Below, one piece after another: positions 1 through 64,000 of a stretch of DNA of 64,000 bases. How positions within the stretch are numbered: the first letter of the stretch is position 1; each line of letters starts with the position of its first letter. The stretch comes from an uncultured Acidobacteriota bacterium (GTDB lineage Bacteria > Acidobacteriota > Vicinamibacteria > Vicinamibacterales > Fen-181). A program made the translations under genes and the position numbers. The stretch lies in the NCBI GenBank assembly GCA_963701315.1, contig OY969603.1:5911320-5975319 (forward strand). The letters run 5' to 3'. Under the pieces are notes generated by a model. That model was not told the DNA's origin. It made no database searches and worked only from the letters and a program-made list of their open reading frames with translations.

Positions 1-1957
1 CGCGCACGACGTGGTGCTGTTCGACTGGATCCCGCCCACCGCGCTGCAGCTGGCGAGCGGACGGATCGGCGCGCTCCACGTGCCCTGGGCGTTCCGGCTC
101 GACCCGCTCTCGGCGATGATGATCCTCATCGTCAGCGGGGTCGGCTTTCTGATCCACGTCTACTCGACCGCCTACATGCACGACGAGCCACGTGGTGGCG
201 TGGCCCGGTACTTCGCCTACCTGAACCTGTTCTGCTTCTTCATGCTCACGCTCGTGCTGGGCGCCAACTATCCGGTCATGTTCGTCGGCTGGGAGGGCGT
301 GGGCCTCTGCTCGTACCTGCTGATTGGCTACTGGTACGAGAAGAAGAGCGCATCGGACGCGGGCAAGAAGGCGTTCATCACGAACCGCGTCGGTGACTTC
401 GGCTTCCTGCTCGGCGTGTTCCTGATCTACACCACGTTCGGCTCCTTCGACTTCCGCGAGGTGGCCACCGCGGCCGCCGCGATGCCGGTCGAGGCCGCCC
501 GGTTCGGAACGCTGTCGCTCATCACCCTGCTGCTGTTCATCGGCGCCACCGGCAAGAGCGCCCAGATCCCGCTCTACGTCTGGCTGCCGGACGCCATGGA
601 GGGCCCGACACCCGTCTCGGCGCTGATCCACGCGGCGACGATGGTCACAGCGGGCGTGTACATGGTCGGACGCAACGCCGTGCTCTTCTCCCACGCGCCG
701 ATGACGATGGAGGTAGTAGCCATCGTCGGCGTGCTGACGGCCGTCATGGCGGCGTCCATCGGGCTGGTGCAGACCGACATCAAGCGGGTCCTGGCCTACT
801 CGACGGTCTCCCAGCTGGGCTACATGTTCGTCGCGATGGGTGTCGGGGCCTTTGCGGCGGGCGCCTTCCACCTGATGACGCACGCCTTCTTCAAGGCGCT
901 CCTCTTCCTCTGCAGCGGCGCCGTCATCCACGCGATGGCGGGCGAGCAGAACATGCTGAAGATGGGCGGCCTGAGGAAGCACATGCCGATCACGTTCTGG
1001 ACGATGATGATCGGCACGATTGCGATCGCCGGAATCCCGCCGCTGTCCGGCTTCTTCAGCAAGGACGAGATCCTCGGCAAGGCGTTCGAGCAGAACAAGC
1101 TCGTGTGGGCCCTCGCCGCGTTCGCCGCCCTGATGACGGCCTTCTACATGTTCCGGCTGATGTCGTTGACCTTCTTCGGCGGCTACCGGGGGACGCCGTG
1201 GGGGGCGGAGGGACACTCGGCCGGCGCGCACGACGACGACCACGGCGGGCACGGGGCCTGGCACGGTCCGCACGAGGCTCCGGCCGCCATGACCGTCGTC
1301 CTCGTGGTCCTGGCCATCGGCGCCGTCGTGGCCGGCTTTGTCGGCGTGCCGCGGGCCCTGGGCGGCAACAACGCCATCGAGGGCTTCCTCGCCCCGAGTT
1401 TCACGGCGGCCCCGGCGTCCGGTGCGGCGGCCTCCGAACCGGCACCCCTCGAATCGGCACGAACGCCGCCGGAGCACGAGGCGGCCGTGTCGACGGCCGG
1501 CGAGCTTGGCCTGATGGGCTTCTCCGTACTCATCGGCGTCATCGGGATTGCGGTGGCCTACCGGTTCTACGTCCGCAGCCCGGAGATCGCCGCGCGACTG
1601 AAGGAACGCCTGGCGGGCCCGCACCGGATCCTGACGAACAAGTACTACGTGGACGAACTCTACGGCGCCACCGTCATCCGAGGGGTGGTCGGGGGCGCCG
1701 ACGGGTTGTGGACGTTCGACCGCAACGTCGTCGACGGGGCGGTCAACGGCTCGGGCTGGCTGACGATCTTCTCGTCGTGGATCTCGGGGCTCATCGACAA
1801 GTACGTCGTGGACGGGCTGGTGAACCTCGTGGGATCGATCCTGCAGGAGTCGAGCTTCGTGTTCCGTCGGTTCCAGACGGGCCTGGTGCAGAACTACGCG
1901 CTCCTGATGCTGATCGGCGTGTTTGCGTTCGTGAGCATTTACCTCCTGGTGCGCTAG
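1..1957 (+). CDS. nuoL: NADH-quinone oxidoreductase subunit L (NuoL/ND5), 5' end cut by window edge
   Basis: ORF 11..1957; the frame stays open back to base 2. ND5-type motifs WEGVGLCSYLLIGYWY and PTPVSALIHAATMVTAGVYM are present. The usual first ~70 residues are missing, so the gene starts upstream. It is followed by nuoM and nuoN. Confidence 0.9.
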   Translation, partial: AHDVVLFDWIPPTALQLASGRIGALHVPWAFRLDPLSAMMILIVSGVGFLIHVYSTAYMHDEPRGGVARYFAYLNLFCFFMLTLVLGANYPVMFVGWEGVGLCSYLLIGYWYEKKSASDAGKKAFITNRVGDFGFLLGVFLIYTTFGSFDFREVATAAAAMPVEAARFGTLSLITLLLFIGATGKSAQIPLYVWLPDAMEGPTPVSALIHAATMVTAGVYMVGRNAVLFSHAPMTMEVVAIVGVLTAVMAASIGLVQTDIKRVLAYSTVSQLGYMFVAMGVGAFAAGAFHLMTHAFFKALLFLCSGAVIHAMAGEQNMLKMGGLRKHMPITFWTMMIGTIAIAGIPPLSGFFSKDEILGKAFEQNKLVWALAAFAALMTAFYMFRLMSLTFFGGYRGTPWGAEGHSAGAHDDDHGGHGAWHGPHEAPAAMTVVLVVLAIGAVVAGFVGVPRALGGNNAIEGFLAPSFTAAPASGAAASEPAPLESARTPPEHEAAVSTAGELGLMGFSVLIGVIGIAVAYRFYVRSPEIAARLKERLAGPHRILTNKYYVDELYGATVIRGVVGGADGLWTFDRNVVDGAVNGSGWLTIFSSWISGLIDKYVVDGLVNLVGSILQESSFVFRRFQTGLVQNYALLMLIGVFAFVSIYLLVR

Positions 1958-2012
1958 CCAGGGTCGAGGCTGGGCGCCGGCCCGTCCAGCCGGTTGCAGT
2001 GAAGAAACCGCT

Positions 2013-3719
2013 ATGAATCATCTGCTGTCGCTGATCCTGTTCACGCCGCTGGTCGGCGCCGCCGTGCTCATGTTCGTGAACAAGCGCAGCGAGAACGCCA
2101 TCCGCTGGATTGCGAACCTGTTCGCGCTGGCCGGCCTCCTCGTCTCGCTGCCGCTCTGGTTCTCCTTCGACTTCCACGCCTCGGCCTACCAGTTCCAGGA
2201 GCGGGCGGCGTGGATTCCGTCCATCGGGGCGGAGTACCACCTGGGCGTGGACGGCTTCTCGTCGCTGCTGATCCTGCTGACGACGCTGATGGGCGTGATC
2301 GCGATCCTCTCGTCGTGGACCGCCATCAAGGAGCGGGTGAAGGAGTACTACATCTTCCTGCTGCTCCTCCAGACCGGGATGATCGGCGCCTTCGTCGCGC
2401 TCGATTTCCTGCTGTTCTTCCTGTTCTGGGAGGTCATGCTCGTCCCGATGTACTTCCTGATCGGCGTGTGGGGCAGCGACCGGCGACTCTACTCGGCCAT
2501 CAAGTTCTTCCTCTACACGCTGGCCGGCAGCGTCGTGATGTTGCTCGGGATCCTGGCCCTGTACTTCAACTACACGGACCCGGTGACCGGCCAACACACG
2601 TTTGACATCGTCCAGTTCCAGCACTACGGCTTCGACAAGACCCTCCAGTGGTGGGTGTTCCTGGCGTTCTTCCTCGGGTTCTCGATCAAGGTGCCGATGT
2701 TTCCGTTCCACACCTGGCTGCCCGATGCCCACACCGACGCCCCGACGGCGGGCTCGGTGATCCTGGCCGCCATCCTCCTGAAGATGGGGACATACGGGTT
2801 CATCCGCTTCAGCCTGCCGATCCTCCCCGACGCGACCCGCAGCCTGGTGTGGTTCATCGCCCTGCTGTCGATCATCGGGATCGTGTACGGCGCCCTGGTC
2901 GCGATGGCTCAGCGCGACTGGAAGCGCCTGGTCGCCTACTCGTCGGTCAGCCACATGGGGCTCGTGATGCTGGGCATGTTCGCGCTCAACCCGGTGGGCA
3001 TCAAGGGCAGTATCATCCAACAGCTGAACCACGGGATCTCGACCGGCGCGCTCTTCCTCATCGTCGGCATTGTTTACGAGCGGCGTCACACGCGGCTGAT
3101 TTCCGAGTACGGCGGGCTGTCGAAGGTCATGCCGGTCTACGCGGCGATCTTTGGCGTGATGATGCTCTCGTCGATCGGGTTGCCGGCGCTCAACGGCTTC
3201 ATCGGCGAGTTCCTGATCCTCCAGGGCATCTTCACGGTCAACAAGATGTGGGCGGCGGTCGCGGCAACCGGAATCGTGCTGGGCGCGGCCTACATGCTGT
3301 GGCTGTACCAGCGGACCATGTTCGGCAAGGTCGAGAATCCGAAGAACGAACAGCTCCCGGATCTCTCCCTGCGCGAAGTCTGCACGTTCGTGCCCCTGCT
3401 CATCCTCGCGGTGTGGATCGGCATCTACCCGACGCCGTTCCTGGATCGCCTCAGCACGTCGGTGGGCCAGGTCGTCGCGCGGGTCAACCCCCAGTACGCG
3501 GGGGGCCAGACGGCCCGGGGCTGCGGCCAGACGCCCGCCCCGTCGAAGTGGCAGGTGGCGCCGTGCACGGCCGACGAAGCGGCGCCGGCGGCCCATTCGC
3601 CGGATCCAGGCCGGGCCGCGCCGACCCGGGCGACCGACGCCGCTTCACCAACGGGGGCCAGGGGCCCCGAACCCCCCGCGCCGACGGGGACGCCGGCCAA
3701 GACGGCGGGAGGGCAGTGA
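2013..3719 (+). CDS. nuoM: NADH-quinone oxidoreductase subunit M (NuoM/ND4) with Pro/Ala/Thr-rich C-terminal tail
   Basis: 568-aa ORF 55 nt after nuoL. ND4-type motifs FFLFWEVMLVPMYFLIGVWG and KVPMFPFHTWLPDAHTDAPTAGSVILA are present. The last ~75 residues are low-complexity but keep high third-position GC. Confidence 0.9.
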   Translation: MNHLLSLILFTPLVGAAVLMFVNKRSENAIRWIANLFALAGLLVSLPLWFSFDFHASAYQFQERAAWIPSIGAEYHLGVDGFSSLLILLTTLMGVIAILSSWTAIKERVKEYYIFLLLLQTGMIGAFVALDFLLFFLFWEVMLVPMYFLIGVWGSDRRLYSAIKFFLYTLAGSVVMLLGILALYFNYTDPVTGQHTFDIVQFQHYGFDKTLQWWVFLAFFLGFSIKVPMFPFHTWLPDAHTDAPTAGSVILAAILLKMGTYGFIRFSLPILPDATRSLVWFIALLSIIGIVYGALVAMAQRDWKRLVAYSSVSHMGLVMLGMFALNPVGIKGSIIQQLNHGISTGALFLIVGIVYERRHTRLISEYGGLSKVMPVYAAIFGVMMLSSIGLPALNGFIGEFLILQGIFTVNKMWAAVAATGIVLGAAYMLWLYQRTMFGKVENPKNEQLPDLSLREVCTFVPLLILAVWIGIYPTPFLDRLSTSVGQVVARVNPQYAGGQTARGCGQTPAPSKWQVAPCTADEAAPAAHSPDPGRAAPTRATDAASPTGARGPEPPAPTGTPAKTAGGQ

Positions 3720-5206
3720 TGGCGGCACTCGGCTTCTCGCCTAGCGACTTCAGCGCGCTGCTGCCGGAGCTGGTCCTCACGCTCGTGGCGCTCGTCGTGC
3801 TGATGGCCGACGCCTTCATTCCGCGCGCCCGGCACGCCGTGATCGCGTGGATCACGCTGGCCGGCCTGGTGGCGACCGCCGCCGTGCTCGCGCCCCTGGC
3901 GATGGCGCCCGCGACCACGGCGGCCCGCGGGCTGATGGCGATCGACGGCTTCGGCGCGTTCTTCAAGTTCCTCTTTCTGCTGGCTGCGGCGCTGACGGTC
4001 TTGATGTCGCCGCAGTACCTGCAGGTGGAGGGCGTGCGCCCGGGCACCTACTACTTCCTGCTGATTTGCGCGACGCTCGGCATGATGTTCATGGCGAGCG
4101 GCATCGACCTGGTGACGATCTTCATCGGCCTCGAGACGATGGCCATCTCGTTCTACATCCTGGTCGGCTTCAACAAGCCGAACCGGCGATCGAACGAGGC
4201 CGCCGTGAAGTACTTCCTGCTCGGGACCTTCTCGCTCGGCCTGCTGCTCTACGGCATGTCGATCCTCTACGGGCTCACCGGCTCGACGAGCCTCCGGACG
4301 ATCGCCACCGCGCTTGCGGGCCTGCAGCACGACAAGTGGCTCGGCCTCGGGGTCATCCTGGTGGTGGCCGGCGTCGGGTTCAAGATCGCGGCCGTGCCGT
4401 TCCACATGTGGGCGCCCGACGTCTACGAGGGCGCGCCCACGCCGATCACCGCGTTCCTCTCGGTGGGGTCCAAGGCGGCGTCCTTCGCCATGCTGCTCCG
4501 GATCTTCTTCGAGGGCCTGCCGGCGTCGAACGCCGACTGGGGGTTGTTGTTCGCTGCGCTGGCGATCCTGACGATGACCGTCGGCAACATCGCGGCGCTG
4601 ACGCAGAGCAACATCAAGCGGATGCTGGCGTACTCGTCGATCGCGCACGCCGGCTACCTGCTGATCGGCGTCGTGGCGGCCACCGCCGTTCCCGCCATTG
4701 GCATCAAGGCGACGCTCATCTACCTCGTGGTCTACGCGTTCATGCAGACCGGCGCCTTTGCCATCGTCACGCTCCTCCGGAGGCACGACGTGATCGGCGA
4801 GGAGTTGAAGGACATCAGCGGCCTGATCGCGCGCAGCCCCGCGGCAGCCATCGCGATGCTGGTGTTCATGCTGTCGCTCGGCGGGATCCCCCCCACGGCC
4901 GGCTTCATGGGGAAGTTCTGGCTGTTCAGCGCGGCCATCGACGGCGGCTACTACTGGCTGGCCGTGATCGGCGTGCTCAACAGCGCGGTGTCGCTCTACT
5001 ACTACCTGCGGGTGGTCGTGTTCATGTGGTTCAAGGGCGAGCCGTCGGGATCGGACCTCGTGCTCTCGCCCGCGATGGCGGTCCTGCTGGTGGTCACCCT
5101 GGCGGGGACGCTGGCGATCGGGATCTACCCGCGCCCGCTGTTTGACCTGGCGGACTACTCCGCCAAGACGCTCGGGGTCACGGGGTTGACCGCGGCGCTG
5201 CACTAG
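3719..5206 (+). CDS. nuoN: NADH-quinone oxidoreductase subunit N (NuoN/ND2)
   Basis: In-frame ATG at 3719 inside ORF 2648..5206, overlapping the nuoM stop (ATGA). From MAALGFSPSDFSALLPEL onward the product is ND2-like (FKIAAVPFHMWAPDVYEGAPTPITAFLSVGSK). The translation upstream of 3719 in this frame is Arg/Pro/Gly-rich junk. Confidence 0.9.
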   Translation: MAALGFSPSDFSALLPELVLTLVALVVLMADAFIPRARHAVIAWITLAGLVATAAVLAPLAMAPATTAARGLMAIDGFGAFFKFLFLLAAALTVLMSPQYLQVEGVRPGTYYFLLICATLGMMFMASGIDLVTIFIGLETMAISFYILVGFNKPNRRSNEAAVKYFLLGTFSLGLLLYGMSILYGLTGSTSLRTIATALAGLQHDKWLGLGVILVVAGVGFKIAAVPFHMWAPDVYEGAPTPITAFLSVGSKAASFAMLLRIFFEGLPASNADWGLLFAALAILTMTVGNIAALTQSNIKRMLAYSSIAHAGYLLIGVVAATAVPAIGIKATLIYLVVYAFMQTGAFAIVTLLRRHDVIGEELKDISGLIARSPAAAIAMLVFMLSLGGIPPTAGFMGKFWLFSAAIDGGYYWLAVIGVLNSAVSLYYYLRVVVFMWFKGEPSGSDLVLSPAMAVLLVVTLAGTLAIGIYPRPLFDLADYSAKTLGVTGLTAALH

Positions 5207-5273
5207 ACTGGCCCTTCAGGCAGGGGCGGAGGGCCGGACGGCCCCGGCCGCCCCGTGGACGGCCCGGTCCGCT

Positions 5274-5510
5274 ATGACATCCCCCCGTCGCCAGTCGGCT
5301 CCGTCGATGGGTTCCCTCGGCGCGCTGAGCGCCGTGGGGATCGCCTTCGTCTTGGCAGTGGTGTTCGGCTTCTTCATCGGGTACCTCCTCGACCGCTGGC
5401 TGGGCACCTCCCCACTGTTCATCATCATCTTCTTCTTCGCGGGCGTGGCAGCCGGCATCGTCAACGTCATCCGTACCGCGGCCGCCGTCAGCCGGGAAGA
5501 CAAGCAGTGA
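5274..5510 (+). CDS. AtpZ/AtpI-family small membrane protein (putative F0F1-ATPase accessory subunit)
   Basis: 78-aa ORF with two hydrophobic helices (LGALSAVGIAFVLAVVFGFFIGYLL and LFIIIFFFAGVAAGIVNVI). It sits directly upstream of the atpI-like gene and atpB, the usual place for this family. Confidence 0.6.
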   Translation: MTSPRRQSAPSMGSLGALSAVGIAFVLAVVFGFFIGYLLDRWLGTSPLFIIIFFFAGVAAGIVNVIRTAAAVSREDKQ

Positions 5511-6016
5511 AGTGGCCCGCGCGCGATCCCGATCCTGCCCTCCGGCAATTCGAGCGGGACGCGGCCATCTCGTGCGCGGCGATGGCGGGCGCGGCGGCGA
5601 TCGTCGGGAAGGGCCGGCCGGAATTGTGGGCCGGGGTGGTCGCGGGCGGGCTGCTCATGGCTCTGTCCTACTACGCCATCAAGGGTGGGGTGAGCCTGCT
5701 CGCCGGCGTCGTCTCTGGGCACGCCGCCGCCCGGTCGGGGGCGGTCGACGGAGAGGCGCGGACCGAGTCCGACCCTCGGGCGCCGGGGGGCGGAGGCGGC
5801 GTGGCGCCGCCGTTCTGGACGCGGTCCCGCCGCGTGGCGCTGGCGGTGAAGTTCTTCACAAGGTATGCTTTACTGGCTGTCGGGGCGTACGTTATGCTGA
5901 CGTGTTTCCGCCTCCACCCGGTCGGCCTGCTGGCCGGGGCGACGTCGCCCTTCGTGGCGGCACTCGCGCAGGTGGTGCGCATGTCCCGGGCGGCCGCCCG
6001 TCGGGAACACCCGTAA
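5507..6016 (+). CDS. atpI: ATP synthase protein I-like membrane protein
   Basis: GTG at 5507 overlaps the preceding stop (GTGA) and is in frame with ORF 5255..6016. The product is hydrophobic and lies immediately before atpB. The call rests on position and TM pattern only. Confidence 0.45.
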   Translation: MKWPARDPDPALRQFERDAAISCAAMAGAAAIVGKGRPELWAGVVAGGLLMALSYYAIKGGVSLLAGVVSGHAAARSGAVDGEARTESDPRAPGGGGGVAPPFWTRSRRVALAVKFFTRYALLAVGAYVMLTCFRLHPVGLLAGATSPFVAALAQVVRMSRAAARREHP

Positions 6017-6020
6017 CATC

Positions 6021-6836
6021 ATGGAGAAACTCGAGCATCCGCTCTGGATCGTGCAGCTGGTGAACGCCCTGTTCGGCCCCGCCGTCGCGGCCGCGCTCCG
6101 CCCGTTGGGGATCGTGTTCGAGCCGGGGCACGACGTGATCCCGGATTTCCTCGTGATGTCGCTGCTGGTGCTCCTGGCGGTCTCGGTCCTCTGCCTCGTG
6201 ATCCGCAGCCGGCTGAGCGTCGAGAATCCGGGCAAGCTGCAGATCCTGCTCGAGGACGCCGTGGGCTTCCTTTACGGGATGGTGGACGACTACATCGGGC
6301 CCAAGGGTCGCAACTACGTGACCTTGGTCGGGACGATCTTCGTCTTCATCCTGCTGGGCAACCTGATGGGTCTCGTGCCGGGGCTGAAGTCGCCCACCAG
6401 CAACTTCAACGTCACGCTGGGATGCGCCCTGACGGTGTTCGTCTACTACCAGTTCCACGGGTTCAAGGAGCAGGGCATCCTCGGGTACATGAAGCACTTC
6501 CTGGTGCCCCCGGGGGCTCCCCTCTGGATCTTTCCCATCTATCTGCCGATCGAGATCATCAGCCACCTGTCGCGAATCCTGTCGCTATCGGTCCGGCTGT
6601 TCGGGAACATCTTTGGCGAGGACCTGGTCATCCTGATCCTCTTCAGCATCGTGCCGTTCCTGGTGCCCCTGCCCATGATGTTCCTGGGCCTGATCACGGC
6701 GGCGCTGCAGGCGTACATCTTCGCGATGTTGACGACGATCTACCTCGCGGGCGCGGTGGTGGTGGACCATGGCCCCGACGGCCACGGCGACGAACACGCC
6801 GCGGACCACGGGGTCGCGGAGCACGCAGCGGCCTGA
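6021..6836 (+). CDS. atpB: F0F1 ATP synthase subunit a
   Basis: 271-aa polytopic ORF with the conserved Arg-containing helix LSLSVRLFGNIFGEDLV. It lies between the atpI-like gene and atpE. Confidence 0.9.
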   Translation: MEKLEHPLWIVQLVNALFGPAVAAALRPLGIVFEPGHDVIPDFLVMSLLVLLAVSVLCLVIRSRLSVENPGKLQILLEDAVGFLYGMVDDYIGPKGRNYVTLVGTIFVFILLGNLMGLVPGLKSPTSNFNVTLGCALTVFVYYQFHGFKEQGILGYMKHFLVPPGAPLWIFPIYLPIEIISHLSRILSLSVRLFGNIFGEDLVILILFSIVPFLVPLPMMFLGLITAALQAYIFAMLTTIYLAGAVVVDHGPDGHGDEHAADHGVAEHAAA

Positions 6837-6940
6837 CGTCGGGCCGTCGCAGGGAGTTGGCGGGCGGGGAGAGTGTCCCGCCGGATGGGCTTGGTGGCGC
6901 AAGGCCGCGGCCTTGCTGAATCTCGGAGGAGGCGTCTATC

Positions 6941-7279
6941 GTGCGCAAATCGCTGGTCCTGTCATTGACGGTGTTGTTCGTGGCCGCGGGGATGGTCGCG
7001 CCGTTGTTCGCGCAGGGGCAATCCGCTGCCGGCGGCAGCGAGGTGGCCAAGTGGTCGATCATCACGGCGGGCTTCGCGCTGGCCATCGCCGCCGCGTTCG
7101 GGGCGCTCGGCCAGTCGAGGGGCCTCAGCTCGGCCGCCGAGGCGATCGCGCGGAACCCCAGCGCCACGGGCGACATCCGGTTCGCCCTGATCCTGGGCCT
7201 CGTGCTGATCGAGTCGCTCGTGATCTACGTGCTGCTCGTCGCCCTGATCCTCTTCTTCGTCAAGCCGTTCCCTGCCTGA
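6941..7279 (+). CDS. atpE: F0F1 ATP synthase subunit c with N-terminal signal-peptide-like extension
   Basis: Hairpin core AGFALAIAAAFGALGQS...ARNP...ILGLVLIESLVIYVLLVAL, with the R-N-P loop and carboxylate Glu. The GTG start at 6941 is preceded by GGAGGAGG (6925-6932) at 8 nt spacing. This supports translation of the ~35-aa extension MRKSLVLSLTVLFVAAGMVAPLFAQG. Confidence 0.9.
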   Translation: MRKSLVLSLTVLFVAAGMVAPLFAQGQSAAGGSEVAKWSIITAGFALAIAAAFGALGQSRGLSSAAEAIARNPSATGDIRFALILGLVLIESLVIYVLLVALILFFVKPFPA

Positions 7280-7319
7280 CGCCCGGCGGGGCGCGTGCGA
7301 GGTAGGGGCACGAGCCCAT

Positions 7320-8273
7320 GTGCCCCTGCCGCTGAACTCGGCCGTGCGGCTCGACGTTCTCGTGTTGCTGTGCTCGGTCGTCTGGGGGTGCAACTACGCC
7401 ATCGTCAAGGTTGCCCTCCGGGAGTTCCCCGATCTCGGCTTCAACGCCCTCCGCCTCTCGCTGGCGTCGCTGCTCTTCCTCGGCGCCCTCGCCTTCTGGC
7501 AGGAATCGGCCCTGCCGGGCCCTCGGCGCCTCCGCCTCTTTGCCTCCGCGCGCCGTATCTCCGCCCGGGACTGGTGGCTGCTGCTCGGGCTGGGAGCGGC
7601 GGGCCACTGCCTGTACCAGATCTGCTTCATCACCGGGATCGCGCGGACCAGCGTGGCCAACAGCTCGCTGCTCATCGGCTGCTCTCCGATCGCGGTCACC
7701 GCGCTGACGCTCGCCGTCGGCCACGAGCGCGTGTCGTGGCGCTACTGGCCGGGCGCTGCGCTGTCGCTTCTCGGGGTCTACCTCGTGGTGGGGGCCGGGG
7801 CGGCGCTCTCCGACGCGTCGCTGACCGGAGACCTGCTGACGGTGGGCGCGGTGCTCTGGTGGGCCGTGTACGCTGTCGGGTCGCGTACGGCCATGCAGCG
7901 ATACTCGCCGCTCGTCGTGACGGGGTACTCGATGATCTTGGGAACGCTGCTCTACCTGCCGGTCGGGTTGCCTTCGCTTCGCCACTTCGACTGGACCGGC
8001 GTCTCGCTCTCCGCGTGGGCGGGGCTCGTGTTTTCGGCCGTGTTTGCGCTGTTCCTCGCGTACCTGATCTGGTACACCTCCATCCAGCGCGTGGGCAACG
8101 TCCGCACCGCCATGTACAGCAACCTGAACCCGATCGTGGCGCTCATCACCGCTGTCGTCTTCCTCGGGGACCGCCTGGGCGTGCGGGAAGTGGCGGGAGC
8201 GGCCCTGATCCTCGCCGGCGTGGCTCTGGCGCGCACGGCAGCGGGCGATATGAACCGCCAGGGTGCCCGGTAG
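7320..8273 (+). CDS. EamA/DMT-family transporter
   Basis: 317 aa with about ten TM segments in two similar halves. The N-terminal LLCSVVWGCNYAIVKVAL stretch is typical of EamA domains. Confidence 0.8.
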   Translation: MPLPLNSAVRLDVLVLLCSVVWGCNYAIVKVALREFPDLGFNALRLSLASLLFLGALAFWQESALPGPRRLRLFASARRISARDWWLLLGLGAAGHCLYQICFITGIARTSVANSSLLIGCSPIAVTALTLAVGHERVSWRYWPGAALSLLGVYLVVGAGAALSDASLTGDLLTVGAVLWWAVYAVGSRTAMQRYSPLVVTGYSMILGTLLYLPVGLPSLRHFDWTGVSLSAWAGLVFSAVFALFLAYLIWYTSIQRVGNVRTAMYSNLNPIVALITAVVFLGDRLGVREVAGAALILAGVALARTAAGDMNRQGAR

Positions 8274-8761
8274 CACGCGCCACGATCCAGCGTTTGGCTT
8301 CGACCGTCCCGCCGCCGGCCGTGTCGGGTCTATCGGTGGGTCGCAGGGCCAGGTAGCGCGAACTCGCTCAGGGGATCAACAAACGCCTGGAGCACCTGAC
8401 CGGATCGCCGTCGGCCGCAGGCAACAGCTCGACCAGCAGCGGCTTCACCCTGCTCGAGTGCTAGGCGACCTGGCGCCGTAGGGTCCAGGCCACTCGCGTA
8501 ACCCGCCGACAGCAGCCGTCGTCCACTGAGTGACCGGACTTTCCAACCAGGCTGGCTCTCCCGCAAGACACCCGCTCACCGTCCTGCCGCTGGCCTCAGC
8601 CCGCCGAGTGTCCAACAAGGGTGCGTGGGCGCCTGAGCGGACGGTAGACGATGGAGCTGGAGTTGCACGGGCCAAGCTCATGTGTAATAATCGGCCGCTT
8701 TTCATTCGTGACTTGTCAGGCCCGAGGCGACCGAAACGCGTTGAAAACGCGGAGGCCAACC

Positions 8762-9241
8762 ATGAAGGACACGAACGGATCGCGCATCGTTTCTCGCCGG
8801 CGTCTCCTCCAGGGGCTTACCCTTGCCGGCGGCGCCGTCGCGGCCACCGCCCTGCCGAAGCGGTGGACGCGCCCCATGGTCGAGCAGGTGGAAGTACCGC
8901 TTCACGCGCAGGGATCCGTGCGCGCGTTGGCGTTCAGCGACCCACTTCAGGGGGCCAGCGTATACAGCTGCCGGGGCATCATCCCGTTCACCGTCACCAC
9001 GACGCCGCCCGTATCGGGTCTGTCGGTCGCGGTGGTGGGCAGCGGCGCAGTGGCGGCGGGGACGGCTTTCTCGGGTCCCAACCTAGTCACGGGTTCCACA
9101 GACGGTTCGGGCACCTTCTCCGGCTATTGCAGACCTACCGGTGTCTGGGATCCGACTACTCCGTGCCACCTCACCGTCTCGACGCCGGCCGCAGGCTACA
9201 GCCAGTCCACGGTCGATTTCACCCTGGCCCTTTGCTCGTAG
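8762..9241 (+). CDS. hypothetical exported protein with twin-arginine signal
   Basis: ATG at 8762 inside ORF 8651..9241. Tat-type signal SRRRLLQGLTLAGGAVAATALP. The remainder is Thr/Val/Gly-rich and beta-like (FTVTTTPPVSGLSVAVVGSG) with three Cys. No family recognised. Confidence 0.5.
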   Translation: MKDTNGSRIVSRRRLLQGLTLAGGAVAATALPKRWTRPMVEQVEVPLHAQGSVRALAFSDPLQGASVYSCRGIIPFTVTTTPPVSGLSVAVVGSGAVAAGTAFSGPNLVTGSTDGSGTFSGYCRPTGVWDPTTPCHLTVSTPAAGYSQSTVDFTLALCS

Positions 9242-9308
9242 GCCTCAGCCCGGTCTGCCCCTGAGGGTGTTTGCGTGAGGTCGAGCGCCCCGATTGCCCG
9301 AACGGCTT

Positions 9309-9569
9309 GGCGCCGATAGGATCCAGGCCGTTCGCCTCTCCCGGCGACAGTAGCCCTCGGCCGCCGAATGGCCACGTGGGGCGCCCGCTGCCGAGTTCGG
9401 CAGGTCACCCTGCACAGGGCCTCGAGGTCACCCGAGACGTGCCCGTACCCCCAGGCTACCCTTCACCGTCACCACTACGCCGTCCGTATCGGGCCTGTCA
9501 GTCACCGTGGTGCGCAGCCGTACCGTGGTAGTCGAACGGTTCGGGCACCCTCTCCGGCCTGTAGCCCAC
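9309..9569 (+). pseudogene. decayed partial duplicate of the 8471-9138 region (remnant of the Tat-signal protein gene)
   Basis: 9309-9377 resembles 8471-8535 (roughly 70 percent identity by eye). 9462-9569 resembles 8987-9138, with an internal deletion and a frame change. The remnant still reads FTVTTTPSVSGLSVTVV versus FTVTTTPPVSGLSVAVV in the intact copy. Confidence 0.45.
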
Positions 9570-9603
9570 GATAGGAGCCGCTCGGGCTCGTCGAGCGGTC
9601 GTT

Positions 9604-12057
9604 TCACTCCTGCCGCAGCGCGACAATCGGGTCGACCCGCGACGCGCGCCACGCCGGCTGGAGCGTGGCTGCCAGCGACGTCACCACCACGATGCCCGCT
9701 GCGAGCACCAGGCTGGTGGGATCCCAGGCCGAGACGCCGTAGAGCTCTTGCTGGACGAGCCGGTGCCCGCCGTAGGCGAGCGCGGCGCCAAGCGCCAGAC
9801 CAATTGCCACAAGCGCGAGCGACTCCCGGACCACCTGGCGGCCAAGCGCTCCGCCGGTTGCGCCGAGCGCGATGCGAATGCCGAACTCCCGCGTGCGGTA
9901 CCCCACCGCGAACAGCGTCACACCGAACAGCCCTGCGGCGGCCAGCACGAGCCCCAGGCCCGCCAAGCCTCCGGCCAGCGTCGCGGTCAGTGTCTCCGAG
10001 CGCCGGGCCGTTCCCATGTGCTCCCGCATCGTCAGGATCTCGAACGGCACGTAGGCATGGTCAGAGGTCGTCAGCCGCTTCCGCACGGCGGCGATCATGT
10101 CCGCAGGGTCGACGGCGGTCTCGACAAGAAACGTGACGTCGGCGGCCGGACGTCGCTGCGCGAATGGCAGGTAGAGGTACGGTTCGATGGTCTCCTTCAG
10201 ATAATTCGTCGGGCCGTCCTCGACGATGCCGACCACCTGGCGGTCCTCGCCCGCCGCGTGCACCCAGGTGCCAAGCGGTTCGCCCAGGCGTCCGTAGAAG
10301 CGCCGGACGAACGCCTCGTTGACCATCAGGACCTTGGCCGCCTCTGGCCCGTCCCCATCCGTAAATGGCCGTCCGCGGACCACTCGCGCGCCGGTCGCGG
10401 CGAAGTACGCAGGGCTCACCTGGTTGAAGCGGAACGTCAGCGCCGTCGCACCCGGCATGTCCACGGGGATCTCGGCGCCGCCACCCGATCCGCTGAGGAG
10501 TGCGCGACGGGCGAAGGCGACGCGCCTGACACCGGGGAGCGCCGACAACGACTGCGCGAGCGGGGCCGACCGCTCGGAGGCCCGGCCGCCCGAATCCCAC
10601 GACCCGTTGACGATGACGAGCGACCGATCCGGGTCCATTGCCGGGCGGATCGTGCTCACGTTCTGCAGGCTCTGCCACAGCAGCCCGGCCACGCAGACAA
10701 TGCCGGTCACAAAGGCAATCTGCGCCACCACCAGGACGGCGAGCCACCGCGACCTGCGGGTGCTGGCGCGGGCCAGCACGTTCGGCGACGCCGCCACCTT
10801 TGAGGCTTCGCGCACCGGTAGGAGGGTACCCACCAGCGTGACGAGCACCATCGCCGCCAGCGCGAACGCGAAGGTGCGCAGGTCGAACCGGATGTGGAGA
10901 TCGACGAAGCGCTCACCGGCAAAGAGCATCACCGGGGCGGCATCAATCAGCCACCAAGCTACCAGACACGCGAACCCGGTCCCGACCCCGCTCAGAAGCA
11001 GCATCTCGCTGACGTGCTGACGCCAGAGTGCGACCCGGCTGGCACCCAGGGCGGTGCGGATGGAGATCTCGCCCTTGCGCTCCTCGGTTTGCGCCAGCCG
11101 CATGTTGGCGACGTTGGCGGCGGCGACCAGCAGCACCAGCAGCACGATGGCGGCGAACAGCGCGGATCCGGCGGCGGTTCGGGGGTCGTCGGTCTCGTCG
11201 AGCCGCCCCACCCACGCCGTCCGCCCGGGCTCCGGCGCAGCGCCGTCCCGGTCGATTCGCCGCAGCACCGCCTCGATATCCTGCCGCACCCGCGCGAGTG
11301 TGGCTGCGGGCTTCAGTCGGCCCAGCAACTCGAAGTCCTTGTTTCGCCGGTCGCGCAGCGACTGGAGGCCGAATCCGCCGAACGCTGTCTGCATCGGGAC
11401 GAACAGGTCTACCGCCAGCCCACGGTTGGCTCCCGAGAAGCCCGCGGGCAGGACGCCAACCACCTGGACGTCGACATCGTTGACGCGTAGGCGGCGGCCG
11501 ACGACTGAGGGATCACCCCCGAGCGTCTGCTGCCAGAAGCGCCGGCTGATGACGATCTCGGCGTCCCGTCCCGCCCCGCGGTGAAAGACCGCACCGGGCG
11601 ACGCCGCGACCCCCAGTGCGTCGAAGTAGTTGTCGGAGACGTACACGATGATCGGGACCTCAGTGCGGTCCTCGAGGCGCACGGTTGCCACGTGCCGGGT
11701 CTGGGCTATGACATCGGAGAGAGCGGGTACGCCTCGCCCAATCGCCTCGAACTCGGTCCAGGTGAGGTTGCTGAGCCGCTGCTGACGGCCCTTGGCCAGG
11801 ATGGTGATCAGTTGGGCGGGTTCGCGGACCGGCAGCGCCCGCCACAGGGCGGCGTCGAGCACACTGAAGATGCCGGCGGACACGCCGATCGTCAGGGCCA
11901 ACGACACCACGATCAGCGTCGTGGCGCCGGGATGGCGTCTGGCCGACCGAACCGCGAGTACAACGTCGAAGGGCAGCGTCGACATGACCGGTCGAACCGT
12001 GCACGAAAGGTGCCACCACGCTCGAGCTCGTTTCCGCCTGAAGAGAGCCCGATCCAT
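9604..12057 (-). CDS. ADOP-family duplicated FtsX/MacB-like ABC permease (no cognate ATPase nearby)
   Basis: 817-aa ORF with two FtsX-type 4-TM modules, each with a large periplasmic domain. The N-terminus (DVVLAVRSARRHPGATTLIVVSLALTIGVSAGIFSVLDAALWRALPVREP) and the C-terminal RASRVDPIVALRQE are typical of the family. The true start may be the internal ATG at 11985 (MSTLPFD). Confidence 0.8.
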   Translation of the reverse strand: MDRALFRRKRARAWWHLSCTVRPVMSTLPFDVVLAVRSARRHPGATTLIVVSLALTIGVSAGIFSVLDAALWRALPVREPAQLITILAKGRQQRLSNLTWTEFEAIGRGVPALSDVIAQTRHVATVRLEDRTEVPIIVYVSDNYFDALGVAASPGAVFHRGAGRDAEIVISRRFWQQTLGGDPSVVGRRLRVNDVDVQVVGVLPAGFSGANRGLAVDLFVPMQTAFGGFGLQSLRDRRNKDFELLGRLKPAATLARVRQDIEAVLRRIDRDGAAPEPGRTAWVGRLDETDDPRTAAGSALFAAIVLLVLLVAAANVANMRLAQTEERKGEISIRTALGASRVALWRQHVSEMLLLSGVGTGFACLVAWWLIDAAPVMLFAGERFVDLHIRFDLRTFAFALAAMVLVTLVGTLLPVREASKVAASPNVLARASTRRSRWLAVLVVAQIAFVTGIVCVAGLLWQSLQNVSTIRPAMDPDRSLVIVNGSWDSGGRASERSAPLAQSLSALPGVRRVAFARRALLSGSGGGAEIPVDMPGATALTFRFNQVSPAYFAATGARVVRGRPFTDGDGPEAAKVLMVNEAFVRRFYGRLGEPLGTWVHAAGEDRQVVGIVEDGPTNYLKETIEPYLYLPFAQRRPAADVTFLVETAVDPADMIAAVRKRLTTSDHAYVPFEILTMREHMGTARRSETLTATLAGGLAGLGLVLAAAGLFGVTLFAVGYRTREFGIRIALGATGGALGRQVVRESLALVAIGLALGAALAYGGHRLVQQELYGVSAWDPTSLVLAAGIVVVTSLAATLQPAWRASRVDPIVALRQE

Positions 12058-12216
12058 CCGATCCTGGGGGCCTGGAGGGCAGCGGATGTTCGTTCGTGGG
12101 ACGCCGCCTGGTCGGCTGGGCAGAAGCGGGAGACCAACAAAACGGCCAGGGGCAGCGTCAGAGGAGCGCCCGTCGGCCCGGCAAAGCCGTGTCCCCGGGG
12201 TCCCCTCGCGCCGACA

Positions 12217-14709
12217 CTAGGTCGGCGGCCGGCGCGACACGATCACCGCCGCCACGGCGTAGAGCGAGACTCCCGCGATGATCGTTGCAGAGAACCCGAA
12301 GGTCATCGCCACCAGGACCGCCAGCCCGGATCCCAGCACGGACAGGGCGCCGTTGATGCCCCAGGCCCACGGCACGAGCGCGGCTTGGCGCGCGGCCAGC
12401 AAGCGCACGCCGCTCGGCAGTGGGATTCCCATCAGGACGCCGGCCGGCAGGAGCAGCGTCGCTGCCAACGGCAGGCGGGCGTCGAGCGGCCAGCCGACGG
12501 CGGCGCTGACGACAGAAGGCAGGAGGAACGCCATCAGGAACCCGGCAACCACGATGAGGACTAGGGCCGCGGTGAGCCTCGACCGGAGCGCCGGTTCGCC
12601 AATCCGGCGACTCAAATAGCTGCCGGCGCCGGTGCCCAGAAGCAGCGAGAACAGCGTCACCGTGAGCGAGTAGACCGGGTGGCCGAGCAGCAGCACGAAG
12701 CGCTGCAGGAGGGCGATTTCGACCATCATGTAGCCCGCGCCGAGGCAGCCGAAGTAGCTCAGCCAGCGCAGCCAGCCCGGGGCGAGCGCTCCACGCCCGA
12801 CCACGAGGAGCGGGATGACGACGAAGAGGGCCACCAGGAGTGCCGAGAGCCCGATGACGACGATCAAGGCCGTCAGGCCACCTGTCGCGAACCCCTCGGG
12901 CAGTGCGTGCTTCCAGGGCTCCGTCCAGCCCAAGACATGCCGCCGCACCCAGGCGACATAGGTCTGATGGTCGAGGCGCGTCGTGTGGAAGAAGAATGGG
13001 CGGTCGTCAGTCGTCGGGGTGATGTCGAGGGGGTACGACTGGTAGAAGGCGTGCGGGTCTGGGGCGGCAATCAGCCGGAGGTAGTCTCCGACCCCGTTGG
13101 CGTCCAAGTCGGCAAATGCCGCGCTACCCTCGACAGGCTCGCGCCCAGCTAGGTAGACGATGCGAAACCCGAACTGGTCGGCGACGTGTGCCAGCCGGCT
13201 CGTCTCCTCGGGGGTGAACGGCCGCCGTTTCAGGATGAAGTTGACGATGTTGTCGTGCTCGATGAGCGCCAGCCGATCGGCGGCACGCCATCCGTGGCGC
13301 GCACACGCCTCCTGCGCCAGCGACACGAGGCGCAGGCCGTCGAACCGCCATCGCGTGATCGTCAGGAGCCCGTTGTCGGTCAGGTGATCGAGAAAATCAT
13401 CGAAGGCCTCGACCGTGTACAGCATGTTCTCGGTCAGCGCGTAGGCGCCAGCCGAGGTGGCTGCCCAGGTGTCGACGAGCGAGGCCTGGATGACGTCGTA
13501 CCGCACGGCCGTCCGCCGGACGTAGGACCGGCCGTCCTCGATGTGGAGCGTGACGCGCGGGTTGGCGTAGACGCCACCCGAGTACCCGCGAAACGCGCGA
13601 AGCATGACGTCGTTCACGATGATCGGGTTGATCTCCACGCCGTCCACGTGAGAGGCACCAAACAGCAGCGCCGAGCAGAGGTCGCGACCACCACCGGGGC
13701 CGACCACCAGCGTCGTGAACCGCTTCTGGGAGGGGCGATCGGTGCCCGCGCCCGCGGGGCTGCCCTTGAGGTAGAAGGCGAGGGCGGTAAGGTCGTAGGC
13801 CAGATACGAAGCGCCCGAGAGGTCGGGCCCGACGTTGAGGATCGGCGTCGACGCCGCCGAATCGATGTCCATGTAGCGCGACGCAGGCAACGGGCCACGG
13901 TAGGCCGTGCTCAGCGACCAATCGTGATGCCCGCGGTCGTAGACAGCGACGCGCGAGAACGAATTCCACTTCTCGAACAGCACGGTGTCGCCGACGTGGC
14001 CCTTGGTGAACGAGAGCGCCGAGAGCGAGTGTCCGGAGACCGAGAGGGCCAGCGGGACGACGACCACCGCCGCCAGGACACCGGCCGCGGTGCGGCGGAG
14101 ACCCGGAGGCGCCAACAGCAGACCGGCGGCCGCGCCGAACCCCGCCGCGACAACGACCGCTGCTGGCGCACCCACGACGTCGAGCAACGGCAGCAGCACC
14201 AGGCAGCCGCCAGCCGCGCCCACCAAGTCGGCGGCGTACACGGCCGTGACGTGCCGCGACCCGCGGGCGATGGCGAGGGTGATCACGCTCCCGCCGGTGA
14301 AGAACGGGCACGTGGCGAGGGCGTAGAGAGCCAGCATGCGGGCGATGTTGGCCGCCGAGTAGTTGAGGCCGACGTGGAACCGGACCAGGACCGCCAGGCT
14401 GGCGAGCGTCACGACCGCAAACGCCTGGGCGTGAGCGGCCAGCAGCACCGGTGTGGCAAACCGGTCGAGCCACGGGCGCGCCACGTAGGTGTAGACCCCG
14501 CTGGCGCTCAGTCCGAGCAGCGCAACCGAAATGGCCAGGAACGCGAAGTGGTAGTACATCGTGACCGAGAAGATGCGCGTCAGCGCGAGCTCGGTCACCA
14601 ACAACGCCGCCGAGGTCAAGCCAATGGCCGCCAACTGGGGCCACGCGGGGCGGCTGAGGGCTGGAGATGAAGGCGGAGCAGGCGAGACGGAGCGTTCCGA
14701 CCGTGGCAT
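12217..14709 (-). CDS. membrane-fused spermidine/spermine-synthase-like (class I SAM-fold) protein
   Basis: 830 aa. About seven N-terminal TM segments, then a central aminopropyl/methyltransferase-like domain (VVGPGGGRDLCSALLFGASHVDGVEINP...IQASLVDTWAATSAGAYALTEN), then about eight C-terminal TM segments. Confidence 0.7.
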   Translation of the reverse strand: MPRSERSVSPAPPSSPALSRPAWPQLAAIGLTSAALLVTELALTRIFSVTMYYHFAFLAISVALLGLSASGVYTYVARPWLDRFATPVLLAAHAQAFAVVTLASLAVLVRFHVGLNYSAANIARMLALYALATCPFFTGGSVITLAIARGSRHVTAVYAADLVGAAGGCLVLLPLLDVVGAPAAVVVAAGFGAAAGLLLAPPGLRRTAAGVLAAVVVVPLALSVSGHSLSALSFTKGHVGDTVLFEKWNSFSRVAVYDRGHHDWSLSTAYRGPLPASRYMDIDSAASTPILNVGPDLSGASYLAYDLTALAFYLKGSPAGAGTDRPSQKRFTTLVVGPGGGRDLCSALLFGASHVDGVEINPIIVNDVMLRAFRGYSGGVYANPRVTLHIEDGRSYVRRTAVRYDVIQASLVDTWAATSAGAYALTENMLYTVEAFDDFLDHLTDNGLLTITRWRFDGLRLVSLAQEACARHGWRAADRLALIEHDNIVNFILKRRPFTPEETSRLAHVADQFGFRIVYLAGREPVEGSAAFADLDANGVGDYLRLIAAPDPHAFYQSYPLDITPTTDDRPFFFHTTRLDHQTYVAWVRRHVLGWTEPWKHALPEGFATGGLTALIVVIGLSALLVALFVVIPLLVVGRGALAPGWLRWLSYFGCLGAGYMMVEIALLQRFVLLLGHPVYSLTVTLFSLLLGTGAGSYLSRRIGEPALRSRLTAALVLIVVAGFLMAFLLPSVVSAAVGWPLDARLPLAATLLLPAGVLMGIPLPSGVRLLAARQAALVPWAWGINGALSVLGSGLAVLVAMTFGFSATIIAGVSLYAVAAVIVSRRPPT

Positions 14710-14981
14710 GGCCGACTATAGTACGTGTCCGCGGCCGCTGCTCGCAAGCGATCGCGCGCCATGCTCACTGTTCCGCGCCAACTTGCTCACGCGGCCCCGC
14801 CTGAGCCACCGCCGGCCCGGTTCCCGAGGCCGGCCCGATCCGACTCCGTGGATCGGGGCGCCGCGCGCAGGGCGACGGCGTCGCGGGACGCAGCAGTCGA
14901 CGGACGCCATCACTCGATGGCCGATGGAACAGCCTGAGGTAGAATCTGGACCTTCATGGGACCCCCTGGGGCCGGCACACC

Positions 14982-16164
14982 ATGACTCGCGTCCTCCCAC
15001 CGCTACTCCTCGGCGGCGCGTTGGTTCGCCCCAGCGACGCCGAGTTGGAGGCTCTCCACCGGCTGGCCGCCGATTGCGAGGACTGGGACGGCCTCGTCCG
15101 GCAGGCCGACGCGCACGGCCTGGCGCCCCTGCTGGCGCGCCATCTTGACGGTGCGCATGTCCAGCTTCCTCGCTCCGCCGCGCGCCTGCTGCGCGCGCTC
15201 CGGGTGATGCATCGTGACGCCAACGCGGCACGCCTGCAGGCGCTCGCCGACATCCTGCGACTGTTCGCGTCTGCGGACGTGGAGAGCGTCGTGCTGAAGG
15301 GCGCGGCCCTCGGGATTCTCGTCTACGGAGATCCCGCCCTTCGGCCGATGTGCGATCTCGACCTGCTCGTGCCGCGGTCCGACGTGCGCCGGGCCCAACT
15401 CCTGCTCGAGCACCACGGGTTTGAACCCTCGTGGACGGAACCGCACCGGAGGAAGTTCGGCGCACACCACCACCTGCCACCCCTCGTCCGTCACGTGGAC
15501 GGGGTCGCGGTCGAGGTCGAACTCCATCACAACGCCTTTCACCTCGATCAGCCCGCGTCGCTCGAGATCGTCCGGGACAACGGAGCGCCGGTGCTCGTTG
15601 GCGCTGACCGCGCTGCGCGGCATGCGGTTCGGACGCAGGACCACCTCGCTTTCACGGTCGACGGCGTGGATGCGCGGACCCTCGGGCCCACCGAGCTGCT
15701 CTGGCACCTGTCGCGAGGCGTGGTCGAACTCCGACAGCCGATGCAGCTGGTGCATGCCGTGGACGTCGTGGAAGTCGCCCGCCAGTACCGAGCAGGTCCT
15801 CGACTGGGACGCGCTGCCGCGATGCCATCCGTGTGTCCTCAGCACCCTGCGGCTCGTCAATCTCGTGCTGCCGTTGCCGGTCGACGTCGCTCGCCACCTG
15901 CCCGGACTCCGCGGCTCGAGACGTCCCGAGGGAATCGGTCAGGACTATACCGGTGCTCCCCTTCGCTCCTCCTGGACCGCCGAGAACGGCGGACTGTCGG
16001 GGTTGATCAAGGACACGCTGTTTCCACCGGAGTGGTGGCTGCGGATGTACTATGCCGAGGGCCTCGCGCCGGGCTGGCGCTGGCCACTGACGCTGCGCCA
16101 TCAGCTGGCCGTCGGCGGGGCCGGCCTACGGCACGCGGCTCGTCAGCTGCGTCGGCACCGGTGA
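14982..16164 (+). pseudogene. PF14907-like 'uncharacterised nucleotidyltransferase', one frameshift as assembled
   Basis: The N-terminal ~268 codons are in the frame of ORF 14982..16457 (KGAALGILVYGDPALRPMCDLDLLVPRSDVRRAQLLLEHHGF). The C-terminal part continues in the frame of ORF 15421..16164 (EQVLDWDALPRCHPCVLSTLRLVNLVL...FPPEWWLRMYYAEG). The +1 shift lies within CAGTACC at 15783-15789. Confidence 0.7.
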
Positions 16165-16196
16165 GGGATCACGACCGCTATCTGGACGGGCCGACC

Positions 16197-16457
16197 ATGA
16201 CCACTCGACCGCGCCGCGTGGCGGCGTACCGGCTGGAACAGCTCGAGAACGAGCTGCTCCTCTACCATCCCGGCCGCACGGTCACGCTCTACTGCAACGA
16301 CACGGCGGCACTCGTCTGGCAGCTGTGCGACGGGACGCTCACCTCGGATCAGATTGCCCAACTGCTCTCCGAGCAGTATCCGGAGGCCTCCGTTGCCGAG
16401 GACGTGCAGGCAACGCTGCGCGCCTTCGCACACCATGGCGCGATTGAGTTCATCTGA
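16197..16457 (+). CDS. PqqD-family protein (RiPP recognition element-like peptide chaperone)
   Basis: ATG at 16197 in the tail of ORF 14982..16457. The 86-aa product, MTTRPRRVAAYRLEQLENELLLYHPGRTVTLYCNDTAALVWQLCDGTLTSDQIAQLLSEQYPEASVAEDVQATLRAFAHHGAIEFI, matches the PqqD pattern. The pattern is a beta-strand, then 'LN.ta..iW.l.dG..t..ei', then a helical end. Confidence 0.75.
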   Translation: MTTRPRRVAAYRLEQLENELLLYHPGRTVTLYCNDTAALVWQLCDGTLTSDQIAQLLSEQYPEASVAEDVQATLRAFAHHGAIEFI

Positions 16458-17301
16458 GAGCGCCCGCGGCACGGCGTGCTTCACCTTCGCCGGCAGCACG
16501 GTCGTCGTGCAGGCGGTGGGCGCGCGGGCCTGCTCGATCCTCGACCTGCTCTTCGGCCGGGTCCCCACCGTCAAGTCGGCTGATGCCGCGGGCGACGACG
16601 CGATCGCCCTTCGCATCGTCGAGACGACGTCAGGCCTCGATGTGACCCGCGGCGCCGTGGCCATCTGCCGGGGTGGGGACGAGGGCGCGGCGGCGAGTCT
16701 CCTGCTCGGCGAGGTGATGTACGCCCTCGCCGACCGGTGCACGACAGGCGTCCTCTTCCACGCGGCCGCCGTCGCTCGGGACTGCCGGGCAATCCTGTTG
16801 CCCGGCCGCAGTCACAGCGGCAAGACGACGCTCGCCGCCTGGCTGGCGCCTCGGTGCGGATACGTCACGGATGAGATGGTGTTCATGCCGCTCGACGCGG
16901 GCGGCGTGCAGCCGTTCAGCCGGCCGCTCCAGCTCCGGCACGCGGCTCGCGAGGCGCTCGCGGCCGACACGGCGCTACTGGATCACCGGCGGTCGGTCTC
17001 CGGCAGCGATTTCGACCTCGTGGTCCTCCCCGACCTCTCGGTGCCGTCGGCCCGCCCGCTCGACCTGCAGGCCATCATCTTTCCGCGCTACAACGCCGCG
17101 TCGGCGGGGGAAGTGACGAAACTGTCCCAGGCGCAGACGGGCCTGGCGTTGATGGAGTGCGTGCTCAACGTTCGGAACCGGCCCGAGCAGATCTTCGCGG
17201 CCGTGGCGGCGGTCGCGCGCCGCGCGCCGGCCTATCGGATGACCTATTCGAGTCTCACCCAGGTGGAGCGGGACCTGAACGCGATCGTGGATGCGCTCTG
17301 A
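16435..17301 (+). CDS. HPr-kinase-related (HprK-like) P-loop kinase
   Basis: ATG at 16435 inside ORF 16354..17301, overlapping the PqqD gene end by 23 nt. It has the Walker-A-like AILLPGRSHSGKTTLAAWL followed by GYVTDEMVF, as in HprK C-terminal domain relatives found next to PqqD genes. Confidence 0.7.
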   Translation: MARLSSSESARGTACFTFAGSTVVVQAVGARACSILDLLFGRVPTVKSADAAGDDAIALRIVETTSGLDVTRGAVAICRGGDEGAAASLLLGEVMYALADRCTTGVLFHAAAVARDCRAILLPGRSHSGKTTLAAWLAPRCGYVTDEMVFMPLDAGGVQPFSRPLQLRHAAREALAADTALLDHRRSVSGSDFDLVVLPDLSVPSARPLDLQAIIFPRYNAASAGEVTKLSQAQTGLALMECVLNVRNRPEQIFAAVAAVARRAPAYRMTYSSLTQVERDLNAIVDAL

Positions 17302-17342
17302 CCACGGGGGCCCGAGGCCACGACCTGGCCGGCCAGCAGCCC

Positions 17343-17798
17343 CTACCGCGGCTGCGGAGTGGCTTCCAGGACGGCGGCCACGAGGTTGGCCGCGTCCCGA
17401 ACGATGCCCGGGCAGATCTCGCGGAAGACTCCTCGGTCACGCGCCGCCTGGAGACGCTCCGGCGTGTCGATTGGCCCGTGAATCAGCTCCCGGCACAGCA
17501 CCGACGGGTGTCGGGCCTCGAACTGCTCGATGAAGTCGTTGATCAGGCGGTAGGTGCGCTCCTTGTCGGCCTCGCCGGAGTTCGCGTGGCCGCGTGCCAG
17601 GCCCAGGACCATCAATGCCCCGGTCACCGCGCCGCACACCTCGCCTCTGCGGGCCATGCCGCCCCCGAAGGCCGACCCGAGCCGCATCGCCGTCTCCGCG
17701 GGAAGCCCGAAGTGGTCGCCAAACGCGCTGAACACGGCCTGCGAGCAGGAAAAGCCCTCGGCGAAGCGCTGCACGGCCACCGCGGATTCGTCCGTCAT
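17343..17798 (-). CDS. C_GCAxxG_C_C-family putative redox protein
   Basis: 151 aa with the family's spaced cysteines: FSCSQAV, CGAVTGA (C-G-A-x-x-G), CRELI and ICPGIV. Its start overlaps the stop of the upstream NHL-like gene (ATGA at 17795-17798). Confidence 0.8.
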   Translation of the reverse strand: MTDESAVAVQRFAEGFSCSQAVFSAFGDHFGLPAETAMRLGSAFGGGMARRGEVCGAVTGALMVLGLARGHANSGEADKERTYRLINDFIEQFEARHPSVLCRELIHGPIDTPERLQAARDRGVFREICPGIVRDAANLVAAVLEATPQPR

Positions 17799-18921
17799 CG
17801 TCCGCCCTCGATTCGACCCGGTCGATCAAGCGACCGCGGGTCGAAGATATCGCACCCAGGCGCCACCAGCAGGTGACCGTCCGCAGCGAAGAAGAGCCCG
17901 GAGGGTTCGATCACGCCTGCCCCGCGAAACTGCACGACGCGCGTGCGATCGCCCTGGGCATCATACACGTACGTCACGGGGACGTGGGCCAACGACACCC
18001 ACAGGCTGCCCGACGCGTCCACGGCGGCGGCGCGGACGAGTTGGGGGACCAGGGGCAGGAGGCGATCCCCGACCTGGCGACGCGGCCACGTGGTCGGCAG
18101 CGCGTTCAGCACGCCGTCGATTTCCCGCCCTTCCACGTGGCGTTCGAACACGACGGCGCCGGCTTCGTCCAGTTTCCGGACCATCGGGCGCCCGGCCTGG
18201 AAGACGAAGTAGAAGCCTCCCTCCGGAGCGACGAGCGGGATGCCGGCGTTGAGCGCGAAGTGGATGTCCGGGTCGTTCTCGAAACCCGTCGCGCGTGGCA
18301 CGCCGATGGCGCGGACGGCTTCGCCCGACACGGTGAACTCCGAGATGAGCGCGCCGCTCTCGGGCAGGCTGACGAACACGGAGCGGCCCCAGGTACCTGC
18401 AGCCATCCCACCCCGCCCACAACGAGGCCGTCGACGATGAACCGTTCGGTCGTGCGGCCCGGCACGGTGAAGCCGCCCAGGAGCGATCCACCTGCCTCGA
18501 ACACCTGGATACGGTCGCGGGCGGCCGGCCGATCGGCGACGGCGAACGTGCCGTTGGGGGAGAGCGCGAAGGCGGTCGGCCCGTAGATCCGACCGGGTTC
18601 CTGCCCGATCCTGACGACCGTCCACGACCCGGTCATCGCGGCGTCGATGCCGTGAACGGTGTGCCCCGCCCGGTCGAACACGTAGAACTGCCCGGAACCG
18701 GCCTGTGCGAATGCGACCACCTCGCGGAAGGTTCCGACGATCTCGGCCGGTACGGCCCGCACGGCGCTCAGCATCTGGACCCGGGAGGTGTCCCGGCCGC
18801 CCTCGACGCGGCCGCGCAGCGAGCGTTCTGGGCCCTGCGGCGCCGGGAGGGCCAGGCAGGCCGACAGCGTCAGGAATCCCCGCCGGGACAGCGAAGGCGA
18901 CGGTGGCTTCGACTCGATCAT
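17795..18921 (-). pseudogene. Tat-exported NHL/TolB-like beta-propeller protein, one frameshift as assembled
   Basis: ORF-track frames 18106..19119 and 17795..18625 join into one product. ATG at 18921, Tat signal SRRGFLTLSACLALPA. Repeated propeller-blade-like segments follow (GQFYVFDRAGHTVHGID, FAVADRPAARDRIQVFE, GGFYFVFQAGRPMVRKLDE, LWVSLAHVPVTYVYDAQG). The frame changes near GGTACC at 18392-18397. Confidence 0.6.
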
Positions 18922-18967
18922 GCTTGGCCAGCGCGCGACGAGGTGTGCCGCCAGGTCCGCCCGGTCT

Positions 18968-21112
18968 TCAGTACCGTGCGGTCTCCCGGATCGCGCGGAG
19001 CACGTCGGCGCTCTGGGGAAGGATGACCTCCTCCAGGTTGGGCGCGTAGGCGACCGGCGTGTCGAGCGCGGCGACGCGTCGCACCGGGGCGTCGAGATGT
19101 TCGAACAGGTCACCGGCAATGCGGGCGGCGATCTCCGCGCCGAACCCGCACGTCAGTTGGTCCTCGTGGGCGATGATGACACGATTGGTCCGCCGGACGA
19201 TCGTCGCAATCCCCTCCCAGTCGTACGGGACGAGCGTCCTGAGGTCGAAGACGGCGGCGCTGATCCCGTCCTTTTCCGCCTGCTGGGCCGCGAGGAGGCT
19301 GCGCTGCACGAGAGCGCCCCACGTCAGGACGACGAGGTCTTCGCCGTCCCGGACGAGCGCCCCCTTGCCGAACGGCAGCGTGTAGTCGGGCCCCGGGTAG
19401 ACGCCCTTGTTGTAGGTCTGGCGGTACAGGTGCTTGTGCTCGAGAAACAGGACCGGGTCGTCGCAGCGGATGGCGGTCCGCAGCAACCCCGCCGCGTCGA
19501 CCGCGTTGGACGGGAAGACCACTCGGATGCCCGGGCAATGGGCGAAGATGCTCTCGCCGGACTGGCTGTGGTACGGCGCGCCCCCGCGCAGGTAGCCGCC
19601 GATCGGGACGCGAACGACCATCGGGCACGAGAAGTTGTTGCCGGAGCGGTACCGGAGCATCGCCATCTCGTCCCGCAGCTGCATCATCGCCGGCCAGATG
19701 TAGTCGAAGAACTGGATCTCCACCACCGGCTTGATGCCCCGCGTGGCCATGCCCACGGCCCGCCCGGTGATGTTCGCCTCGGCGAGCGGCGAGTTGAACA
19801 CGCGGGTAGCGCCGAATGCCCGCTGGAGGCCGTGCGTGACCTTGAACACCCCGCCCTTACCCGAGACCGCGGAGAGGGCCTCCTCCCGCGAGGCGTCGGC
19901 CACGTCCTCCCCAAAGAGGATGATCCGCGGGTCCCGCCCCATCTCGTCGCGCAGCGTTCGGTTGATCGCCGCCACCATGGTGTCCGGTTTCCCCGTGCCG
20001 GTTGCCTCGGCGTCGAACGCGGCCGACGTCGGATCGACATCGGGGGAGAACACCCAGAGCGCGGCCGTGTCAGGCGCCGGCTTGGCCGCGCGCAAGGCGA
20101 GCTCCGCCGCCGCCGCCACCTCGCGCTCGGCGGTCGTCTCGATCTGTTCGAGCGCGGTGTCGGTCGCCAAGCCGTCCTCGAGCAGTAGGCGGCGCAGTCG
20201 CCGCAAGGGGTCCCGGGCGGCCTCGGTCTGCCGCTCGGCGGGGGTCTTGTACAGCCGCTCGTCGTCGGAGAGCGAGTGCGAGTAGGGCCGGATCACGTGC
20301 GCGTGCACGAGCGACGGGCCGCGGCGCTCCCGGGCATAGGTGACGGCGTCGCGCAGCCCCCGATGGCTGTCGAGCAGGTCCGTGCCGTCCACCGTCAGGA
20401 CGTTGAGCCCCGGATAGGCGCGCACGATGCGAGAGATGTCGCCCCCGGGCGTCTGGATCTCGCGGGGGACCGAGATGGCGTAGCCATTGTCCTGGACGAG
20501 GTACACGACCGGCAGCCGCTTGCCGCAGGCCGTGTTCAGGGACTCCCAGAACTCGCCCTCGGCGGTGGCGCCCTCGCCTAGTGACACGTAGACGACCTCG
20601 TCGGGCCGACACCGGGCCTCGCGGCCGGGGATCTCCTCAATCCGCTGGTAGAACCGGCCTGCCTCGGCACACCCGACCGCTTGCAGGCACTGTGTGCCGG
20701 TCGGGCTTCCCTGCGACACGATATTGAGCCGCTTGTGGCCCCAGTGCGACGGCATCTGCCGCCCCCCGGACGCGGGGTCGTCTCGGGCACCCACAGCCTC
20801 GAGGAGCATCTCGTACGGGGTCACACCCAGGGCCAGGCACAGCGCACGGTCGCGGTAGTACGGATAGAACCAGTCGTAGCCGGGTCGCAGGTGCAGGGCG
20901 GCGGCCACCAGCACGGCTTCGTGTCCCGCACCGCTGATCTGGAAGAAGATCTGACTCTGGTTCTTGAGCTGGATCTCCTTGTCGTCGAGCTTTCTCGACA
21001 GGACCATCCAGGTGTAGGCGCGCAGCAGGTCGTCGCGGGTGAGGTCGGTCTGCCGGGCTGATGCCCCTGGCGCCAGCCCATTCAACCCGCTGACTGGAGT
21101 CGATGCGTCCAT
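18968..21112 (-). CDS. fused alpha/beta E1 component of a TPP-dependent 2-oxoacid dehydrogenase
   Basis: 714 aa. The N-terminal half is E1-alpha-like with the TPP motif [37 protein letters not shown]. The C-terminal half is E1-beta/transketolase-like ([35 protein letters not shown]). No E2 or E3 gene is adjacent. Confidence 0.85.
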
Positions 21113-21215
21113 GCGACGGTCCTCGGAAGCCGGCCCGGGGCGGCCGATGCTCCCGACGGGATCGGCCGGACACTGGTCTGATTGCTGAGCGTTTTATTAT
21201 AGCACCCGGGCCCGA

Positions 21216-21224
21216 TGCTATAAT
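21216..21224 (+). promoter_or_regulatory. candidate extended -10 promoter element (TGCTATAAT) for the cupin gene
   Basis: TGCTATAAT lies in a locally AT-rich patch (gttttattatagca...) of the divergent intergenic region. It ends 16 nt before the ATG at 21241, and no Shine-Dalgarno sequence lies in between, so the mRNA would be short-leader or near-leaderless. No convincing -35 element was seen. Confidence 0.35.
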
Positions 21225-21240
21225 CTGGCCCACTCCGAGC

Positions 21241-21582
21241 ATGACCGCACCTCCGCGCCTGCACCGCTGGGACGAGATCGCACTCGAGAAGATCACGGAG
21301 ATGATCTCGCGGAAGATCATCGCCGGCGACCGCATGATGCTGGCGCACGTCTACCTCAAGCGCGGAGCGCTCGTCCCCATGCATCACCACGAGAGCGAGC
21401 AGATGACCTACGTGCTCCAGGGGGCGCTGCGCTGCACGGTCGGCGACGAGGAAATCACCGTCCGCGAGGGTGAAGTGCTGCACGTGCCGCCCCACACCCT
21501 CCACCAGGCCGAGGCACTCGAAGACACCCTCGAAATGGATGTGTTCGCCCCGGGCCGGCGGGAGTGGACCGAGGGGGAGTAA
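21241..21582 (+). CDS. cupin-domain protein
   Basis: ATG at 21241 within ORF 21103..21582. Cupin motifs are GALVPMHHHESEQMTYVLQG and EGEVLHVPPHTLHQAEA. Confidence 0.75.
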   Translation: MTAPPRLHRWDEIALEKITEMISRKIIAGDRMMLAHVYLKRGALVPMHHHESEQMTYVLQGALRCTVGDEEITVREGEVLHVPPHTLHQAEALEDTLEMDVFAPGRREWTEGE

Positions 21583-21627
21583 CCCCGGCGCGCGAACCAT
21601 CCACCCGGGCGTTCCGTCTAACCTCGC

Positions 21628-24135
21628 ATGTCGATGTCCGCGCTTCCCTGGTCCCTGCGGGCGCTGCTCCGCACGCCGCTCGTTACCGTGGCGGCTGTCG
21701 TCTCGCTTTCGCTCGGTATCGGGGCGAACGCGGCCATCTTCTCGCTGTTCGACCAGACCCTGCTCCGGGCGCTCCCGGTCCGGGAACCGGGCCGCCTGGT
21801 CAACCTGGCGGCGCCGGGGCCGAAGCCCGGCTCCCAGTCGTGCAACCAGGCGGGCGGCTGTGACGCGGTCTTCAGCTACCCGATGTTCCGCGACCTCGAG
21901 CGGCAGCAGGCCGTCTTCACCGGCATCGCGGGGCACCGCCTCTTCGGGGCCAACCTGGCCTACCGCGGGCAGACGCTCAGCGGGGACGGCGCGCTGGTGT
22001 CCGGGAGTTACTTCTCCGTGCTGGGAATCCAGCCGGCGATCGGCCGCCTGTTGGACTCGGGCGATGACCGCACCATCGGTGAATCTCACGTGGTCGTGCT
22101 CAGCGACTCGTACTGGCGGACGAGGTTCAGCGCCAGCCCCAGCGTCCTGAACCAGACCCTGATCGTCAACGGTCAGCCGCTCACCATCGTCGGCGTCACG
22201 CCCCGCGGCTTCCGGGGCACGACGGTGGGCGCTTCGCCCGCCGTGTTCGTGCCGATCACGCTCCGGGAGACGATGGAGCCGTTCTTCCACGAGCCGCAGT
22301 TCGACAAGCGCCGCGCGTACTGGATCTACCTCTTCGCCCGGCTGAAGCCCGGCGTGTCCCTCGATCAGGCGCGCGCCGCCCTCAACGTCCCCTACCGCGC
22401 GATCATCAACGACGTGGAGGCCCCGCTGCAGAAGGGGATGAGCGACCAGACGATGAAACGGTTCCGGGTGCGTCAGGTCGTGGTCGAGGCGGACCCCCGG
22501 GGCCAGAGCAGCGTCCACCGCGAGGCGCGCACGCCGATGTGGCTGCTCCTGGGGCTGACCGGTCTCGTGCTGGTCATGGCCTGCGCGAACATCGCGAACC
22601 TCCTGCTGGCCCGAGGGGCGTCCCGCTCGGCTGAGATGGCCGTGCGGTTGTCGATTGGCGCGGGACGCGGGCGGCTGATCCGGCAACTACTTGGTGAATC
22701 GTGCCTGTTGGCGGTGGCGGGGGGCGCCCTCGGCCTGCTGGTCGCCCACTGGACGCTGGACCTGATCGCGTCGCTGATGCCAGCCTCCGCCGCGACGACG
22801 CTCAGCTTCGAGATCGACGGACGGGTCCTGCTGGTGTCGGCCGCGCTCGCCGCGGCCACGGGACTGCTCTTCGGGCTGTTTCCCGCGCTGCACGCCACGC
22901 GGCCCGACGTGGTCAGCTCGCTCAAGGGCCAGGCCGGCCAGCCGGGCGGTCCGCGGTCCGCCTCCCTGTTCCGCACCTCGCTGGCGACCCTGCAGGTCGG
23001 GCTGTCGATGCTCCTGCTGGTCTGTGCCGGGCTCTTCGTCAGGAGCCTGTTCAACGTGAGTCGTGCCGACCTCGGCCTGAAGATCGACAACGTGGTGACG
23101 TTTGGCGTGGCGCCGATGCTCAATGGCTACAGCGCCCCGCAGTCCCGACAGCTGTTCGAGCGCATCGAGGACGCCTTCGCCTCAACGCCCGGCGTGACCG
23201 GTGTGACGGCCGCAATGGTGCCCCTGCTCGCCGGCAACAACTGGGGCACCTCGGTCGGCGTCGAGGGATTCGACGCCGGGCCGGACACCGACGTCGAGGC
23301 GCGCTTCAACGAAATCGGGCCCGGCTTCTTCTCCACGCTCGGCGTGCCGCTCGTGTCCGGCCGGGAGTTCTCGCCGGCCGACGGCGTTGGCGCCCCGAAG
23401 GTGGCGATCGTCAACCAGGCCTTCGCCCGGAAGTTCCACCTCGGACGGAACGCCGTCGGCCGCCACATCGATCCCGGCGGCGGCAAGAAGCTCAACGTCG
23501 AGATCGTGGGTCTGGTCGCCGACGCGAAGTACAGCGAGGTGAAGGACGCCGTTCCGCCGCAGTTTTTCCAGCCGTACCGCCAGGACGACACGATCGGCTT
23601 CATCACCTTCTACGTGCGCTCGGGCCTGGACGCCAAAGAGATCCTCGGCGTGATCCCGAAGGTGGTGGGCCGGATCGATCCGAATCTCCCCGTCGACAGC
23701 CTCCGGTCGATGCCGCAGCAGGTGCGGGAGAACGTGTTTCTCGACCGGTTCATCACGGTGCTGTCGGCCGCCTTCGCCAGCCTGGCCACCTTGCTGGCGG
23801 CCATCGGGCTCTATGGCGTGTTGGCCTACGCCGTCGCGCAGCGGACTCGCGAGATCGGGCTGCGCATGGCCCTCGGGGCCACGCCGGGCGGCGTGCGGCG
23901 GATGATCCTCAGGCAGACGGGGCTGATGACGGCCATCGGAGGGATCGCCGGGCTGGTCCTGGCCGTGGTTGTGGGCCGCTACGCGCAGTCGCTGCTCTAC
24001 GAGCTGAAGGGCGACGATCCGGCGGTCTTCGCCGGTGCGGCGGTCACGCTCGGTCTCATCGCGCTGATGGCGGGTTTCATTCCGGCGCAGCGCGCGTCGC
24101 GGGTCGACCCGATGCGGGCCCTGCGCTACGAGTGA
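21628..24135 (+). CDS. ADOP-family duplicated FtsX/MacB-like ABC permease (second copy, no ATPase nearby)
   Basis: 835 aa with the same architecture as 9604..12057. The N-terminus is LRALLRTPLVTVAAVVSLSLGIGANAAIFSLFDQTLLRALPVREP and the C-terminus is QRASRVDPMRALRYE. Confidence 0.8.
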   Translation: MSMSALPWSLRALLRTPLVTVAAVVSLSLGIGANAAIFSLFDQTLLRALPVREPGRLVNLAAPGPKPGSQSCNQAGGCDAVFSYPMFRDLERQQAVFTGIAGHRLFGANLAYRGQTLSGDGALVSGSYFSVLGIQPAIGRLLDSGDDRTIGESHVVVLSDSYWRTRFSASPSVLNQTLIVNGQPLTIVGVTPRGFRGTTVGASPAVFVPITLRETMEPFFHEPQFDKRRAYWIYLFARLKPGVSLDQARAALNVPYRAIINDVEAPLQKGMSDQTMKRFRVRQVVVEADPRGQSSVHREARTPMWLLLGLTGLVLVMACANIANLLLARGASRSAEMAVRLSIGAGRGRLIRQLLGESCLLAVAGGALGLLVAHWTLDLIASLMPASAATTLSFEIDGRVLLVSAALAAATGLLFGLFPALHATRPDVVSSLKGQAGQPGGPRSASLFRTSLATLQVGLSMLLLVCAGLFVRSLFNVSRADLGLKIDNVVTFGVAPMLNGYSAPQSRQLFERIEDAFASTPGVTGVTAAMVPLLAGNNWGTSVGVEGFDAGPDTDVEARFNEIGPGFFSTLGVPLVSGREFSPADGVGAPKVAIVNQAFARKFHLGRNAVGRHIDPGGGKKLNVEIVGLVADAKYSEVKDAVPPQFFQPYRQDDTIGFITFYVRSGLDAKEILGVIPKVVGRIDPNLPVDSLRSMPQQVRENVFLDRFITVLSAAFASLATLLAAIGLYGVLAYAVAQRTREIGLRMALGATPGGVRRMILRQTGLMTAIGGIAGLVLAVVVGRYAQSLLYELKGDDPAVFAGAAVTLGLIALMAGFIPAQRASRVDPMRALRYE

Positions 24136-24147
24136 GCCCCGGCGCGC

Positions 24148-24783
24148 TCAACGCAGCCAGTCGAGGGACAAGACGTGCGCGCCCGCGCCGGTGCGACGGT
24201 TGGGGCCGATCTCCACGTCGTTCCGGAGGATGCGGATTCCGCCGTCGTAGCGGTCCCCGAGCGTCACCTCGCCGGCGCGCGCCATCACCAGGCGCTCGCG
24301 TCGCCCTTCATCGGCCTGCTCCTGGTCGATCGCGAAGCGGATGAACAGCAGCGACGTGAAGACCCCGGTCCCGCCGCCATTGTCCCAGGTCTCGACCACG
24401 TGAATGCCCGATGCGAGTGTCCCGACGCGGCGGTAGGCGAACCAGCCGGATTCACCGGGCGTTGGGGTGACCGAGGTGGTCCGCAGCTCGATGCGGACGG
24501 TGCCGTCAGGTTGTTCCGTGGAGTCGCCATAGTAGCGATCCGAGTTCCAGGTCCCGCCCAGGTCGATCGCCACCGGTCCTGCCACCGAGTCGGACAGCCA
24601 CGACAGCAGCTCCTTGATCGCCCTCGGGTTGATCGGTTTGCCCCGATAGGTGAAGTCTCGGTTCGCCTCGGCAAGCAGCGGGGCGAGGGGAGAGGGCGGG
24701 GCGGGCGAGCCGGAGAGGGTCGTCCCGGCCACCAGAAGAGCCGACAGGAGCATCGCGACGCAGCCGATCCGAGTCATCCGCAC
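24148..24783 (-). CDS. hypothetical secreted protein
   Basis: 211-aa ORF with an N-terminal signal-like segment MRMTRIGCVAMLLSALLVAGTTLSG. The composition looks coding, but no family was recognised. Confidence 0.45.
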   Translation of the reverse strand: MRMTRIGCVAMLLSALLVAGTTLSGSPAPPSPLAPLLAEANRDFTYRGKPINPRAIKELLSWLSDSVAGPVAIDLGGTWNSDRYYGDSTEQPDGTVRIELRTTSVTPTPGESGWFAYRRVGTLASGIHVVETWDNGGGTGVFTSLLFIRFAIDQEQADEGRRERLVMARAGEVTLGDRYDGGIRILRNDVEIGPNRRTGAGAHVLSLDWLR

Positions 24784-24927
24784 CCTCCTCCCGTTCCGAC
24801 GTCGGCGCAGGTTACGGCCGACGGTGCACCGATCAGCAGAGCCGCGCCGCGGATGGGGGCGAGAGGACGAAGCGCCGGCAGGCCCGGGACCCTGCCGGAC
24901 AATCAGTGCGTGCGACGGTTCCAGTCG

Positions 24928-25668
24928 TCACGGCCGCCGGAGTAGACGTCCAGCCTTCGGCGCATGCGATTCATCTTCCACTTGAAGTACCCGGTACTTG
25001 ATCTCGGCCAGCGGCTTGGTCCGCCAGACGCGCAGGTAGAGATACCCGAAGGCCAGCCCGCCCAGGTGCGCAGAGTTCGCCACCCCGCCCTGGTTTCCGC
25101 CAACCGACGAGAGGAAGGCGATCGCGCCCATGATCATGACGAAGTACTTCGCCGGGATCGGGAAGAGCATCCACATGTAGATGGGGCGATCCGGAAAGTA
25201 GAGCGCGTAGGCCAACAACAGGCCGTAGATGGCGCCCGACGCGCCGACCGTCACCGACGCCCACATGGCCGCGCCGACCTCGCCGGGGAGCCACGCGAGC
25301 AGGAGCGTCGTCACCGCCGCGCCGATTCCGGTCACGAAGTAGTACTTGAGGAAGAACGTCCGTCCCCACAGCCGCTCGAGTTCGACGCCGAACATCCACA
25401 GCGCGAGCATGTTGAACAGGATGTGCAGCATCCCGGCGTGCAGGAACATGTAGGTGACCGGCTGCCAGAGGAAGAGCCGCCGGAACACCGCGTCAGGTTG
25501 CAGGCCGAAGTCGAACACGAGCGATGGCGCCACCCACGACACGAGGAACACCGCCACGTTCGTCCAGATCAGGGTCTTGACGACCGGCGTCATGGGACCC
25601 GGGCCGAAGGAGTACGACATCATGCGGGCCGACGGGCGGTATGGCGGCATGGCCTCCAATCCAGTCAT
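24928..25668 (-). CDS. rhomboid-family intramembrane serine protease
   Basis: Motifs FLHAGMLHILFNMLALWMFG, the catalytic GASGAIYGLL and AHLGGLAFGYLY are present, with six or seven TM segments. Confidence 0.85.
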   Translation of the reverse strand: MTGLEAMPPYRPSARMMSYSFGPGPMTPVVKTLIWTNVAVFLVSWVAPSLVFDFGLQPDAVFRRLFLWQPVTYMFLHAGMLHILFNMLALWMFGVELERLWGRTFFLKYYFVTGIGAAVTTLLLAWLPGEVGAAMWASVTVGASGAIYGLLLAYALYFPDRPIYMWMLFPIPAKYFVMIMGAIAFLSSVGGNQGGVANSAHLGGLAFGYLYLRVWRTKPLAEIKYRVLQVEDESHAPKAGRLLRRP

Positions 25669-25818
25669 CGGGCGCGCGCCTGTGCGCCCGAGATCACGCT
25701 GAGAGATCGGATGAACCGGTACGCGATCGTCCCACAGTTCCGAGCGTCCCCAGCCGGCCTGGGACGAGCTGGCGCCTCGGGCCGCCGGCCGGCGCGCGGC
25801 TGCCCGTCCTGCTGCGCC

Positions 25819-27471
25819 TCACGTGGCGCTCGGGCGCGCGCGCAGCCACAATCGGATCGCCAGCAGCACTTCTTCGAACTCGGAGATCCGCAGCGCCCGT
25901 GCGGCGGCGGCCAGCGCCCCCAGCCCGACACCCAGCCCGGCCGCGACGCGGATGGCCTTCGCGGCGAGGGACGCACCGAGCACGGTAGAGGCGAGCCATC
26001 CCTCCACGGCCCAGACGGCGGCGGCCATGGCCGCGGACGCGGCGCAGATCTTCAGCGTCGCGACCGCCAGGCGACCTCCGTCGATGCCGTCGAGCCGGTC
26101 GCGGAGGAGGTGGAGCAGGAGGGCGGCGTTGACCAGGGCCGCGAGCGAGGTGCCGAGGGCCAGGCCCCGGTAGCCGAGCCAGCGAACGAAGACCAGGTTC
26201 AGCGCCAGGTTCAGGCCCACCGTAACGCCGCTCACGAGCACGGGCGTCCGGCTGTCCCGAAGGGAGTAGAACGTGGGGACCGCGATCTTGACCGCCGAGT
26301 AGCCGACCAGGCCGGGCGCGTAGGCCAGCAGGGCGGCCACCGTCCCGGAGGTGTCCTGCGGCGTGAAGCGCCCGTGTTCGAAGATGAGCGCGACAATCGG
26401 GCTGGCGAGCACGACCAGGCCGACCGTCGCCGGCACGTTCAGCATCAACATCATGCGGAGCGCGCCCGACAGCGTCTCGCGCATCGACGCGCGGTCCTGG
26501 AGCGCCGCGTGACGCGACAGGGCCGGCACCGCGGCGGTCGCGATCGACAGTCCGAAGAGCCCGATGGGGAAGTACATCAATCGGAAGGCGTAGTTCAGGT
26601 ACGACACCGCGCCCGGGCCTTGCCCGGTGGCGAGCATCGTGTTGACGAGCACGTTCACCTGAACGGCCGCCAGGCCGATGGTGCCCGGTGTCATCAAGGC
26701 GATGACTTCCCGCAGTGCCGGGTCTCGGAGATTCACCACCGGCCGGTACCGATACCCTTCCCGGCGCAGCAAGACCCACTGGATGGCCACCTGGGCCAGG
26801 CCACCGACGAGCGTCCCGCAGCCAGCCGCGAAGATAGGTCGCACGCCGGCTGCCAAGAAGACCGGGATGAGCACCGCCATGGTGGCGATCGTCCCGACGT
26901 TGAACATCGCCGGAGCCAGCGCGGGCACGAAGAACCGCCGCAGCGAGTTGAGCATGCCCATGCACGCGGCGGCCAGGGCGACCAAGGTGAGGAACGGAAA
27001 CATCAGGCGCGCCAGCGCCACGACCAGCTCCAGCTTGCCCGGGACCTCGGCGTAGCGCCCTGCGGCGAAGGTCGCGATGGGCCAGGCGAATGCCACGCCG
27101 AGCACCACGAGCGTTCCCGTGACCAGCAGCAGGGCGTTGACGACCAGGTTGCCGAGCCGCCAGGCCGCGGGCCGGCCCTCCAGCGTCAGGAGGCGCGTGA
27201 AGGTGGGCACGAAGGCCGCACTCATGGCGCCCTCGGCAAACAGGTCGCGGAGCAAGTTGGGGATGCGAAACGCCACGATGTAGGCGTCCATGTCGTGGCT
27301 GGCTGCGAACACATAGGCGAGGACCTGGTCGCGCACCAGCCCGAGGAGCCGGCTCGACATGGTCGCCAGCCCGATCACACCGGCCGACCGGGCGAGCCGC
27401 AGGGAGCCCCCAGGTGGCGCGGGCTCGCCGCGGATCGGGTCTGGCCGCGCCGGGGTGCTGGCAACATCCAT
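25819..27471 (-). CDS. murJ: lipid II flippase MurJ/MviN
   Basis: 550 aa and polytopic. The N-terminal signature is SRLLGLVRDQVLAYVFAASHDMDAYIVAFRIPNLLRDLFAEGAMSAAFVPTF. Confidence 0.9.
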   Translation of the reverse strand: MDVASTPARPDPIRGEPAPPGGSLRLARSAGVIGLATMSSRLLGLVRDQVLAYVFAASHDMDAYIVAFRIPNLLRDLFAEGAMSAAFVPTFTRLLTLEGRPAAWRLGNLVVNALLLVTGTLVVLGVAFAWPIATFAAGRYAEVPGKLELVVALARLMFPFLTLVALAAACMGMLNSLRRFFVPALAPAMFNVGTIATMAVLIPVFLAAGVRPIFAAGCGTLVGGLAQVAIQWVLLRREGYRYRPVVNLRDPALREVIALMTPGTIGLAAVQVNVLVNTMLATGQGPGAVSYLNYAFRLMYFPIGLFGLSIATAAVPALSRHAALQDRASMRETLSGALRMMLMLNVPATVGLVVLASPIVALIFEHGRFTPQDTSGTVAALLAYAPGLVGYSAVKIAVPTFYSLRDSRTPVLVSGVTVGLNLALNLVFVRWLGYRGLALGTSLAALVNAALLLHLLRDRLDGIDGGRLAVATLKICAASAAMAAAVWAVEGWLASTVLGASLAAKAIRVAAGLGVGLGALAAAARALRISEFEEVLLAIRLWLRARPSAT

Positions 27472-27530
27472 GGACGCTTCAGGTTAGCACACGTGCTGCT
27501 TGCACACGCGCTCGGCCGGACTGCGAGAGG

Positions 27531-27572
27531 GGATGAAGAAAAGGAAGGGCCCCTTTGGCTCAGAAGGGGCCC
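27531..27572 (-). terminator. intrinsic terminator downstream of the yqeY-like gene
   Basis: Perfect 9-bp inverted repeat gggcccctt (27547-27555) / aaggggccc (27564-27572) with an 8-nt loop. On the minus strand it is followed by TTCCTTTTCTTCATCC. It lies 83 nt after the stop at 27655. Confidence 0.6.
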
Positions 27573-27654
27573 GTGGAGGATGAGAGGCTTTCGCTCTCGT
27601 TATCCGTTTAGACGCGCCACGCGCGGAAAAAGTTCGTGGACATTTCCTGACCGG

Positions 27655-28104
27655 TCACACGCTCAGGCGCCGGCGCACCAGCTCGTTGACGGCCTTGCCA
27701 TCGACCGTGGCGCCAGCGAGCCGGGCCATCACCGCCTTCATCACCTTGCCGATGTCCTTGGGGGAGGTGGCGCCGGTCTGCTGGATCACCTCGGTCACGA
27801 GGCGGTCAAGGTCGTCGGCTCCCACAGCTGGCGGCAGATAGGCTTCGAGGATCGCAAGGTCTGCCGTCTCCTTCTCGACCAGATCCTGTCGCCCGCCCTT
27901 CGCGAACTGCTCGATGGATTCCTTGCGCTGCTTGACGAGGGTCCCGACGACCTGGTGCTCCTCAGCCTCGGTGAGCGCGCGGCCCCGCTCGACTTCCCGG
28001 TTCATGAGGGCGGCCTTGAGCAGGCGCAGCGCCGAGAGCCGCTCCTGGTCGCGCGCCTTCATAGCTTCGGCCATCGACTGGGTTACCTGTTCGATTAGGG
28101 ACAT
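27655..28104 (-). CDS. GatB/YqeY-domain protein
   Basis: 149 aa, MSLIEQVTQSMAEAMKARDQERLSALRLLKAALMNREVE...AILEAYLPP, typical of YqeY. A GGAGG lies 6 nt upstream of the ATG. Confidence 0.85.
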   Translation of the reverse strand: MSLIEQVTQSMAEAMKARDQERLSALRLLKAALMNREVERGRALTEAEEHQVVGTLVKQRKESIEQFAKGGRQDLVEKETADLAILEAYLPPAVGADDLDRLVTEVIQQTGATSPKDIGKVMKAVMARLAGATVDGKAVNELVRRRLSV

Positions 28105-28167
28105 GCGACCTCCTCGCAGGGGACCGGCGGGCCTACTCCGGCCGACACCGCGGTTTCCGCGCCCCTC

Positions 28168-29969
28168 TCACTCCGGGCGGCCCATCGGCGACCCGGGAGC
28201 CGGCGGGGCGCGCCGGACCGCGCCCTCCGAGAAATAGTAGAACCGCAGCCGGCGGATGTCGACCTGGGGAGCGAATCCAGCACCACCTCTTGCGCCGCGC
28301 CGTTGGGCCGGGACGTCAGGATCCCCAGGGGCGTCGTCAGACGGGCGTACCGGGTCGACCGCTGTTCCACGTTGAACTCGTGAAAGTCCCGCGAGAGCAC
28401 GAAGTTGCCCCGGTAGCGTGGCGCCAGGATCGCGACGGAGCGTGGCCCTATCCACCGGATGTCAATCGGCTGGTCCGTCCGCACCATGCGCACGACGGCC
28501 TGGTAGCTGCCCGGCTCGCAGCCGCCGTTCTCGGAGAACGTCTGGTGGTAGAAGTGGCTGTAGACGCCACGCACGCCGACGGGGGCCACCAGGAACACGA
28601 CGTCCCCGCAATCGCAGGACGGAAGGTCGGCGTTGACGAGCGTCGCCGCATCCGATGCCATCGTGGTCGCCCAAGCCCAGTCCGCCCCCTTCACCTGAAC
28701 CTGCCAGACCGAGACGGCGAGTACCGCGGCCACGACTGCCAGTCCAACCCTCCTGGCGCGGCCATTCAGGTCCACGGCGAGCTTCGCGATGCCCAGCGAC
28801 CACCCCACCGACGCGAGGTACATGTAGCGCTGGCCCTCAGTCAGGCTCGAGACCGGCAAGAGTGCTCCCAACGTTCCAACCAGCAAGAAGACCCACCGAG
28901 CGTCTCCGGCCACGGCCCGGCGGCCCCAGAGCAGCAGGGCGCCGCCGACGAGCAGAACGGCCAGTCCCCCACCCCAGTAGACAGCGGTGGCCGGGTCCAG
29001 GAAGAAGGGTGGCGAGGCCGGCGCGATGACCGGTGACGCAAGATAGAAGGCCGAGAATCCGGCGAACGACAGCTTTTCTCGTACCCCGGTGCCGGCCCCG
29101 GGGAACGTGCAGACGTAGGCGAGCGCGGCCAGGACGATCGTGTACCCGGCCAGCACGGCGACAGGTGAGAGGCGCGCCAGGCGGGCGAGAGGGTGCTGCC
29201 ACCGCACGTTCGCCACCCACGCGAGGGCCGCCAGGGACGCGAACAGGGCGACGGCCTTCGGCAACCGGGCCGCTCCTCCGGTTGGATCGAGACCACCGAC
29301 GGCCGCGCGCGTGGCCGCGTAGGCGACGATGACGCCGGCCATCAACGCCAGCACGGCGACGACGCGCCGCGCTGGCGCCCAATCGACGAAGACCAGGTAC
29401 GCCCCGACGATGATCGGCGCCGCGAGCGCGGATTCCTTGCAGAGGAGGGCGAGGGCGAAGGTGGCGAGCCCCAAGCCGATTGCCCGGGCCTCGCGATGGG
29501 TGGTCAGCAGGACGCTCGTCAGGGTGAAGAAGGTGGCCAACAGATCGAAGCGCGCCGAGATCCAGTAGACGGCCTCCTGGTTCGACGTGTGGGCCACGAA
29601 GAGGACCGCCGCCAGCGCCGCCCCCCACCTCGGAAGGATCCGGCGGCCGACCCAGAAGACGAGGACGCCGTTGGCGGCGTGCAGGAGCACATTGGTCAGG
29701 TGAAAACCGGCCGGATGCAGGTGCCAAAGCGACGCGTCGACTGCGAAGGTGAGGAATCCAAGGGGGCGGAAGTAGCTGAAGAAGTCCAGCGCCGTGAAGT
29801 AGGCGGCCGGGTGGGAGAGTCCCCCCAAGCGCTTCAGGTGGTAGAGCACCAGGGCGTCGTCGCCGGCGAAACCGAGCGACAGGGCTCGCCCGTACAAACC
29901 AATCGCCGCAAGCGCGACGAGCCACGGCCACCAGGCCGCCCCGCGCGTTCCTGACGAATCGTGCGCCAC
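28168..29969 (-). pseudogene. GT-C-type membrane glycosyltransferase (PMT_2/DUF1736-like), C-terminal frameshift as assembled
   Basis: ORF 28095..29969 is polytopic with FFSYFRPLGFLTFAVDASLWHLHPAGFHLTNVLLHAANGVLVFWV. Its last ~55 codons have low GC3 and junk-like composition. The frame of ORF 28168..28455 (QVDIRRLRFYYFSEGAV) has coding-like GC3. This implies a missing base near cctgggga (28263-28270) and a true stop at 28168. Confidence 0.6.
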
Positions 29970-29976
29970 CAGGGTG

Positions 29977-31536
29977 TCAATGATACTGCAAGCCCTGGTC
30001 GCCTGCCCTCGGCCGATAGATCCGGAAACCGGCGTCGACCTCCTGTAGCTGGTAGTTCGCGAGGATGCACTCAGTGACCGGCCAACCGAAGTCGATGTTG
30101 GTGTACCAGCCGCGGCCTGCAGGTGTTAGCGGGTCCGCTACCAGGATGACGTAGGCGAACCGGTGGGCATCCAGCCGGCCGATGAGATCTCGCTCGATGT
30201 CCGGTCGCTGCCGCATGACGACGCGCAGAGCGAATGGGTCGACCAAGGATGCGGGTCGACCCGCCATCACCTGGAGTTCGGGCGACTCGCTGAGCACGGG
30301 CTGCCGAAAGTGGTCCACCACCCAGATCGTGCGCTCACGGCCGGCGGCCAGGTCGACGGCCAGACGGTGGCGCACGGGGTTGCGGACAATCTCGAGATTC
30401 GGGCGGACCGAGGAGAGGGCCAGCGCGAGGGCGAGCAGGCCTGCAGCGGGGGCCCACCGCGGGTGCCGTGCAACCCAGACGCCGACGGCGATGATCGCGG
30501 CCACGTACACATCGACCGTGTGGTTGGTGGGAATCGTGCCGGGCGAGGCGAGGATCACGGCCGTCATCCCGATCGCCGAGACGAGCAGGATCGATGACGG
30601 GCTTCTCCAGTGGCGACGGGCGTCGGCCAGCCACGCCACCACGCCGACCGAGAGCACGGCGGTTAGAAAGTGCGACCCGCCGGCAAACTCGGTCACCAGG
30701 CCGTGGGTGATGCCCGAGAGCCAGGCGAGCGCCGTGGTCCCGCCGAGAGCGCAGGCGCGGAAGGACGCCAGCGCCCGCCCTTCGCTGGCGAATTGGACGA
30801 GGACCAGGGCGGAGAGGCCCCACGCGCCGAGCCACAGCACCAACCGCCGCGCTGCCTGCCCGCGTCGGGCGAACGCCAGGGCGAGCACCGCCGCGGCGAG
30901 CACGTACACGCTGGTCAGCTTCGTGGCGACTGCCAAGATCAACAGGAGCGCCGCGCCGCCCAGCGCTCCGGCTGGCCGTTTTGTCGAGTCCGGGCCGGCG
31001 TGAGGCCCAGAGCGCCCGGTCTCTTCGTGAGGCAGCGTCCCAGCCAGGCCCAGCATGGCCAGGCCGGCCGCGAGCAGATCACAGCGAATCGACAGCAGCG
31101 TCTGCTGGACCAACGGCGCCGCCAGCGTCAGTGCCGCAAAGGCCACCCGCAGGGCTGGCCTGAGGCCGAGACGCGCCAGGACGCGCTCGACCGCGGCGGC
31201 CAGGAGGGCACCGCCCGCGATTGAGGCGACGAAGCCAGCCGCCAGCGGACTGACGCCGAGCCGGATGAGCGCCGCGATCGCACCGAAAAACACCGGGAGG
31301 TACCGCGTGCCTCCGTAGCCGGCCGGCCCGATCAGGTCGCGGTAGAACAGGCCGTGGGCCAGATCCTGAGCCAGCGCGAGCCAGACCCCCGTGACGTTGT
31401 TCACATACCAGGCCGTGGGCAGGGCCAGCCAGGCGTGGGCGAGCAGCGTGCCGCCGACCACGCCACTCGTGACCACCGCGCTGATCGTGGTCAGGCTCGG
31501 GCTACGCAGATGCCGCACGGCTTCGCGGGCGGTCAT
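29977..31536 (-). CDS. polytopic membrane protein, GT-C-like (family unassigned)
   Basis: 519 aa with at least ten TM segments and a ~130-aa C-terminal soluble domain (FAYVILVADPL...FRIYRP) resembling the C-termini of the other GT-C-like proteins here. The start overlaps the GT4 stop (ATGA at 31533-31536). No catalytic motif was verified. Confidence 0.4.
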   Translation of the reverse strand: MTAREAVRHLRSPSLTTISAVVTSGVVGGTLLAHAWLALPTAWYVNNVTGVWLALAQDLAHGLFYRDLIGPAGYGGTRYLPVFFGAIAALIRLGVSPLAAGFVASIAGGALLAAAVERVLARLGLRPALRVAFAALTLAAPLVQQTLLSIRCDLLAAGLAMLGLAGTLPHEETGRSGPHAGPDSTKRPAGALGGAALLLILAVATKLTSVYVLAAAVLALAFARRGQAARRLVLWLGAWGLSALVLVQFASEGRALASFRACALGGTTALAWLSGITHGLVTEFAGGSHFLTAVLSVGVVAWLADARRHWRSPSSILLVSAIGMTAVILASPGTIPTNHTVDVYVAAIIAVGVWVARHPRWAPAAGLLALALALSSVRPNLEIVRNPVRHRLAVDLAAGRERTIWVVDHFRQPVLSESPELQVMAGRPASLVDPFALRVVMRQRPDIERDLIGRLDAHRFAYVILVADPLTPAGRGWYTNIDFGWPVTECILANYQLQEVDAGFRIYRPRAGDQGLQYH

Positions 31537-32693
31537 TGCGGGTGGCCAGCGATGCCGTGGTAGATCGCGTAGAATTTCGCGGCGACCGCCGCGGGCCGAA
31601 ACTCGCGTTCGAGAGTGGCCAGCGTCAGTGGGCCCGTGCGCCGGGGTGTCGAGAGCGCGCTCACGATGGCTGAGGCCAGCGCCCCCGCGTCCTGCCGCGG
31701 GACGATGGTGACATCGGCGCCAAACAGTCCGTGGAGCTCGACGCCACCGGGACTGTCGCTCGACACCACCCGCGTGCCACAGGCGAGCGCCTCAAGGGCG
31801 ACGGTCGGGCACGCCTCGAGCAGGGACGGCAGCACGAAGAGGTCGGCCGCGCGGTTGTAGACGGCAACCTCCGCGTTGCTGACGAGGCCCGCCAGACGCA
31901 CGTGGCGCTCGATGCCCAGGTGACGGGCCTGCTGGCGGAGATCGTCGGCGAGCGCTCCTGTTCCGCACACGACCAGTTCAGTGTCGGGGTGGGCTTGGAG
32001 GATGGCGGGCATCGCCTCGAGCAGGGTGCGCTGGCTGGCCAGCGGGTGCAGGCGCTTCACGTTCAGCAGCAGGTGTCGGGCCGTGACGCCGAGCGCGTGG
32101 CGCGCCTCCTCCCGCGTGCGGGGGTCGGCGGGCTGGAACTCGACCGCGATGGGGGGGTACACGACCCTCAGCCCCTCGCGGCCAAGGCCGAGCGCGAGCG
32201 CGTGATCGAGGAGGCCCTGGCTGTAGAACGTGATCGCCGACGCCTCCCGATAGGCGCGCGTGAACAGGTCGGGCCCCAACCGCTTCCGGCGGTAGTGCCA
32301 GACCTCGGTGCCGTAGAGCGTGAGCACGAGCGGCTTGCCCAGCCGACGCGCCACGGCTGCGCACGTTTCTGGCAGCAACCCGTTGCTGTGTACGTGGACG
32401 ACGTCCGCGGAGGCAATCGACGGACGGGCCGTCCTCGCAATCCGTGCCGCGGCAAGGGCGCCGGAGATCCTCGTCATCCGGGCCAGCCGGCCCCCCAGCC
32501 GGTCGGCCGACACCCAGGTGACCGGTCCAGGCAGGACGGGGACGTCCCGGACCGTCGGTGACTGTCGCGCCGGGTGCGCCACGAACACGGGCTCGTCACC
32601 CGCCTCACGGGCCCAGCACCCGAGATGGAACGGCAGCAGGGCATTGGCCGCCTGGTCGGGAGGGAGATGCGGGGTGACGTGACAGATGCGCAC
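31533..32693 (-). CDS. glycosyltransferase family 4 (GT-B fold)
   Basis: 386 aa. MRICHVTPHLPPD at the N-terminus, and the C-terminal E-x7-E region LPSLLEACPTVALEALACGTRVVSSDSPGG. Confidence 0.8.
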   Translation of the reverse strand: MRICHVTPHLPPDQAANALLPFHLGCWAREAGDEPVFVAHPARQSPTVRDVPVLPGPVTWVSADRLGGRLARMTRISGALAAARIARTARPSIASADVVHVHSNGLLPETCAAVARRLGKPLVLTLYGTEVWHYRRKRLGPDLFTRAYREASAITFYSQGLLDHALALGLGREGLRVVYPPIAVEFQPADPRTREEARHALGVTARHLLLNVKRLHPLASQRTLLEAMPAILQAHPDTELVVCGTGALADDLRQQARHLGIERHVRLAGLVSNAEVAVYNRAADLFVLPSLLEACPTVALEALACGTRVVSSDSPGGVELHGLFGADVTIVPRQDAGALASAIVSALSTPRRTGPLTLATLEREFRPAAVAAKFYAIYHGIAGHPQ

Positions 32694-32701
32694 GCGAGGC
32701 C

Positions 32702-33668
32702 TCAGGCGCTGAGGTAGCGCGCCCTGAATTCGCCGAAGGTGACCGGCGTGGCGGCCAGGTCCTGGACGGCGAACTCCAGGAACCGTTCAAGCCGATCGAG
32801 GAACGCGGACAGCTCCGGCTGGGTCCGATTGTACGGGCTGCCGCCGACGATGGCTTCGCTCGAGTGGAACAGGACGTTGAGAAGGGGGACGCCGCCCTCA
32901 GCGAGCCGCCGGGCCAGACGCTTCATCTCGTCGAGTGACGAATAGGACGGCCTCAGCCAGAGCATCCGCGCCAGCCCGAGTTTCCGGAGGATCCGCTTGG
33001 TGGTGTAGTTCCAGGGCGCGCGGGCGTAGAGGGTCCTGGAGGTGGGCCGGGTAGCGCCGGTGGAGCGCCGCCGAGACCGGCAGCTCGAGCAGCTGGCTCG
33101 TCCCACGCCGGCACGCGTCGTCGTACGAGAGGAAGTAGGGCTCAAGGGGAGCCTCGACGAAGTCCGGGCCGCCCTTGTGCGCCTCATAGAACAGTGGCGC
33201 GATGCTCGATTCGGTCAGGTAGCCGGCGAGCTCGAGGGCGGAAACGTGGGAGGCGGAGAAGCCGAACCGGCCGGACCGGTACGCCGTGGGCCGCACGCCC
33301 ACCGCCGCCTCGATGCTCTCGGTCAACGTCGTGACCTGGCGGGCGAACCGCGCCGGCGGGAGCGACAGCGCGTAGATGTGGCGCGCCACGTCGGCGGGCT
33401 CGACCGGCGGCGTCTCCCAGGCGTGGTGATGGGCCCCGATCTCGCTGCCCCCGCGGGCGAGGAGCGCCTGGAGCGTCTCGGCAGACCGCGGGTCGGTGGC
33501 CACCGGATAGGTGATGAGATACGTGGGCCGGACCCCCTGACGCGCGAACAGGTCCGCGAGCGCGGGCAGGGCGTAGATGTTCTCGAAGCGCTGGTTCGCG
33601 CGCGAGGCGGCGTCCCACTGGTTGTCGCCCTCGGTATCGATCCCGACGAGGAGGAAGAGGGGTGCCAC
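32702..33668 (-). pseudogene. polysaccharide deacetylase-like (NodB/WalW-type) protein, one frameshift as assembled
   Basis: The N-terminal part is in frame 32898..33668 (LLVGIDTEGDNQW...EIGAHHHAWETPP). The C-terminal part is in frame 32702..33187 (LYARAPWNYTTKRILRKLGLARMLWLRPSYSSLDEMKRLARRLAEGGVPLLNVLFHSSE). A +1 shift near cctggaggtg (33035-33044) joins them. Confidence 0.6.
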
Positions 33669-33677
33669 AAGCTGGTC

Positions 33678-34721
33678 CTACCGGTCCTGGTCCGAGTCGC
33701 CCAGGGTGAAATGCCAGGCGCCCGTGTGCTCGTAGAACGCCCGGGGCACCTGGACGGCGTTCACCTTGAGCGTGAACTGCAGCGTGGACTTCACGTTGAA
33801 GTAGCCCGAACGGCGCAGGACCTTTCGAAAGCGATCGTGCATCGAGAAGACGCGAACCTTGTCCGAGTCGGCGGCGCGCGCCTCGCGGTCCACCCAGCGC
33901 AGCAGGGTTTCGAGCCCGGCCTCGTCCGAGGGATCCACGAGGAAGTCCACCAGCACGGTGACGCGGCCGCGCGGTTCCTGCAGGTGCCGGTAGACCGCGT
34001 ACCCGCCGACCGAGTCGTCGCGCTTGAGCGCCACGACCGAGTAGCGGACGTGCGGCGGGTCAATGTACTTCCAGTTGAGGTAGGGGGCGTCACGCCGCAC
34101 CGCCAGGTCGAACGCCGGGGCCACGCGCTCCCACAGGGCGGTGAACCGTTCGTCGAACTGTCGGATTGGCTCGATCTGCGCGCGCAGCGGTCTGGTCCGC
34201 GCGATGAAGCGGACGTACGGGAACGTGACGGCCGACACCAGCCGATTGGCGGCCATCGGCCAGGTCGGCCTGCGCAGCGCCCTGCGCGTCAGCGGCTTGA
34301 TCAGGCAGGGCACCGGGCCGACCTCCGGCCACCGCAGTTTCTGGAACAGGCGGTGCGAGGAGGGCGAGAGCCCGAGACCGAGCGAGGCGTCCACGTGGCT
34401 GTCCCAGGTCCGGAACAGCACCTCGCCGATGCCCTGCCGCTGGCGCTCGGGCGCGACCATGACGTCCATGCCCCACGACCCGTGGATCTCCCGGTCCCTG
34501 ATCCACAGCCGCACCGGCATGGTGGCGTACTGCCCCACGATGGTCGGACCCTCGCGTGCCAGCCAGATCTCCGGCCCCCCGGGCCGGTTGTTCGGGTTCT
34601 GCAGGTACTGCCAGTGCCAGCGCAACTGGCTGGCGTTGGCCGCGTCGTGCCCGAACACGCGGCGGTAGAGTGCATCCACCGCGCGACGGTCCTCGAGACG
34701 GAAACGGACGATGTCGGCCAT
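33678..34721 (-). CDS. GNAT-family N-acetyltransferase
   Basis: 347 aa with the acetyl-CoA motif VAPERQRQGIGEVLF and a second GNAT-like half. Confidence 0.7.
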   Translation of the reverse strand: MADIVRFRLEDRRAVDALYRRVFGHDAANASQLRWHWQYLQNPNNRPGGPEIWLAREGPTIVGQYATMPVRLWIRDREIHGSWGMDVMVAPERQRQGIGEVLFRTWDSHVDASLGLGLSPSSHRLFQKLRWPEVGPVPCLIKPLTRRALRRPTWPMAANRLVSAVTFPYVRFIARTRPLRAQIEPIRQFDERFTALWERVAPAFDLAVRRDAPYLNWKYIDPPHVRYSVVALKRDDSVGGYAVYRHLQEPRGRVTVLVDFLVDPSDEAGLETLLRWVDREARAADSDKVRVFSMHDRFRKVLRRSGYFNVKSTLQFTLKVNAVQVPRAFYEHTGAWHFTLGDSDQDR

Positions 34722-34725
34722 GGCT

Positions 34726-35583
34726 CTATCGACCGCCCGGGCCCGCGTACTCGGCCCTCAGCACGTACTCCACCGCTCCAACGACGACGTCCTGCGTCAC
34801 CGGGCTGTCGCGGAGCCACTGGGCAATGGGCCCGGGCAGGCGGCGGAACGTCCGCGTCTGGTGCAGGTTCTCCCGCAGAATCTCGAACCCCGCGTCGAGC
34901 AGCAAGGTTCGCAGCCGCCCGATCCGGACCTTCTCGAGCAGGTCGTCGGCCTTCACCGTGTTGCCCTTCGCCGCCTTGATGAACGAGTTCTCGTTCTCGG
35001 GCTCGCGCAGCAGCCAGGCCGCGTGGCGCGCGAGCCACCGGAACGCCGCAAAGGCGGCCCGCCTGCCCAGGAGCAGGTGGAGCGGCACGGGCACCTTGAG
35101 TCGCGGGAGGTGCGCACCGGCGAACGACAGGTACGGCGACGTCGACAGGTACATCCGCCCGTTCGGGCGCAGCACCCGCCGACACTCCCCCAGGTACCTG
35201 GCCGCATCGGCCACGTGCTCGATCACGGCGTGCGACAGGACCAGGTCGAATGCTCCGTCGCCGAACGGGAGGAACAGGCCGTCCGCGACGCAGAACGAGA
35301 GGTTCCGGATGCCGCGCTCGGCGGCCAGGCGGGTTCCGGCATCGCGGAACCGTGGCGTCAGGTCGATTGCCACGACCCGGTCCGTTTCCTCGGCCAGCGA
35401 GGCGGGCATTCCCCCGCCGCCGCAGCCCGCATCCAGGACGCACCCCGCCACCGCCACGCCGGCCTGCTGGAGGTAGGCGATGACCTTCGCGCTGCGATGG
35501 TATTCAAACAGCGCGTAGTCGTACTCGGACCGGAATCGCAGGTCCGAGTGGCGCTTGATGGCGGTCTCGTCGATTTGGCGCAC
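34726..35583 (-). CDS. class I SAM-dependent methyltransferase
   Basis: Motif I is CVLDAGCGGGGMPASLA, followed by VVAIDL and FDLVLSHAVIEHV. Confidence 0.8.
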   Translation of the reverse strand: MRQIDETAIKRHSDLRFRSEYDYALFEYHRSAKVIAYLQQAGVAVAGCVLDAGCGGGGMPASLAEETDRVVAIDLTPRFRDAGTRLAAERGIRNLSFCVADGLFLPFGDGAFDLVLSHAVIEHVADAARYLGECRRVLRPNGRMYLSTSPYLSFAGAHLPRLKVPVPLHLLLGRRAAFAAFRWLARHAAWLLREPENENSFIKAAKGNTVKADDLLEKVRIGRLRTLLLDAGFEILRENLHQTRTFRRLPGPIAQWLRDSPVTQDVVVGAVEYVLRAEYAGPGGR

Positions 35584-35634
35584 GGAGTGTCGACGGCTCC
35601 AAAAGGGCCATTGTAGCCCAGGGACGGTGGATCG

Positions 35635-37384
35635 TCAGCGTCGGGGGTACTTGTCGATCAGCACGGCCCGGTCATCACCCGACGGACTTTCCGCGACCGC
35701 GAACTCCCGCAGCACGACCCATCCCGGGCAAGCCGCGAGGATGTCGAGGACGACGGGGTTCTGCGCCTGGCTCTCGTAGCCGAGCGAGGGCTTCTCGTAG
35801 GTCAAGAGGTAGCGGATGTCCGGCCGGTGCGCGCGATCCTCGTAGTTGCCGAAGCCGCGGCCGACGAAGACCGGCCGGATCGTACTCTCGAGCGCGAGAC
35901 CATTGGCCAGCTTGCCCTGCACGAGCGTCCCCGGCGGCAGCCACCGGCCCACCTCCACCATCGCCGTGTAGTTCTCGTATGTACGGATGCGCGCCCACTC
36001 GGCGAACTGCCAGAGGTCGGCGCCCATCAGCGCAAGGCCGAGCGCCAGAGCCCACGCGGGAGTCCACCGGACACGGGCCAACAGCCGCGGCGCGGAGGGC
36101 CACGTGGCACACAAGGCCATCGTCAGGAGGAGTGCGAGAGCGCCCGACCAGCGGACGGCGGCGTGAAACGACCCCGCGTGGATGGTCTCCAGGAACGGGA
36201 GCCTGACGACGGCGCCGACGACCAGGTACAGACATCCGAGCAGGAGCGGCGCGGCCAGCATCGCCCGGACGCGGGACGTGTCGGCCGCATCCTCCCTCAC
36301 GAGGCAGCGGTCGCGCGCAAGGGCAAGAGCGGCCAGTCCCGCGGCGGCCGGGACGAGGAACACCAGCCGCCGCTCGTTCCCGACATCGTGGAGGATCAGT
36401 TCCGAGATGCCGAGCAGGCCCCACAACACGAGGACCCGCTCGGCGGCGGCCGCGCGACGCCAGCGTGTGGCGAGCCCCAACCCGCTCAGGACGGCCAGCG
36501 TGGTCACCGCCCACATGCGTGTGAAGAAGTCGTGGACGATCGGGAACCACGACGCCCGGTCCAGGAACGCCTTGAGCGTGTAGGAGGGCTTGCGCGTCAC
36601 CGACATCTGCCAGTTGTAGAAGCGGTAGTCCGGCCAGTGGGGGCCGACAAACAGCGCGAGGCTCAGCAGGCCGGCCAGCGCGAGGCCGGCCAGCGTGAAC
36701 CAGGCCCCTCGCGCGAGGCCGGTCCTTCGCCGCGCGTCCCCACGGGTCCAGACGATCGCCAGGCAGGCGTCGACCACCAGGGCCGCGAGGAAGAAGATGG
36801 CCGAGGCTTTCGTGAAGTACGCCAGCACGGCCGCGCCGCCGGCGGCCAGGCCCCACGCCGGTGCCGAGGAGGCACGTCCGTAGCAGTACCACGCGGCGAC
36901 GACCAGCGCCACCATGGTGGCCTCCATCAGCGCCGCGCGGTCGTAGCTCACGTAGACGAAGTTGGTTGCCAGCAAACCTGCGGCCACCAGGCCCGCCAGC
37001 CGCCCGCCGATTCGCGAGACGCCGAGGCCGAGTAGCAGTATGGACACGGTGCCGGCGAGGGCCGACACCAGCCTCGCTTGCCACAGCCCCACCCCGAATG
37101 CCCGGAAGCTGGCGTACTCAAGGCCCGTCAGCACCGGCGTGATGTACATCGGGTTCCATCGGTCGAGCGTCCACGTGCCAAAGAGCGCACGGTTCCGCGC
37201 GTTGTGCACCCAGGCGCCCTCGTCGTGCCAGACGACGCCGACGGTCGACCGCCAGGGAGGAATCCGCAAGCGGGAACACGGTTCGCAGCGTCAGCCCGAG
37301 CAACACGAGCGCCAAGAGGCCGGCCGCAAACCGCCAGCGGGCCGAAATCGCGTCCGTCGGGCGGGCGGTGGTGTCGATACTCAC
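35635..37384 (-). pseudogene. GT-C-type membrane glycosyltransferase (ArnT/PMT-like), N-terminal frameshift as assembled
   Basis: The main body is ORF 35635..37269, with the first-loop motif VVWHDEGAWVHNARN. The required first TM helix (RWRFAAGLLALVLLGLTLRTVFPL) lies in the frame of ORF 37118..37516. It starts at GTG 37384, which overlaps the upstream stop (GTGA). Deleting one base of gaatc (37260-37264) joins the frames as ...TVFPLADPPWRSTVGVVWHDEG. Confidence 0.6.
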
Positions 37385-38985
37385 GGCAGATCCTGTCGTC
37401 GCCAGATGAGGTAGGTGCCGGTGTCGGCCACCTGACGGTAGCGGGAAGTCAGCCACGCCCGTAACGCGGGCTGCTTCAGGAACCACGTCGCCGAATCGAT
37501 GCCCTCGGCCGGCCAATCACGCTGCTGGAGCACGACCTCGGCGGGGCGGTTCCGCGTCAACTCGGCCAGTAGCCCTGCCGCGCCGTATCCCGGCCGGCCG
37601 TCGTTGAAGCCCACGAGCAGGGGCCGGCTCCAGAAGAAGCGAGACGCGCTCTGCCGCTCGGCGCGCACGAGGGCTCCGGCGGAGAACCCGAGCACGAGCA
37701 CACGGTCGGTCGGGGCGGTCGACCACTTCAGGCGGTCGCCCAGCGTCGAGGTCGCCAGCGCGGAGAACTTATCAGTCTGGCGCTGGCCGCCGAACCGGGA
37801 CAGGTACTCGGGTCGAGACACCGCGCCCCGCAGGCGGGCGAAGTCGAAGGCGACGTTGTCGGCCCACTTGTCGAACTGGTTGACGCGGACGACCCCGACA
37901 GCGAGCGCCGCGATCACGATCACCCGTCCGAGCGGGCCGAGTGCCTGCCAGGCCATTGCGCCAGCGACGCCAGCCGCCAGCGCGAGGGCCGGCGCCGCCT
38001 GCACGAAGTACTGGGGCAGCTCCCGGCTCCCGTTGATGGCGATCGACACGCCCGCGGCGGCAATCCACAGGGGCGCGACCACCACATGCGGGTTCCTCAC
38101 GGCCGCCAGCGCGAGCAGGGCGCCGCCACCGATGCCCACCAGCCAGAGCGCGTCGACCGAGGCGTGCCGGATTGGCAGCGTGACCAGAAACCGTGCCAGC
38201 CCCAGCGCACCACTATAGGTTTCCCCGGAATAGCGCAGGTTGTAGACGAGCGTCGCCTGCACCAGGTCGTCCACGGCACCCTGCGCGACAAACCAGGCGG
38301 CCACGGCGACGACGGGAATCAGGAAGCCGACGCCCAGCACGGGCAGCTGACGCACCAGCCCGAGGGTCCTCGGGCTGTGCGCCCCGCGTCGATGGTCGTC
38401 GGGCAGGGCCACGGCGTAGACGGCGAGCACCGGCACGAGGTAGATGCCCGCGTTGTACTTGTGGAGGAACGCGGCACCCAGCAGGCACCCGGCCAGGCCA
38501 CTGCAGGCCGCGGCGCGGCGCCCCCGGCCCTCGCTCTGGGCCCTGGCACCCGCGACGCCGGCGAGCATCGCGCCGGTCACGAGGGCGGCGATGAACGTCT
38601 CGGCCTGCGCCCGGACCCACAGCCCGCTCAGGCGTTGAAACGACGGGTCGCCAAGCAGCAGGAAGATGAGCGCCGCCACCTCGCCGGCGCCCTTGCCACC
38701 CACCCGTCGCCCGAGCATCAGGAGCAAGCCGGCGACCAGGGCACTCACGACGAGATCCGCGACGGGCACCACGGACTCGCCGCCCCAGAGCCGGAGCATG
38801 GCGGCGTAGGTGAGGTGGATGCCAGGCGGCTTCTGATCCCAGGCGTCGCGGTACGGCAGCTCGCCCCGGAGGATCGACTGCCCGACGTACGCGTAGATCC
38901 CCTGGTCCCCTCCTGCCGGTTGCACGACCGACGGCACGCGCACGAGCAGCAGGACGGCCGCCAGGGCGGCCACGAGCCATTTCAT
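37381..38985 (-). CDS. GT-C-type membrane glycosyltransferase (paralog of 53737..55356)
   Basis: ATG at 38985 within ORF 37381..39219; earlier codons are junk-like and would overlap the divergent GT2 gene. The sequence is MKWLVAALAAVLLLVRV...GGDQGIYAYVGQSILRGELPYRDAWDQKPPGIHLTYAAM, then many TM segments and a soluble C-terminus ending TGTYLIWRR. Confidence 0.6.
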   Translation of the reverse strand: MKWLVAALAAVLLLVRVPSVVQPAGGDQGIYAYVGQSILRGELPYRDAWDQKPPGIHLTYAAMLRLWGGESVVPVADLVVSALVAGLLLMLGRRVGGKGAGEVAALIFLLLGDPSFQRLSGLWVRAQAETFIAALVTGAMLAGVAGARAQSEGRGRRAAACSGLAGCLLGAAFLHKYNAGIYLVPVLAVYAVALPDDHRRGAHSPRTLGLVRQLPVLGVGFLIPVVAVAAWFVAQGAVDDLVQATLVYNLRYSGETYSGALGLARFLVTLPIRHASVDALWLVGIGGGALLALAAVRNPHVVVAPLWIAAAGVSIAINGSRELPQYFVQAAPALALAAGVAGAMAWQALGPLGRVIVIAALAVGVVRVNQFDKWADNVAFDFARLRGAVSRPEYLSRFGGQRQTDKFSALATSTLGDRLKWSTAPTDRVLVLGFSAGALVRAERQSASRFFWSRPLLVGFNDGRPGYGAAGLLAELTRNRPAEVVLQQRDWPAEGIDSATWFLKQPALRAWLTSRYRQVADTGTYLIWRRQDLP

Positions 38986-39143
38986 ACCAGCGGGACACAC
39001 CGGACGACCGGGCCTGAGCGGTGCCGAAAAGGCTGGAGCAATCGGCCCGAATCGGACACAATGCCGGAGTATAGCAGGCTGCACGCATCGGAGGGCGACT
39101 GCGTGTCGGAGGCCGGTTGGCGGGGCCGACCCTGCGGCGTGAT

Positions 39144-39965
39144 ATGACCGACCGCTGCGAGCTGTCCGTCGTCGTTCCCACCTACAACGAGCGCGAGCGC
39201 CTGGAAGAGCTCGTGGCATCCGTGTCGCACATCTACGACACCCATCACATCCAAGGCGAGCTGGTCGTCGTCGACGACAACTCCCCGGACGGTACGGGCC
39301 AGATCGCCGACGCCCTCAAGAGTCGGTTTCCTCTTCAGGTCGTCCACCGGGCAGGCAAACTCGGCTTGGGCAGCGCCGTGATCGAAGGGTTCGCGACGGC
39401 TCGGGGCGAGGTGCTCGGCGTGATGGACGCCGATCTGAGCCATCCGCCCTCGGCGCTGCCCGGCCTACTCGCCGTCCTGCGTGCGCTCGACGTGGACATC
39501 GTGATCGGGAGCCGGTACATCCCGGGCGGTGGCGCGGAGAACTGGCCGTTCCTGCGCCTGGCCATGTCGCGCGTCGCGTGCGTGCTCGCCCGGCCGCTCA
39601 CGTCCGTGCGCGATGCGACATCGGGACTCTTCCTGGTCAAGCGGGCAGCCGTCGAGGGCGTGCAGATCTCGGCCGCGGGATTCAAGATCTGCCTGGAGCT
39701 GCTCCTGCGGAGCCGGATTGACGCCGTTGCCGAGGTGCCGTACACCTTTGCCGACCGGGCCGCCGGAGAGAGCAAGATGACGGTGCGCGAGACGCTCGGC
39801 TACTTCCGCCAGCTGGGCGACCTCTGCTGGCTGAAACGGGCGGCGGGTCGGCGGCCGCGCCCCCGTTACCATCGCGTGTCCGAGGCCGACCTCAAGGCGT
39901 TGATCGCCGCAGCGTTCGCGAGCGACGCGGGCGGCGCCGCTAGGCCGCCGGCGCCCGCTCGGTGA
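39144..39965 (+). CDS. GT2 polyprenyl-phosphate glycosyl (mannosyl)-transferase, Dpm1/Ppm1-like
   Basis: ATG at 39144. Motifs LSVVVPTYNERERL, LVVVDDNSPDGT, GVMDADLSHPP and IVIGSRY are typical of dolichyl/polyprenyl-phosphate mannose synthases. The sugar specificity cannot be read from the sequence. Confidence 0.75.
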   Translation: MTDRCELSVVVPTYNERERLEELVASVSHIYDTHHIQGELVVVDDNSPDGTGQIADALKSRFPLQVVHRAGKLGLGSAVIEGFATARGEVLGVMDADLSHPPSALPGLLAVLRALDVDIVIGSRYIPGGGAENWPFLRLAMSRVACVLARPLTSVRDATSGLFLVKRAAVEGVQISAAGFKICLELLLRSRIDAVAEVPYTFADRAAGESKMTVRETLGYFRQLGDLCWLKRAAGRRPRPRYHRVSEADLKALIAAAFASDAGGAARPPAPAR

Positions 39966-41421
39966 CGGGTCCCCCCGCCGACGGTTCCCGCTGCCCGATC
40001 AGCATCCGCGTCACGATCTTCCAGACGAGCACCTGGTTGGTGAACACGATGCGCCCGATGTCGCCGAGGTGGCGCAGGATGTAGCGCGGGCGCAGGAAGA
40101 AGCGCCGCCGCGCGCGGCTGAGCGCCCTCATGACCACGTCCTCGTCGAGCCCGTTGCCCGAGAGGACGTAGTAGGCGTATTCCATCTTCGACCAGTCGTC
40201 GGTGGTCAGCAGCCCGTCGCGCCGCGCCTTCTCGTAGAGCTCGGTGCCCGGGTACGGCACCGCCGGGTAGAAGTTGGCGAAATCGGCGTCGAGCTCGATC
40301 GCATAGCGGGTCGTCTGCTCCATCGACTCGGGCGTCTCGCCCGGATAGCCGTAGATGAAGAAGGCGAACGACTTGATCCCCGCCGCGCGGAGGTTGCGGA
40401 AGGCCTGCTGGATCTTCTGGCGCTCGAGGCGCTTGAGCATGTCCTTGCGCACCGCGTCGGATTCCGATTCGATCCCCATCGACAGCATCCAGCAGCCCGC
40501 TCGCGCCAGGCGCTGAACGAACGCCGGGTCGACCAGATTGTCGGCCCGCGCGTTGGCGAGCCACCGGACGCCGAGGTTCCGGGCGATGAGCTCGTCGCAG
40601 AACTGCCCGAAGCTCTTGGCGTTCAGCGTGACCGTGTCTCCCCACAGGTAGAAGTAGTTGATGCCGTGCTCGCGCTGCGTGCGTTCGATCTCGTCCACGA
40701 GCACATGCGGCGCGCGTTCCCGGAACTTGTGCCCGTGGTGAAGCGGCACGACGCAGAAGTCGCACGAGTACGGGCAGCCGCGGCTCGTCTCGACCAGCAC
40801 GTACGACTTGTTCACCAGCGGGAGACGGTAGCGCCTGAGCGGGAGCAGATCCCACGCCGGATGCGGCATGTCGAGGAACCCGGAGAAGGTGCCCCGGCCC
40901 GTGTTCGGGATGACCACCCCGTGCCGCCGGAGCACGACCCCCGGGACGGCGGATGCGCCGTCGAGATCCTCGAGCGTCGCGATGGCCACCACCGCGTCCT
41001 CGGGTTCACCGACGACCATCGCATCCACGTGGGGCGCTCGCTCCATCGACTCGAGCGGCGCCGCCGACGCGTGCGGGCCGAAGCACACCAGCGGAGCGCC
41101 GTAGCGCCGCTTGAGTTTGGTCATCTCGCTGACGTCGAAGGCCAGCGTCGGCGTCGTGCTGCAGCACACGATCAGCGAGGGGGTGAAACCGTCGCGGTCC
41201 AGCCGGGCGATGACCTCTTCGGTCGTGGCGCGCTCCGCAGTCTGGTCGATCAGGCGGAAATCGAGGCCGCGCTGGCGGAACAGGGAGGCCATGACGATCA
41301 GCGAGTACGGCGGTTTGGTGGTGCCAAGGACCTCGTCCCGTTCCTGGCAGCGCCCTTGGCGGGTGAAAGCCACGCCGTTGACGAGCGGCGGATTGATGAG
41401 GAGCGTCGATCGGCCAATCAT
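39940..41421 (-). CDS. B12-binding-domain radical SAM enzyme (class B)
   Basis: 493 aa. The N-terminal cobalamin-binding-like domain reads LLINPP...PPYSLIVMASLFRQRGLDFRLIDQ...LIVCCSTTPT. The radical SAM cluster motif is ETSRGCPYSCDFC. The 3' end overlaps the convergent GT2 gene by 26 nt. Confidence 0.8.
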   Translation of the reverse strand: MIGRSTLLINPPLVNGVAFTRQGRCQERDEVLGTTKPPYSLIVMASLFRQRGLDFRLIDQTAERATTEEVIARLDRDGFTPSLIVCCSTTPTLAFDVSEMTKLKRRYGAPLVCFGPHASAAPLESMERAPHVDAMVVGEPEDAVVAIATLEDLDGASAVPGVVLRRHGVVIPNTGRGTFSGFLDMPHPAWDLLPLRRYRLPLVNKSYVLVETSRGCPYSCDFCVVPLHHGHKFRERAPHVLVDEIERTQREHGINYFYLWGDTVTLNAKSFGQFCDELIARNLGVRWLANARADNLVDPAFVQRLARAGCWMLSMGIESESDAVRKDMLKRLERQKIQQAFRNLRAAGIKSFAFFIYGYPGETPESMEQTTRYAIELDADFANFYPAVPYPGTELYEKARRDGLLTTDDWSKMEYAYYVLSGNGLDEDVVMRALSRARRRFFLRPRYILRHLGDIGRIVFTNQVLVWKIVTRMLIGQREPSAGGPVTERAPAA

Positions 41422-41458
41422 GTGTGGTTCCTAGTGACGCGGGCTCCTGCCGTCGGCG

Positions 41459-42694
41459 TTACCGAGGCCCGCCGACCGGGGTCAGGGCGAACGTCCTTCG
41501 CCCCTTCACCGCGGTGGCGGCCACGGGAACGGGCTCGGGCGACAACTCGACCTTGCAGCACCGCCGGCACACCGGGAAGATCTCGCGCTCCAGGAGCCGG
41601 CGGCGGAGCTCCACGTAGCGCTCGTTGTTCCAGACCTGGGCGAGCGTCGAGCTCGTCAGGTCGCCCACTTCGACCCGGATGAACGGGCAGAAGTACACCT
41701 TCCCGCTGAACCCGACGCGGGCGTTGAGGAACGGGTACAGGCACCGCCCGCGCAGCGGCGTCCCCGGAGTATAGTAGCCCTCGACCAGTTGGGGGTACAC
41801 CTTCGGCCGGTAGTCGAAGCGAATTCGCTGCTCGCGGCAGCGGGCTTCGAGCGCGGCCACCTGGCGGGCCACGTCGGCCGGGGCCAGGCCCGGGTCGGGC
41901 GTGACGAACGTCGCGATGAGGGACCGGTCGGTCTGGCCGAGGATCTTCAGGGTCTGATCGACTTCCTCGGGTGTCGCGTACATCAGGTGGTTGAGGCCGA
42001 TGGCGTCGACGCCGAGGTCGCGGGCGACGTCCACCATCCGGTCCAGCGCCTCGAGGCTCTCCCGCGCGACCGTCGTGTTAATGCTGACCTTGAGCGGCGC
42101 CCCGCTCACCCGAGCGGCTTCCTGCAGCCGCCGAAGGCCGGCGGCGGTGCGCGCGAACGTCCCCGCGACGCCGCGCGCCGCGTCGTGGAGCGTGTCGGGG
42201 CCGTCAATCGACACGCTGATGTGCCGCACGAATCCCGCGCGCGCCAGACCAGCAAGCGCCGCGGCCCGGGCCTCGGTGATGGCCGTGCCGTTCGTCGTCA
42301 GGTAGCCGCAGGCGTAGCCCTTCTCTCGGAACAGATCGAGCACCGCGTCGATGTCCTTCCGCACGAAGACCTCGCCGCCCGTCAAACTGACCTGGAGCCC
42401 TCTCTGCTGCGGGAACGCCTGCCGCAGCGCTTCCACCGAGAGCTCGCTCCGCCACTCGCCTTCGAGATTGAGCAGATCTCCGACGTAGCAGAAGGCGCAC
42501 TTGAGGTTGCACCGCATGGTCGCCTCGTACACCACGCCGGAGGGCAACGGGTCCGCCCGTCCCGTCCGGTCGGCGAGGAAGCGGTGCACGTCGCGGTCGT
42601 ACTGGCGGTGCCGCCACCGGGCGTGGAGCCGCTGGGCCGGCGGCCAGCGGCGCAGACGTCGGACGGCGAGTTCCCGCAGACGGCGGAAGGTCAT
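41459..42694 (-). CDS. radical SAM / SPASM-domain protein
   Basis: 411 aa. The CxxxCxxC motif is in ATMRCNLKCAFCY. The C-terminal auxiliary-cluster cysteines are GRCLYPF...VYFCPF...FPVCRRCCKV. Confidence 0.8.
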   Translation of the reverse strand: MTFRRLRELAVRRLRRWPPAQRLHARWRHRQYDRDVHRFLADRTGRADPLPSGVVYEATMRCNLKCAFCYVGDLLNLEGEWRSELSVEALRQAFPQQRGLQVSLTGGEVFVRKDIDAVLDLFREKGYACGYLTTNGTAITEARAAALAGLARAGFVRHISVSIDGPDTLHDAARGVAGTFARTAAGLRRLQEAARVSGAPLKVSINTTVARESLEALDRMVDVARDLGVDAIGLNHLMYATPEEVDQTLKILGQTDRSLIATFVTPDPGLAPADVARQVAALEARCREQRIRFDYRPKVYPQLVEGYYTPGTPLRGRCLYPFLNARVGFSGKVYFCPFIRVEVGDLTSSTLAQVWNNERYVELRRRLLEREIFPVCRRCCKVELSPEPVPVAATAVKGRRTFALTPVGGPR

Positions 42695-42713
42695 AGGAGA
42701 CCTGGATTGTACT

Positions 42714-44283
42714 TCACTCGGAGGGCAGCGACCCCGACGCCGGCTCGGCTTTGCCGCTCGGTTTCTCGTTCCCGCGGGGAGAGGCCGCGCGGCTCGTCCG
42801 TGCCGACCAGACCGAGTCGAGCATCCGCCGCACCACGGCGAGTTCCTTTCGGTGGAAGAACCCCAGCACCCCGAGCAGGGTGGGGTACAGCACCACCACG
42901 ATCGCCCCGCGCGCCATCACCCCGACGACGGCCAGCCGGACGGGCGGCACGAGGACGGCCGCGACCAGGTACGCACCGACCCCGGCAGCCACGATGCGGG
43001 CCAGGCGTCCCCACTCGTGCGGGACCGGGTAGAAGCGATGCGACAACGCGTAGGCGACGAGGGCCAGCACCGCGTAGGAGATGACGTTGGCCCAGGCGGG
43101 CCCGATCATGCCGAAGCGGGGAATGAGGACGATGTTGGCCAGGATGTTCGCAACCGCGGCCGCCGCGGCCGCCAAGGGGTAGGTACTGCGTGTGCCGGGT
43201 GATGTTCATCCCGATCGAGGTGAGCAGGTAGACCCCCTGCAGGGTGACCGCGATGGTCGTCCACGGCACGACGACCGCCGCCTCGTGGAACTTCGCCTGC
43301 GTCATGAGCCGCACGAGGTCGTGCGCGACAGCCGACAGGCCGGCCGAGAGCAGGACCAGCACCGCCACGCCGTAGGTCGTGATGAGGGCGAAGGTCCGCG
43401 GTGCGTCCTTCTCCTTCATCGTCTGGAAGTAGAACGGCGCCCAGGCGTATTCGAACGCACTCAGGAAGAACTTGAGCGCGAGCCCGAGGCTCGAGCCGAC
43501 CTGGTACAGCCCGATGGTCCGGAGGTTCTGCATGCCGCCGCCCACCAGGAGGACTCGCATCAGGTAGGCGTCGGTCGCGGGCCCCACGATCTGCTGCGCG
43601 ATGCCATGCGGCACGCGCGGGAGGCCGAACCGGAGGACTTCGCCCAGGGTCTGCCACGAGAAGGTCTGGCGGATGAGCGGGACGAACCAGCGCAGGAGGA
43701 CGACGGCGAACGCGACCGTGATGACCAGCTCCGAGAGCACGAGGCCCATCACGCCGTAGCGCAACCCGACGACGAGCACCACGCGAGCGGCGACCGTGGT
43801 CGCCGACCGCGCGAAGGTGAGCACGGAGAACCGCCGGGCCTGGTTCCGGATCCGGAAGACGTGGAACGGGAGGAAGAAGAAGCCGCCGACGAAGGTGCTG
43901 AGGATGGTCAGCTGCAGCGCGAGGGTCTGGCCTTTCACCTGGAAGTAGCGCTCGGAGTAGAGCGGAGCGGCCAGGAGCGCGGCCAGGAGGATCGCCCCGT
44001 TGGCGGCGACCAGGAAGAAGAAGATCGTGCTCGCCAGCCGCTGGCGCGCGCGATCGTCGTCGCAGTCGTAGAAGAACCGCATGAACGACGCGTCGACGCC
44101 CCAGCGAAACACGATCTTCGCGACGAGGCTCGCCGTCAGCAACATGGCCCAGATGCCGTACCAGACTGGGTCCAGGTACTTCGTGAACAGCGGCATCAGG
44201 AGGAAGCTGACGATGTGCGTCGCGACGTCACCCATCCCGTAGACCGCGAGGTTTGTGCTGAGCGTCTTGAGTTTCTGGAGCAC
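42714..44283 (-). pseudogene. Wzx-type oligosaccharide flippase (MOP/polysaccharide biosynthesis protein family), one frameshift as assembled
   Basis: ORF 42691..44283 is flippase-like up to ...GMNITRHTQY. It continues in frame 42714..43175 (AAAAAAVANILANIVLIPRFGMIGPAWANVISY). The shift lies in or next to ggtactg (43182-43188). Confidence 0.7.
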
Positions 44284-44284
44284 G

Positions 44285-45004
44285 TCAACCCCGCCCGGCC
44301 TTGCGCAGGCGCAGGATGTTCAGGAAGCACCAGCCGGGTATCGGCAGGAGCCGCGTCAGCCAGCGGTGCCACGCGAGCAGCTTCGCCGGGTGACGGCGGA
44401 TGAGATGGGTGAGGACGGGCAGCGTGGGGAAGACCCCGCGGCGCTCGACCACGTCGAAGCCCGCGCGCGCGATGAGGCCGAGGTACTCGGCGATCGGGCG
44501 GTCCCCTGGGTGCTTCAGCACGCTGGCGGTCCGGATCAGCCGGCCGGTCAGCAGGAAGTGGACTCGCGACTGCAGGTGCGCCAGGTTGGGGACCGACACG
44601 AGGGCCTCGCCGTCTGGCGAGAGCACCCGGTTCAGTTCGGCGAGCGCCACACCCTGCGCGTCGAAGCCGAGGTGTTCCAGCACGTCGAGGCACAGGACCC
44701 GAGCAAACGCGGCGTCTGGGTATGGCAGGGCCGTCACGCTTCCATGCCGGACGCGGTCCGAGACGAAGTTCTCGTCGACGCCTTCGATGGCCAGCCGCGT
44801 GGCGTACTCCGCCACCAGGACCCCTTCACCGCAGCCGGCGTCGAGCACGGACGTGCCGGGGGGAAGACGGTTGAGGTACTTCCGCACGAACTCGAGCTTC
44901 GCGAGGTACGTCGGGTAGAAATCCCAGGCAGGATCCGGCGTGGCGTGGTAGTCCCCACGCGTCGCGTACTCACCCGACCGCCGCGGCGCAGCCACGTCAG
45001 GCAT
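44285..45004 (-). CDS. class I SAM-dependent methyltransferase
   Basis: Motif I is SVLDAGCGEGVLV, with FARVLCLDVLEHL and LSPDGEALVSVPN. Its stop lies 1 nt from the Wzx start. Confidence 0.8.
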   Translation of the reverse strand: MPDVAAPRRSGEYATRGDYHATPDPAWDFYPTYLAKLEFVRKYLNRLPPGTSVLDAGCGEGVLVAEYATRLAIEGVDENFVSDRVRHGSVTALPYPDAAFARVLCLDVLEHLGFDAQGVALAELNRVLSPDGEALVSVPNLAHLQSRVHFLLTGRLIRTASVLKHPGDRPIAEYLGLIARAGFDVVERRGVFPTLPVLTHLIRRHPAKLLAWHRWLTRLLPIPGWCFLNILRLRKAGRG

Positions 45005-45064
45005 AGAGGGGCCGATTGTACCGGCAATGGACCCGAAACGAGAAGCCGCGCCGGGGGGAGTCCG

Positions 45065-45964
45065 CTAGACCTGTCCGTCCGACCCGGGTGACGGACTCTG
45101 CTTCGACTTGTCCGGCGCCGTTGGCGGCTGGCCAGGCTTGACAGGGAGCGTCGGCCCGTATGGGCTGGCGTTGGGCTTTGCGGGCGGCATCTCCTGATCG
45201 GGCAGGCCATACGGGTTGCGGAACGACGTCGGTGCGGGAGCCGTCGGCACTCCAGGTCGAGCCTGACCCGTCGGGACGGTCGCCGGCGACGCGGGAGTCA
45301 TTCCGGGGTAGGGACTGGTCTCCAGCTTCGTCGGCGCGGTCGACAGGCCGGGGACCGACGAGCCGGAGGCGGGCGACTGGCCAGACGGCGGGGCGGCGCC
45401 ACCCGAGGGCTGCACGGGCTCGCTACCACCCGGCGCGACCGGCGCCGCGGAGCCGGGGAACGTCCCATCGGGCGCGAGGAACCCATCCGGGCGCCCGGCG
45501 GCGCCGCCCGGGAACGGGCGGACCCCCCGCCCGCGGGGCATCGCGTCGCCGCGGGCGGCCGGCGCTGGCGGCGCCGACACGGCACCCGGCGGGGGAGCGA
45601 TGCCCGGCAGCAGGAGGAGCTTCTCGTAGCGCGAGGCGCCGATGGATGCGTCGACGCTCCGGGGCGCCGCGATGAAGCCGGCGGTGCCGCGCAGCAGCGT
45701 CGCAATCGCCTGTCCTTCGGGCACGTCGACCAACTGCAGCGAGACCGGGCCGCCGGCCAGCCGGTCCAGGTTGGTGACGTTGACCGCCCCGAGGCGGGCC
45801 CATTCGGCCAGAATCTGTCGCGGCGTCGCGTCGGCGGCGATGATGCTGACCCGGCCGTCGTGGAAGGTGATCGTCACCTCTCCGGCCCAGACAGGGCTGG
45901 CCCAGACGGCGAGCACGAGCGCGCCCAGCGCCAGAAGTCGGCCTGCGTTCGCGCCTTCCCCCAC
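45065..45964 (-). CDS. membrane-anchored STN-like domain protein with long Pro-rich tail (paralog of 56649..57437)
   Basis: GTG at 45964 is preceded by GGGAGG at 7-8 nt. The start lies 5 nt after the upstream stop. The anchor or signal is RLLALGALVLAVWASPVWA. A ~75-aa domain follows (GEVTITFHDGRVSIIAADATPRQILAEWARLGAVNVTNLDRLAGGPVSLQLVDVPEGQAIATLLRGTAGFIAAPR) whose pattern resembles secretin/TonB short N-terminal (STN) domains. The last ~190 aa are a Pro/Gly/Ala/Ser-rich tail. Confidence 0.5.
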   Translation of the reverse strand: MGEGANAGRLLALGALVLAVWASPVWAGEVTITFHDGRVSIIAADATPRQILAEWARLGAVNVTNLDRLAGGPVSLQLVDVPEGQAIATLLRGTAGFIAAPRSVDASIGASRYEKLLLLPGIAPPPGAVSAPPAPAARGDAMPRGRGVRPFPGGAAGRPDGFLAPDGTFPGSAAPVAPGGSEPVQPSGGAAPPSGQSPASGSSVPGLSTAPTKLETSPYPGMTPASPATVPTGQARPGVPTAPAPTSFRNPYGLPDQEMPPAKPNASPYGPTLPVKPGQPPTAPDKSKQSPSPGSDGQV

Positions 45965-45969
45965 CAGTC

Positions 45970-47619
45970 TTACCTCCCGACCCGATCGCCCGGCGCCTCC
46001 GGGCTCTCCAGAGTATACGCCCGGCCCTGCGCGCGGCGTTCCAGGAAGGTGAAGTACCCCGATTCGTGATTCACGGTGTCGTCGAGCCACACGGCGCGGA
46101 CCAGGTAGCCAGCGTCCACCTCGCGCAGGATCTCCGGCGGCACGACGTCCTCGACCGGTGCGGGCGACGGCGTGAAGAAGCGCGAGAACATCAGATACGT
46201 CGGGCGTTTCGCGAGGATGTACGGGAAGTCGGCCTTCTGGTGCCCGGGCATGCCCTTTTCCTGGTTTCGCGCGACAGGCAGGTGCGCGATATGCGTGTCC
46301 GCCAGCCCGAGGTAGTCGTACACGGTCATGTCCGCGTAGTAACCAATCGCCCCAATCGCGTCGGTGGCCACGCTGTCAGTCGCCGCCTTGCGGTAGCGAT
46401 TGAAGAACCGCCCGATGAGCGTGAGGCGGGCCACGCTCCAGCGTTCGACCTGCACGCCGCGGTAGTTCCCGTGCTGCTGGGACGGGCGCGCGAAGAACCG
46501 TTCGTCGACGGGCGTCGAGTGGAAGGCCGTCGCGCCTGCCGCGACCCCTACGACCGCCGCAAAGGCCCAACGCTTCGACCGGGACACGATCGCCGGGCGG
46601 AGGCTGGCCAACAGGGCCGCCGCTCCGATGTACAGCGGCGCGAGGACCGGCACGAAGAACCGGTGCATCGCCATGTAGTCGCCGCCGACGGCCACGACGT
46701 AGGCCGCATGGACGAGGAACACGGCGACGCACGTGACGACCAGGGCGTGAGCACGCACCGCCTCCGTTGCGCGACGCAGGCCCGGCAGGGAAGGTTGGTT
46801 GGCCTGTCCCTCCCAGAGCGCGAGCAGGCCCCAGGGCACCAGCGGGGCGACAAACTGCACGAAGAACCCAGCCGCCAGCAGCCCGCCCCGGAGGACCTGC
46901 CAGAGTCCGCCGCCGGTCTTGGCATAGAAGGAGTTCGGCAGCGGGTACCCGTAGTAGGCTAGACGCCACACAACGTAGCCCACGAGCGGAACCGCGTAGG
47001 CGGCGCCTGCGACCAGGAGCGTCCCCGCGTGCCGACGGGTGTCGCCCTGGGCGGCCAGCACAGCGATTGCGAGGAACGTGCCGAAGACCAACAGGCCTTC
47101 GGGTCGCACCAGCGTCGCCACGAGGAGCGTGAGGGCGGCAGCCACCAGGGTCCGGCGCTCGCCGGAGCGCCAGTAGGCGGCAAACAGCGCCACGCTCGCG
47201 AGCACGAGCGCCGCGAAGGGCACCATCTCCATCCCGCTCGTGGCCCATGCGGCGAACGGCCCGGCGACGGCCAGCATGAGCGGGGGCACGAGGGCGAACT
47301 CCGCCGACCATCCGGCCAGGCGGCGGCCGACGCGGTAGGCAAGGACGATGGTCGCGGCCCCGGCGGCCAGGCCGACGACCTGCGCCACCCGGGGCATGTC
47401 CAGCCCGACCTTCATGGCGAGCGCCGAGAGGAGCACCCACAGCAGGCTCGTGTAGCCTTCGACGGGTGGCTGTCCGGGATTCCAGGTCAGCCCGAAGCCC
47501 TCGACCAGGTTCCGGGCATAGCGGAAGGTGATGTACGCGTCCTCGGCGAGGCCGCTGAGGTACGCAGCGTGAGCGAGGTAGAGGAGGAGGATGGCGGTCA
47601 GCCAGCGCCCCGGCTTCAT
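45970..47619 (-). CDS. polytopic GT-C-like membrane glycosyltransferase (family unassigned)
   Basis: The ORF track gives 45970..47655; I take the ATG at 47619 (MKPGRWLTAILLLYL), with the alternative GTG at 47655. The first-loop motif is AEDAYITFRYARNLVEGFGLTWNPGQPPVEGYTSLLW. More than ten TM segments follow, then a C-terminal soluble domain. Confidence 0.5.
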   Translation of the reverse strand: MKPGRWLTAILLLYLAHAAYLSGLAEDAYITFRYARNLVEGFGLTWNPGQPPVEGYTSLLWVLLSALAMKVGLDMPRVAQVVGLAAGAATIVLAYRVGRRLAGWSAEFALVPPLMLAVAGPFAAWATSGMEMVPFAALVLASVALFAAYWRSGERRTLVAAALTLLVATLVRPEGLLVFGTFLAIAVLAAQGDTRRHAGTLLVAGAAYAVPLVGYVVWRLAYYGYPLPNSFYAKTGGGLWQVLRGGLLAAGFFVQFVAPLVPWGLLALWEGQANQPSLPGLRRATEAVRAHALVVTCVAVFLVHAAYVVAVGGDYMAMHRFFVPVLAPLYIGAAALLASLRPAIVSRSKRWAFAAVVGVAAGATAFHSTPVDERFFARPSQQHGNYRGVQVERWSVARLTLIGRFFNRYRKAATDSVATDAIGAIGYYADMTVYDYLGLADTHIAHLPVARNQEKGMPGHQKADFPYILAKRPTYLMFSRFFTPSPAPVEDVVPPEILREVDAGYLVRAVWLDDTVNHESGYFTFLERRAQGRAYTLESPEAPGDRVGR

Positions 47620-47725
47620 GCAGGTTCCCGTGTCTCCGACCGCCGCGGGCTCCACTCGTGTCGAGCTGAGCCGAACGGGGCCGCCGTCGTCGACCGGCCC
47701 CGTCCGCGCGTTCCTCTGCGTCCGC

Positions 47726-50700
47726 CTACCGAGCTAGGAAGGCTGGCGTCGCGTCGCCGCCACGCCAGAACTGCCCCGAGCCGGCCACGCGGGTCCAGTA
47801 GACGGCCTCCTCGACGACGATCGGCAACGGCGTCGCGTCGGAGCTGACGACCTTGGTCGAGAAGGCGTTGCTCACGATGTTGCTGAACACCGGGCCGTTG
47901 GCCGGCACCTGGTTGTTCATCCACAGCGTGCGCCGTGTCTTGGCCGGGATCACAATCGTCTGCGTGGCCGTGGTCCCCGCATCCGAGTAGGTGGTCAGCG
48001 TCACCGTGACCGGCGAGGTGTTGAAGTTCGCCAGCAGGATGTACGTCTCGTAGCCACTCATGGTGGAGCCCTCGGGCACGTGCCACTCGATGCCCTGCGT
48101 CTCCGCTCCCATCGCGGTCGAGCCCTCGGTCCACCCCGTGCCCCAGTACATCGAGCGCTCGACGACGACCGACGCCCCGCCTTCCGTGTGGAACTCCGCG
48201 GCGACGCCCGTCTGGGTGCCCGAGACCTGGTTGGCCAGGTAGAGGGTCCGCCTGGTACTGGGTGCCAGCGTGTAGCTGGTCGTGACAGGCGTCTGCGCCA
48301 CGCCGTTGACGGGGGCGAGGTTGTAGGTCGCGTCCACCGTCACACTCGTCGCATTCGGGTTGAAGAGCAGGTAGTAGGTGTTGAACCCGGTCATCGCCGT
48401 GCCCTCGGCGAAGTACCAGTCGGGGCCCGCCGCCGGACTCCCGATGGCGTCGTGGCCGCCGCTCCAGTTGGTGCCCCAGTACATCGTGCGCTCCGCGAGC
48501 ACGCCCACGGTGGACGTCACCAGCGCGGCGAAGTTCTTGCCGGCCAGCGCGGCCACCTGGTTGGCGGCCAGGGTCCACCGGCTCTGTTTCGCCACCGTCT
48601 GGGTCACGCTGGTGATGACACCCGTCCCGTCGTCCGCCACGAACTGGACGGTGACCGTCGCGTCGGTCTGGGTCGGGTTGAACACGATGTAGTACGTGTC
48701 GAACAGCCCGCCCGGCGTCGTCAGCCGGGTCCCTTCCGCGAAGTACCACTGGGTCGGCAGCGTGCCGCCCGCGGGCACGTACCAGCCGGTCTTGACGTGC
48801 CCCGCGCCCGACAGCAGGCCGGACGCACCGCCCCAGTACATCGTGCGCGCGACGTAGATGGGCAGGCCGGACGGAATGTTCTCGGCGGCGTCGGGCACCG
48901 ACTGGATGACGATGGCGTACGAGCCGGTGACCCCGTTGACCAGCGTCGACAAATCCACCGTGGCGCGGCTCTGCGCCGGGACCGTCGCCTCGACGAAGGT
49001 CGGCTGCGTCACACCCTCCTGCACCACCCACGCCCGGACCCGTACCGGGCTGCTGTTCTCGTTCGCGATGAGGTAGTAGGTGCTGAACCCGTTCGTTCCG
49101 CCCACCGCGCCTTCGGCGAACACCCAGCTGCCACTGGGCGCGGTCGCGGCCGACAGGTCGATGACCGCCGGATCGTTGACCGAGAAGCTCCACCAGGTGC
49201 CCGCGTCAGCCTCGCGCGTGGTGGTCGTCGTCGCCCGGACCTGCCAGTAGAACGTACCCGACCCAAGGCCTGACAAGGTCGCCGAGGTGGCCGTGCCCAT
49301 GTTGATCCAAGCCGTGTGGCACACGTTGTCGGTCGTGACGCCCACGCACAACTCGAATGCGGCGCCGTTCACTGCCGACCAGCTCAGCGTGACGGGGTTG
49401 ATACCGAGAGAGTCGCCGTTGGCTGGCGACACCTTCCCGAAGGTGGCCGCCGCGGTACCAACCGTAAAGACATTCCAGGTGCCGTTGTCCGCGTAGACCG
49501 AAGAGCCGCTCACCGTGGCGCGCACCTGCCAGTAGTAGGTGCCGGCCGTGAGCGTGCGGCCCGTCGCCGTGGAAGCGGCGTTCGACTGCCATGCGGTGTC
49601 GCAGGCCGGGCCCGTCGTCGTCACGCAGACGTCGTAGTTGGTCGCGCCCGTCGCGCTGCCCCAGTTCATCGGCACGTAGGTGGCAAGGCCCGTGGCGCCG
49701 GCGGCGGGCGCGGTCTTGGTGAAGGCCGGCGTCGGGACCGTGAAGCTCCACCACGTCGCGCCGTCCGCGTCGGTGGTGGTGGTCGAGGTCACCGCCCGCG
49801 CCTGCCAGTAGTAGGTGCCGGGCGCCAGGCCCGTCATCGCGACCGACGTGGCGGAGGTGGAGAACCATCCCGTGTGGCAGGTCCCGTCGTGCGAGGTCCC
49901 CACGCACACCAGGTAGCTCGCGCTGGTGACCGTGGCCCACGAGAGCGTGACGAGGTTGCCGGTCAACGCGGTGCCGCTGGCCGGCGCGCTCTTCGCGAAC
50001 GGCGGCGGGCCGACGATGAAGGTCCACCAGGTGCCGCCATCCGCGTAGATGAGGGAGCTGTCAACCGTGGCCCGCACCTGCCAGTAGTAGGTGCCGTTGC
50101 TCAGGCTGGAGAAGGTCGTCGCCGTCGACTGGCCGTTGGGCTGCCAGGACGTGCTGCAGGAGGGTCCGGTCGACGACATGCAGAACTCAAACGCGGGGGT
50201 CGTGCCGACCGTCGCCCATGTCACCGGCACGCTGGAGGTGAGATTGGCCGTCCCGTTCGTCGGCGTCGACTTGCCGAACGACGGTCCGGCCTGCGTGGTG
50301 AAACTCCACCAGATGCCGGAGTCGGCGTCCACCCAGGACCCGTTCACGTCGGCCTGCACCTGCCAGTAGTAGGGGGTGGCCGCTGCGAGCCCAGACACAT
50401 TGGCCGTTGTCGCCGTTCCGGTGGAGACCCAGGAACTGCCGCAGGTGCCGTTCGTCGTGCCGATGCAGTACCTGATACGCGGTGGCGCCCGTCGCAACGC
50501 CCCAGGTCAACGTCACGGGGACCGAGACGCCGGAGGCGCCGTTGCCCGGCGACGACTTGGCGACGCTCCCCACCGTCGGCTCGCGGGAGCTGGTCGTGAA
50601 GAACTCGTACCACATCGACGAGTTGCCGTTGTCGGTCACCAGGATCCATTGCGCCTGCGTCGGGTTCGCGGCGATCGCGGGGTTGAAGACCCCGGCTCCG

Positions 50701-53289
50701 CCGAGCGAGACGGTGAGGCCGCCGCTGTTGAGCGTGCCGTCCTGGTTCAACTCGAGGACCGCATCCTCGGCCCCGCCGGCGTAGGTCACCAGCGCAAACG
50801 TGTTGGAGACGGGGTTGTAGGCCATCCGCCGCAGCGCGTCGCCCCCACCGTAAGAGGTCGATACCGCGAACGCTGAGCCGTCGAACGAGCCACTGGCGGT
50901 GTAGCGTTGCGCGTAGATGCCCGCGGCCGACGAGTCTCCCGCGCCAGGCTGGAGGTAGAAGACCTGGACCGACTTGCCCGTGGCCGAATTGTAAGCGACG
51001 TCCCCTCCGTACAGGGACGTGCCGGACACGACCCCGTTCAGGACCCGCATGGCCAAGCCGATGGGGCCGGCACCGGTTCCTGCCTGCACCCATCGGGCTT
51101 CGATGAAGTTGTACGTCAAGGCCGAGCCCTGGTAGCCGACCAGGAAGCGGTCCGTCGTGGGGTTGTAGGCGACGGCCGACCGGTCATGGCTGGATGAGTC
51201 CGTCGTAATCGACAGGTCGCTGCCGAGGAGCGTCCCCGTGTCGCCGATGAGGCGGCCGTGGATTTCACCGTCGTTGATCTGCGGCCACGTGACCAGGTAC
51301 TGGTGACTGACCGTGGAGTAGCTCAGCCCCGGGCGGGTCTTCCACAGGACCCCGGCGCCAATCGCGCTAATGGAGAAGTCCCCCGAGACGAAGGTGGGCA
51401 CCCCGTTGCCGAGCGCCACCACACGCCCATAGAGGTCAGGGTAGCGTACCGTTGTTGCGGTTGTCCGACCACACCACCAGGCACGACCCGGCGCTCGGGC
51501 TGCACCAGACCTTGGGCGTCTGCGCGTAGACGGTGCCGCTGTCGATGCGGAAGGCGCTGGACGCCGGGGTCCCGTCCGGGCGGATAAAGACGCCCTGGAT
51601 GAACCCCTCGCCCGTGAGCGCGAGGTAGACACCGTTCACCGACTCATAGGCCACTTCCGGTAAGACCAGGCCCCCGCTGATGCCCTGCGCCTCAGAGGCC
51701 GACCCCGACCACGAGAGCTGCCCGGCCCCGGCGCCCTGCGTGAGGAAACTCCACCAGCCGCCGGTCGCGTCCGTCCAGGACCCGCTCACCTGGGCCTGGA
51801 CCTGCCAGTAGTAGGTTGTGCTCGCACTGAGGTTGGAGACCTGGGCCGACAGCGAGGTCCCCGCCGACTGCCACCCGGTGTCGCACGTGCCGCCGCTCGT
51901 CATCGTGACGCAGACCTGGTAGGCCGTGGCTCCCGTCATCGCGCTCCACGAGAGCGTGGTTGGAGTCGAGATCCCAGTCGAGCTGTTGTCCGGCGACAGC
52001 TTGTAGAATGACGTCTGGCCGACACCTCCCCCTTCACGCGTTCCCGACTGGACGAACTGGCCCCAGAACGACGAAAAGCCGTTGCTGGTCACGATCAGCC
52101 ACTGGGCCTGCGCCGGGTCGGCCGCGATCGCGGGGTTGTAATTCCCCAAGCCGTCGTTGATGTTGGTGGCGATGATGCCATTGTCGACCGGGGTGCCGTC
52201 ATGGTGCAGCTCGATCACCGCGTCTTCAGTGGTCGAGCTGTGCGTCGCCATCACGAACGTGTTCGTGTAGGGGTTGTAGTCGGTCCGCATCGCGTCGTAG
52301 GCGCCGTAGCCATGTGCCGTCGCGACCAGGAATGGCGTGCCATCCAACGAACCATCGACGTTGAAGCGCTGGGCATAGGTGCCGAGGACGTTCGGGTCTC
52401 CCGTCCCGGGCGAGTACCTGAAGAACATGAGAAGCTTCCCGGTCGTCGTGTTGGTCACAACGTCACCGCCCCACACGTCCGTCAGGGGTACCACGCCGTT
52501 CATGATCCGCAGGGCCGGTCCGGCGACGGCCGGCTGCGTCCCGGCCTGGACCCATCGCGCCTCCTGGAAATTCACTCCCGGCTGGGAGCCGTCATAGCCG
52601 ACTAGGAACCGGTCCGTCGCGGGGTTGTAGGCGGCCGCTGTCTGGTTGTGGAAGTTGCCGTCCGCCTGTATGGCGACCACACCGCCGATGAGCTGTCCGG
52701 TGTCGCTGACGGCCCGGCCACGGACGCTGCCGTCGGAGGTCTGCCGCCAGGTGACGAAGTACTCGTGGCTGGCCGTGGAGTAGGCCAACCCGGGCCGTCC
52801 ATCCTCCCACCAGACCCCCGCGCCAATGATGCTAATTGGAAAGTCGCTGGTCACGAACACCGGGGTCGATCCGCTGATGGACACGATGCGGCCATATAGG
52901 TCTGGAGGCCCGTTCCCGACGATGTTCCGGCCGTCCACCCAGACCACCAGGCACGACCCGGCGGCCGGATTGCACAGGGTCCGTGTCATCTGCGCGTAGG
53001 CCGTGCTGCTGTTGATTTGAAAGGGAGCCGTCGCAAAGGTCCCGCTCGGGTTGATGTAGCGGCCCCGGATGATGCCCGCGCCGGTCGTGGTCAGGTAGAC
53101 GTTGTGCGAGGCATCGTACGCGATGTCCGGCCAGCGGATGCCGCCCGCAAGCGTCGGGATGTTGAACGAACTGCCCACGTCCGACACCTGCGCCCACGCT
53201 GTACCGGTGGCGACGATCGACAGGGTGAGCAAAACGGCCGCGACATAGGTACGGGCAACGGTCGCCTGGCGTAGATGGGCAACCAGCAC
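47726..53289 (-). pseudogene. giant (~1850 aa) secreted repeat protein: 2 propeller-like modules, 6 Cys-pair FN3-like repeats, 4 'WYFAEG' repeats; two frameshifts as assembled
   Basis: Three ORF-track pieces (51436..53289, 50187..51632, 47726..50497) join exactly at repeated sequence. SCLVVWSDNRNNGT/PDLYGRVVALGNG parallels SCLVVWVDGRNIVGNGPPDLYGRIVSISGS, and GATAYQV/CIGTTNGTC parallels GATAYQVCVTMTSGGTC. The shifts lie at gtac 51446-51449 (or the T giving the TGA at 51436-51438) and at cagtacc 50466-50472. The signal peptide is AAVLLTLSIVATGTAWA-Q. An AAGGAGG lies before GTG 53289. Confidence 0.7.
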
Positions 53290-53295
53290 GAGAAT

Positions 53296-53302
53296 CCTCC
53301 TT
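53296..53302 (-). promoter_or_regulatory. Shine-Dalgarno sequence (AAGGAGG) of the giant repeat-protein gene
   Basis: Plus-strand cctcctt at 53296-53302 is AAGGAGG on the minus strand, 6 nt upstream of the GTG start at 53289. Confidence 0.55.
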
Positions 53303-53736
53303 GGGCAGGACCAAGCGTCAGGAAAGGACGGCCGCCTCGACTCAGCCGCACCAATCGGTGTCTCTGGATTTTTCGGCGGAGCAAGAGAACTTCGGTAGCG
53401 TACCCGATGCGTCCAAGCCCGTCAACGCCTTTGCTCAGTGGCGGTTGCGGGGGCGCGAGCCGCGCAGCGCGCCGACGACCCGCCGGGCGCCTGGTGCGTG
53501 TGCACGGTGCCCGGGACCCGAGACCCACATCGGGTACAATCGACCGCGCGCGGGTTTTCGGCACCCGTGCCAATGCACTTCCTGCCGCCGGAATTGGCCA
53601 CGACGCAGGTCGCTCATTGGGTATTCGTTGGGACGCGTTTCCCGAGATCCTCGGCTCGCTCGGTCAGGCCAAGGACACACGGTCGCGAGAGACCTCAGCC
53701 AGGGGAGCGCCGCGAACGAGCGAGGGCATCGACGTC

Positions 53737-55356
53737 ATGACCACATCGGATGATCGGCGGCCGGCCCGGCAGTCGGCCTGGCTCCTGTGGGTGTCGCTGA
53801 TCATCGTCGTCGGCGCATTCCTAGTGCGGCTTCCCGGAATCGCAGAGCCGATGGGCCCGGACCAGGGCGTTTACGCGACGGTCGGGTGGGGGCTCCAGCG
53901 TGGCTTGGCCCTGTACCGCGACCTGTGGGAAACAAAACCCCCAGGGATCTACATAACCTACCTGCTGGGCTTTTCGGTGTTCGGGGCCCGAGAAGCGTCG
54001 ATCTTCTGGCTCGATTACCTAGCCGGCGCGCTAACAGCACTCGTGCTTTTCGACCTCGGCCGCCGTGTTGTCAGCGTTGGGTTTGGCGCGCTGGCCGCGG
54101 CGGTCTTTGCCATCGGCACGCTGCCTGCGGCTCGCCACCTGTTTGGCGGATTCCTCGAACGCGCGATTTCGGAGAAGTTCATCTCGCTGCTGGCCGCCGC
54201 CGCCGCGTGGGCCACGGTGGTGGCGGTGACGCGCACGCGCGACCGCTGGTCACTCGTGACCGGCGTGCTCGTCGGCCTCGCCGCCGTCTTCAAGCCTTTT
54301 GCCCTCGCCTACTGGCCCGCGTTGGTGCTGTGGACGTGGTTCGACAGGGACATGGCGCGTGCGCGCCGATTTGCAGCCTATTCCCTGGTCGGGCTCCTGA
54401 TCGCCCCTGCCGCGGCGCTGGCGTGGCTCGTGGCGAAGGGTATCGCCGGGGATGCCTGGGTCGCTCTCGTGGAGTACAGCCGGGCCTACCTCGCGGTCGG
54501 CGGAAGAGGCTTCGGTTTCGTAGTGAACCGATTCACCCACGAGGTCTGGTGGCGGGTGAAGACCGACGACGTGTGGGGTCTCGGAAGCCTGAGCGCCGTG
54601 CTGGCCTTCTGCGCCTGGCACTGGCGTTCGACCAAGCCCGGCCGGATGGCCTCGCTCGCCATCGTGTGGCTGGCGGCGGCGCTCCTGGCCGTCCTCTCGA
54701 ACGGGCCACGTCTGTTCATGACCTACTTCGTCCCGGCACTGGTTCCGCTATGCCTGCTCATCGCGTGGCTGCTCGACCAGACACTCGGGTCTGGACGTCG
54801 TTGGAGAGTGGCGGTCGGGGTCGTGGTCCTCTGCGCTGGAGGTGCCATGGCGGTGCGCTCGGGGTCGGTCAACCGGGCCATCAGCATGACGGGCTGGGAC
54901 GCCCGGTACCTGGCCGGTCGCACCAGCCGGCAGGAGTACTTGCGACGGTTCCAGTCGCGGGACTCGCAGGCGTTCTCTGCCGCCGACAACGCCCAGCTCG
55001 CTGACTACATTCGGACGCACAGCGGTCCGCAGGACCGCATCTTCGTTTTCGGGATGACCGGCGGCACGTATTTCTCGAGCCAACGGCTGCCGGCCAGCCG
55101 GTACCTGTTCGTCTATCCGGCGGTATCGAAGCTGGTCGACCGGCCGGAGTTTGACGTCAAGACGCTCGCCGGCCAGCTCACGCGCACCGCACCCCGCTAC
55201 ATCGTGCTTCAGCGGCACAACGCAGACACCTTTTCGGGCTGGCGAGCCGAGGACTCGTTCGCGGCTCCGCCCATGCTCGCCCTGCTCGAGGACTACCGCC
55301 GGGAAACGGAGATCGGGGATTTCGTCCTGTACCGCAGAATCGGCGGCCGTCCGTAG
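53737..55356 (+). CDS. GT-C-type membrane glycosyltransferase (paralog of 37381..38985)
   Basis: ATG at 53737 inside ORF 53275..55356. The sequence is AWLLWVSLIIVVGAFLVRLPGIAEPMGPDQGVYATVGWGLQRGLALYRDLWETKPPGIYITYLLG, compared with GGDQGIYAYVGQSILRGELPYRDAWDQKPPGIHLTYAAM in the paralog. It is polytopic, and the soluble C-terminus ends GDFVLYRR. Confidence 0.6.
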   Translation: MTTSDDRRPARQSAWLLWVSLIIVVGAFLVRLPGIAEPMGPDQGVYATVGWGLQRGLALYRDLWETKPPGIYITYLLGFSVFGAREASIFWLDYLAGALTALVLFDLGRRVVSVGFGALAAAVFAIGTLPAARHLFGGFLERAISEKFISLLAAAAAWATVVAVTRTRDRWSLVTGVLVGLAAVFKPFALAYWPALVLWTWFDRDMARARRFAAYSLVGLLIAPAAALAWLVAKGIAGDAWVALVEYSRAYLAVGGRGFGFVVNRFTHEVWWRVKTDDVWGLGSLSAVLAFCAWHWRSTKPGRMASLAIVWLAAALLAVLSNGPRLFMTYFVPALVPLCLLIAWLLDQTLGSGRRWRVAVGVVVLCAGGAMAVRSGSVNRAISMTGWDARYLAGRTSRQEYLRRFQSRDSQAFSAADNAQLADYIRTHSGPQDRIFVFGMTGGTYFSSQRLPASRYLFVYPAVSKLVDRPEFDVKTLAGQLTRTAPRYIVLQRHNADTFSGWRAEDSFAAPPMLALLEDYRRETEIGDFVLYRRIGGRP

Positions 55357-55448
55357 GTCCCCCGGCGAGGTCCTCCGGCCGCTGCCCCCGAACTCGCGGC
55401 CGTGCCGGTCTCGGCCGCCCTCCGGTTCCGGCTGGAGGGTGTGAGAAG

Positions 55449-56287
55449 TTACGGTTTGGCGTGATCCGATCCGAGGACAACCCTGGGCCGGCCCCTGGAC
55501 CACTCCGTGAGCGCACCACCAAACCTGTACCGAAGCAGGTGGACGAAGAACTCGAGGCACGCCGAGGGGCGCACGTGGCTCAGCCCGTTCGACCGCATCC
55601 GCGCGAAGACGTTCATTTCGAGGACCCGGACGCCGAGGTAGTGGGCCTTGATCATCATCTCCGGGTCGATGAACCAGTTCTTCGACTGCAGGTCCATCTC
55701 CGCGAGCACCCGACGATGCAGGATTCTTGGGGCTGCCGTTGACGTCGGCCGACCCGAGGCGCGGCCAGAGCAGCCAGACGAAACCGTTGTAGAGGACCGA
55801 CACGACCTTGCGCGTGACGCCGTCCATGCGGAAACGGCGTCGGACCTTGCCGAGGACGTTCCCGTCGGTGTGCTTGAGTACTTCGAAGAGCCGCGCCGCA
55901 TCCTCGGCGTCCACTTGCCCATCCGCGTGGATGATGCCGACCCAGGGCGCCGAGCAGACGGGAATCGACTGCAGGACCCCGTTGCCGTAGCCTTCGTTCC
56001 GCTCGACTCGGTGGTAGACCACCGGCAGGCCCTCGGCGACGAACCCCTTGATGACCTCGCCCGTGCGATTCTGTGGACCCGTTGTCACAGGCGACCAGCT
56101 CGAGGCGGTGTCCGGCTTGCGCGAACGCCTGCAGGAGGCGAGGGATCGTGTACGGGATCACGTCCTGCTCGCAGTAGCACGGCATGATCAGCGAGATTTC
56201 GGACGCTGCGTCCGCGCTTTCGCAGGCCGCTCCTGTGAGCGCGGACTGTTGATTGAACCGGTCGGCGGCGCCGGTCTCACTGGGCAT
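55449..56287 (-). pseudogene. GT2 glycosyltransferase (Dpm1/polyprenyl-phosphate-sugar-synthase-like), two frameshifts as assembled
   Basis: Three frames join. ISLIMPCYCEQDVIPYTIPRLL...LELVACDNGST is in frame 55655..56287. DRTGEVIKGFVAEGLPVVYHRVERNEGYGNGV...GIIHADGQVDAEDAARL...DVNGSPK is in frame 54748..56088. ILHRRVLAEMDLQSKNWFIDPEMMIKAHYLGVRVLEM is in frame 55449..55922. Deleting one T from gattc at 56067-56071 and from gattc at 55722-55726 restores a single frame. Confidence 0.7.
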
Positions 56288-56648
56288 CGCAGAAACCCAC
56301 CATCATCACGGGCCGCTGGCGGCGTCGCAGCGCAACGACGACATCGGGTGCGGAGGCCCACTGTCTCGGCAGACGCGGTGTGGCCCCTTCGCGTTGGGCC
56401 CTCGGCGGCTGCCGGGACGAGGAGGGTGATCGGTGATGCGTAACCCAGGCCCGTCTGCGTCGGCGCCGACAGTAGTCTATCAGACGGCCGCGTCGGCCGC
56501 GTGATCGGTTGCACAGATCCGTGGGAGCCGTGAAGCCAAGAGGCAGCGGCCGCGCCGGAGCTGCTGCTCGAACCGGCCCACCCGACCGCAGAGCGGGGCT
56601 TGCCGCGGAGGCCGCCAATCACCCAGAGACGATCAGCAATGTGTCCGT

Positions 56649-57437
56649 TCAGTAGCCGCCCGGACCGCCCTGGTTCTTGATGGGCGTCTGCGGTGTCGGC
56701 GGCGCGGTCGGCAGACCGGGCCGAGTGGCGTTGCCCGGTTGCGGCGCCTTGGTGGCGCCGGTGGCCGGAGGAACCTGCGACTGGTTGGAGGGGTTGCCGT
56801 ACGGGTTTCCGTACGGGCTCATGTACGGGTTGCCCTGGTTGGCGGAGCCAGGTGCGATGCCGTAGGGATTGACCCCTGGCGGCGCCGTGGGCGTCGTCGG
56901 CATGCCCGGCTGAGCCGTCCCGCCTGGCCCTTGGCCCGGTCCCGGTGGTCCCGGCGCCAGGGTCGGCTCGTCTTGATTGTCGACGACCGCAGCGGCCTGC
57001 GGCGGCGGTTGCAGCTGGGTCCCCCGGCTGAACGTGGGCCCCGTCGGCTGCGGCGCGGGGGCGGCCGCCTGGACGACCGCGGGACGAGAGCCGGGCATGA
57101 GCGCGATCCGGTCGTAGATCGATCCGGCGGCCTGGACAATAGGGCGGGGCGCGGCGATGAACCCCGGTGTGGCCCGGAGCAGCGTGGCGAGCGCGGCCTG
57201 CTCGGTCACTCCGTTCAGCTGCAGCGTCATCTCGCCACCCGGCGCCCGCTCGCCGTTGACGATGCGCGTCTGGCCAACCCGTCCCCACTCCGCGAGGATC
57301 TCGCTGAGGGTGGCGTTTCTGGCGTCGAGCGTGACCAGGCCGTCTCGGATCTGCAGTCTGACCTCGCCGGCGGCGCACGGGGACGCCGTCAGGGCCACCA
57401 CACACGCCGCGACAGCCGTTCGGTAGAGCAGCGTCAT
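56649..57437 (-). CDS. membrane-anchored STN-like domain protein with Pro-rich tail (paralog of 45065..45964)
   Basis: ATG at 57437 within ORF 56649..57506, with GAGG about 9 nt upstream. The signal is MTLLYRTAVAACVVALTASPCAA. The domain GEVRLQIRDGLVTLDARNATLSEILAEWGRVGQTRIVNGERAPGGEMTLQLNGVTEQAALATLLRATPGFIAAPR is colinear with the paralog. The tail is Pro/Gly/Gln/Asn-rich (NPYGIAPGSANQGNPYMSPYGNPYGNP). Confidence 0.5.
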   Translation of the reverse strand: MTLLYRTAVAACVVALTASPCAAGEVRLQIRDGLVTLDARNATLSEILAEWGRVGQTRIVNGERAPGGEMTLQLNGVTEQAALATLLRATPGFIAAPRPIVQAAGSIYDRIALMPGSRPAVVQAAAPAPQPTGPTFSRGTQLQPPPQAAAVVDNQDEPTLAPGPPGPGQGPGGTAQPGMPTTPTAPPGVNPYGIAPGSANQGNPYMSPYGNPYGNPSNQSQVPPATGATKAPQPGNATRPGLPTAPPTPQTPIKNQGGPGGY

Positions 57438-57569
57438 CTCTCGCCTCACCGCGGTCCCAGTATAGCGCCCCGCCGCGGGCACTCCAACCTCGGCGCGACC
57501 ACGCACCAGGTTGGCCCCCTCCGGGACCAGGGCCGCCCCGGCGCGGATCCACGGGCTTGGCCGGAGGGC

Positions 57570-58524
57570 TCAGAGACCGATAATCTTCCCAATCCAGAGC
57601 GGGGAGTCCTTGCGGGGGAGGTCGCAGCCCTGACAGATTCTGGGGCCCGCCGTGCTCGAGATGCTCCCGTCGCACCCGCCGGTAGGCGTCGCCTTCCCAG
57701 ATCTCGAGCAGCGTCGACTCGCGCGCGTCCCCGAGGATGACGCGACCATCGAAGTCGGCGCAGCAGAGCGAGACACGGCCGTCCCACAGGACCGTGAGCG
57801 TGAGCCACGGGCGATAGCAGGGGTAGCGGACGGCGCTCTCCCGGTTGAGCGTGCCCGCCCAGTTGTGGAGGTCCGTGACGTGGATCTTGTCGGCGATGGT
57901 CCGCCAGTGATCGATGAACGCCTGCTCCTCGGCCCCGTCGCCCTGGCGCACGAACGACAGGATCAGCTTGGGACAGGTCCTGCCGAGCTCCGTCCGCACC
58001 CGCACGAGCCGTTCGATGTTGGCGATGACCTTGTCGTACTTGAGGCCCACGCGCGTCCGCTCGAACACGTCGCGCCCGGCCGCGTCCACGCTGATGTTGA
58101 TGGCGTCCAGGCCGGCTGCGACCACGTCGTGTGCGACCTGTTCGTCGATGAGGGACCCGTTGCTGATTACGCCGACCTCAGCGATGCCCGCCTGCTTCGC
58201 GTAGGCGACCTTGCCAGCCAGGCCGCGGTCCACGAACGGCTCGCCGTAGTTGTGCAGCCGGACGTGCCGGATCCCAAGGGCGGCACACTGATCGACCACC
58301 CGGCGGTAGAGGCTCTCGTCCATCACGCCCTGCCGTCGGTGCATCTGGTCGCGCGGGCAGAACACGCAGCGCGCGTTGCAGATGTTCGTGCTTTCGATTT
58401 GGACGATCTCGGGCAGCCCCGGGGCGCGGTCGCGCCCGGCGCGCAGGAGGACCCGCCGGACCAGTCGGGCCCGCGACAGGAGGAGTTTCTCGACGCCGCT
58501 TCGGATGGATGTCCTGACGCTCAA
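57570..58524 (-). pseudogene. radical SAM / SPASM-domain protein, one frameshift as assembled
   Basis: The N-terminal ~295 codons of ORF 56188..58524 carry IESTNICNARCVFCP...PCYRPW...LCCADFDG...REHLEHGGP. The true C-terminus, ICQGCDLPRKDSPLWIGKIIGL, is in frame 57570..57776. Deleting one T of gattc (57636-57640) joins them. The remaining ~480 codons of the 778-aa ORF are read-through junk. Confidence 0.7.
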
Positions 58525-58541
58525 CGCCCCCGCGCCCTCCG

Positions 58542-59505
58542 TTACTTCCCTTGAAAATAGTCAATCACGCGCGCGAGGATCTCGTCCAGCTGCACCTTTG
58601 GCTCGTAGCCGATGAGTTCTCGGAGGCGCGAGATGTCGGGCACGCGCCGCGGCATGTCCTCGAAGCCGGCCTCGTAGGCCTGGTCGTACGGAATGGTTAC
58701 AATCGGCGAGTCGCTGTTGGCGAGCTCTTTCACGCGCTGGGCGAGATCGCGGATCGTGATCTCCTGGCCGTTGCCGATGTTGAACACGCACCCCACCGCG
58801 CGCGGCTCCTGCGCCAGCGTGACGAGCGCCTCCACCACGTCGCCCACGTACGTGAAGCTGCGGGTCTGGGTGCCGTCGCCGTAGACGGTGATCGGCTGCC
58901 CGGCCAGCGCCTGCCGGACGAACGTCGGGATGACCATCCCGGTACTGCCCCGTCTGCCGCGGTCCGACGGTGTTGAAGAGCCGGACGATCACGACGGGGA
59001 GCTTTTTCTCCTTCCAGTACGCCAGCGCCAGGAACTCGTCGATGGCCTTGCTGCACGCGTAGGCCCAGCGGTGTTTCACCGTGGGCCCGAGCACCAGGTC
59101 GGCATCCTCGGTGAATGGCACCGCGGCGTTCTTGCCGTACACCTCGGAGGTGGACGCGATGATGACCAGCTTCTTCTTCTTGTTGGCGTGCGTGAGCACC
59201 ACCTCGGTGCCCTTGACGTTCGTCTCGATCGTGTGGACGGGCCGCTCGACGATGAGCTTGACCCCGACGGCGGCCGCCAGGTGGAAGACGACATCGCTCC
59301 GATCGACGAGCTCGGCGAGGACCGGTTCGTTGGTCACCGAGTCGATCGTGTAGTGGAACTTCGCGTGTTCCTTGAGATGGGCGATGTTGTCGATCGACCC
59401 GGTCGAGAGGTCGTCGAGCACGTAGGGTTCGTGCCCGAGGAGGAGCAGCCGCTCGGCCAGGTGAGACCCGATGAACCCGGCACCGCCGGTGATCAACGCG
59501 CGCAT
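58542..59505 (-). pseudogene. NAD-dependent epimerase/dehydratase (UDP-glucuronate decarboxylase/dTDP-glucose dehydratase-like SDR), one frameshift as assembled
   Basis: ATG at 59505. MRALITGGAGFIGSHL and the catalytic YACSKAIDE are present. NTVGPRQTGQY is in frame 58561..59760, then GMVIPTFVRQALAGQPITVYGDGTQTRSFTYVGDVV is in frame 58542..58937. Removing one base of ggtactg (58941-58947) restores the family motif GPRQ...YGMVIPTF. Confidence 0.8.
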
Positions 59506-59560
59506 GTGGCAGTCCTTGCAAGTGAGTGACGAGCGCCGGCGTGCGCCCCCAGTTCCGGTC

Positions 59561-61408
59561 CTAGCCGGACGCGAGTGCGAGGATGGCGTCGGCGGCCTTC
59601 GCGGCTGCACGGCCGTCGGCGCCGATCCGGTAGCGCTCCCGGAACGCCGTCCGCCCGCGCGCCAGCCTCGCCCGGAACGCCTCATCATACAGGACGGCAC
59701 GCAGCATCGGACCGATTTCCGCGTGCCGGACGGCTCCGGCCATCGCGCCGGCGTCGACAAAGGGCGTCAGGTTGTTCGGTAGCGAGACGACCAGTGCGGG
59801 CACGTCGATGACCATGGCCTCGATGGCCGCCGTGGAATTGACCGTGACGACCAGGCTGGCGGCGGCGACGAGCCGGGCGAGATCGGCGGAGGGAGGAGCC
59901 ACGTGCACATTGGCCACGCCTGCCGCGGCGTGCCGATAGGGTTCGCCGCTCTCGGCCGGGTGGCACTTGATGACCAGGTGCACGTCGGGCATCTGGGCGA
60001 CGGCCTGGATCAGCGGGGGGAAGGCCTGGGCGATCTGGGTGTATTTCGTGGCGACGATGACGAGGTGGCGGGCGTTGGCCCCGCCAACCGAGCGACGGAC
60101 CTCCGCGCGCGCCTCCTCGCTCATCGACCGCGCCGTCTCCCCGAAGGCGTCGAGCCGGGGGCTGCCCGTGACCTCCACGGCCCCGGGCGGGAAGTGCCCC
60201 GCGTCGACCAGGTGGCGGGCGGCGAACTCGTCGAACACCAGCGTGCGATCCGGCACTGGGAACCCACGGTCGGCGGCGTTGGCGTCGGATGGCCGCATCT
60301 CGTCCAGCTCGTGGAGGTAGTTGAGCCAGTGCCGGTAGATGAACCCGTGCTGCAACCCGACGAGTGGGATGGCGCGTCGGCGCGCCTCGAGGGCGAGCGC
60401 CCGGCCCCACCCTCCGGCTTCGGCGTAGGTCATAACGGCGCGCGGCCGCAGGACGTCGAGCGCCGCTCCGGCCTCGTCCATCGCCCGGGCCGACCACGGG
60501 AACTGCAGGTGCGCAACGCCCGCGAACTCCACCCGCATCAGGTCCCAGGCGTCGTAGCCCAGGAAGACGCACGCCGCGCGGATCGCCTCGCTCGACAACA
60601 GGGCGCGACTGATCGCGTGGCGGTCCCTCCAGACTGCGCGCGACGGGGCCAGGTCCCGACGCCCCGCGTAGGTCTCCACGGGCGCGAACGGCAGCGCGGC
60701 GGCCTGGGGATCGCGGAACTCCCGCATGCGGTGCCGCCAGGTCCGGGACCGGAAGTTCGTCCGGGGTCCCAGGCCCACGAGGCGGACCGCCTCGGGACCG
60801 ACCCGCCTCGCCAGCTCGCTGAGCACCGGACCGACGTACGATTCCTCGTCGGTCGCCCGCTTCCAGAACGCGGAATGGACGAATGCCGCCACGCGCGGCC
60901 GAGACGGGGCCGGCGGCGGATGGTGGCCCGGCCGGAACCGATCGGCAAGCGCGGCCGCCGAGTGAAGGAGGCCGCGCCAGACGGGATCGCCTCGTTGGTG
61001 CCACCGGGCGAGGACGCCTGGTGCCGCGCCGCGCCAGGCGATCCGGTGGGAGGCGGCGAACCCGCGGGCGACATGCGAGAGGACTGGATCGCCCAGGTCG
61101 GCCGAGATCGCGAGCGGGCGCTCGCGCGCCGCCATCGCGTCGAGCGCCAGCAGGGTCCGGAGGATCTGGACGACGACGCGGCGCTTGTGGAGGTAGAGCT
61201 CCGCGAACCACCAGAGCGAGTCCCCGCGGCAGAGGAAGCGATCGCGAAGGGCGACGCCGTCGACGGGCAGGTGGCGCAAGGCCTTGATCCACCGGTTGGC
61301 GTCGACCTCGGCGCGCTCGGCAAGGGCCGCGTCCAGGTACGCGTCGAGCGACACCGCGCGCTCGCCGTCTCCGGTGTCCACCGTCAAGATGGCGTCCTGC
61401 GCGGTCAT
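59561..61408 (-). CDS. uncharacterised polysaccharide-biosynthesis protein (C-terminal half resembles capsule/teichoic-acid type transferases)
   Basis: ATG at 61408 overlaps the GT9 stop (ATGA at 61405-61408). The C-terminal part, RHLVIVATKY...VHLVIKCHPAE...LVVTVNSTAAIEAMVIDVPALVV, recalls KpsC/KpsS- or TagF-like 'K-x-H-P' enzymes. The assignment is weak. Confidence 0.35.
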   Translation of the reverse strand: MTAQDAILTVDTGDGERAVSLDAYLDAALAERAEVDANRWIKALRHLPVDGVALRDRFLCRGDSLWWFAELYLHKRRVVVQILRTLLALDAMAARERPLAISADLGDPVLSHVARGFAASHRIAWRGAAPGVLARWHQRGDPVWRGLLHSAAALADRFRPGHHPPPAPSRPRVAAFVHSAFWKRATDEESYVGPVLSELARRVGPEAVRLVGLGPRTNFRSRTWRHRMREFRDPQAAALPFAPVETYAGRRDLAPSRAVWRDRHAISRALLSSEAIRAACVFLGYDAWDLMRVEFAGVAHLQFPWSARAMDEAGAALDVLRPRAVMTYAEAGGWGRALALEARRRAIPLVGLQHGFIYRHWLNYLHELDEMRPSDANAADRGFPVPDRTLVFDEFAARHLVDAGHFPPGAVEVTGSPRLDAFGETARSMSEEARAEVRRSVGGANARHLVIVATKYTQIAQAFPPLIQAVAQMPDVHLVIKCHPAESGEPYRHAAAGVANVHVAPPSADLARLVAAASLVVTVNSTAAIEAMVIDVPALVVSLPNNLTPFVDAGAMAGAVRHAEIGPMLRAVLYDEAFRARLARGRTAFRERYRIGADGRAAAKAADAILALASG

Positions 61409-62622
61409 CGGAGCGACTCGGTCAGGGCCCGCCCGCCGCGGGCGAGCAGCGCGACCGCCGCCTCGTACACCGCGTCGGTGTCGACCGAGGCCAGACAGTC
61501 GGGGACGTGGCCGCGGCACCGTGCGGGCGGCCGGCGGATCCGGTTGCACGGGCTGCACGGCAGCGACACGCGGACGACGCGGGCGGCGGAAGACACCGGG
61601 CCCCAGCGCGACGGGTCGGACGGGCCGAAGACGGCGACCATCGGGATGTCGAGCGCAGCGGCCAGGTGCATGGGCCCGGTATCGCCTGTTACGAGGAGGT
61701 CGACCCGCTCGAGCACCGCGGCGAGCGTCACCAGGTCGGCCCGGCCGACGAGGTCAATCACATCGATTCGCGGGCCGAGCGCCTGCCTGACGGTCTCGAC
61801 GGCAGCACGGTCCTGGGCGGTGCCCGTCAGCACGAGGTCCACGCCGTGCGAAGCCGCCAGCCGGACGGCGACCTCGGCGAACCGGCCGAGATCCCACTGC
61901 TTGATCTCGCGGCCGCCGCCGGCGTGAATGGCCACCAGGGGCCGCCCCGACCCATGCGAGGCCAGCAGCGCCTCGGCACGCGCGCGCGCGTCGGCGGGGA
62001 CCGTCAGCCGTGCGGCTGGTGGAGATGTCAAAGGGGCCCCGTCACGCGGCAGGTCGAATGCCCGTTCGACCAGGCGCAGGGCGTTGGCGTGCGTGTGCAG
62101 GCGTGCGTCGAACGGCACGCGGTCGGTCAGCATCGGACCGCCGCCGGCCATGTCGAAGCCGACGCGGCGCCGGGCCCCCGAGAGCCCAATCAGCACGTTG
62201 CTCCGGATGTCGCCCTCGAAGTTGATCGCGAGGTCATAGTGCCTCTCGCGCCAGGACCAGGCTCGCGACACCAGCTGACGCCATGAGCCGGCTGGCGCCT
62301 CGCGGGCGAGCCAGTTGGCGTTGAGCGTCTCCACGCGAGTGGACGCCGGGATGAGCTTCGCCAATCCCTCGTTCCAGCTGCCGACCACGAGATCGATCTG
62401 CGCCGACCTCGCGCACGACCGAACCGCGACCAGCGCGTCGAGGGTCATCAGCAGGTCTCCAACTCTCTCCAGGCGCAGCAGCAGGATCCGGAGCGGTTCT
62501 CCGTCGCGGTCGCGTCGTGGCCGCGGTCCGCGGAGGACCGGCGCGACCGCGGCGAGGCCGAGGTCGGCCACGCCGACCAGCCAGCGCTCGCGCGGATCGG
62601 AGAGCTGCAGATGTGGGAACAC
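61405..62622 (-). CDS. glycosyltransferase family 9 (heptosyltransferase-like)
   Basis: 405 aa with ILLLRLERVGDLLMTLDAL near the N-terminus and the C-terminal motif LLVTGDTGPMHLAAALDIPMVAVFGPSDP. Confidence 0.8.
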   Translation of the reverse strand: MFPHLQLSDPRERWLVGVADLGLAAVAPVLRGPRPRRDRDGEPLRILLLRLERVGDLLMTLDALVAVRSCARSAQIDLVVGSWNEGLAKLIPASTRVETLNANWLAREAPAGSWRQLVSRAWSWRERHYDLAINFEGDIRSNVLIGLSGARRRVGFDMAGGGPMLTDRVPFDARLHTHANALRLVERAFDLPRDGAPLTSPPAARLTVPADARARAEALLASHGSGRPLVAIHAGGGREIKQWDLGRFAEVAVRLAASHGVDLVLTGTAQDRAAVETVRQALGPRIDVIDLVGRADLVTLAAVLERVDLLVTGDTGPMHLAAALDIPMVAVFGPSDPSRWGPVSSAARVVRVSLPCSPCNRIRRPPARCRGHVPDCLASVDTDAVYEAAVALLARGGRALTESLR

Positions 62623-62635
62623 CGCCGACTCCCGC

Positions 62636-64000
62636 CTATCTTACTTCGACCCGGTCCACCATCACGCCCAGCTGCCGGCCGTCGTTGACGCCGAGGGCGT
62701 CCCTGGGGATCCAGGTGGACGAGACGATCCGAAGGAGGGCCGGCTCGTCGCGGCCAGCGGCGGCGGCCGCCACGTCGGGAGGGATCGAGAACGCGTACGG
62801 GTGAAAGCCGTCCTTCACGACGACCGCGCCCAGGGGTCGGTCGTCGAGCGTGAGCGAGACCGTGGCCGCTCCCGCCGACGCCGGCCGCCCCCCGTCACCC
62901 ATCCACAACGTGAGCGTGCGCGCCGCCCGGTCCATCGCCGGAATCGACAGGTAGGACACGCCGCCCGTCCACCGGAACGTCAGGTCGCCGAGGTGCTCCT
63001 TCGCGTTGAACCGCACGACGTACAGGTCGTCGTAGCTGCCGATGTCGAGCGAGAAGGGTGCGGGGTGCGCCGGCGGAATCGACGAACCGGTAGACGCTGA
63101 AGTCGAACTCCTTCCACCGGGCGCCTGTCGGATAGGCGTTCCGCACCGACTGGTACTCGGGCACCTGGAACCGTTCGGTGGCGACCGGTGCCACGGCCAC
63201 GGACCGCAAAGCCAGGTCGGTCCCGCCGCTGCCGACGAAGTAGACGTTCCGGTAATGTGTCCGCGCCCAGAGCAGGAAGTGGCTGAACGCGGGCCGGTTC
63301 GGGCGCGGCGAGTTGAGCACCAGCACGTTGCGGGCGTAGACGTAGGCGAGCGGCAGGGCGGCCACGTGGAGATCGGAGCGGGACCCCCGGCTCTCGACGA
63401 GCACCAGGTCGTCGTCGCCGAACCGCTTGGCCAGTTGCTCGAGCTGCGGAATCAGCCCTTGGTATTCGACGTGGTGCCAGACCGGCTCGCTGGCGCGCAC
63501 GAGCAGCCAGCCGACCGCGACGACGAAGGCCACGGGTGCCGCCAGCTGCGCCGCGCGCGCCAGCCTGCTCAGGCCGCCGCCCCGAGGCCGGGTCTCGCCG
63601 TCGGCGTCTCGGCGCCACCAGATGGCCGGGAACGCCCCGGCCGCGAGGAGCACGAACGCCGAGGGCAGGATGACGGGCAGGAAGCGTCGCGTCATCCAGA
63701 AATGTTCCGGGTACAATCTGAATCTTGTAGAACACGAAGAAGCCGTACACGGCGGTGCCGAGCAGGAACAGCGGATCGCGCCAGAAGCGTTTCCAGCAGA
63801 GGAGCACGAAGCCGGCGACGGCCACGACGAGACCCGCCCACGGGAAATACCAGGTGAAGGTGCGCAGGGAGTAGGCGTCGTGCGGGGCCAGCGGGCCGCC
63901 CGGCTTTCTGAAGAATGCCGCGTACACGACTGCGACCACCACCGCGGCGGCAATGACGAGCGGGGCCCGCGCCACCGCGCGCGCGGCGAGCCGAGTGCGG
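62636..64000 (-). pseudogene. C-terminal part of a polytopic GT-C-like membrane protein (5' end beyond window), at least two frameshifts as assembled
   Basis: Frames 62980..63975 (LVIAAAVVVAVVYAAFF...GTAVYGFFVFYKIQI), 62895..63953 (YPEHFWMTRRFLPVILPSAFVLL...KEFDFSVYRFVD) and 62636..63016 (PAPFSLDIGSYDDLYVVRFNAKEHLGDLTFRW...) form one colinear product. The shifts lie at gtac/gaatc 63711-63724 and at gaatc 63076-63080. The frame is still open at base 64000. Confidence 0.5.

What the first reader, a model, noticed from the sequence alone, without database searches (positions are those of the whole stretch)
14982..17301. Stand-alone nucleotidyltransferase (PF14907-like) / PqqD / HprK-like kinase cassette with no RiPP core enzyme or visible precursor
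Three consecutive same-strand genes encode a PF14907-type nucleotidyltransferase (DLDLLV motif), an 86-aa PqqD-family protein and an HPr-kinase-related P-loop protein (GRSHSGKTT). The last two genes overlap by 23 nt. PqqD domains are peptide-binding recognition elements in RiPP pathways. As far as I recall, HprK-like kinases and PF14907-type nucleotidyltransferases are tailoring enzymes in paeninodin/pseudomycoidin-type lasso-peptide clusters, acting on the precursor C-terminal Ser. Here I see no lasso cyclase (Asn-synthetase-like), no transglutaminase-like leader protease, no ABC exporter and no convincing short precursor ORF. NCBIfam/TIGRFAMs names such as 'HprK-related kinase A/B' and 'PqqD family protein, HPr-rel-A system' suggest the trio is conserved, but I know of no assigned function or substrate. 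It could be a peptide or protein phospho-/phosphoglycosyl-modification system. Its neighbours are a divergent membrane-fused SpeE-like protein and a convergent C_GCAxxG / Tat-propeller pair. Neither offers an obvious substrate.
Basis: partly seen in the sequence, partly recalled or inferred. Interest (0 to 1): 0.75.

Follow-up and report, generated by a model that had tools for sequence, protein, structure and literature searches.

The report
Tat-leader protein modification cassette
The three genes are real, and comparison with about 130 related loci shows they normally sit next to a fourth, unannotated gene family of secreted peptides and proteins with a conserved twin-arginine leader and an invariant Ser/Thr; this window encodes one 5.7 kb upstream, which is probably the missing substrate.

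Summary
Window 14982-17301 encodes a PF14907 nucleotidyltransferase, an 86-aa PqqD and a P-loop HprK/PEPCK-fold kinase, and the last two overlap by 23 nt. Two corrections are needed. The NTase is frameshifted in this assembly by an extra C at 15789; a read-based contig of the same locus has it intact. The PqqD and kinase score below the NCBIfam 'HPr-rel-A' cut-offs, so they are sister families.

The claim of no visible precursor does not hold. In related loci the trio is flanked by a fourth family with no model in the Pfam or NCBIfam copies searched. It has a Tat-type RR signal, a conserved W-x-x-P...P-A-H-A-Q box, then an invariant Ser/Thr two residues later (103/103; 140/143 in an independent set). 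Cores range from 4 to about 260 residues. Loci fetched by the leader motif alone carry the trio (15/19 with at least 1 kb on both sides). The family has about 2,800-5,000 clusters at 50% identity. The window has one member at 8762-9241.

No lasso genes are co-conserved. Fusions to glycosyltransferases, a GDP-fucose enzyme and a sulfotransferase suggest leader-guided phospho-/glycosyl modification before Tat export. The chemistry is inferred, not shown. I found no published description.

The parts
8762..9241 (+). Candidate substrate gene (159 aa). It has a Tat-type leader plus a conserved recognition box (residues 1-50), then a 109-aa mature part.
   Evidence: The leader HMM hits at E 7e-17, the only hit in the 64-kb window. 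A GGAGG lies 7 nt before the ATG. The source annotation calls the same 159-aa gene (P0016). TIGR01409 TAT_signal scores 23.7 bits against a cut-off of 16.7. GC3 is 0.80.
8795..8803 (+). Twin-arginine motif S-R12-R13-R14-L-L-Q.
   Evidence: RR is invariant in 21/21 aligned leaders. An RR-type motif is present in 143/143 top library hits.
8864..8911 (+). Conserved leader box W35-T-R-P38-M-V-E-Q-V-E-V-P46-L-H48-A49-Q50. The predicted signal-peptidase site is A49|Q50.
   Evidence: W, the first P, the second P and A are invariant; H and Q are conserved in at least 90%. Cleavage after A-H-A is inferred from the -3/-1 rule and was not tested.
8915..8917 (+). Ser52, the family-invariant Ser/Thr two residues after HAQ. 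It is the proposed modification site.
   Evidence: Ser or Thr in 103/103 non-redundant members and in 140/143 of an independent set. The retrieval pattern did not include this position.
9459..9558 (+). Decayed partial duplicate of the middle of the substrate gene.
   Evidence: Direct repeats 8984-9053/9459-9528 (83% identical) and 9102-9124/9536-9558 (96% identical).
14982..16164 (+). PF14907 nucleotidyltransferase, 393 aa once the extra C at 15789 is removed. Catalytic D125-x-D127 is at 15354-15362.
   Evidence: The AlphaFold model (pLDDT 89) has a Pol-beta-type NTase fold; the nearest PDB matches are a fungal NTase-like protein, ANT(2'')-Ia, LnuA and FKRP.
15789..15789 (+). Extra C that frameshifts the NTase in this assembly.
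   Evidence: It is absent from contig L001. Homology and GC3 continue in frame +1.
16197..16457 (+). PqqD-family (RRE-type) protein, 86 aa.
   Evidence: PF05402, E 3e-12. In 65 loci the median gap from PqqD end to kinase start is 1 nt. Natural PqqD-kinase and PqqD-glycosyltransferase fusions exist.
16435..17301 (+). HprK/PEPCK-fold P-loop kinase, 288 aa. H109 is at 16759-16761, the Walker A motif at 16804-16830, and D146-E147 at 16870-16875.
   Evidence: H109, G129, K130 and D146 are invariant across 15 homologues, and E147 is conserved in at least 90% of them.

Best explanation
The trio is the enzyme set of a four-component system that is guided by a leader sequence. The fourth component is a family of secreted peptides and proteins. 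Their N-terminus is both a twin-arginine (Tat) signal peptide and a conserved recognition box: RR...W-x-x-P...P-A-H-A-Q-x-[S/T]. In this window the substrate is the 159-aa protein encoded at 8762-9241.

Proposed mechanism:
1. In the cytoplasm, the PqqD (RRE-type) protein binds the conserved box of the leader. This step is inferred.
2. PqqD presents the substrate to the kinase, which is translationally coupled to it. The kinase phosphorylates the invariant Ser/Thr (Ser52 here), and possibly further Ser/Thr in Thr/Pro-rich cores. This step is inferred.
3. The PF14907 NTase builds on the phosphate with a hexose or a nucleotidyl group, by analogy with PsmK/PsmN of pseudomycoidin. In relatives, glycosyltransferases, LicD or sulfotransferase domains extend or vary the decoration. 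This step is inferred.
4. The modified product is exported by Tat and cut by signal peptidase after A-H-A. That leaves Gln-x-Ser/Thr(mod) at the new N-terminus. This step is inferred.

What is shown: the gene families, their tight and reciprocal co-localisation, the invariant residues, the folds and the fusions.
For: 1. Forward association. 25 of 48 loci found through the kinase carry a leader gene, mostly 100-500 bp from the trio.
2. Reverse association. 73 metagenome loci were fetched only by the leader pattern G[VA]LPAHAQ[VAT]. Of these, 37 carry trio genes. The fraction is 15/19 with at least 1 kb on both sides, 7/8 with at least 2 kb, and 6/6 with at least 3 kb.
3. Gene order. Two different gene orders keep the same four genes together.
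4. Closest relative. The closest kinase relative (P0002, 39% identical) has NTase-PqqD-kinase-leader protein.
5. Invariant residue. Ser/Thr at +2 after HAQ is invariant. RR, W, P, P and A are invariant in the leader.
6. Core length. Some cores are only 4-7 residues (GSFR, ASPPTV, TSARPV). In such members few other sites are available.
7. Rarity. The leader family is rare: 4,997 of 1.84 billion representatives at E<=1e-3, and 2,796 at E<=1e-10. The window has exactly one member, 5.7 kb from the trio.
8. Tat signal. TIGR01409 is passed by the window protein and matched by 14 of 33 members.
9. Fusions. PqqD-kinase (P0014); PqqD-FucT_N-GT2-GT25, kinase-GT2 and kinase-fucose pyrophosphorylase/GHMP kinase; kinase-GT2 and sulfotransferase-NTase in Mesorhizobium; LicD and a sugar-1-P nucleotidyltransferase in L148/L149.
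10. Catalytic residues. The H...GxxGxGKT...DE motif of the kinase and the DxD of the NTase are conserved.
11. Precedent. An HprK-type kinase phosphorylates the C-terminal Ser of the precursor peptide, and the NTase PsmN is required for adding hexose to that phosphate. A PsmN D134A/D136A mutant is inactive (PMC6993621, PMC8498205).
12. Precedent. A signal peptide serves as the export route of a RiPP precursor in the bufferins (PMC11626156).
Against: - No biochemical step was tested.
- About half of the kinase loci with ample flanks have no leader gene nearby (for example L009, L016, L021, L039, L050), and a relaxed motif search found none there.
- Some leader peptides stand alone, without the trio within 8-10 kb (P0031, P0091).
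- In this window the substrate gene is separated from the trio by two unrelated genes on the opposite strand.
- The window has no adjacent glycosyltransferase.
- The kinase resembles PEPCK more closely than HprK/P in the fold search.
- The NTase's donor cannot be read from its fold.
- I could not confirm that PsmN belongs to PF14907.
- If the frameshift at 15789 is real, this copy lacks a functional NTase.
Confidence: 0.6

Rival explanations
1. Same four-gene module, but different targets. PqqD acts as a chaperone that holds the Tat signal (REMP-like) or as a general docking unit. The kinase, NTase and glycosyltransferases decorate many Ser/Thr in the Thr/Pro-rich region (mucin-like O-phosphoglycosylation). 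The invariant +2 Ser/Thr would then serve recognition or signal-peptide processing and would not be the acceptor.
For: Many cores are Thr/Pro-rich or nearly pure poly-Thr. The first 30 mature residues are 16% Thr, 12% Pro and 11% Ser. Glycosyltransferase fusions are seen. HprK-type lasso kinases can add several phosphates (PMC8498205).
Against: The window protein and many others have no Thr-rich tract. Cores as short as GSFR leave only the +2 Ser. The +2 position is invariant, whereas neighbouring positions vary.
Confidence: 0.2
2. The trio acts on a non-protein substrate such as a cell-surface glycan, a lipid-linked sugar or a small molecule. The leader-bearing proteins would be co-regulated secreted partners and not substrates.
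For: Some contexts are rich in glycosyltransferases, sulfotransferases, epimerases, LicD and PAP2. The window carries a glycan-type region 11-45 kb downstream of the trio. Half of the trio loci lack a leader gene nearby.
Against: In every characterised case (established knowledge), a PqqD/RRE domain is a peptide-binding element. The leader box and the +2 Ser/Thr are conserved far beyond what a signal peptide needs. Short peptides with 4-7-residue cores make little sense as mere partners. PqqD is fused to the kinase or to glycosyltransferases.
Confidence: 0.1
3. This particular copy is decaying. The NTase frameshift is real and the cassette no longer works in this organism.
For: The deposited complete genome carries the extra C. 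A degraded duplicate of the substrate gene lies next to the intact one. The intact 393-aa NTase is on record only from the Logan source, not from NCBI.
Against: A contig assembled from run ERR11594402 is otherwise identical and lacks the C. All six differences between the two assemblies lie in GATC or GTACC contexts, and the two other indels also split a gene (the NHL propeller). That pattern fits chemistry-linked errors. GC3 and homology remain fully coding-like after the shift.
Confidence: 0.07
4. Split lasso-peptide cluster. The trio tailors a lasso peptide whose cyclase, protease and precursor lie elsewhere in the genome.
For: HprK-type kinases and NTases are known lasso tailoring enzymes (PMC8498205, PMC6993621). 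The rest of the 7-Mb genome could not be searched.
Against: No cyclase or protease family is co-conserved in about 130 related loci, and none appears in the annotated contexts or among the window ORFs scanned. Instead a different precursor family is adjacent, in both directions of the search. The NCBIfam lasso PqqD model scores only 16.6 bits against a cut-off of 70.
Confidence: 0.03

Closest known systems
Lasso-peptide tailoring pair PsmK/PadeK (HprK-type kinase) and PsmN (uncharacterised NTase) of pseudomycoidin/paeninodin
   Same: Both combine an HprK-superfamily P-loop kinase, a Pol-beta-fold NTase with an essential DxD, and a PqqD/RRE protein in one cluster. Both act, or are predicted to act, on a Ser hydroxyl of a ribosomal precursor before export. 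A sulfotransferase sometimes joins the set (PMC8498205, PMC6993621).
   Different: This system has no lasso cyclase, B2 protease or ABC exporter. Its precursor family is unrelated and has a Tat-type leader. The conserved hydroxyl residue is at the start of the core and not at the C-terminus. Substrates include folded proteins of 100-260 residues. Whether PsmN belongs to PF14907 was not tested here.
NCBIfam 'HPr-rel-A system' (TIGR04352 HprK-related kinase A and TIGR04353 PqqD family chaperone)
   Same: It is the best-scoring curated kinase model (E 1e-22 to 7e-27). It shares the pairing of a PqqD with an HprK-like kinase.
   Different: Kinases score 79-94 bits against a cut-off of 200 and match only the C-terminal two thirds of the model. 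The window PqqD scores 18.7 against 35, and the other three PqqDs tested do not match at E<=1e-3. This is a sister family. I know of no described substrate for either.
Bufferins and other RiPP precursors that carry a general-secretion signal peptide
   Same: The precursor uses a housekeeping export signal in place of a dedicated transporter, and signal peptidase in place of a dedicated leader protease. Substrates can be small folded proteins (PMC11626156).
   Different: Bufferins use Sec signals and MNIO/DUF2063 enzymes that make thiooxazoles, and their signal peptide is dispensable for modification. Here the signal is Tat-type, it carries an extra strongly conserved box, and it is paired with an RRE protein.
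Tat proofreading chaperones (REMPs such as TorD/DmsD), from established knowledge
   Same: In both, a cytoplasmic protein is proposed to bind a Tat signal peptide and hold the substrate until maturation is complete.
   Different: REMPs are all-helical proteins that serve cofactor insertion into redox enzymes. Here the binder is a PqqD-fold protein and the maturation is covalent modification of Ser/Thr. The resemblance is functional only and is inferred.
HprK/P and PEP carboxykinase (PEPCK-like P-loop superfamily)
   Same: The fold is shared (Foldseek E 7e-8 to PEPCK and 9e-3 to HprK/P). The H...GxxGxGK[T/S]...D[D/E] core is also shared (partial TIGR00679 match for a relative).
   Different: The window protein has no significant sequence match to a solved HprK/P (E 0.55). 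Its N-terminal domain differs, and the context contains no HPr or PTS genes.

Membership tests
PF14907 (NTP_transf_5) | Score above the Pfam gathering threshold; conserved hG[GS]-type motif and DxD | tested here: met
   119 bits against a cut-off of 31.2. K106-G107 and D127 are invariant and D125 is conserved in at least 90% of 29 homologues. The NTase fold is confirmed.
PF05402 (PqqD / RRE fold) | Score above the Pfam gathering threshold | tested here: met
   47.1 bits against a cut-off of 23.4.
PF05402 (PqqD / RRE fold) | Binds the leader region of a precursor peptide | not testable with these tools
Support comes only from adjacency and fusions.
NCBIfam HPr-rel-A system (TIGR04352 and TIGR04353) | Kinase at or above 200 bits on TIGR04352 and PqqD at or above 35 bits on TIGR04353 | tested here: not met
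   The window kinase scores 80.4 bits and the window PqqD 18.7 bits. Five kinases from other loci of this family score 79-94 bits, and their PqqDs give no TIGR04353 match at E<=1e-3.
HPr kinase/phosphorylase proper (TIGR00679) | Full-length match including the N-terminal domain; HPr as substrate | tested here: not met
   The window kinase has no TIGR00679 hit. Similarity is at fold level only. No ptsH context is present.
SynChlorMet cassette (ScmC/ScmD) | ScmC at or above 125 bits and ScmD at or above 100 bits, next to radical SAM/SPASM maturases | tested here: not met
   ScmC scores 20.9 bits and ScmD 18.3 bits. The precomputed Pfam PF27840 ScmC hit is only 'faint' or 'weak'. No rSAM gene is adjacent.
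Lasso-peptide biosynthetic cluster | Asn-synthetase-like cyclase (C) and transglutaminase-like leader peptidase (B/B2) in the cluster | tested here: not met
   Neither is co-conserved in about 130 loci. Neither is found in the annotated contexts or among the window ORFs scanned. The rest of the genome was not searchable.
Lasso-peptide biosynthetic cluster | Short precursor with a C-terminal Ser as kinase target (paeninodin type) | tested here: not met
   The C-termini of the associated family are not conserved, and the invariant Ser/Thr is at core position +2 after HAQ.
Twin-arginine (Tat) signal peptide | S/T-R-R-x-F-L-K-type motif, a moderately hydrophobic h-region and an AxA site; TIGR01409 at or above 16.7 bits | tested here: met
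   The window protein scores 20.3-23.7 bits. 14 of 33 family members match at E<=0.01. RR is invariant.
Twin-arginine (Tat) signal peptide | Export depends on TatABC, and signal peptidase I cleaves after AxA | not testable with these tools
   Inferred from sequence only.
RiPP pathway (general definition) | A gene-encoded precursor with a conserved leader and a variable core, clustered with an RRE and modifying enzymes | tested here: met
RiPP pathway (general definition) | A demonstrated post-translational modification of the core | not testable with these tools
   No experimental data are available. No publication was found.

The most novel reading that the evidence does not exclude
This is a previously undescribed class of ribosomally made, post-translationally modified peptides and proteins. 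In it, a Tat signal peptide doubles as the RRE-recognised leader. The motif P-A-H-A-Q-x-[S/T] works like a 'box', comparable in logic to the lipoprotein lipobox. It marks one hydroxyl residue at position 3 of the mature N-terminus for phosphorylation and then phosphodiester-linked glycosylation or nucleotidylation. The result could be a new N-terminal tag or anchor on exported proteins, and a family of very small modified secreted peptides in Chloroflexota, Desulfobulbaceae (including cable-bacteria relatives), Acidobacteriota and several Proteobacteria.
Probability: 0.35. Interest if true: 0.85.

Novelty: new variant of a known kind. Interest (0 to 1): 0.75.

Why it matters
As far as I could find, stand-alone PqqD/HprK-like kinase/PF14907 cassettes have had no known substrate. 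This analysis gives them a concrete and testable one. It is a leader family of roughly 2,800-5,000 clusters at 50% identity, for which the Pfam and NCBIfam copies searched hold no model.

If the mechanism holds, four things would follow:
- The RRE-guided RiPP logic would extend to Tat-exported peptides and full-size proteins.
- Serine/threonine phosphoglycosylation or nucleotidylation would join the bacterial repertoire for modifying secreted proteins.
- A new N-terminal sequence signal would be defined that genome annotation currently misses.
- It would explain how a system can do without its own protease and exporter.

A cultured strain with a complete cluster makes experiments feasible: Mesorhizobium sp. 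10J20-29 (CP199156.1).

Tried and rejected
- Small ORF upstream of the NTase (14725-14937, 70 aa) as precursor. Rejected: GC by codon position is flat (0.77/0.72/0.72), no related ORF recurs in other loci, and the leader HMM does not hit it.
- Immediate neighbours as substrates or partners (SpeE-like membrane protein, C_GCAxxG protein, NHL propeller, MacB permease). tblastn against all fetched loci found no conservation, apart from one MacB hit in another probable acidobacterial contig.
- Split lasso cluster. See the rival explanations.
- Membership in HPr-rel-A, SynChlorMet or true HprK/P. Scores are below the cut-offs.
- Variant leaders in trio loci that lack a leader gene. Relaxed regular expressions found none.
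- The two small genes before PqqD in L002 look like membrane proteins from their sequence and are not precursors.
- Other universally co-conserved genes (protease, exporter, Tat components). None was found; the next most frequent neighbour families occur in 8 or fewer of about 120 loci.
- AlphaFold of a leader-linker-PqqD fusion.
- Broad alignments were too diverse for the search for related loci, so I used narrower ones.
- Sequence search of PDB. Nothing significant for the kinase (best HprK E 0.55) or the NTase. Fold search was needed.
- Rfam found no RNA family in the window. The promoter/terminator scan was uninformative.
- The source organism was not identified. The 7.04-Mb record could not be retrieved. 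The window probably comes from an acidobacterium, judging only from relatives and the MacB-type permeases.
- Pfam on eight mature domains gave only weak, below-threshold hints (Hint_2, DUF2135).
Full report
**1. The observation**

Three genes lie on the + strand between 14982 and 17301.

- NTase. The first product matches PF14907 (E 3.2e-34, residues 32-269) and contains PMCDLDLLV.
- PqqD. The second gene (16197-16457, 86 aa) matches PF05402 (E 3e-12).
- Kinase. The third gene (16435-17301, 288 aa) carries GRSHSGKTT. Its best curated match is TIGR04352, 'HprK-related kinase A' (E 1.2e-22).
- The PqqD stop and the kinase ATG overlap by 23 nt.

Two corrections are needed.

First, the NTase is frameshifted in this window. 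Frame 0 reads from 14982 through to the PqqD stop, and the Pfam match ends at profile position 215 of 249. The real C-terminus (EQVLDWDAL...WWLRMYY...) is in frame +1 after an extra C at 15789. GC3 is 0.80 in the shifted frame and 0.57 in the read-through frame. A Logan contig of the same locus (L001, run ERR11594402, 99.84% identical) lacks this C and encodes an intact 393-aa protein.

All six differences between the two assemblies sit in GATC or GTACC contexts. At 15354 the window is right, because it encodes the catalytic Asp. At the three indels, L001 restores two ORFs. I therefore read the frameshift as a sequencing artefact, with modest residual doubt.

Second, the kinase (80 bits against a cut-off of 200) and the PqqD (18.7 against 35) fall well below the HPr-rel-A equivalog thresholds. 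So do five kinases and three PqqDs from other loci of this family.

**2. The enzymes**

Kinase:
- Only 15 homologues were found by word-seeded search of 5.8 billion proteins.
- H109, G129, K130 and D146 are invariant, and E147 is conserved in at least 90%.
- The AlphaFold model (pLDDT 86) matches PEP carboxykinases (E 7e-8, TM about 0.55-0.59), followed by HprK/P (E 9e-3). This is the PEPCK-like P-loop superfamily to which HprK/P belongs.
- Sequence comparison with PDB found nothing significant.

NTase:
- The model (pLDDT 89) has a Pol-beta-type NTase fold. Its nearest, weak relatives are a fungal NTase-like protein, ANT(2'')-Ia, LnuA, FKRP and TglT/MenT.
- ANT(2'') is also what Zyubko et al. 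found for PsmN by threading (PMC6993621).
- K106-G107 and D127 are invariant, and D125 is nearly so.

**3. The missing fourth component**

I fetched 61 genome loci through the kinase and clustered all ORFs within 7 kb of it. Besides NTase and PqqD, one further family recurred, in 24 loci at that stage. It is 100-230 aa long and lies immediately upstream of the NTase or downstream of the kinase.

Its N-terminus is strongly conserved: [ST]-R-R-x-L-L-K-x-L...G-G...L-P-x-x-W-x-K-P-V-V-x(4)-[LV]-P-A-H-A-Q. The remainder is variable. It is often Thr/Pro-rich, and sometimes consists only of about 30-40 residues of nearly pure poly-Thr.

The only curated model that matches the family is the generic Tat signal (TIGR01409/PF10518).

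An HMM of the 42-residue leader hit 28 of the 70 sources then held, at E 6e-10 or better (most 1e-17 to 1e-23). That includes the window, once, at 8789-8911 (E 7e-17).

The window gene runs from 8762 to 9241. It has a GGAGG 7 nt upstream, GC3 of 0.80, and the same 159-aa call in the source annotation. A degraded partial copy follows at 9459-9558. The gene lies 5.7 kb upstream of the NTase. A MacB-type permease and the SpeE-like membrane protein lie between them, both on the other strand.

**4. Is the association real?**

Forward direction:
- 25 of 48 loci with a kinase of this subfamily hold a leader gene.
- 19 of those 25 are within 100-504 bp of the trio.

Reverse direction:
- I scanned metagenome contigs with the leader pattern G[VA]LPAHAQ[VAT] only. 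Of 73 confirmed loci, 37 carry NTase, PqqD or kinase genes.
- Most of the rest are 1-2 kb contigs.
- With at least 1 kb on both sides the fraction is 15/19, with at least 2 kb it is 7/8, and with at least 3 kb it is 6/6. Gaps are usually under 700 bp.

Other points:
- Gene orders are NTase-PqqD-kinase (40 loci), PqqD-kinase-NTase (10 loci) and PqqD-NTase-kinase (1 locus). The gene set survives rearrangement.
- PqqD and kinase abut or overlap. The median gap is 1 nt in 65 loci.
- The closest kinase relative, P0002, has NTase-PqqD-kinase-leader protein.
- A full HMMER scan of 1.84 billion representative proteins found 4,997 leader-bearing clusters at E<=1e-3 and 2,796 at E<=1e-10. In the 150 best, the match is always N-terminal, in proteins of 51-345 aa.
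- The family is therefore large in absolute terms but very rare per genome. One copy within 6 kb of the trio is unlikely to be chance.
- No other neighbour family is shared by more than 8 loci. The window's own neighbours are not conserved elsewhere.

**5. The invariant residue**

Two residues after H-A-Q there is always Ser or Thr.
- It is Ser or Thr in 103 of 103 non-redundant members. The retrieval pattern did not include this position.
- It is Ser or Thr in 140 of 143 of the independent top hits from the representative library. At least one of the three exceptions is a register slip of my regular expression.
- Flanking positions vary.
- Many members are short precursors whose core after HAQ is only 4-7 residues, such as GSFR, ASPPTV, TSARPV and ATGQR.

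A-H-A followed by Q fits the -3/-1 rule for signal peptidase I. The residue would then be position 3 of the mature product, after an N-terminal Gln. In the window protein it is Ser52 (8915-8917).

**6. Hints at the chemistry**

Fusions and additional genes in relatives:
- PqqD-kinase (P0014).
- PqqD-FucT_N-GT2-GT25, next to a poly-Thr/Ser leader peptide (L042).
- Kinase-GT2 (L037, L046).
- Kinase-fucose pyrophosphorylase/GHMP kinase (L044).
- Mesorhizobium sp. 10J20-29: two tandem Thr-rich leader peptides, a kinase-GT2, a PqqD and a sulfotransferase-NTase.
- LicD, a sugar-1-phosphate nucleotidyltransferase, PAP2 and GT32 in L148/L149.
- Several glycosyltransferases in L004.

Published precedent:
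- HprK-type kinases phosphorylate the C-terminal Ser of lasso precursors.
- PsmN is needed to put one or two hexoses on that phosphate (PMC6993621, PMC8498205).
- Bufferins show that a RiPP precursor can rely on a general signal peptide for export (PMC11626156).

**7. The most likely mechanism**

PqqD binds the conserved box of the Tat leader. The coupled kinase phosphorylates the +2 Ser/Thr. The NTase elaborates the phosphate. Tat then exports the product, and signal peptidase removes the leader.

The families, the reciprocal linkage, the invariant residues, the folds and the fusions are shown. Every biochemical step is inferred.

Weak points:
- Half of the well-flanked trio loci lack a nearby leader gene.
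- Some leader peptides stand alone.
- In this window the gene is not adjacent to the trio.
- The NTase donor is unknown.

**8. Comparison with what is known**

- It works like the kinase/NTase tailoring branch of paeninodin/pseudomycoidin clusters, but it is not a lasso cluster. No cyclase or protease is co-conserved, and none was found among the large ORFs scanned in the 64-kb window. Those ORFs otherwise encode nuoLMN, atpB, MacB permeases, an E1 dehydrogenase and a glycan-type region with PMT-like glycosyltransferases and rSAM/SPASM enzymes.
- It is a sister of the NCBIfam HPr-rel-A families, not a member.
- It resembles the bufferins in using a housekeeping export signal. It differs from them in signal type, in enzymes, and in having an RRE.

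Literature searches found no description of this four-gene module or of a Tat-type RiPP leader. A 2025 list of phosphorylated RiPPs does not include it (PMC12639078).

**9. Verdict**

- I class the system as a new variant of a known kind: RRE-guided peptide tailoring by an HprK-type kinase and an NTase, here stand-alone, with its own large and unannotated precursor family.
- Interest is 0.75.

Noticed in passing
window 9459-9558: Decayed partial duplicate (83-96% identical over 70 and 23 nt) of the middle of the leader-protein gene. It suggests a former tandem second copy.
   Followed up: partly
window 14837, 15354, 15788/9, 18394, 18398, 18485: All six differences from the Logan contig L001 lie in GATC (G/A) or GTACC (indel) contexts. 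This looks like methylation-motif-linked sequencing error. The window is right at 15354, and L001 restores ORFs at the indels. The window has 54 GTACC sites, so other genes may carry similar artefacts.
   Followed up: partly
window 17795-19119 (-): The NHL/beta-propeller gene with a Tat-like N-terminus is split into two overlapping ORFs in the window. The two extra T at 18394/18398 account for the split.
   Followed up: partly
window 28095-61558: A glycan/EPS-type region. It contains a GT4, three PMT-like glycosyltransferases, a Wzx-like flippase, an epimerase/dehydratase, a B12-binding radical SAM and two radical SAM/SPASM enzymes (41459-42694, 56188-58524). The SPASM enzymes could belong to a separate peptide-maturation system.
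   Followed up: no
window 9604-12057 (-) and 21628-24135 (+): Two large duplicated-domain MacB_PCD/FtsX permeases without an adjacent ATPase. From my own knowledge, this type is common in Acidobacteriota.
   Followed up: no
L145 7568-12172 (Mesorhizobium sp. 10J20-29, CP199156.1): A cultured isolate with a complete variant cluster: two tandem leader peptides with Thr-rich cores, a kinase-GT2 fusion, a PqqD and a sulfotransferase-NTase fusion.
   Followed up: partly
L026 8031-8321, L037 7453-8288, P0067, P0053: Desulfobulbaceae, including Ca. Electrothrix (cable-bacteria relatives), encode leader peptides. In several of these (L026, L037, P0067) the core is almost pure poly-Thr. In these loci the kinase is fused to a GT2.
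   Followed up: no
L020 1079-1723: One leader-bearing protein has a mature part that starts with a Hint-like motif (CLSGDTRIDTP). Pfam Hint_2 gives E 7.8e-5, below its cut-off.
   Followed up: partly
L098 5226-5666, L093 1916-2365: Leader proteins whose short mature part has repeated His-rich motifs (HGHS...THTH...GHTH). This may indicate metal binding, and no family matched.
   Followed up: no
L047 9971-10840 (Vicinamibacterales MAG): A 40%-identical kinase homologue with no PqqD, NTase or leader gene within 10 kb on either side. It follows a gene whose product looks TPR-like by eye.
   Followed up: no

Follow-up and report, generated by a model that had tools for sequence, protein, structure and literature searches.

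The window analysed here, a stretch of 64,000 nucleotides from a closed bacterial contig of 7.04 Mb, carries 14 frame breaks. Comparative and statistical evidence together indicate, with high confidence, that these breaks are errors in the consensus of a long-read-only assembly and that the bacterium itself has intact genes. Of the 14 breaks, 12 are extra bases at GTAC or GATC, both palindromes; since spurious bases occur at these two motifs genome-wide, what the breaks reflect is the quality of the deposited sequence, not gene decay. Spurious single bases number several hundred in the file, at a density of about 90 per Mb or about one gene in 10, and the artefact is of a known general kind. 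A sequence-only reading of the window had proposed motif-bound consensus errors in place of decay; genome-wide enrichment, relatives without the extra base and lesions in core genes all bear this proposal out.

Frame breaks in the window

All 14 frame breaks listed by the sequence-only reading are present in the deposited sequence, and the strings quoted for them match their coordinates (Table 1). Same-strand frame switches were placed with our own codon-log-odds Viterbi parse, which put a switch 0–5 nt from 12 of the sites, 17 nt from the site at 37260 and 62 nt from the site at 50466. Continuity of the broken genes is evident from domains and from relatives. A Pfam domain extends across the break in three genes, namely those for the nucleotidyltransferase (PF14907), for the GT2 glycosyltransferase (PF00535, at the 56067 site) and for the SDR protein (PF16363), and uninterrupted frames exist for the SDR in 20 genomes, for the GT2 in G026 and for the nucleotidyltransferase in G013 and G022.

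Table 1. Frame breaks in the window, with the position of the Viterbi switch and the evidence at each site
Gene	Position	Strand	Context and shift	Viterbi switch	Relatives, domains and repeats
Nucleotidyltransferase (PF14907)	15783..15789	+	CAGTACC: GTAC, then one extra C; +1	15787	PF14907 covers junction; match in this genome split into 1-206 and 205-317, homologues in G013 and G022 undivided
NHL-repeat protein	18392..18397	-	GGTACC: GTAC flanked by two extra bases, one per side; net +2	18394, class -1/+2	Aligned G013: CAG--TAC
GT-C-like membrane protein, near 3' end	28263..28270	-	Net -1; most simply one base lost in a C run, sense CTCCCCAGG	28264, deletion type	Alignment to G002 weak
Polysaccharide-deacetylase-like	33035..33044	-	+1 inside sense-strand CAGGACCCTCTAC; no GTAC or GATC	33031	G002 and G003 shorter by one base
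GT-C-like, near 5' end	37260..37264	-	Sense GATTC, relatives GATC or GACC; +1	37243	G003: GCCGA-TCCGCC; G002: GCCGA-CCCGCC
Wzx-type flippase (PF01943)	43182..43188	-	Sense CAGTACC: GTAC plus extra C; +1	43180	G005, G007: GAGTA-CTACCC; G002: GGGTT-CTACCC; G003 shares the extra base
Giant repeat protein	50466..50472	-	Sense GGTACTG (+ strand CAGTACC): extra G before GTAC; +1	62 nt downstream	Module 2-to-module 1 alignment ends at ...ATAYQV, exactly this site; shifted frame regains repeat pattern Y-Q-x-C
Giant repeat protein	51446..51449	-	Beside GTAC (+ strand CGTACC, sense GGTACG); +1	51442	Module 2-module 1 alignment crosses junction, E=1e-136
GT2 glycosyltransferase, second break	55722..55726	-	Sense AAGAATCC, G026 AAGATCG; +1	55723	One frame in G026 (query 1-220, 79% identity), three pieces here
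GT2 glycosyltransferase, first break	56067..56071	-	Sense ACAGAATCGC, G026 GCGATCGC; +1	56071	PF00535 crosses junction (protein 2-133, profile 1-129)
Radical SAM, SPASM end	57636..57640	-	Sense CAGAATCTG, one base more than relatives; +1	Segment stops at 57631/57632	SPASM match cut at profile 55/67; G005, G002, G003 one base shorter, reading on ...ICxxCD
SDR sugar-nucleotide epimerase/dehydratase	58941..58947	-	Sense CAGTACCGG, relatives CAGTACGG; +1	58939	PF16363 crosses junction (8-316, profile 1-331/332); CAGTA-CGG in 10/10 aligned relatives (first alignment) and 6/6 (second)
GT-C-like	63076..63080	-	Sense GTCGATTCCGCC, relatives GATCCGCC; +1	63079	G005: GTCGATCCGCC; G003: GTGGATCCGCC
GT-C-like, same gene as 63076	63711..63724	-	Sense GTACCCGGAA; +1 directly after GTAC	63712	Four relatives: GTxCCC-G

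Seven of the sites are of GTAC type and are written GTACC or GGTAC, one of them with both as GGTACC; five are of GATC type and are written GAATC or GATTC. The remaining two (28263 and 33035), which had been read as CCWGG sites, are unrelated indels. The event at 33035 is +1 in GGACCCTC; at 28263, a GAATC lies 2 nt from the break, so a double insertion could also have produced the net shift there.

The orthologue comparison that the sequence-only reading had put forward as a check yielded relatives both without the extra base and with uninterrupted frames. In DNA alignments, the extra base is missing from the GTAC or GATC of the relatives at nine window sites. This genome has one base more than the relatives at 33035, 37260, 43182, 57636, 58941, 63076 and 63711, and two bases more than the aligned relative at 18392; the single-base shifts proposed throughout hold at most sites, the net +2 at 18392 being the departure. 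The GAATC at 63711–63724 had also been counted as an error. It is genuine, because G003 has the identical in-frame AAGATTCAG of the sense strand; the extra base at this site adjoins GTAC.

Error contexts across the contig

A codon-usage Viterbi scan was run over the whole 7.04 Mb contig and high-confidence same-strand frame switches were counted. It returned 649 switches, or 92 per Mb; judged from the control genome G013, about 10% of all switch calls may be either spurious or natural. G013 is a relative in 90 contigs, short-read-like in nature, and it has four junctions over 432 kb, equal to 9 per Mb; the GTAC and GATC error motifs occur at none of the four. In our contig, 552 switches are +1 and 97 are -1/+2, and they are evenly spread, with 5–28 per 200 kb.

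The sequence-only reading had suggested a genome-wide enrichment test, and the result is positive for both palindromes. GTAC lies within 12 nt of 306 of the 649 junctions (47%), compared to a background of 5.6% (P=2e-198), and AGTACC/GGTACT, found at 174 junctions, is 37-fold enriched. GAATC/GATTC is present at 133 junctions (20%, against 2.5% in the background; 8.4-fold, P=6e-79), and its longer form AGAATC/GATTCT at 76 (28-fold). The nearest GTACC/GGTAC copy is no more than 5 nt from the predicted switch in 221 of 352 cases; GGTACC double events number 35, compared to 2.6 expected. Relative to the coding strand, GTACC at junctions is in sense orientation 172 times and in antisense orientation 144 times. 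A switch sits on 11.4% of coding AGTACC copies and on 9.3% of AGAATC copies, against 0.8% of random coding positions. The 5' neighbour matters, the values falling to 2.9% for CGTACC and 1.0% for TGAATC.

About 70% of the spurious bases obey two rules: GTAC becomes GTACC or GGTAC, and GATC becomes GAATC or GATTC. The commonest changes are AGTAC to AGTACC and AGATC to AGAATC, and GTAC is sometimes doubled on both sides to give GGTACC. Neither GTAAC nor GTTAC is enriched at the junctions genome-wide, so C or G is the base doubled in GTAC. About 27% of the junctions have neither motif, and no link of the genome-wide junctions to homopolymer runs of 5 or more was found. Both error contexts are palindromic tetranucleotides.

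A third motif, the Dcm-like CCWGG, had been proposed beside GTAC and GATC; the latter two stand, and CCWGG does not. Its 1.4-fold enrichment at the junctions arises because GTAC followed by C and TGG makes CCTGG. Among the 190 junctions lacking GTAC and GAATC, CCWGG occurs in 24, which is the background level, and its distance profile is flat. With no independent enrichment and no match to the C5 methylase family PF00145 in the closed contig, CCWGG was rejected as an error motif.

Methyltransferase genes and the origin of the extra bases

We suppose that the error would originate at these contexts on the strand being read and would survive the consensus at a few percent of sites, by our estimate at about 3% of GTAC sites and about 0.5% of GATC sites. 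Each strand would err independently, which would account for the extra base being found on one flank, on the other or on both. The most likely trigger would be base modification, the doubled base possibly being the modified one; GATC would carry m6A made by a Dam-family enzyme, and GTAC would carry N4-methyl-C made by an SPPY-type beta-class enzyme.

Genes for Dam-like, GTAC-specific and Dcm-like methyltransferases had been named as worth searching for; a Dam-family gene and a candidate for GTAC were found, and the Dcm-like one was not. The Dam-family gene (368488–369474) encodes a 283-residue protein with a DPPY motif, which scores 163.6 bits against TIGR00571 (cut-off 114.85). However, the protein fails the equivalog cut-off of E. 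coli Dam (NF008152, 100.8 against 441 bits); among proteins of solved structure, it matches best to DpnM (2DPM), E. coli Dam (2G1P) and T4 Dam (1YFJ). The candidate for GTAC, at 2173548–2174450, is predicted by sequence to be an SPPY-type beta-class methyltransferase with a TSPPY motif. The enzyme is conserved.

Methylation as the cause of the insertions is plausible but unproven, because relatives without both methyltransferase genes show the same error motifs. In G014 and G012, neither the Dam-family gene nor an orthologue of the SPPY-type gene was found, only a CcrM-like one; yet AGTACC stands at 37% of the junctions in G014 and at 20% in G012, and GAATC/GATTC is seen at 22% and 12%, respectively. 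Different from what Dam dependence would predict, relatives without any D12-class gene still have GAATC/GATTC junctions. G015 has orthologues of both enzymes, yet it shows the same motifs with a weaker signal, AGTACC being at only 8% of its junctions. Across G014, G012 and G015, the error motifs thus do not track the presence of the methyltransferases. Other enzymes may make the modification in G014 and G012.

It is quite possible, if not probable, that the cause is a context error of basecalling or polishing at AGTAC and AGATC, independent of any modification. Such an error would still be an artefact and would be silent on methylation; it concerns the cause alone, is compatible with the artefact claim, and is a live explanation especially for GTAC. 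It agrees with the strong 5'-neighbour dependence and with the dominance of the same two motifs at the junctions of at least six other contiguous assemblies from the same family (G014, G012, G005, G003, G007 and G002), whatever their methyltransferase genes. However, both contexts are palindromes of the kind that methyltransferases typically target, the share of AGTACC varies from G015 to G014 as given above, and G009, a relative in seven contigs, has few such errors. Moreover, one would expect a generic fault at two such frequent tetranucleotides to have been removed by model training and to have been widely reported, and we found no literature report of a generic GTAC or GATC insertion error.

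Returning to modification as the trigger, that the frameshift pattern reveals the methylome, as the sequence-only reading had suggested, is not established. We regard a usable methylome read-out, in which the doubled base marks the modified base, as a tentative and rather unlikely prospect. If true, the Dam-family enzyme is predicted to make G-m6A-TC, and the TSPPY enzyme, or another one shared in the family, to make GTA-m4C. Methylation motifs, and even the modified position, could then be derived from the frameshift motifs of long-read metagenome genomes without raw data.

Genuine mutations, whether real pseudogenes or a heterogeneous population in the polysaccharide gene region, are very improbable. 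The breaks do stand in the deposited sequence, and 11 of the 14 lie in the 33–64 kb part, whose surface-polysaccharide functions are often variable; the sequence-only reading had seen them as concentrated in an island, with the core genes spared. Against this, the window has 10 high-confidence junctions, where 64 kb hold 5.9 on average; 10 or more occur in 14 of 109 bins, so its density is within the genome range. One of the window's 10 junctions, at 3640, is a false call where nuoM meets nuoN. The junctions are even over 7 Mb. Core genes, which ought to be indispensable, carry the same lesions: bamA (TIGR03303) and clpA (TIGR02639) match their families across junctions at AAGTACC and GGTACT, and a gene that we take, from reading its sequence alone, to be alaS, for alanyl-tRNA synthetase, is broken at AGAATC. 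With core genes hit and the breaks evenly spread genome-wide, decay specific to the island is excluded. The region is syntenic in relatives and is therefore not a strain-specific island. We also know of no mutational process that would insert a single base just next to GTAC and within GATC, which counts against genuine mutations.

Programmed +1 recoding, in which the surplus base at sites resembling CAGTACC and AGAATC would be bypassed during translation, might be suggested by the predominance of +1 shifts at recurrent heptamers, but it is effectively refuted by strand symmetry, since GTACC stands both ways round, which is impossible for a ribosomal signal; in addition, the relatives' orthologues without the base encode the same residues, and about 89% of coding AGTACC copies are in frame without a shift.

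Comparison with known error types and enzymes

The preferred reading, consensus error at GTAC and GATC, can be compared with known systems on both the enzyme and the assembly side. Like the D12-class Dam enzymes, which act on GATC to give m6A, the 283-residue protein scores as a member of TIGR00571; different from E. coli Dam, it lies below the NF008152 cut-off, and its GATC specificity is putative.

In low-depth long-read metagenome assemblies, residual indel errors cause frameshifts (review PMC13543314; high-GC case study PMC11649196). The present assembly resembles these in being long-read-only and high in G+C, and in that frameshifts raise the gene count and lower the apparent completeness, the score being 91% for the closed contig. 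Classical residual errors are homopolymer deletions, whereas 85% of the present ones are insertions, unlinked to runs of 5 or more.

For Oxford Nanopore R10.4.1, Liu et al. 2024 (Genome Res; PMC11610603) described strand-specific systematic errors induced by modification. Those errors are substitutions (C>T, G>A), different from the one-base insertions observed here; GTAC is not among the motifs validated in that study. Like them, the present errors are tied to short motifs of methyltransferase type, GATC among them, and would have a one-strand origin; they likewise outlast long-read polishing into the final assembly, to a degree that depends on the organism.

Frame breaks in the window

The sequence-only reading had named 14 sites at which conserved proteins change frame; it proposed methylation-dependent base-calling errors at GA(A/T)TC, GTAC and CCWGG, with decay of an island as the alternative. 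Every sequence string quoted for these sites is present in its place. For 12 of the 14 sites, our codon-usage parse switches frame at a distance of 0-5 nt; the distance is 17 nt at 37260 and 62 nt at 50466.

The products behave as single proteins. Pfam profiles PF14907 (nucleotidyltransferase), PF00535 (GT2) and PF16363 (SDR, profile positions 1-331 of 332) span their junctions, and in the radical SAM protein the SPASM domain ends prematurely at the junction. The SDR is one open frame in 20 relatives, whereas it is split into two overlapping pieces in this genome (G000). Likewise, the GT2 is a single frame in the relative G026 (79% identity) versus three pieces here, and the nucleotidyltransferase is a single frame in G013 and G022 versus two pieces. 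In the giant protein, the second propeller-like module matches the first (E=1e-136) without interruption over the 51446 junction; the module alignment ends at ...ATAYQV, exactly at site 50466.

DNA alignments of orthologous loci gave the same picture, with nine window sites free of the extra base in relatives. At seven of the 14 sites GTAC has become GTACC or GGTAC, and at five GATC has become GAATC or GATTC. The proposed motif linkage therefore holds for these 12 sites, but not for 28263 and 33035. The composite site read as gtac..gaatc (63711-63724) is supported in part: it has the extra base in GTACCCGGAA, but its GAATC at 63720-63724 is genuine, because the relative G003 carries the identical in-frame AAGATTCAG.

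Positions of frame breaks (window coordinates) and genes; G000:C1 is the contig of this genome
Feature	Position	Strand	Observation
Window	G000:C1:5911320-5975319
Frame breaks	15783, 50466, 51446		GTAC-plus-one reading agrees with protein evidence
Frame break	18392		CAGGTACCTGG vs CAG--TACGG; GTAC flanked by one extra base per side
Frame break	28263		net -1; simplest reading, a single base lost from a C run
Frame break	33035		+1 in GGACCCTC
Frame breaks	37260, 63076		GATTCC here vs GATCC in relatives
Frame break (Wzx)	43182		CAGTACCTACCC vs GAGTA-CTACCC in relatives; identical extra base also in G003
Frame break	55722		AAGAATCC vs AAGATCG in G026
Frame break	56067		ACAGAATCGC vs GCGATCGC in G026
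Frame break	57636		CAGAATCTG; one base more than 3/4 aligned relatives
Frame break	58941		CAGTACCGG (sense strand) vs CAGTA-CGG in 10/10 and 6/6 relatives (two DNA alignment sets)
Frame break	63711		GTACCCGGAA vs GTxCCC-Gxx in relatives
PF14907 nucleotidyltransferase gene, small gene, P-loop protein gene	15005-17301	+
Giant secreted repeat protein gene	47726-53289	-
GT2 gene	55535-56197
Dam-family enzyme gene	G000:C1:368488-369474		above TIGR00571 cut-off; DPPY motif
Small beta-class DNA methyltransferase gene	G000:C1:2173548-2174450	+	TSPPY motif
925-aa Mod-like beta-class methyltransferase gene	within G000:C1:6836171-6842019	-	DPPY motif

Three loci of the window have features of their own. 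Downstream of the nucleotidyltransferase gene, we take the small product (MTTRPRR...AIEFI) to be PqqD-like and the P-loop product (GKTTLAAWL) to be HPr-kinase-like; the trio is presumably akin to the accessory genes in clusters for lasso peptides or RiPPs. Once both breaks are bridged, the giant protein contains two ~390-aa modules of 49% mutual identity, followed by several ~88-aa Cys-containing repeats (Y-x-[VLF]-C ... W-Q); its C-terminal part carries repeated 'YWG' units. The GT2 gene breaks synteny and is found only in the more distant G026 (79%) and G028 (31%), a distribution that suggests local insertion.

Motifs at frameshift-like junctions across the contig

The genome is a single contig of 7,039,462 bp with 68.4% G+C. 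A codon log-odds table was trained on 1,209 of its long high-GC3 ORFs, and a Viterbi parse with seven states (non-coding and six frames) was run over the whole contig. It gave 3,014 same-strand frame changes, most of them on the stop codon of the upstream gene and thus ordinary gene boundaries. Junctions were called high-confidence when the upstream frame ran on for >45 nt from the switch to its stop, each segment measured >=150 nt and no gap intervened; 649 passed, 552 of type +1 and 97 of type -1/+2. Their spread is even (5-28 per 200 kb).

Motifs were counted within 12 nt of the switch, with random coding positions as background. The predicted enrichment is strongly positive for both tetranucleotides: GTAC occurs at 306 of the 649 junctions (47% versus 5.6% background, P=2e-198), and GAATC/GATTC at 133 (8.4-fold, P=6e-79). 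The longer words are sharper still, AGTACC/GGTACT being 37-fold enriched (174/649) and AGAATC/GATTCT 28-fold (76/649). The predicted switch is <=5 nt away for 221 of the 352 nearest GTACC/GGTAC copies. Among coding copies, 11.4% of AGTACC and 9.3% of AGAATC sit on a switch, compared to 0.8% of random coding positions and 1.0% each of CCWGG and GGWCC. GGTACC is also enriched at junctions (35 observed versus 2.6 expected); the del-type junctions at GTAC are thereby explained as double insertions. GTAAC/GTTAC showed no enrichment at junctions genome-wide; the doubled base at GTAC is therefore C or G. In raw k-mer counts and under Markov expectations, no excess of GATC, GTAC, GAATC or similar words was visible; because the errors are few relative to genuine copies, this test is insensitive.

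CCWGG, proposed as a third motif, did not hold up. Its excess is just 1.4-fold, since GTAC+C+TGG makes CCTGG, and among junctions without GTAC or GAATC it is at background (24/190). GGWCC, suggestive by eye in the relative G005 and at 33035, is at baseline genome-wide (1.0% versus 0.8%); AGGACC is only 3.5-fold enriched in the residual junction class. Runs of >=5 identical bases have no association with the motif classes; a homopolymer cause leaves the bulk unexplained, the mild excess of such runs being confined to motif-free del-type junctions (12% versus 4%). GAGCGA, mildly enriched among motif-free insertion junctions (12 versus 3.7), is perhaps an asymmetric third error motif.

Very probably assembly errors rather than gene decay

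Decay of an island had been considered from the clustering of breaks and from the core genes, which appeared to be spared. Neither observation survived the genome-wide comparison. The window contains 10 high-confidence junctions, nine of them real. Bins of 64 kb average 5.9 such junctions, and 14 of the 109 reach at least 10, so the window lies within the genome-wide range. The false positive, at 3640, is the Pro/Gly/Arg-rich nuoM tail at a normal ATGA-type overlap with the nuoN start. The 31-64 kb part is syntenic in G002, G003, G005 and G007 and is therefore not a strain-specific island; its GT-C, Wzx, radical SAM and SDR array shows genus-wide synteny at 70-80% DNA identity (G002:C8, G003:C6, G005:C1, G007:C3).

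Core genes carry the same lesions. The bamA match (TIGR03303) continues over a junction at AAGTACC, clpA (TIGR02639) is matched in one stretch, 1-699, over a junction at GGTACT, and a gene read as alanyl-tRNA synthetase (alaS) is broken at AGAATC. With both bamA and alaS frameshifted, an organism would not be viable, which excludes real decay as a general explanation.

One relative served as the control. G013 (90 contigs, 100% complete) gave 4 junctions in 432 kb in the same scan, none of them at GTAC or GAATC; compared to its 9 per Mb, the density of 92 per Mb in G000 is about 90% excess. In seven other contiguous assemblies (G003, G005, G007, G002, G012, G014 and G015; loci L011-L152, 2-20 contigs), frameshift-like junctions number 50-300 per Mb, many at AGTACC/GGTACT; six of these assemblies are of the same genus, and G015 belongs to a different genus within the family. 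Far fewer such junctions were seen in G013 and in G009 (7 contigs). At least six relatives share the GTAC/GATC error pattern. Taken together, these sequence statistics and comparisons make it very probable that the breaks are assembly errors and not decay.

The value of the pattern is in quality control, not in biology; it is not a biological feature. G000 is the species representative in a one-genome-per-species collection, and spurious bases split roughly one gene in ten. They inflate pseudogene counts, corrupt derived protein databases and depress the completeness estimate, only 91% despite the closed contig. The genes of the polysaccharide region (GT-C genes, GT2, Wzx, radical SAM/SPASM, SDR and the giant repeat protein) are best regarded as intact. 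Two rules, an extra C/G beside GTAC and a doubled A/T in GATC, could guide targeted clean-up or flagging, relatives included.

Methyltransferase genes and the trigger of the insertions

That the insertions are artefacts is well supported; base modification is a candidate trigger. Methyltransferases for all three proposed motifs had been anticipated. A Dam-family gene and beta-class genes are present, but no C5 methylase gene and no PF02384 gene were found in the contig; the former fits the absence of a CCWGG signal. The best solved relatives of the Dam-family enzyme are DpnM, E. coli Dam and T4 Dam. Of 30 relatives from across the order, 20 share the TSPPY enzyme (61-82% identity); with no adjoining nuclease gene seen, it looks like a conserved orphan methyltransferase. 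A 3-kb gene in the same orientation immediately precedes the Mod-like gene; the two may form a type III restriction-modification pair. M.RsrI (1EG2) is among the structure matches, which include no solved GTAC enzyme.

If base modification triggers the insertions, the modified base would be called twice, A in G-A-TC and C in GTA-C, one rule serving both motifs. Each context is a palindromic tetranucleotide of a type that methyltransferases recognise, the extra base occurs on either or both sides, as expected if strands err independently, and G000 encodes the three enzymes. However, the motifs do not appear to follow the genes across relatives. G014 and G012 have neither a D12-class gene nor the TSPPY enzyme, only a CcrM-like enzyme (3e-59 to 6PBD), yet AGTACC still marks 37% of junctions in G014 and 20% in G012, with GAATC/GATTC at 22% and 12%, respectively. 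The same motifs recur in G005, G003, G007 and G002. Conversely, G015 has orthologues of the Dam-family and TSPPY enzymes, yet AGTACC is at only 8% of its 52 junctions. A modification-independent context error is possible instead, above all for GTAC. We lean slightly towards the view that the GATC insertions reveal the methylome; for the GTAC insertions the same reading is possible but somewhat doubtful.

Modification as the cause is a modest methodological question. The literature found holds only general reports of modification-linked or low-depth errors, the exact signature of insertions at GATC or GTAC being undescribed there. Different from the insertions in G000, the published modification-induced errors of R10.4.1 are strand-specific substitutions (PMC11610603).

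Follow-up and report, generated by a model that had tools for sequence, protein, structure and literature searches.

The 64,000-nucleotide stretch of DNA analysed here (the window), from an uncultured Acidobacteriota bacterium, carries on its minus strand a giant gene for a Thr/Ser-rich secreted repeat protein, next to genes of glycan synthesis and export. As deposited, this gene is broken into three ORF pieces (53289-51436, 51632-50187 and 50497-47726) that encode, from 5′ to 3′, 617 aa in frame 0, 481 aa in frame 2 and 923 aa in frame 1. Is this one intact gene, what does it encode, and does its position say anything about what the protein does?

Removing one base near 51444 and another near 50468 yields a single 1,853-aa ORF with no internal stops (Table 1). 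A preliminary description of the locus, made from the DNA letters, had likewise read one ~1850-aa product across two frameshifts, behind a perfect AAGGAGG ribosome-binding site that is indeed present. The orthologue P0001 is encoded at a syntenic locus, is 67% identical over aa 1-1386 of the giant protein and is unbroken at both junctions. Orthologues read in frame through the first junction (J1) as ...RNNNSNGYPDLYGR..., and P0001 reads AYQYC in frame at the second (J2). Identity to the orthologue is 76, 82 and 69% in the successive pieces and so does not fall off past the shifts. Taken together, these observations indicate that the three pieces almost certainly belong to a single intact gene that sequencing errors have interrupted.

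Table 1 Features of the giant gene and its neighbours in the window
Feature	Position	Strand	Evidence or remark
B12-binding radical SAM enzyme	39940..41421	-	
Radical SAM / SPASM enzyme	41459..42694	-	
Wzx-type flippase (Polysacc_synt)	42717..44283	-	+1 insertion ~43183-43190 (CAGTAC[C]TAC)
Class I SAM methyltransferase	44285..45004	-	
Small secreted protein	45065..45970	-	signal peptide, ~95-aa globular domain, Pro/Ser/Thr/Ala-rich tail
Polytopic membrane protein, GT-C-like, next gene	45970..47655	-	likely start ATG 47619; 73% identical to L001 571-aa gene
Giant gene, 1,853 codons after removing two single-base insertions	47726..53289	-	orthologue P0001 (2,223 aa) continuous across both junctions
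Stop codon of giant gene	47728-47726	-	
Four ASRAH (ASRT-superfamily / DUF5719) beta-sandwich repeats, aa 1373-1853	47729..49171	-	PF18986 33 bits vs cut-off 26.2
FN3-like units 2-6, aa 908-1372	49172..50567	-	Ser+Thr 29.7%
Frameshift J2, frame 2 to 1	50465..50474	-	+1 base in TAT CAG [G] TAC TGC, GTAC site
Beta-propeller module 2, aa 524-907, split by J1	50568..51720	-	82% identical to P0001 module 2
Frameshift J1, frame 0 to 2	51441..51456	-	+1 base in AAC GGT ACG [C] TAC CCT, GTAC site
FN3-like unit 1, aa 428-520, Cys pair	51730..52008	-	weak Pfam matches Pur_ac_phosph_N, fn3, Ig_Rha78A_N
Beta-propeller module 1, aa 34-427	52009..53190	-	AlphaFold2 pLDDT 83.4, pTM 0.88, about 27 strands
Signal peptide, aa 1-33, AWA/Q cleavage motif	53191..53289	-	sequence features; same N-terminus in P0001, P0006, L002 910-aa protein
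Ribosome-binding site AAGGAGG, 6 nt 5′ of GTG start at 53289	53296..53302	-	read directly
Divergent PMT_2-type GT-C	53737..55356	+	start 53737 from orthologue alignment
Paralogue of small secreted protein 45065-45970	56655-57437		

The two shifts have company. Comparison with orthologous loci reveals six +1 insertions across ~17 kb (43.2-58.9 kb), distributed over five genes: those for Wzx, the giant protein (twice), a GT2, the SPASM radical SAM enzyme and an NAD-epimerase. GTAC is the site of four of the six; the other two fall on GATC, which is read as GAATC and is a context that we joined to the pattern post hoc. CAG precedes five of the six. With 203 GTAC sites in 64 kb, we estimate the chance of at least four of six events falling on GTAC at ~4e-5, although the affected sites are only ~4 of the roughly 70 GTAC and 2 of the roughly 140 GATC in the compared stretch. 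The orthologues at loci L001, L002 and L017 are intact at the insertion sites, and the source contig, at 7.04 Mb, has a size typical of long-read assembly. A known source of disturbance in nanopore signals is DNA modification, and errors of this kind are detected through frameshifts relative to homologues (PMC8011154). The uniform +1 events at GTAC and GATC, the intact orthologues, the long-read-type contig and this known signal disturbance together make it very probable that both frameshifts are assembly errors and not the organism's own. Were the gene a true pseudogene, the shifts in all five genes would be real and the whole island would be decaying in this strain. The shifts are present in the deposited sequence, the record calls the last piece as a separate 817-aa protein (P0031), and several genes of one island are affected together, all of which would suit decay. 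Against this, the six events are all alike, each a single extra base in a GTAC or GATC context; nonsense mutations, deletions and larger indels are absent, with no in-frame stops found in the five shifted genes; and orthologue identity is equal on either side of each shift (88% and 87% in the epimerase, for example). Moreover, the related long-read-style assembly L013 also splits its copy, into five pieces, and an intact 1,550-aa copy (P0114) is found on another contig. We therefore regard decay of the gene as improbable, and it is unlikely that the pieces are separate or dead, given how closely the indels resemble systematic assembly errors.

The joined protein comprises a signal peptide, a beta-propeller, one FN3-like unit, a second propeller, five further FN3-like units and four ASRAH repeats, an architecture of which we are highly confident. 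The N-terminus (MLVAHLRQATVARTYVAAVLLTLSIVATGTAWA, followed after the cleavage site by QV) shows an n-region, an h-region and the AxA site of a Sec-type signal peptide, as read from the sequence, which points to Sec as the export route. Top Foldseek matches of module 1 are 7-bladed WD40 and YncE propellers (TM 0.5-0.6), and the modelled propeller probably has seven blades; such matches are generic and give no ligand or catalytic clue. Module 1 (aa 34-430) and module 2 (aa 524-903) are 50% identical in a 388-aa alignment (E 4e-118). The FN3-like units after the first span aa 908-1001, 1002-1093, 1094-1186, 1187-1279 and 1280-1372; all six have a Cys pair and the invariant residues K, P, W, C, C, W and WQ, and their profile matches the ‘Fn3-like protein’ of PDB 3mpc (E 5e-5). 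The four C-terminal repeats match one another (pairwise E-values 3e-5 to 4e-8) and have boundaries at ~48758/48757, 48398/48397 and 48062/48061. Judged on sequence, the similarities within each of these repeat classes lie far beyond chance. The signal peptide, the two propellers, the six FN3-like repeats with their Cys pairs and the four C-terminal repeats had all been recognised in the preliminary description, and each is borne out. Ser and Thr make up 22.5% of the whole protein, compared with 9.2% in eleven neighbouring proteins.

The C-terminal repeats, previously without a family name, are an ASRAH tetrad (ASRAH being the ASRT superfamily, here Pfam DUF5719); an earlier, loose comparison with DUF5719 thus proves apt, the PF18986 match lying above its cut-off. 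The AlphaFold2 model of the tetrad is of high quality (pLDDT 94.8, pTM 0.93), individual repeats find ASRT (2ii7-2iia) and TM1070 (1nc7) in Foldseek at a probability of 1.0 and target TM-scores of 0.7-0.83, and all four repeats carry the W and N signature of the family. As in the superfamily at large (ASRT/TM1070; PF07100 ASRT, PF18986 DUF5719; De Souza, Iyer & Aravind 2009, PMC2739507), the fold is a beta-sandwich in which strand 1 begins with a polar residue followed by Trp, and strand 2 ends in Asn. The His and Cys with which the ASRT family contacts its ligand are replaced in these repeats, where strand 2 has a family-specific T-Y-Y motif instead. That ASRAH domains bind sugars is a published prediction (PMC2739507). 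The same study describes a tetrad in secreted amidase-fused proteins and an actinobacterial DUF5719 lipoprotein linked to glycosyltransferase genes. The giant protein is likewise secreted and likewise linked, but its tetrad is joined to beta-propellers and FN3 units and not to an amidase, it lacks a lipobox, and its host is acidobacterium-like where those are Chloroflexi or Actinobacteria. ASRAH tetrads also occur at the C-terminus of S8 proteases, GH18 and CE4 proteins and TIG arrays, and such portability is as expected for a binding or anchoring module.

What of the neighbouring genes? The methyltransferase, the Wzx flippase, the SPASM and B12-binding radical SAM enzymes and the divergent PMT_2-type GT-C stand as first described; an ATG at 53275 is probably not the start of the last of these. 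The 561-aa GT-C-like protein is a weaker case, with a sub-threshold NCBIfam match to the LA_3751/LA_3752 putative glycosyltransferases (E 3e-11) and no match in Pfam and PDB searches, and no support was found for the ‘STN-like’ label given to a 341-aa Pro-rich protein. At least four genes within 20 kb are PMT/PMT_2-type or GT-C-like, the PMT matches being weak (E 1e-8 to 1e-9, near family cut-offs). The cluster also holds Wzx, GT2, GT4, GT9, epimerases and radical SAM enzymes, a content typical of polysaccharide synthesis.

As had been proposed, the linkage to this cluster is not accidental. In ~10 independent loci (L001, L002, L013, L014, L016, L017, L018, L020, L021 and the P0006 contig) the N-terminal propeller adjoins Wzx, two radical SAM, GT2 and PMT_2-type genes, even where propeller identity is only 27-32%, which disposes of the possibility that homologues are never linked to glycosylation genes. 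The small secreted protein gene follows the propeller gene in L001, L002, L013, L014, L016 and L017, and a PMT_2 gene adjoins the propeller gene in the window, L001, L014 and L021. Loci of Actinomycetota, Chloroflexi and Myxococcota that encode more distant propellers lack the cluster, so the link is specific to this propeller subfamily. The propeller is the sole module kept in every cluster-linked homologue, with C-terminal modules that vary between the ASRAH tetrad, 0-17 FN3 units, FG-GAP or none. L002, L016, L017 and L021 have no FN3 array. The tetrad is missing from the closest orthologue (L001) and from the L018, L021 and P0006 homologues, in which linkage is kept, and it is thus not essential to the cluster-related role.

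We tentatively favour a reading in which the giant protein is a non-covalent partner that binds or handles the cluster's glycan, because its C-terminus is a predicted sugar-binding tetrad. Exported via Sec, it would act outside the cytoplasm as a modular envelope protein, although in a diderm acidobacterium it would still have the outer membrane to cross. The N-terminal propeller, as the only module kept beside the Wzx, radical SAM, GT2 and GT-C (PMT_2) genes, would be the cluster-specific working part, and it may be the polymer or some other ligand that the propellers bind or handle. The FN3-like units would form a spacer whose length varies. The four ASRAH beta-sandwiches would pack as one rigid body; if they resemble the ASRT tetramer, their clefts may bind sugar, and they could hold the protein on the glycan that the cluster makes and flips.

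A less likely proposal, the first of two made in the preliminary description and compatible with this partner role, is that the protein is itself the glycan acceptor: PMT_2-type GT-C enzymes would O-glycosylate it in the periplasm on its Ser/Thr-rich surface, chiefly in the FN3 array, with lipid-linked sugars flipped by Wzx as donors. The Ser and Thr content, higher still in that array, the number of PMT-type and GT-C-like genes close by, the PMT_2 gene next to the propeller gene in four loci and the conserved linkage would all fit. However, many cluster-linked homologues have no FN3 array, and high Ser/Thr is common among secreted all-beta proteins. As a broad GT-C family, PMT_2 also includes lipid and polysaccharide glycosyltransferases, which weakens the argument from gene content, and the two conserved small secreted proteins, with their Pro/Ser/Thr-rich disordered tails, look more like classical O-glycosylation acceptors. 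It is less likely still that the protein is a generic adhesin, S-layer-like surface protein or enzyme whose proximity to glycan genes means nothing functionally. Admittedly, each of the modules is an extracellular domain that has been shuffled widely (14,094 representative proteins match the propeller profile), and FN3 arrays and ASRAH tetrads are present in many unrelated secreted proteins; yet this propeller subfamily, and it alone, stays in the same cluster while the other modules are swapped. No S-layer-specific features were found in the giant protein.

Several known systems come close. Like large surface proteins with FN3/Ig-like spacers (such as the tandem-repeat ‘extending region’ of an adhesion protein, PDB 6xi3), the giant protein has a long array of ~90-aa beta-sandwiches between end modules, and the unit number differs among orthologues (0, 1, 6, about 8, about 17). 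The Foldseek match to 6xi3 is at domain level only (TM 0.12), however, RTX, LPXTG, autotransporter and T9SS sorting signals are absent, and the candidate anchor is the predicted sugar-binding tetrad. PMT-family O-mannosylation (actinobacterial Pmt, eukaryotic PMTs) likewise pairs PMT/PMT_2-type GT-C genes with genes for Sec-exported Ser/Thr-rich proteins, and a flippase for a lipid-linked donor is present here too; this cluster differs in its weak PMT matches and in its additional polysaccharide-type genes. The partner role that we favour follows the logic of SLH domains on pyruvylated secondary cell-wall polymer and of Caulobacter RsaA on O-antigen, in which a secreted protein is held non-covalently by a glycan made by linked genes; SLH and RsaA-like domains are absent here, and the likeness is one of proposed logic only. 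The giant protein is a conserved member of a soil-acidobacterial gene cluster for a cell-envelope sugar polymer, interesting in itself but assembled from known parts.

The giant gene encodes a single exported protein of modular construction, the folds of which can be recognised, the C-terminal repeats of which belong to the ASRAH superfamily and the linkage of which to the surrounding cluster is conserved. Three-frame translation at the junctions reveals that the homologous reading moves from frame 0 to frame 2 near 51444 (junction J1) and then on to frame 1 near 50468 (J2). Dropping one base per junction produces a single ORF of 1,853 codons with zero internal stops; each junction is accounted for by one extra base. 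Third-position GC frame plots are too noisy inside the gene because Thr, Ser, Gly and Ala codons push up second-position GC, and a promoter and terminator scan over 47400-53900 found nothing. The ribosome-binding site AAGGAGG lies 6 nt upstream of the GTG start, and the N-terminus, as read by eye, is laid out like a typical Sec signal peptide, with AWA at its end and Q following. Propeller modules 1 (aa 34-430) and 2 (aa 524-903) share 50% identity over 388 aa (E 4e-118), a single FN3-like unit used as query recovers the five others (E 5e-9 to 3e-29) and the first C-terminal repeat recovers the remaining three (E 3e-5 to 4e-8). When the six FN3-like units of the window are aligned with five from relatives, the residues K, P, W, C, C, W and WQ are shared by all eleven. 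Ser and Thr together account for 22.5% of the whole protein and 29.7% of the FN3 array, compared with 9.2% in eleven neighbouring proteins. All the elements listed for this gene in the preliminary description (the ORF pieces, AAGGAGG, signal peptide, repeats and composition) are present.

Evidence on the origin of the frameshifts comes from P0001, a related 2,223 aa protein from a soil metagenome with 67% identity to the giant protein over aa 1-1386, which reads through both junctions without a change of frame (...SDSRNNNSNGYPDLYGR... and ...GATAYQYCVST...) and whose home locus, L001, is syntenic with the window. A tblastn search of all L001 proteins against the window identified the Wzx flippase, a SPASM radical SAM enzyme and an NAD-dependent epimerase as frame-split in addition to the giant gene; a GT2 gene is split too, its canonical DNGSTDRT motif being broken. 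All six indels, in five genes, are +1 insertions: four fall on GTAC, two convert GATC to GAATC (GATC being joined to the pattern post hoc) and CAG precedes five of the six. GTAC occurs 203 times in the window, and by our arithmetic a 10-nt interval has a chance of ~4% of overlapping a GTAC, and at least four of six events would do so with a probability of ~4e-5. Base modification gives long-read consensus sequences one uniform error type at short palindromic motifs. Because the shifts are uniformly of the +1 type at motifs of this kind, they are read here as probable consensus error, and the pattern suggests a motif-specific error, possibly at methylated sites.

Were these genes pseudogenes, the disruptions would be real in the DNA and accompanied by relaxed constraint. 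Against this stand the uniform +1 signature at GTAC or GATC in all six events and the conservation that holds up downstream of the disruptions, identity to orthologues being no lower past each shift (for the NAD-epimerase, 88% before and 87% after). No nonsense mutations are found in the frame-shifted genes, and the orthologues in two further related loci (L002 and L017) are also intact. Programmed +1 frameshifting is rejected in view of the like insertions in five unrelated genes with orthologues that are in frame. We infer a modification error in long-read data, and consider the giant gene very probably intact in the organism. With six frameshifts in GTAC or GATC context across five genes, pseudogene calls in this assembly, in which the window belongs to a 7.04-Mb contig, should not be trusted without read-level checks.

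Features of the giant gene, the insertions, the membrane proteins of the island and the propeller proteins of related loci (insertions on the coding strand, extra base bracketed, positions approximate)
Feature	Position	Strand	Detail
Giant-gene ORF piece 1	53289-51436	-	617 aa; overlaps next piece
Giant-gene ORF piece 2	51632-50187	-	481 aa
Giant-gene ORF piece 3	50497-47726	-	923 aa
Wzx +1 insertion	~43183 (site 43174-43193)	-	CAGTAC[C]TAC
Giant gene J2 +1 insertion	~50468	-	CAG[G]TACTGC
Giant gene J1 +1 insertion	~51446	-	GGTACG[C]TAC
GT2 +1 insertion	~56073 (site 56060-56075)	-	ACAGA[A]TCGC
SPASM radical SAM +1 insertion	~57642 (site 57640-57656)	-	CCAGA[A]TCTGT
NAD-epimerase +1 insertion	~58942 (site 58940-58960)	-	CAGTAC[C]GGG
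PMT/PMT_2-type or GT-C-like protein	35635-37269	-	
PMT/PMT_2-type or GT-C-like protein	37381-39219	-	
PMT/PMT_2-type or GT-C-like protein	45970-47655	-	polytopic membrane protein
PMT/PMT_2-type or GT-C-like protein	53737-55356	+	PMT_2
L002, L016, L017 propeller protein			910 aa: signal peptide, one propeller, poly-Pro linker, ASRAH tetrad; FN3 absent
P0114 / L013 propeller protein			one propeller, ~8 FN3, ASRAH tetrad
L001 propeller protein			two propellers, ~17 FN3, tetrad absent
L018 propeller proteins	L018 7113-9701 and 9893-12436		two tandem propeller + FG-GAP genes
L021 propeller protein			510-aa propeller alone, adjoins PMT_2 gene

Several further observations concern these reading frames and motifs. 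GTAC is not avoided in the window: its 203 sites compare with 181 predicted by base composition and 108 by dinucleotides. GATC has 403 sites there and CTAG just 18. An apparent seventh frameshift at GTAC site 34747 is really the place where a methyltransferase gene meets a GNAT acetyltransferase gene. The 778-aa ORF at 56188-58524 (-) is an artefact of read-through past a frameshift: its orthologue is only 317 aa long, a radical SAM/SPASM protein (~57573-58524), and the 261-aa gene that comes after it, at 56655-57437, is a distinct one. Past its own frameshift, the GT2 frame (54748-56088, -) reaches ~600 nt into the 3' end of the PMT_2 gene that converges on it. The GT2 gene itself probably stops sooner, and either another error or a spurious lengthening of the ORF is likely. 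At the corresponding position L001 lacks a GT2 gene. In L013, from a related ENA assembly, the corresponding giant gene (6920-11581) is broken into five frames, with the pieces 90-98% identical to P0114, an intact 1,550-aa protein encoded on another contig; one junction lies at GTAC (CAGTACGTGACA) and the other three elsewhere.

The AlphaFold2 model of module 1, built from a 7-row alignment, is all-beta with ~27 strands (pLDDT 83, pTM 0.88). Foldseek returned 931 matches to it at E <= 1e-3, led by 7-bladed WD40 and YncE propellers, the best PDB matches reaching TM 0.5-0.6 at ~10% identity. On this model, module 1 is a beta-propeller, a closed ring of four-stranded blades with a WD40-like fold; no specific functional relative is apparent among the Foldseek matches in the PDB. 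Membership of the WD40 family by sequence can be rejected, as the WD40 Pfam profile finds no match in the giant protein at E <= 1, a faint 'delta-60 repeat' match being the only one. The blades form a separate, very large class of bacterial secreted repeats, with 14,094 representative proteins at E <= 1e-3 and 942 at E <= 1e-30 in an exhaustive profile search, in which full-length N-terminal propellers are partnered by DUF5719, TIG plus Calx-beta, FG-GAP, Y_Y_Y or InlB-B repeats. This superfamily is visible only by exhaustive HMM search; a word-index search with module 1 gave one extra protein only. The FN3-like units match the Pfam families fn3, Pur_ac_phosph_N and Ig_Rha78A_N below cut-offs in each case, whilst the 11-unit profile matches the 'Fn3-like protein' 3mpc in the PDB (E 5e-5) and other FN3 structures (E 0.004-0.03).

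The ASRAH superfamily was defined by De Souza, Iyer and Aravind, who predicted sugar binding from the cleft of the TM1070 tetramer and from gene contexts (PMC2739507). Secreted versions are dyads, as in an actinobacterial lipoprotein adjoining a glycosyltransferase, or tetrads, which are fused to amidases in Chloroflexi, the sole tetrad fusions in that 2009 description; the signature comprises a Trp after a polar residue starting strand 1 and a near-invariant Asn closing strand 2 (PMC2739507). Both signature residues are present in all four C-terminal repeats of the giant protein (SW, QW, DW and EW at strand 1; ...IAN, ...VFN, ...LFN and ...LAN at strand 2), and for this reason the repeats are assigned as an ASRAH tetrad (ASRT superfamily, DUF5719-type). 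N166, N272 and N383 of the tetrad are invariant across 57 homologues. AlphaFold2, using these homologues, models the 482 C-terminal residues as four beta-sandwiches (pLDDT 94.8, pTM 0.93), the pTM suggesting that the four tandem copies are held in a fixed arrangement. The repeats have the eight-stranded beta-sandwich fold of Thermotoga TM1070 (1nc7) and ASRT, the sensory rhodopsin transducer from Anabaena (2ii7-2iia), on which single repeats superpose in Foldseek with a probability of 1.0 and target TM-scores of 0.64-0.83. PF18986 (DUF5719) matches the giant protein with 33 bits (cut-off 26.2, E 4.5e-8), and most homologues carry PF18986, some with PF07100 as well. The repeats, for which the preliminary description had no name beyond an unverified likeness to DUF5719-type proteins, can thus be placed by fold, profile and signature.

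Whereas the tetrads described earlier are joined to amidases (PMC2739507), that of the giant protein is joined to propellers and FN3 units. The tetrad likewise forms the C-terminus of many further proteins secreted by Acidobacteria, Chloroflexi and Actinobacteria (P0039-P0094), in which it follows TIG arrays, S8 peptidase/protease, GH18, polysaccharide deacetylase, CAP or FN3 parts. This spread fits a portable binding or anchoring module, and extends the predicted sugar-binding tetrad from amidases to many secreted proteins.

Immediately downstream of the giant gene, on the same strand, lies the gene for a polytopic membrane protein, the N-terminal two-thirds of which is hydrophobic and which has an EDAYITFRYA motif and a weak, sub-threshold match to the putative glycosyltransferases LA_3751/LA_3752; it has no Pfam or PDB match, and PDB sequence searches with the two GT-C-like neighbours gave none. 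A GT-C enzyme would be expected to have an N-terminal polytopic membrane domain and, in its first external loop, an acidic motif. Next on the same strand come genes for a Pro/Ser/Thr-tailed secreted protein, a methyltransferase, Wzx and two radical SAM enzymes, one of the SPASM type and one B12-binding; beyond them lie a GT2 gene, on the other strand, and a further two GT-C genes of PMT type. The giant gene has a PMT_2 gene as its divergent neighbour. The island also includes GT4, GT9, epimerases, a GNAT acetyltransferase, a second methyltransferase and a second SPASM enzyme, the last adjoining a paralogue of the Pro-rich protein. The label 'STN-like' that the 341-aa Pro-rich protein had initially been given finds no support, there being no STN profile match even at E <= 10.

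The two paralogous small secreted proteins (45065-45970 and 56655-57437, both -) each combine a signal peptide with a conserved domain (~95 aa) that matches no family and a Pro/Ser/Thr/Ala-rich tail of ~24% Pro. They could plausibly serve as acceptors of O-glycosylation or as linkers that span the periplasm. Of the related loci that have enough flanking sequence, most place the first paralogue after the propeller gene and the second after the gene for the 317-aa SPASM enzyme. At least four PMT/PMT_2-type or GT-C-like membrane proteins are encoded within 20 kb, a density unusual for one island. A convincing family match is absent for the 519-aa protein at 29977-31536.

Related loci were collected from species-representative genomes, metagenomes and exact-protein look-ups, one locus search using the 4-row alignment A3. 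A propeller homologue is found inside the same cluster in L001, L002, L013, L014, L016, L017, L018, L020, L021 and the contig encoding P0006, the relatives being Acidobacteria/Vicinamibacteria MAGs and Luteitalea. Since the other modules vary between cluster-linked loci, the constant element is the propeller. The cluster is still present around propellers of 27-32% identity and is absent around more distant ones (Actinomycetota, Chloroflexi and Myxococcota loci); the propeller has a specific and old link to the Wzx, radical SAM and GT-C genes. The suggestion in the preliminary description that the association with glycan genes was no accident is upheld, homologues being linked to them in about ten loci. 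L018 represents a cluster variant with a HEAT_2 protein and an 871-aa PMT_2 protein besides its tandem propeller genes.

How the protein functions can be proposed only tentatively. It may act outside the cytoplasm together with the glycan of the cluster, a reading to which we give a little under an even chance; the ASRAH tetrad would bind that glycan, the FN3 units would serve as a spacer and the propellers as the functional head. That the giant protein is instead the acceptor of the glycan, to which its composition and gene context point, seems less likely. For an O-glycosylated surface protein or S-layer glycoprotein, which would carry a covalently bound glycan and form a lattice, the evidence considered is likewise composition and gene context. 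The two ideas, partner and acceptor, are compatible, but we prefer the former because the tetrad is predicted to bind sugar, because many orthologues do without the Ser/Thr-rich FN3 array and because the two small Pro/Ser/Thr-tailed proteins would make more conventional acceptors for O-glycosylation. Against a glycan-binding partner, however, the tetrad is absent from L001, L018, L021 and P0006, and the propeller offers no clue to a ligand.

A broader proposal, more doubtful still, makes the propeller subfamily a dedicated subunit, working outside the cytoplasm, of a so far undescribed glycoconjugate pathway of Acidobacteriota, and the tetrad a module for surface anchoring in general. Such a pathway, in the envelope of Vicinamibacteria-like Acidobacteriota, would comprise Wzx, two SPASM radical SAM enzymes, the B12 radical SAM enzyme, several PMT_2-type GT-Cs and the two secreted Pro-rich proteins. 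In it the propeller would be a partner of the GT-C enzymes and might, for instance, present or measure the polymer or a protein acceptor. If this were true, the tetrad would anchor to glycan and so display a wide variety of secreted enzymes at the cell surface in these phyla.

Every module of the giant protein belongs to a known kind. The literature searched contains no description of the propeller and FN3 fusion to an ASRAH tetrad, of the tetrad serving widely as a C-terminal module or of the conserved cluster; looking for the cluster in work on Vicinamibacteria gave nothing relevant, and no paper came up for 'DUF5719' in full text. The Acidobacteriota of soils are abundant and little understood, and hardly anything is known of their envelope glycans. 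The cluster, which recurs in about ten independent contigs and in which a secreted propeller protein is always accompanied by a flippase, radical SAM enzymes and PMT-like GT-Cs, offers a concrete, testable entry point to these glycans.
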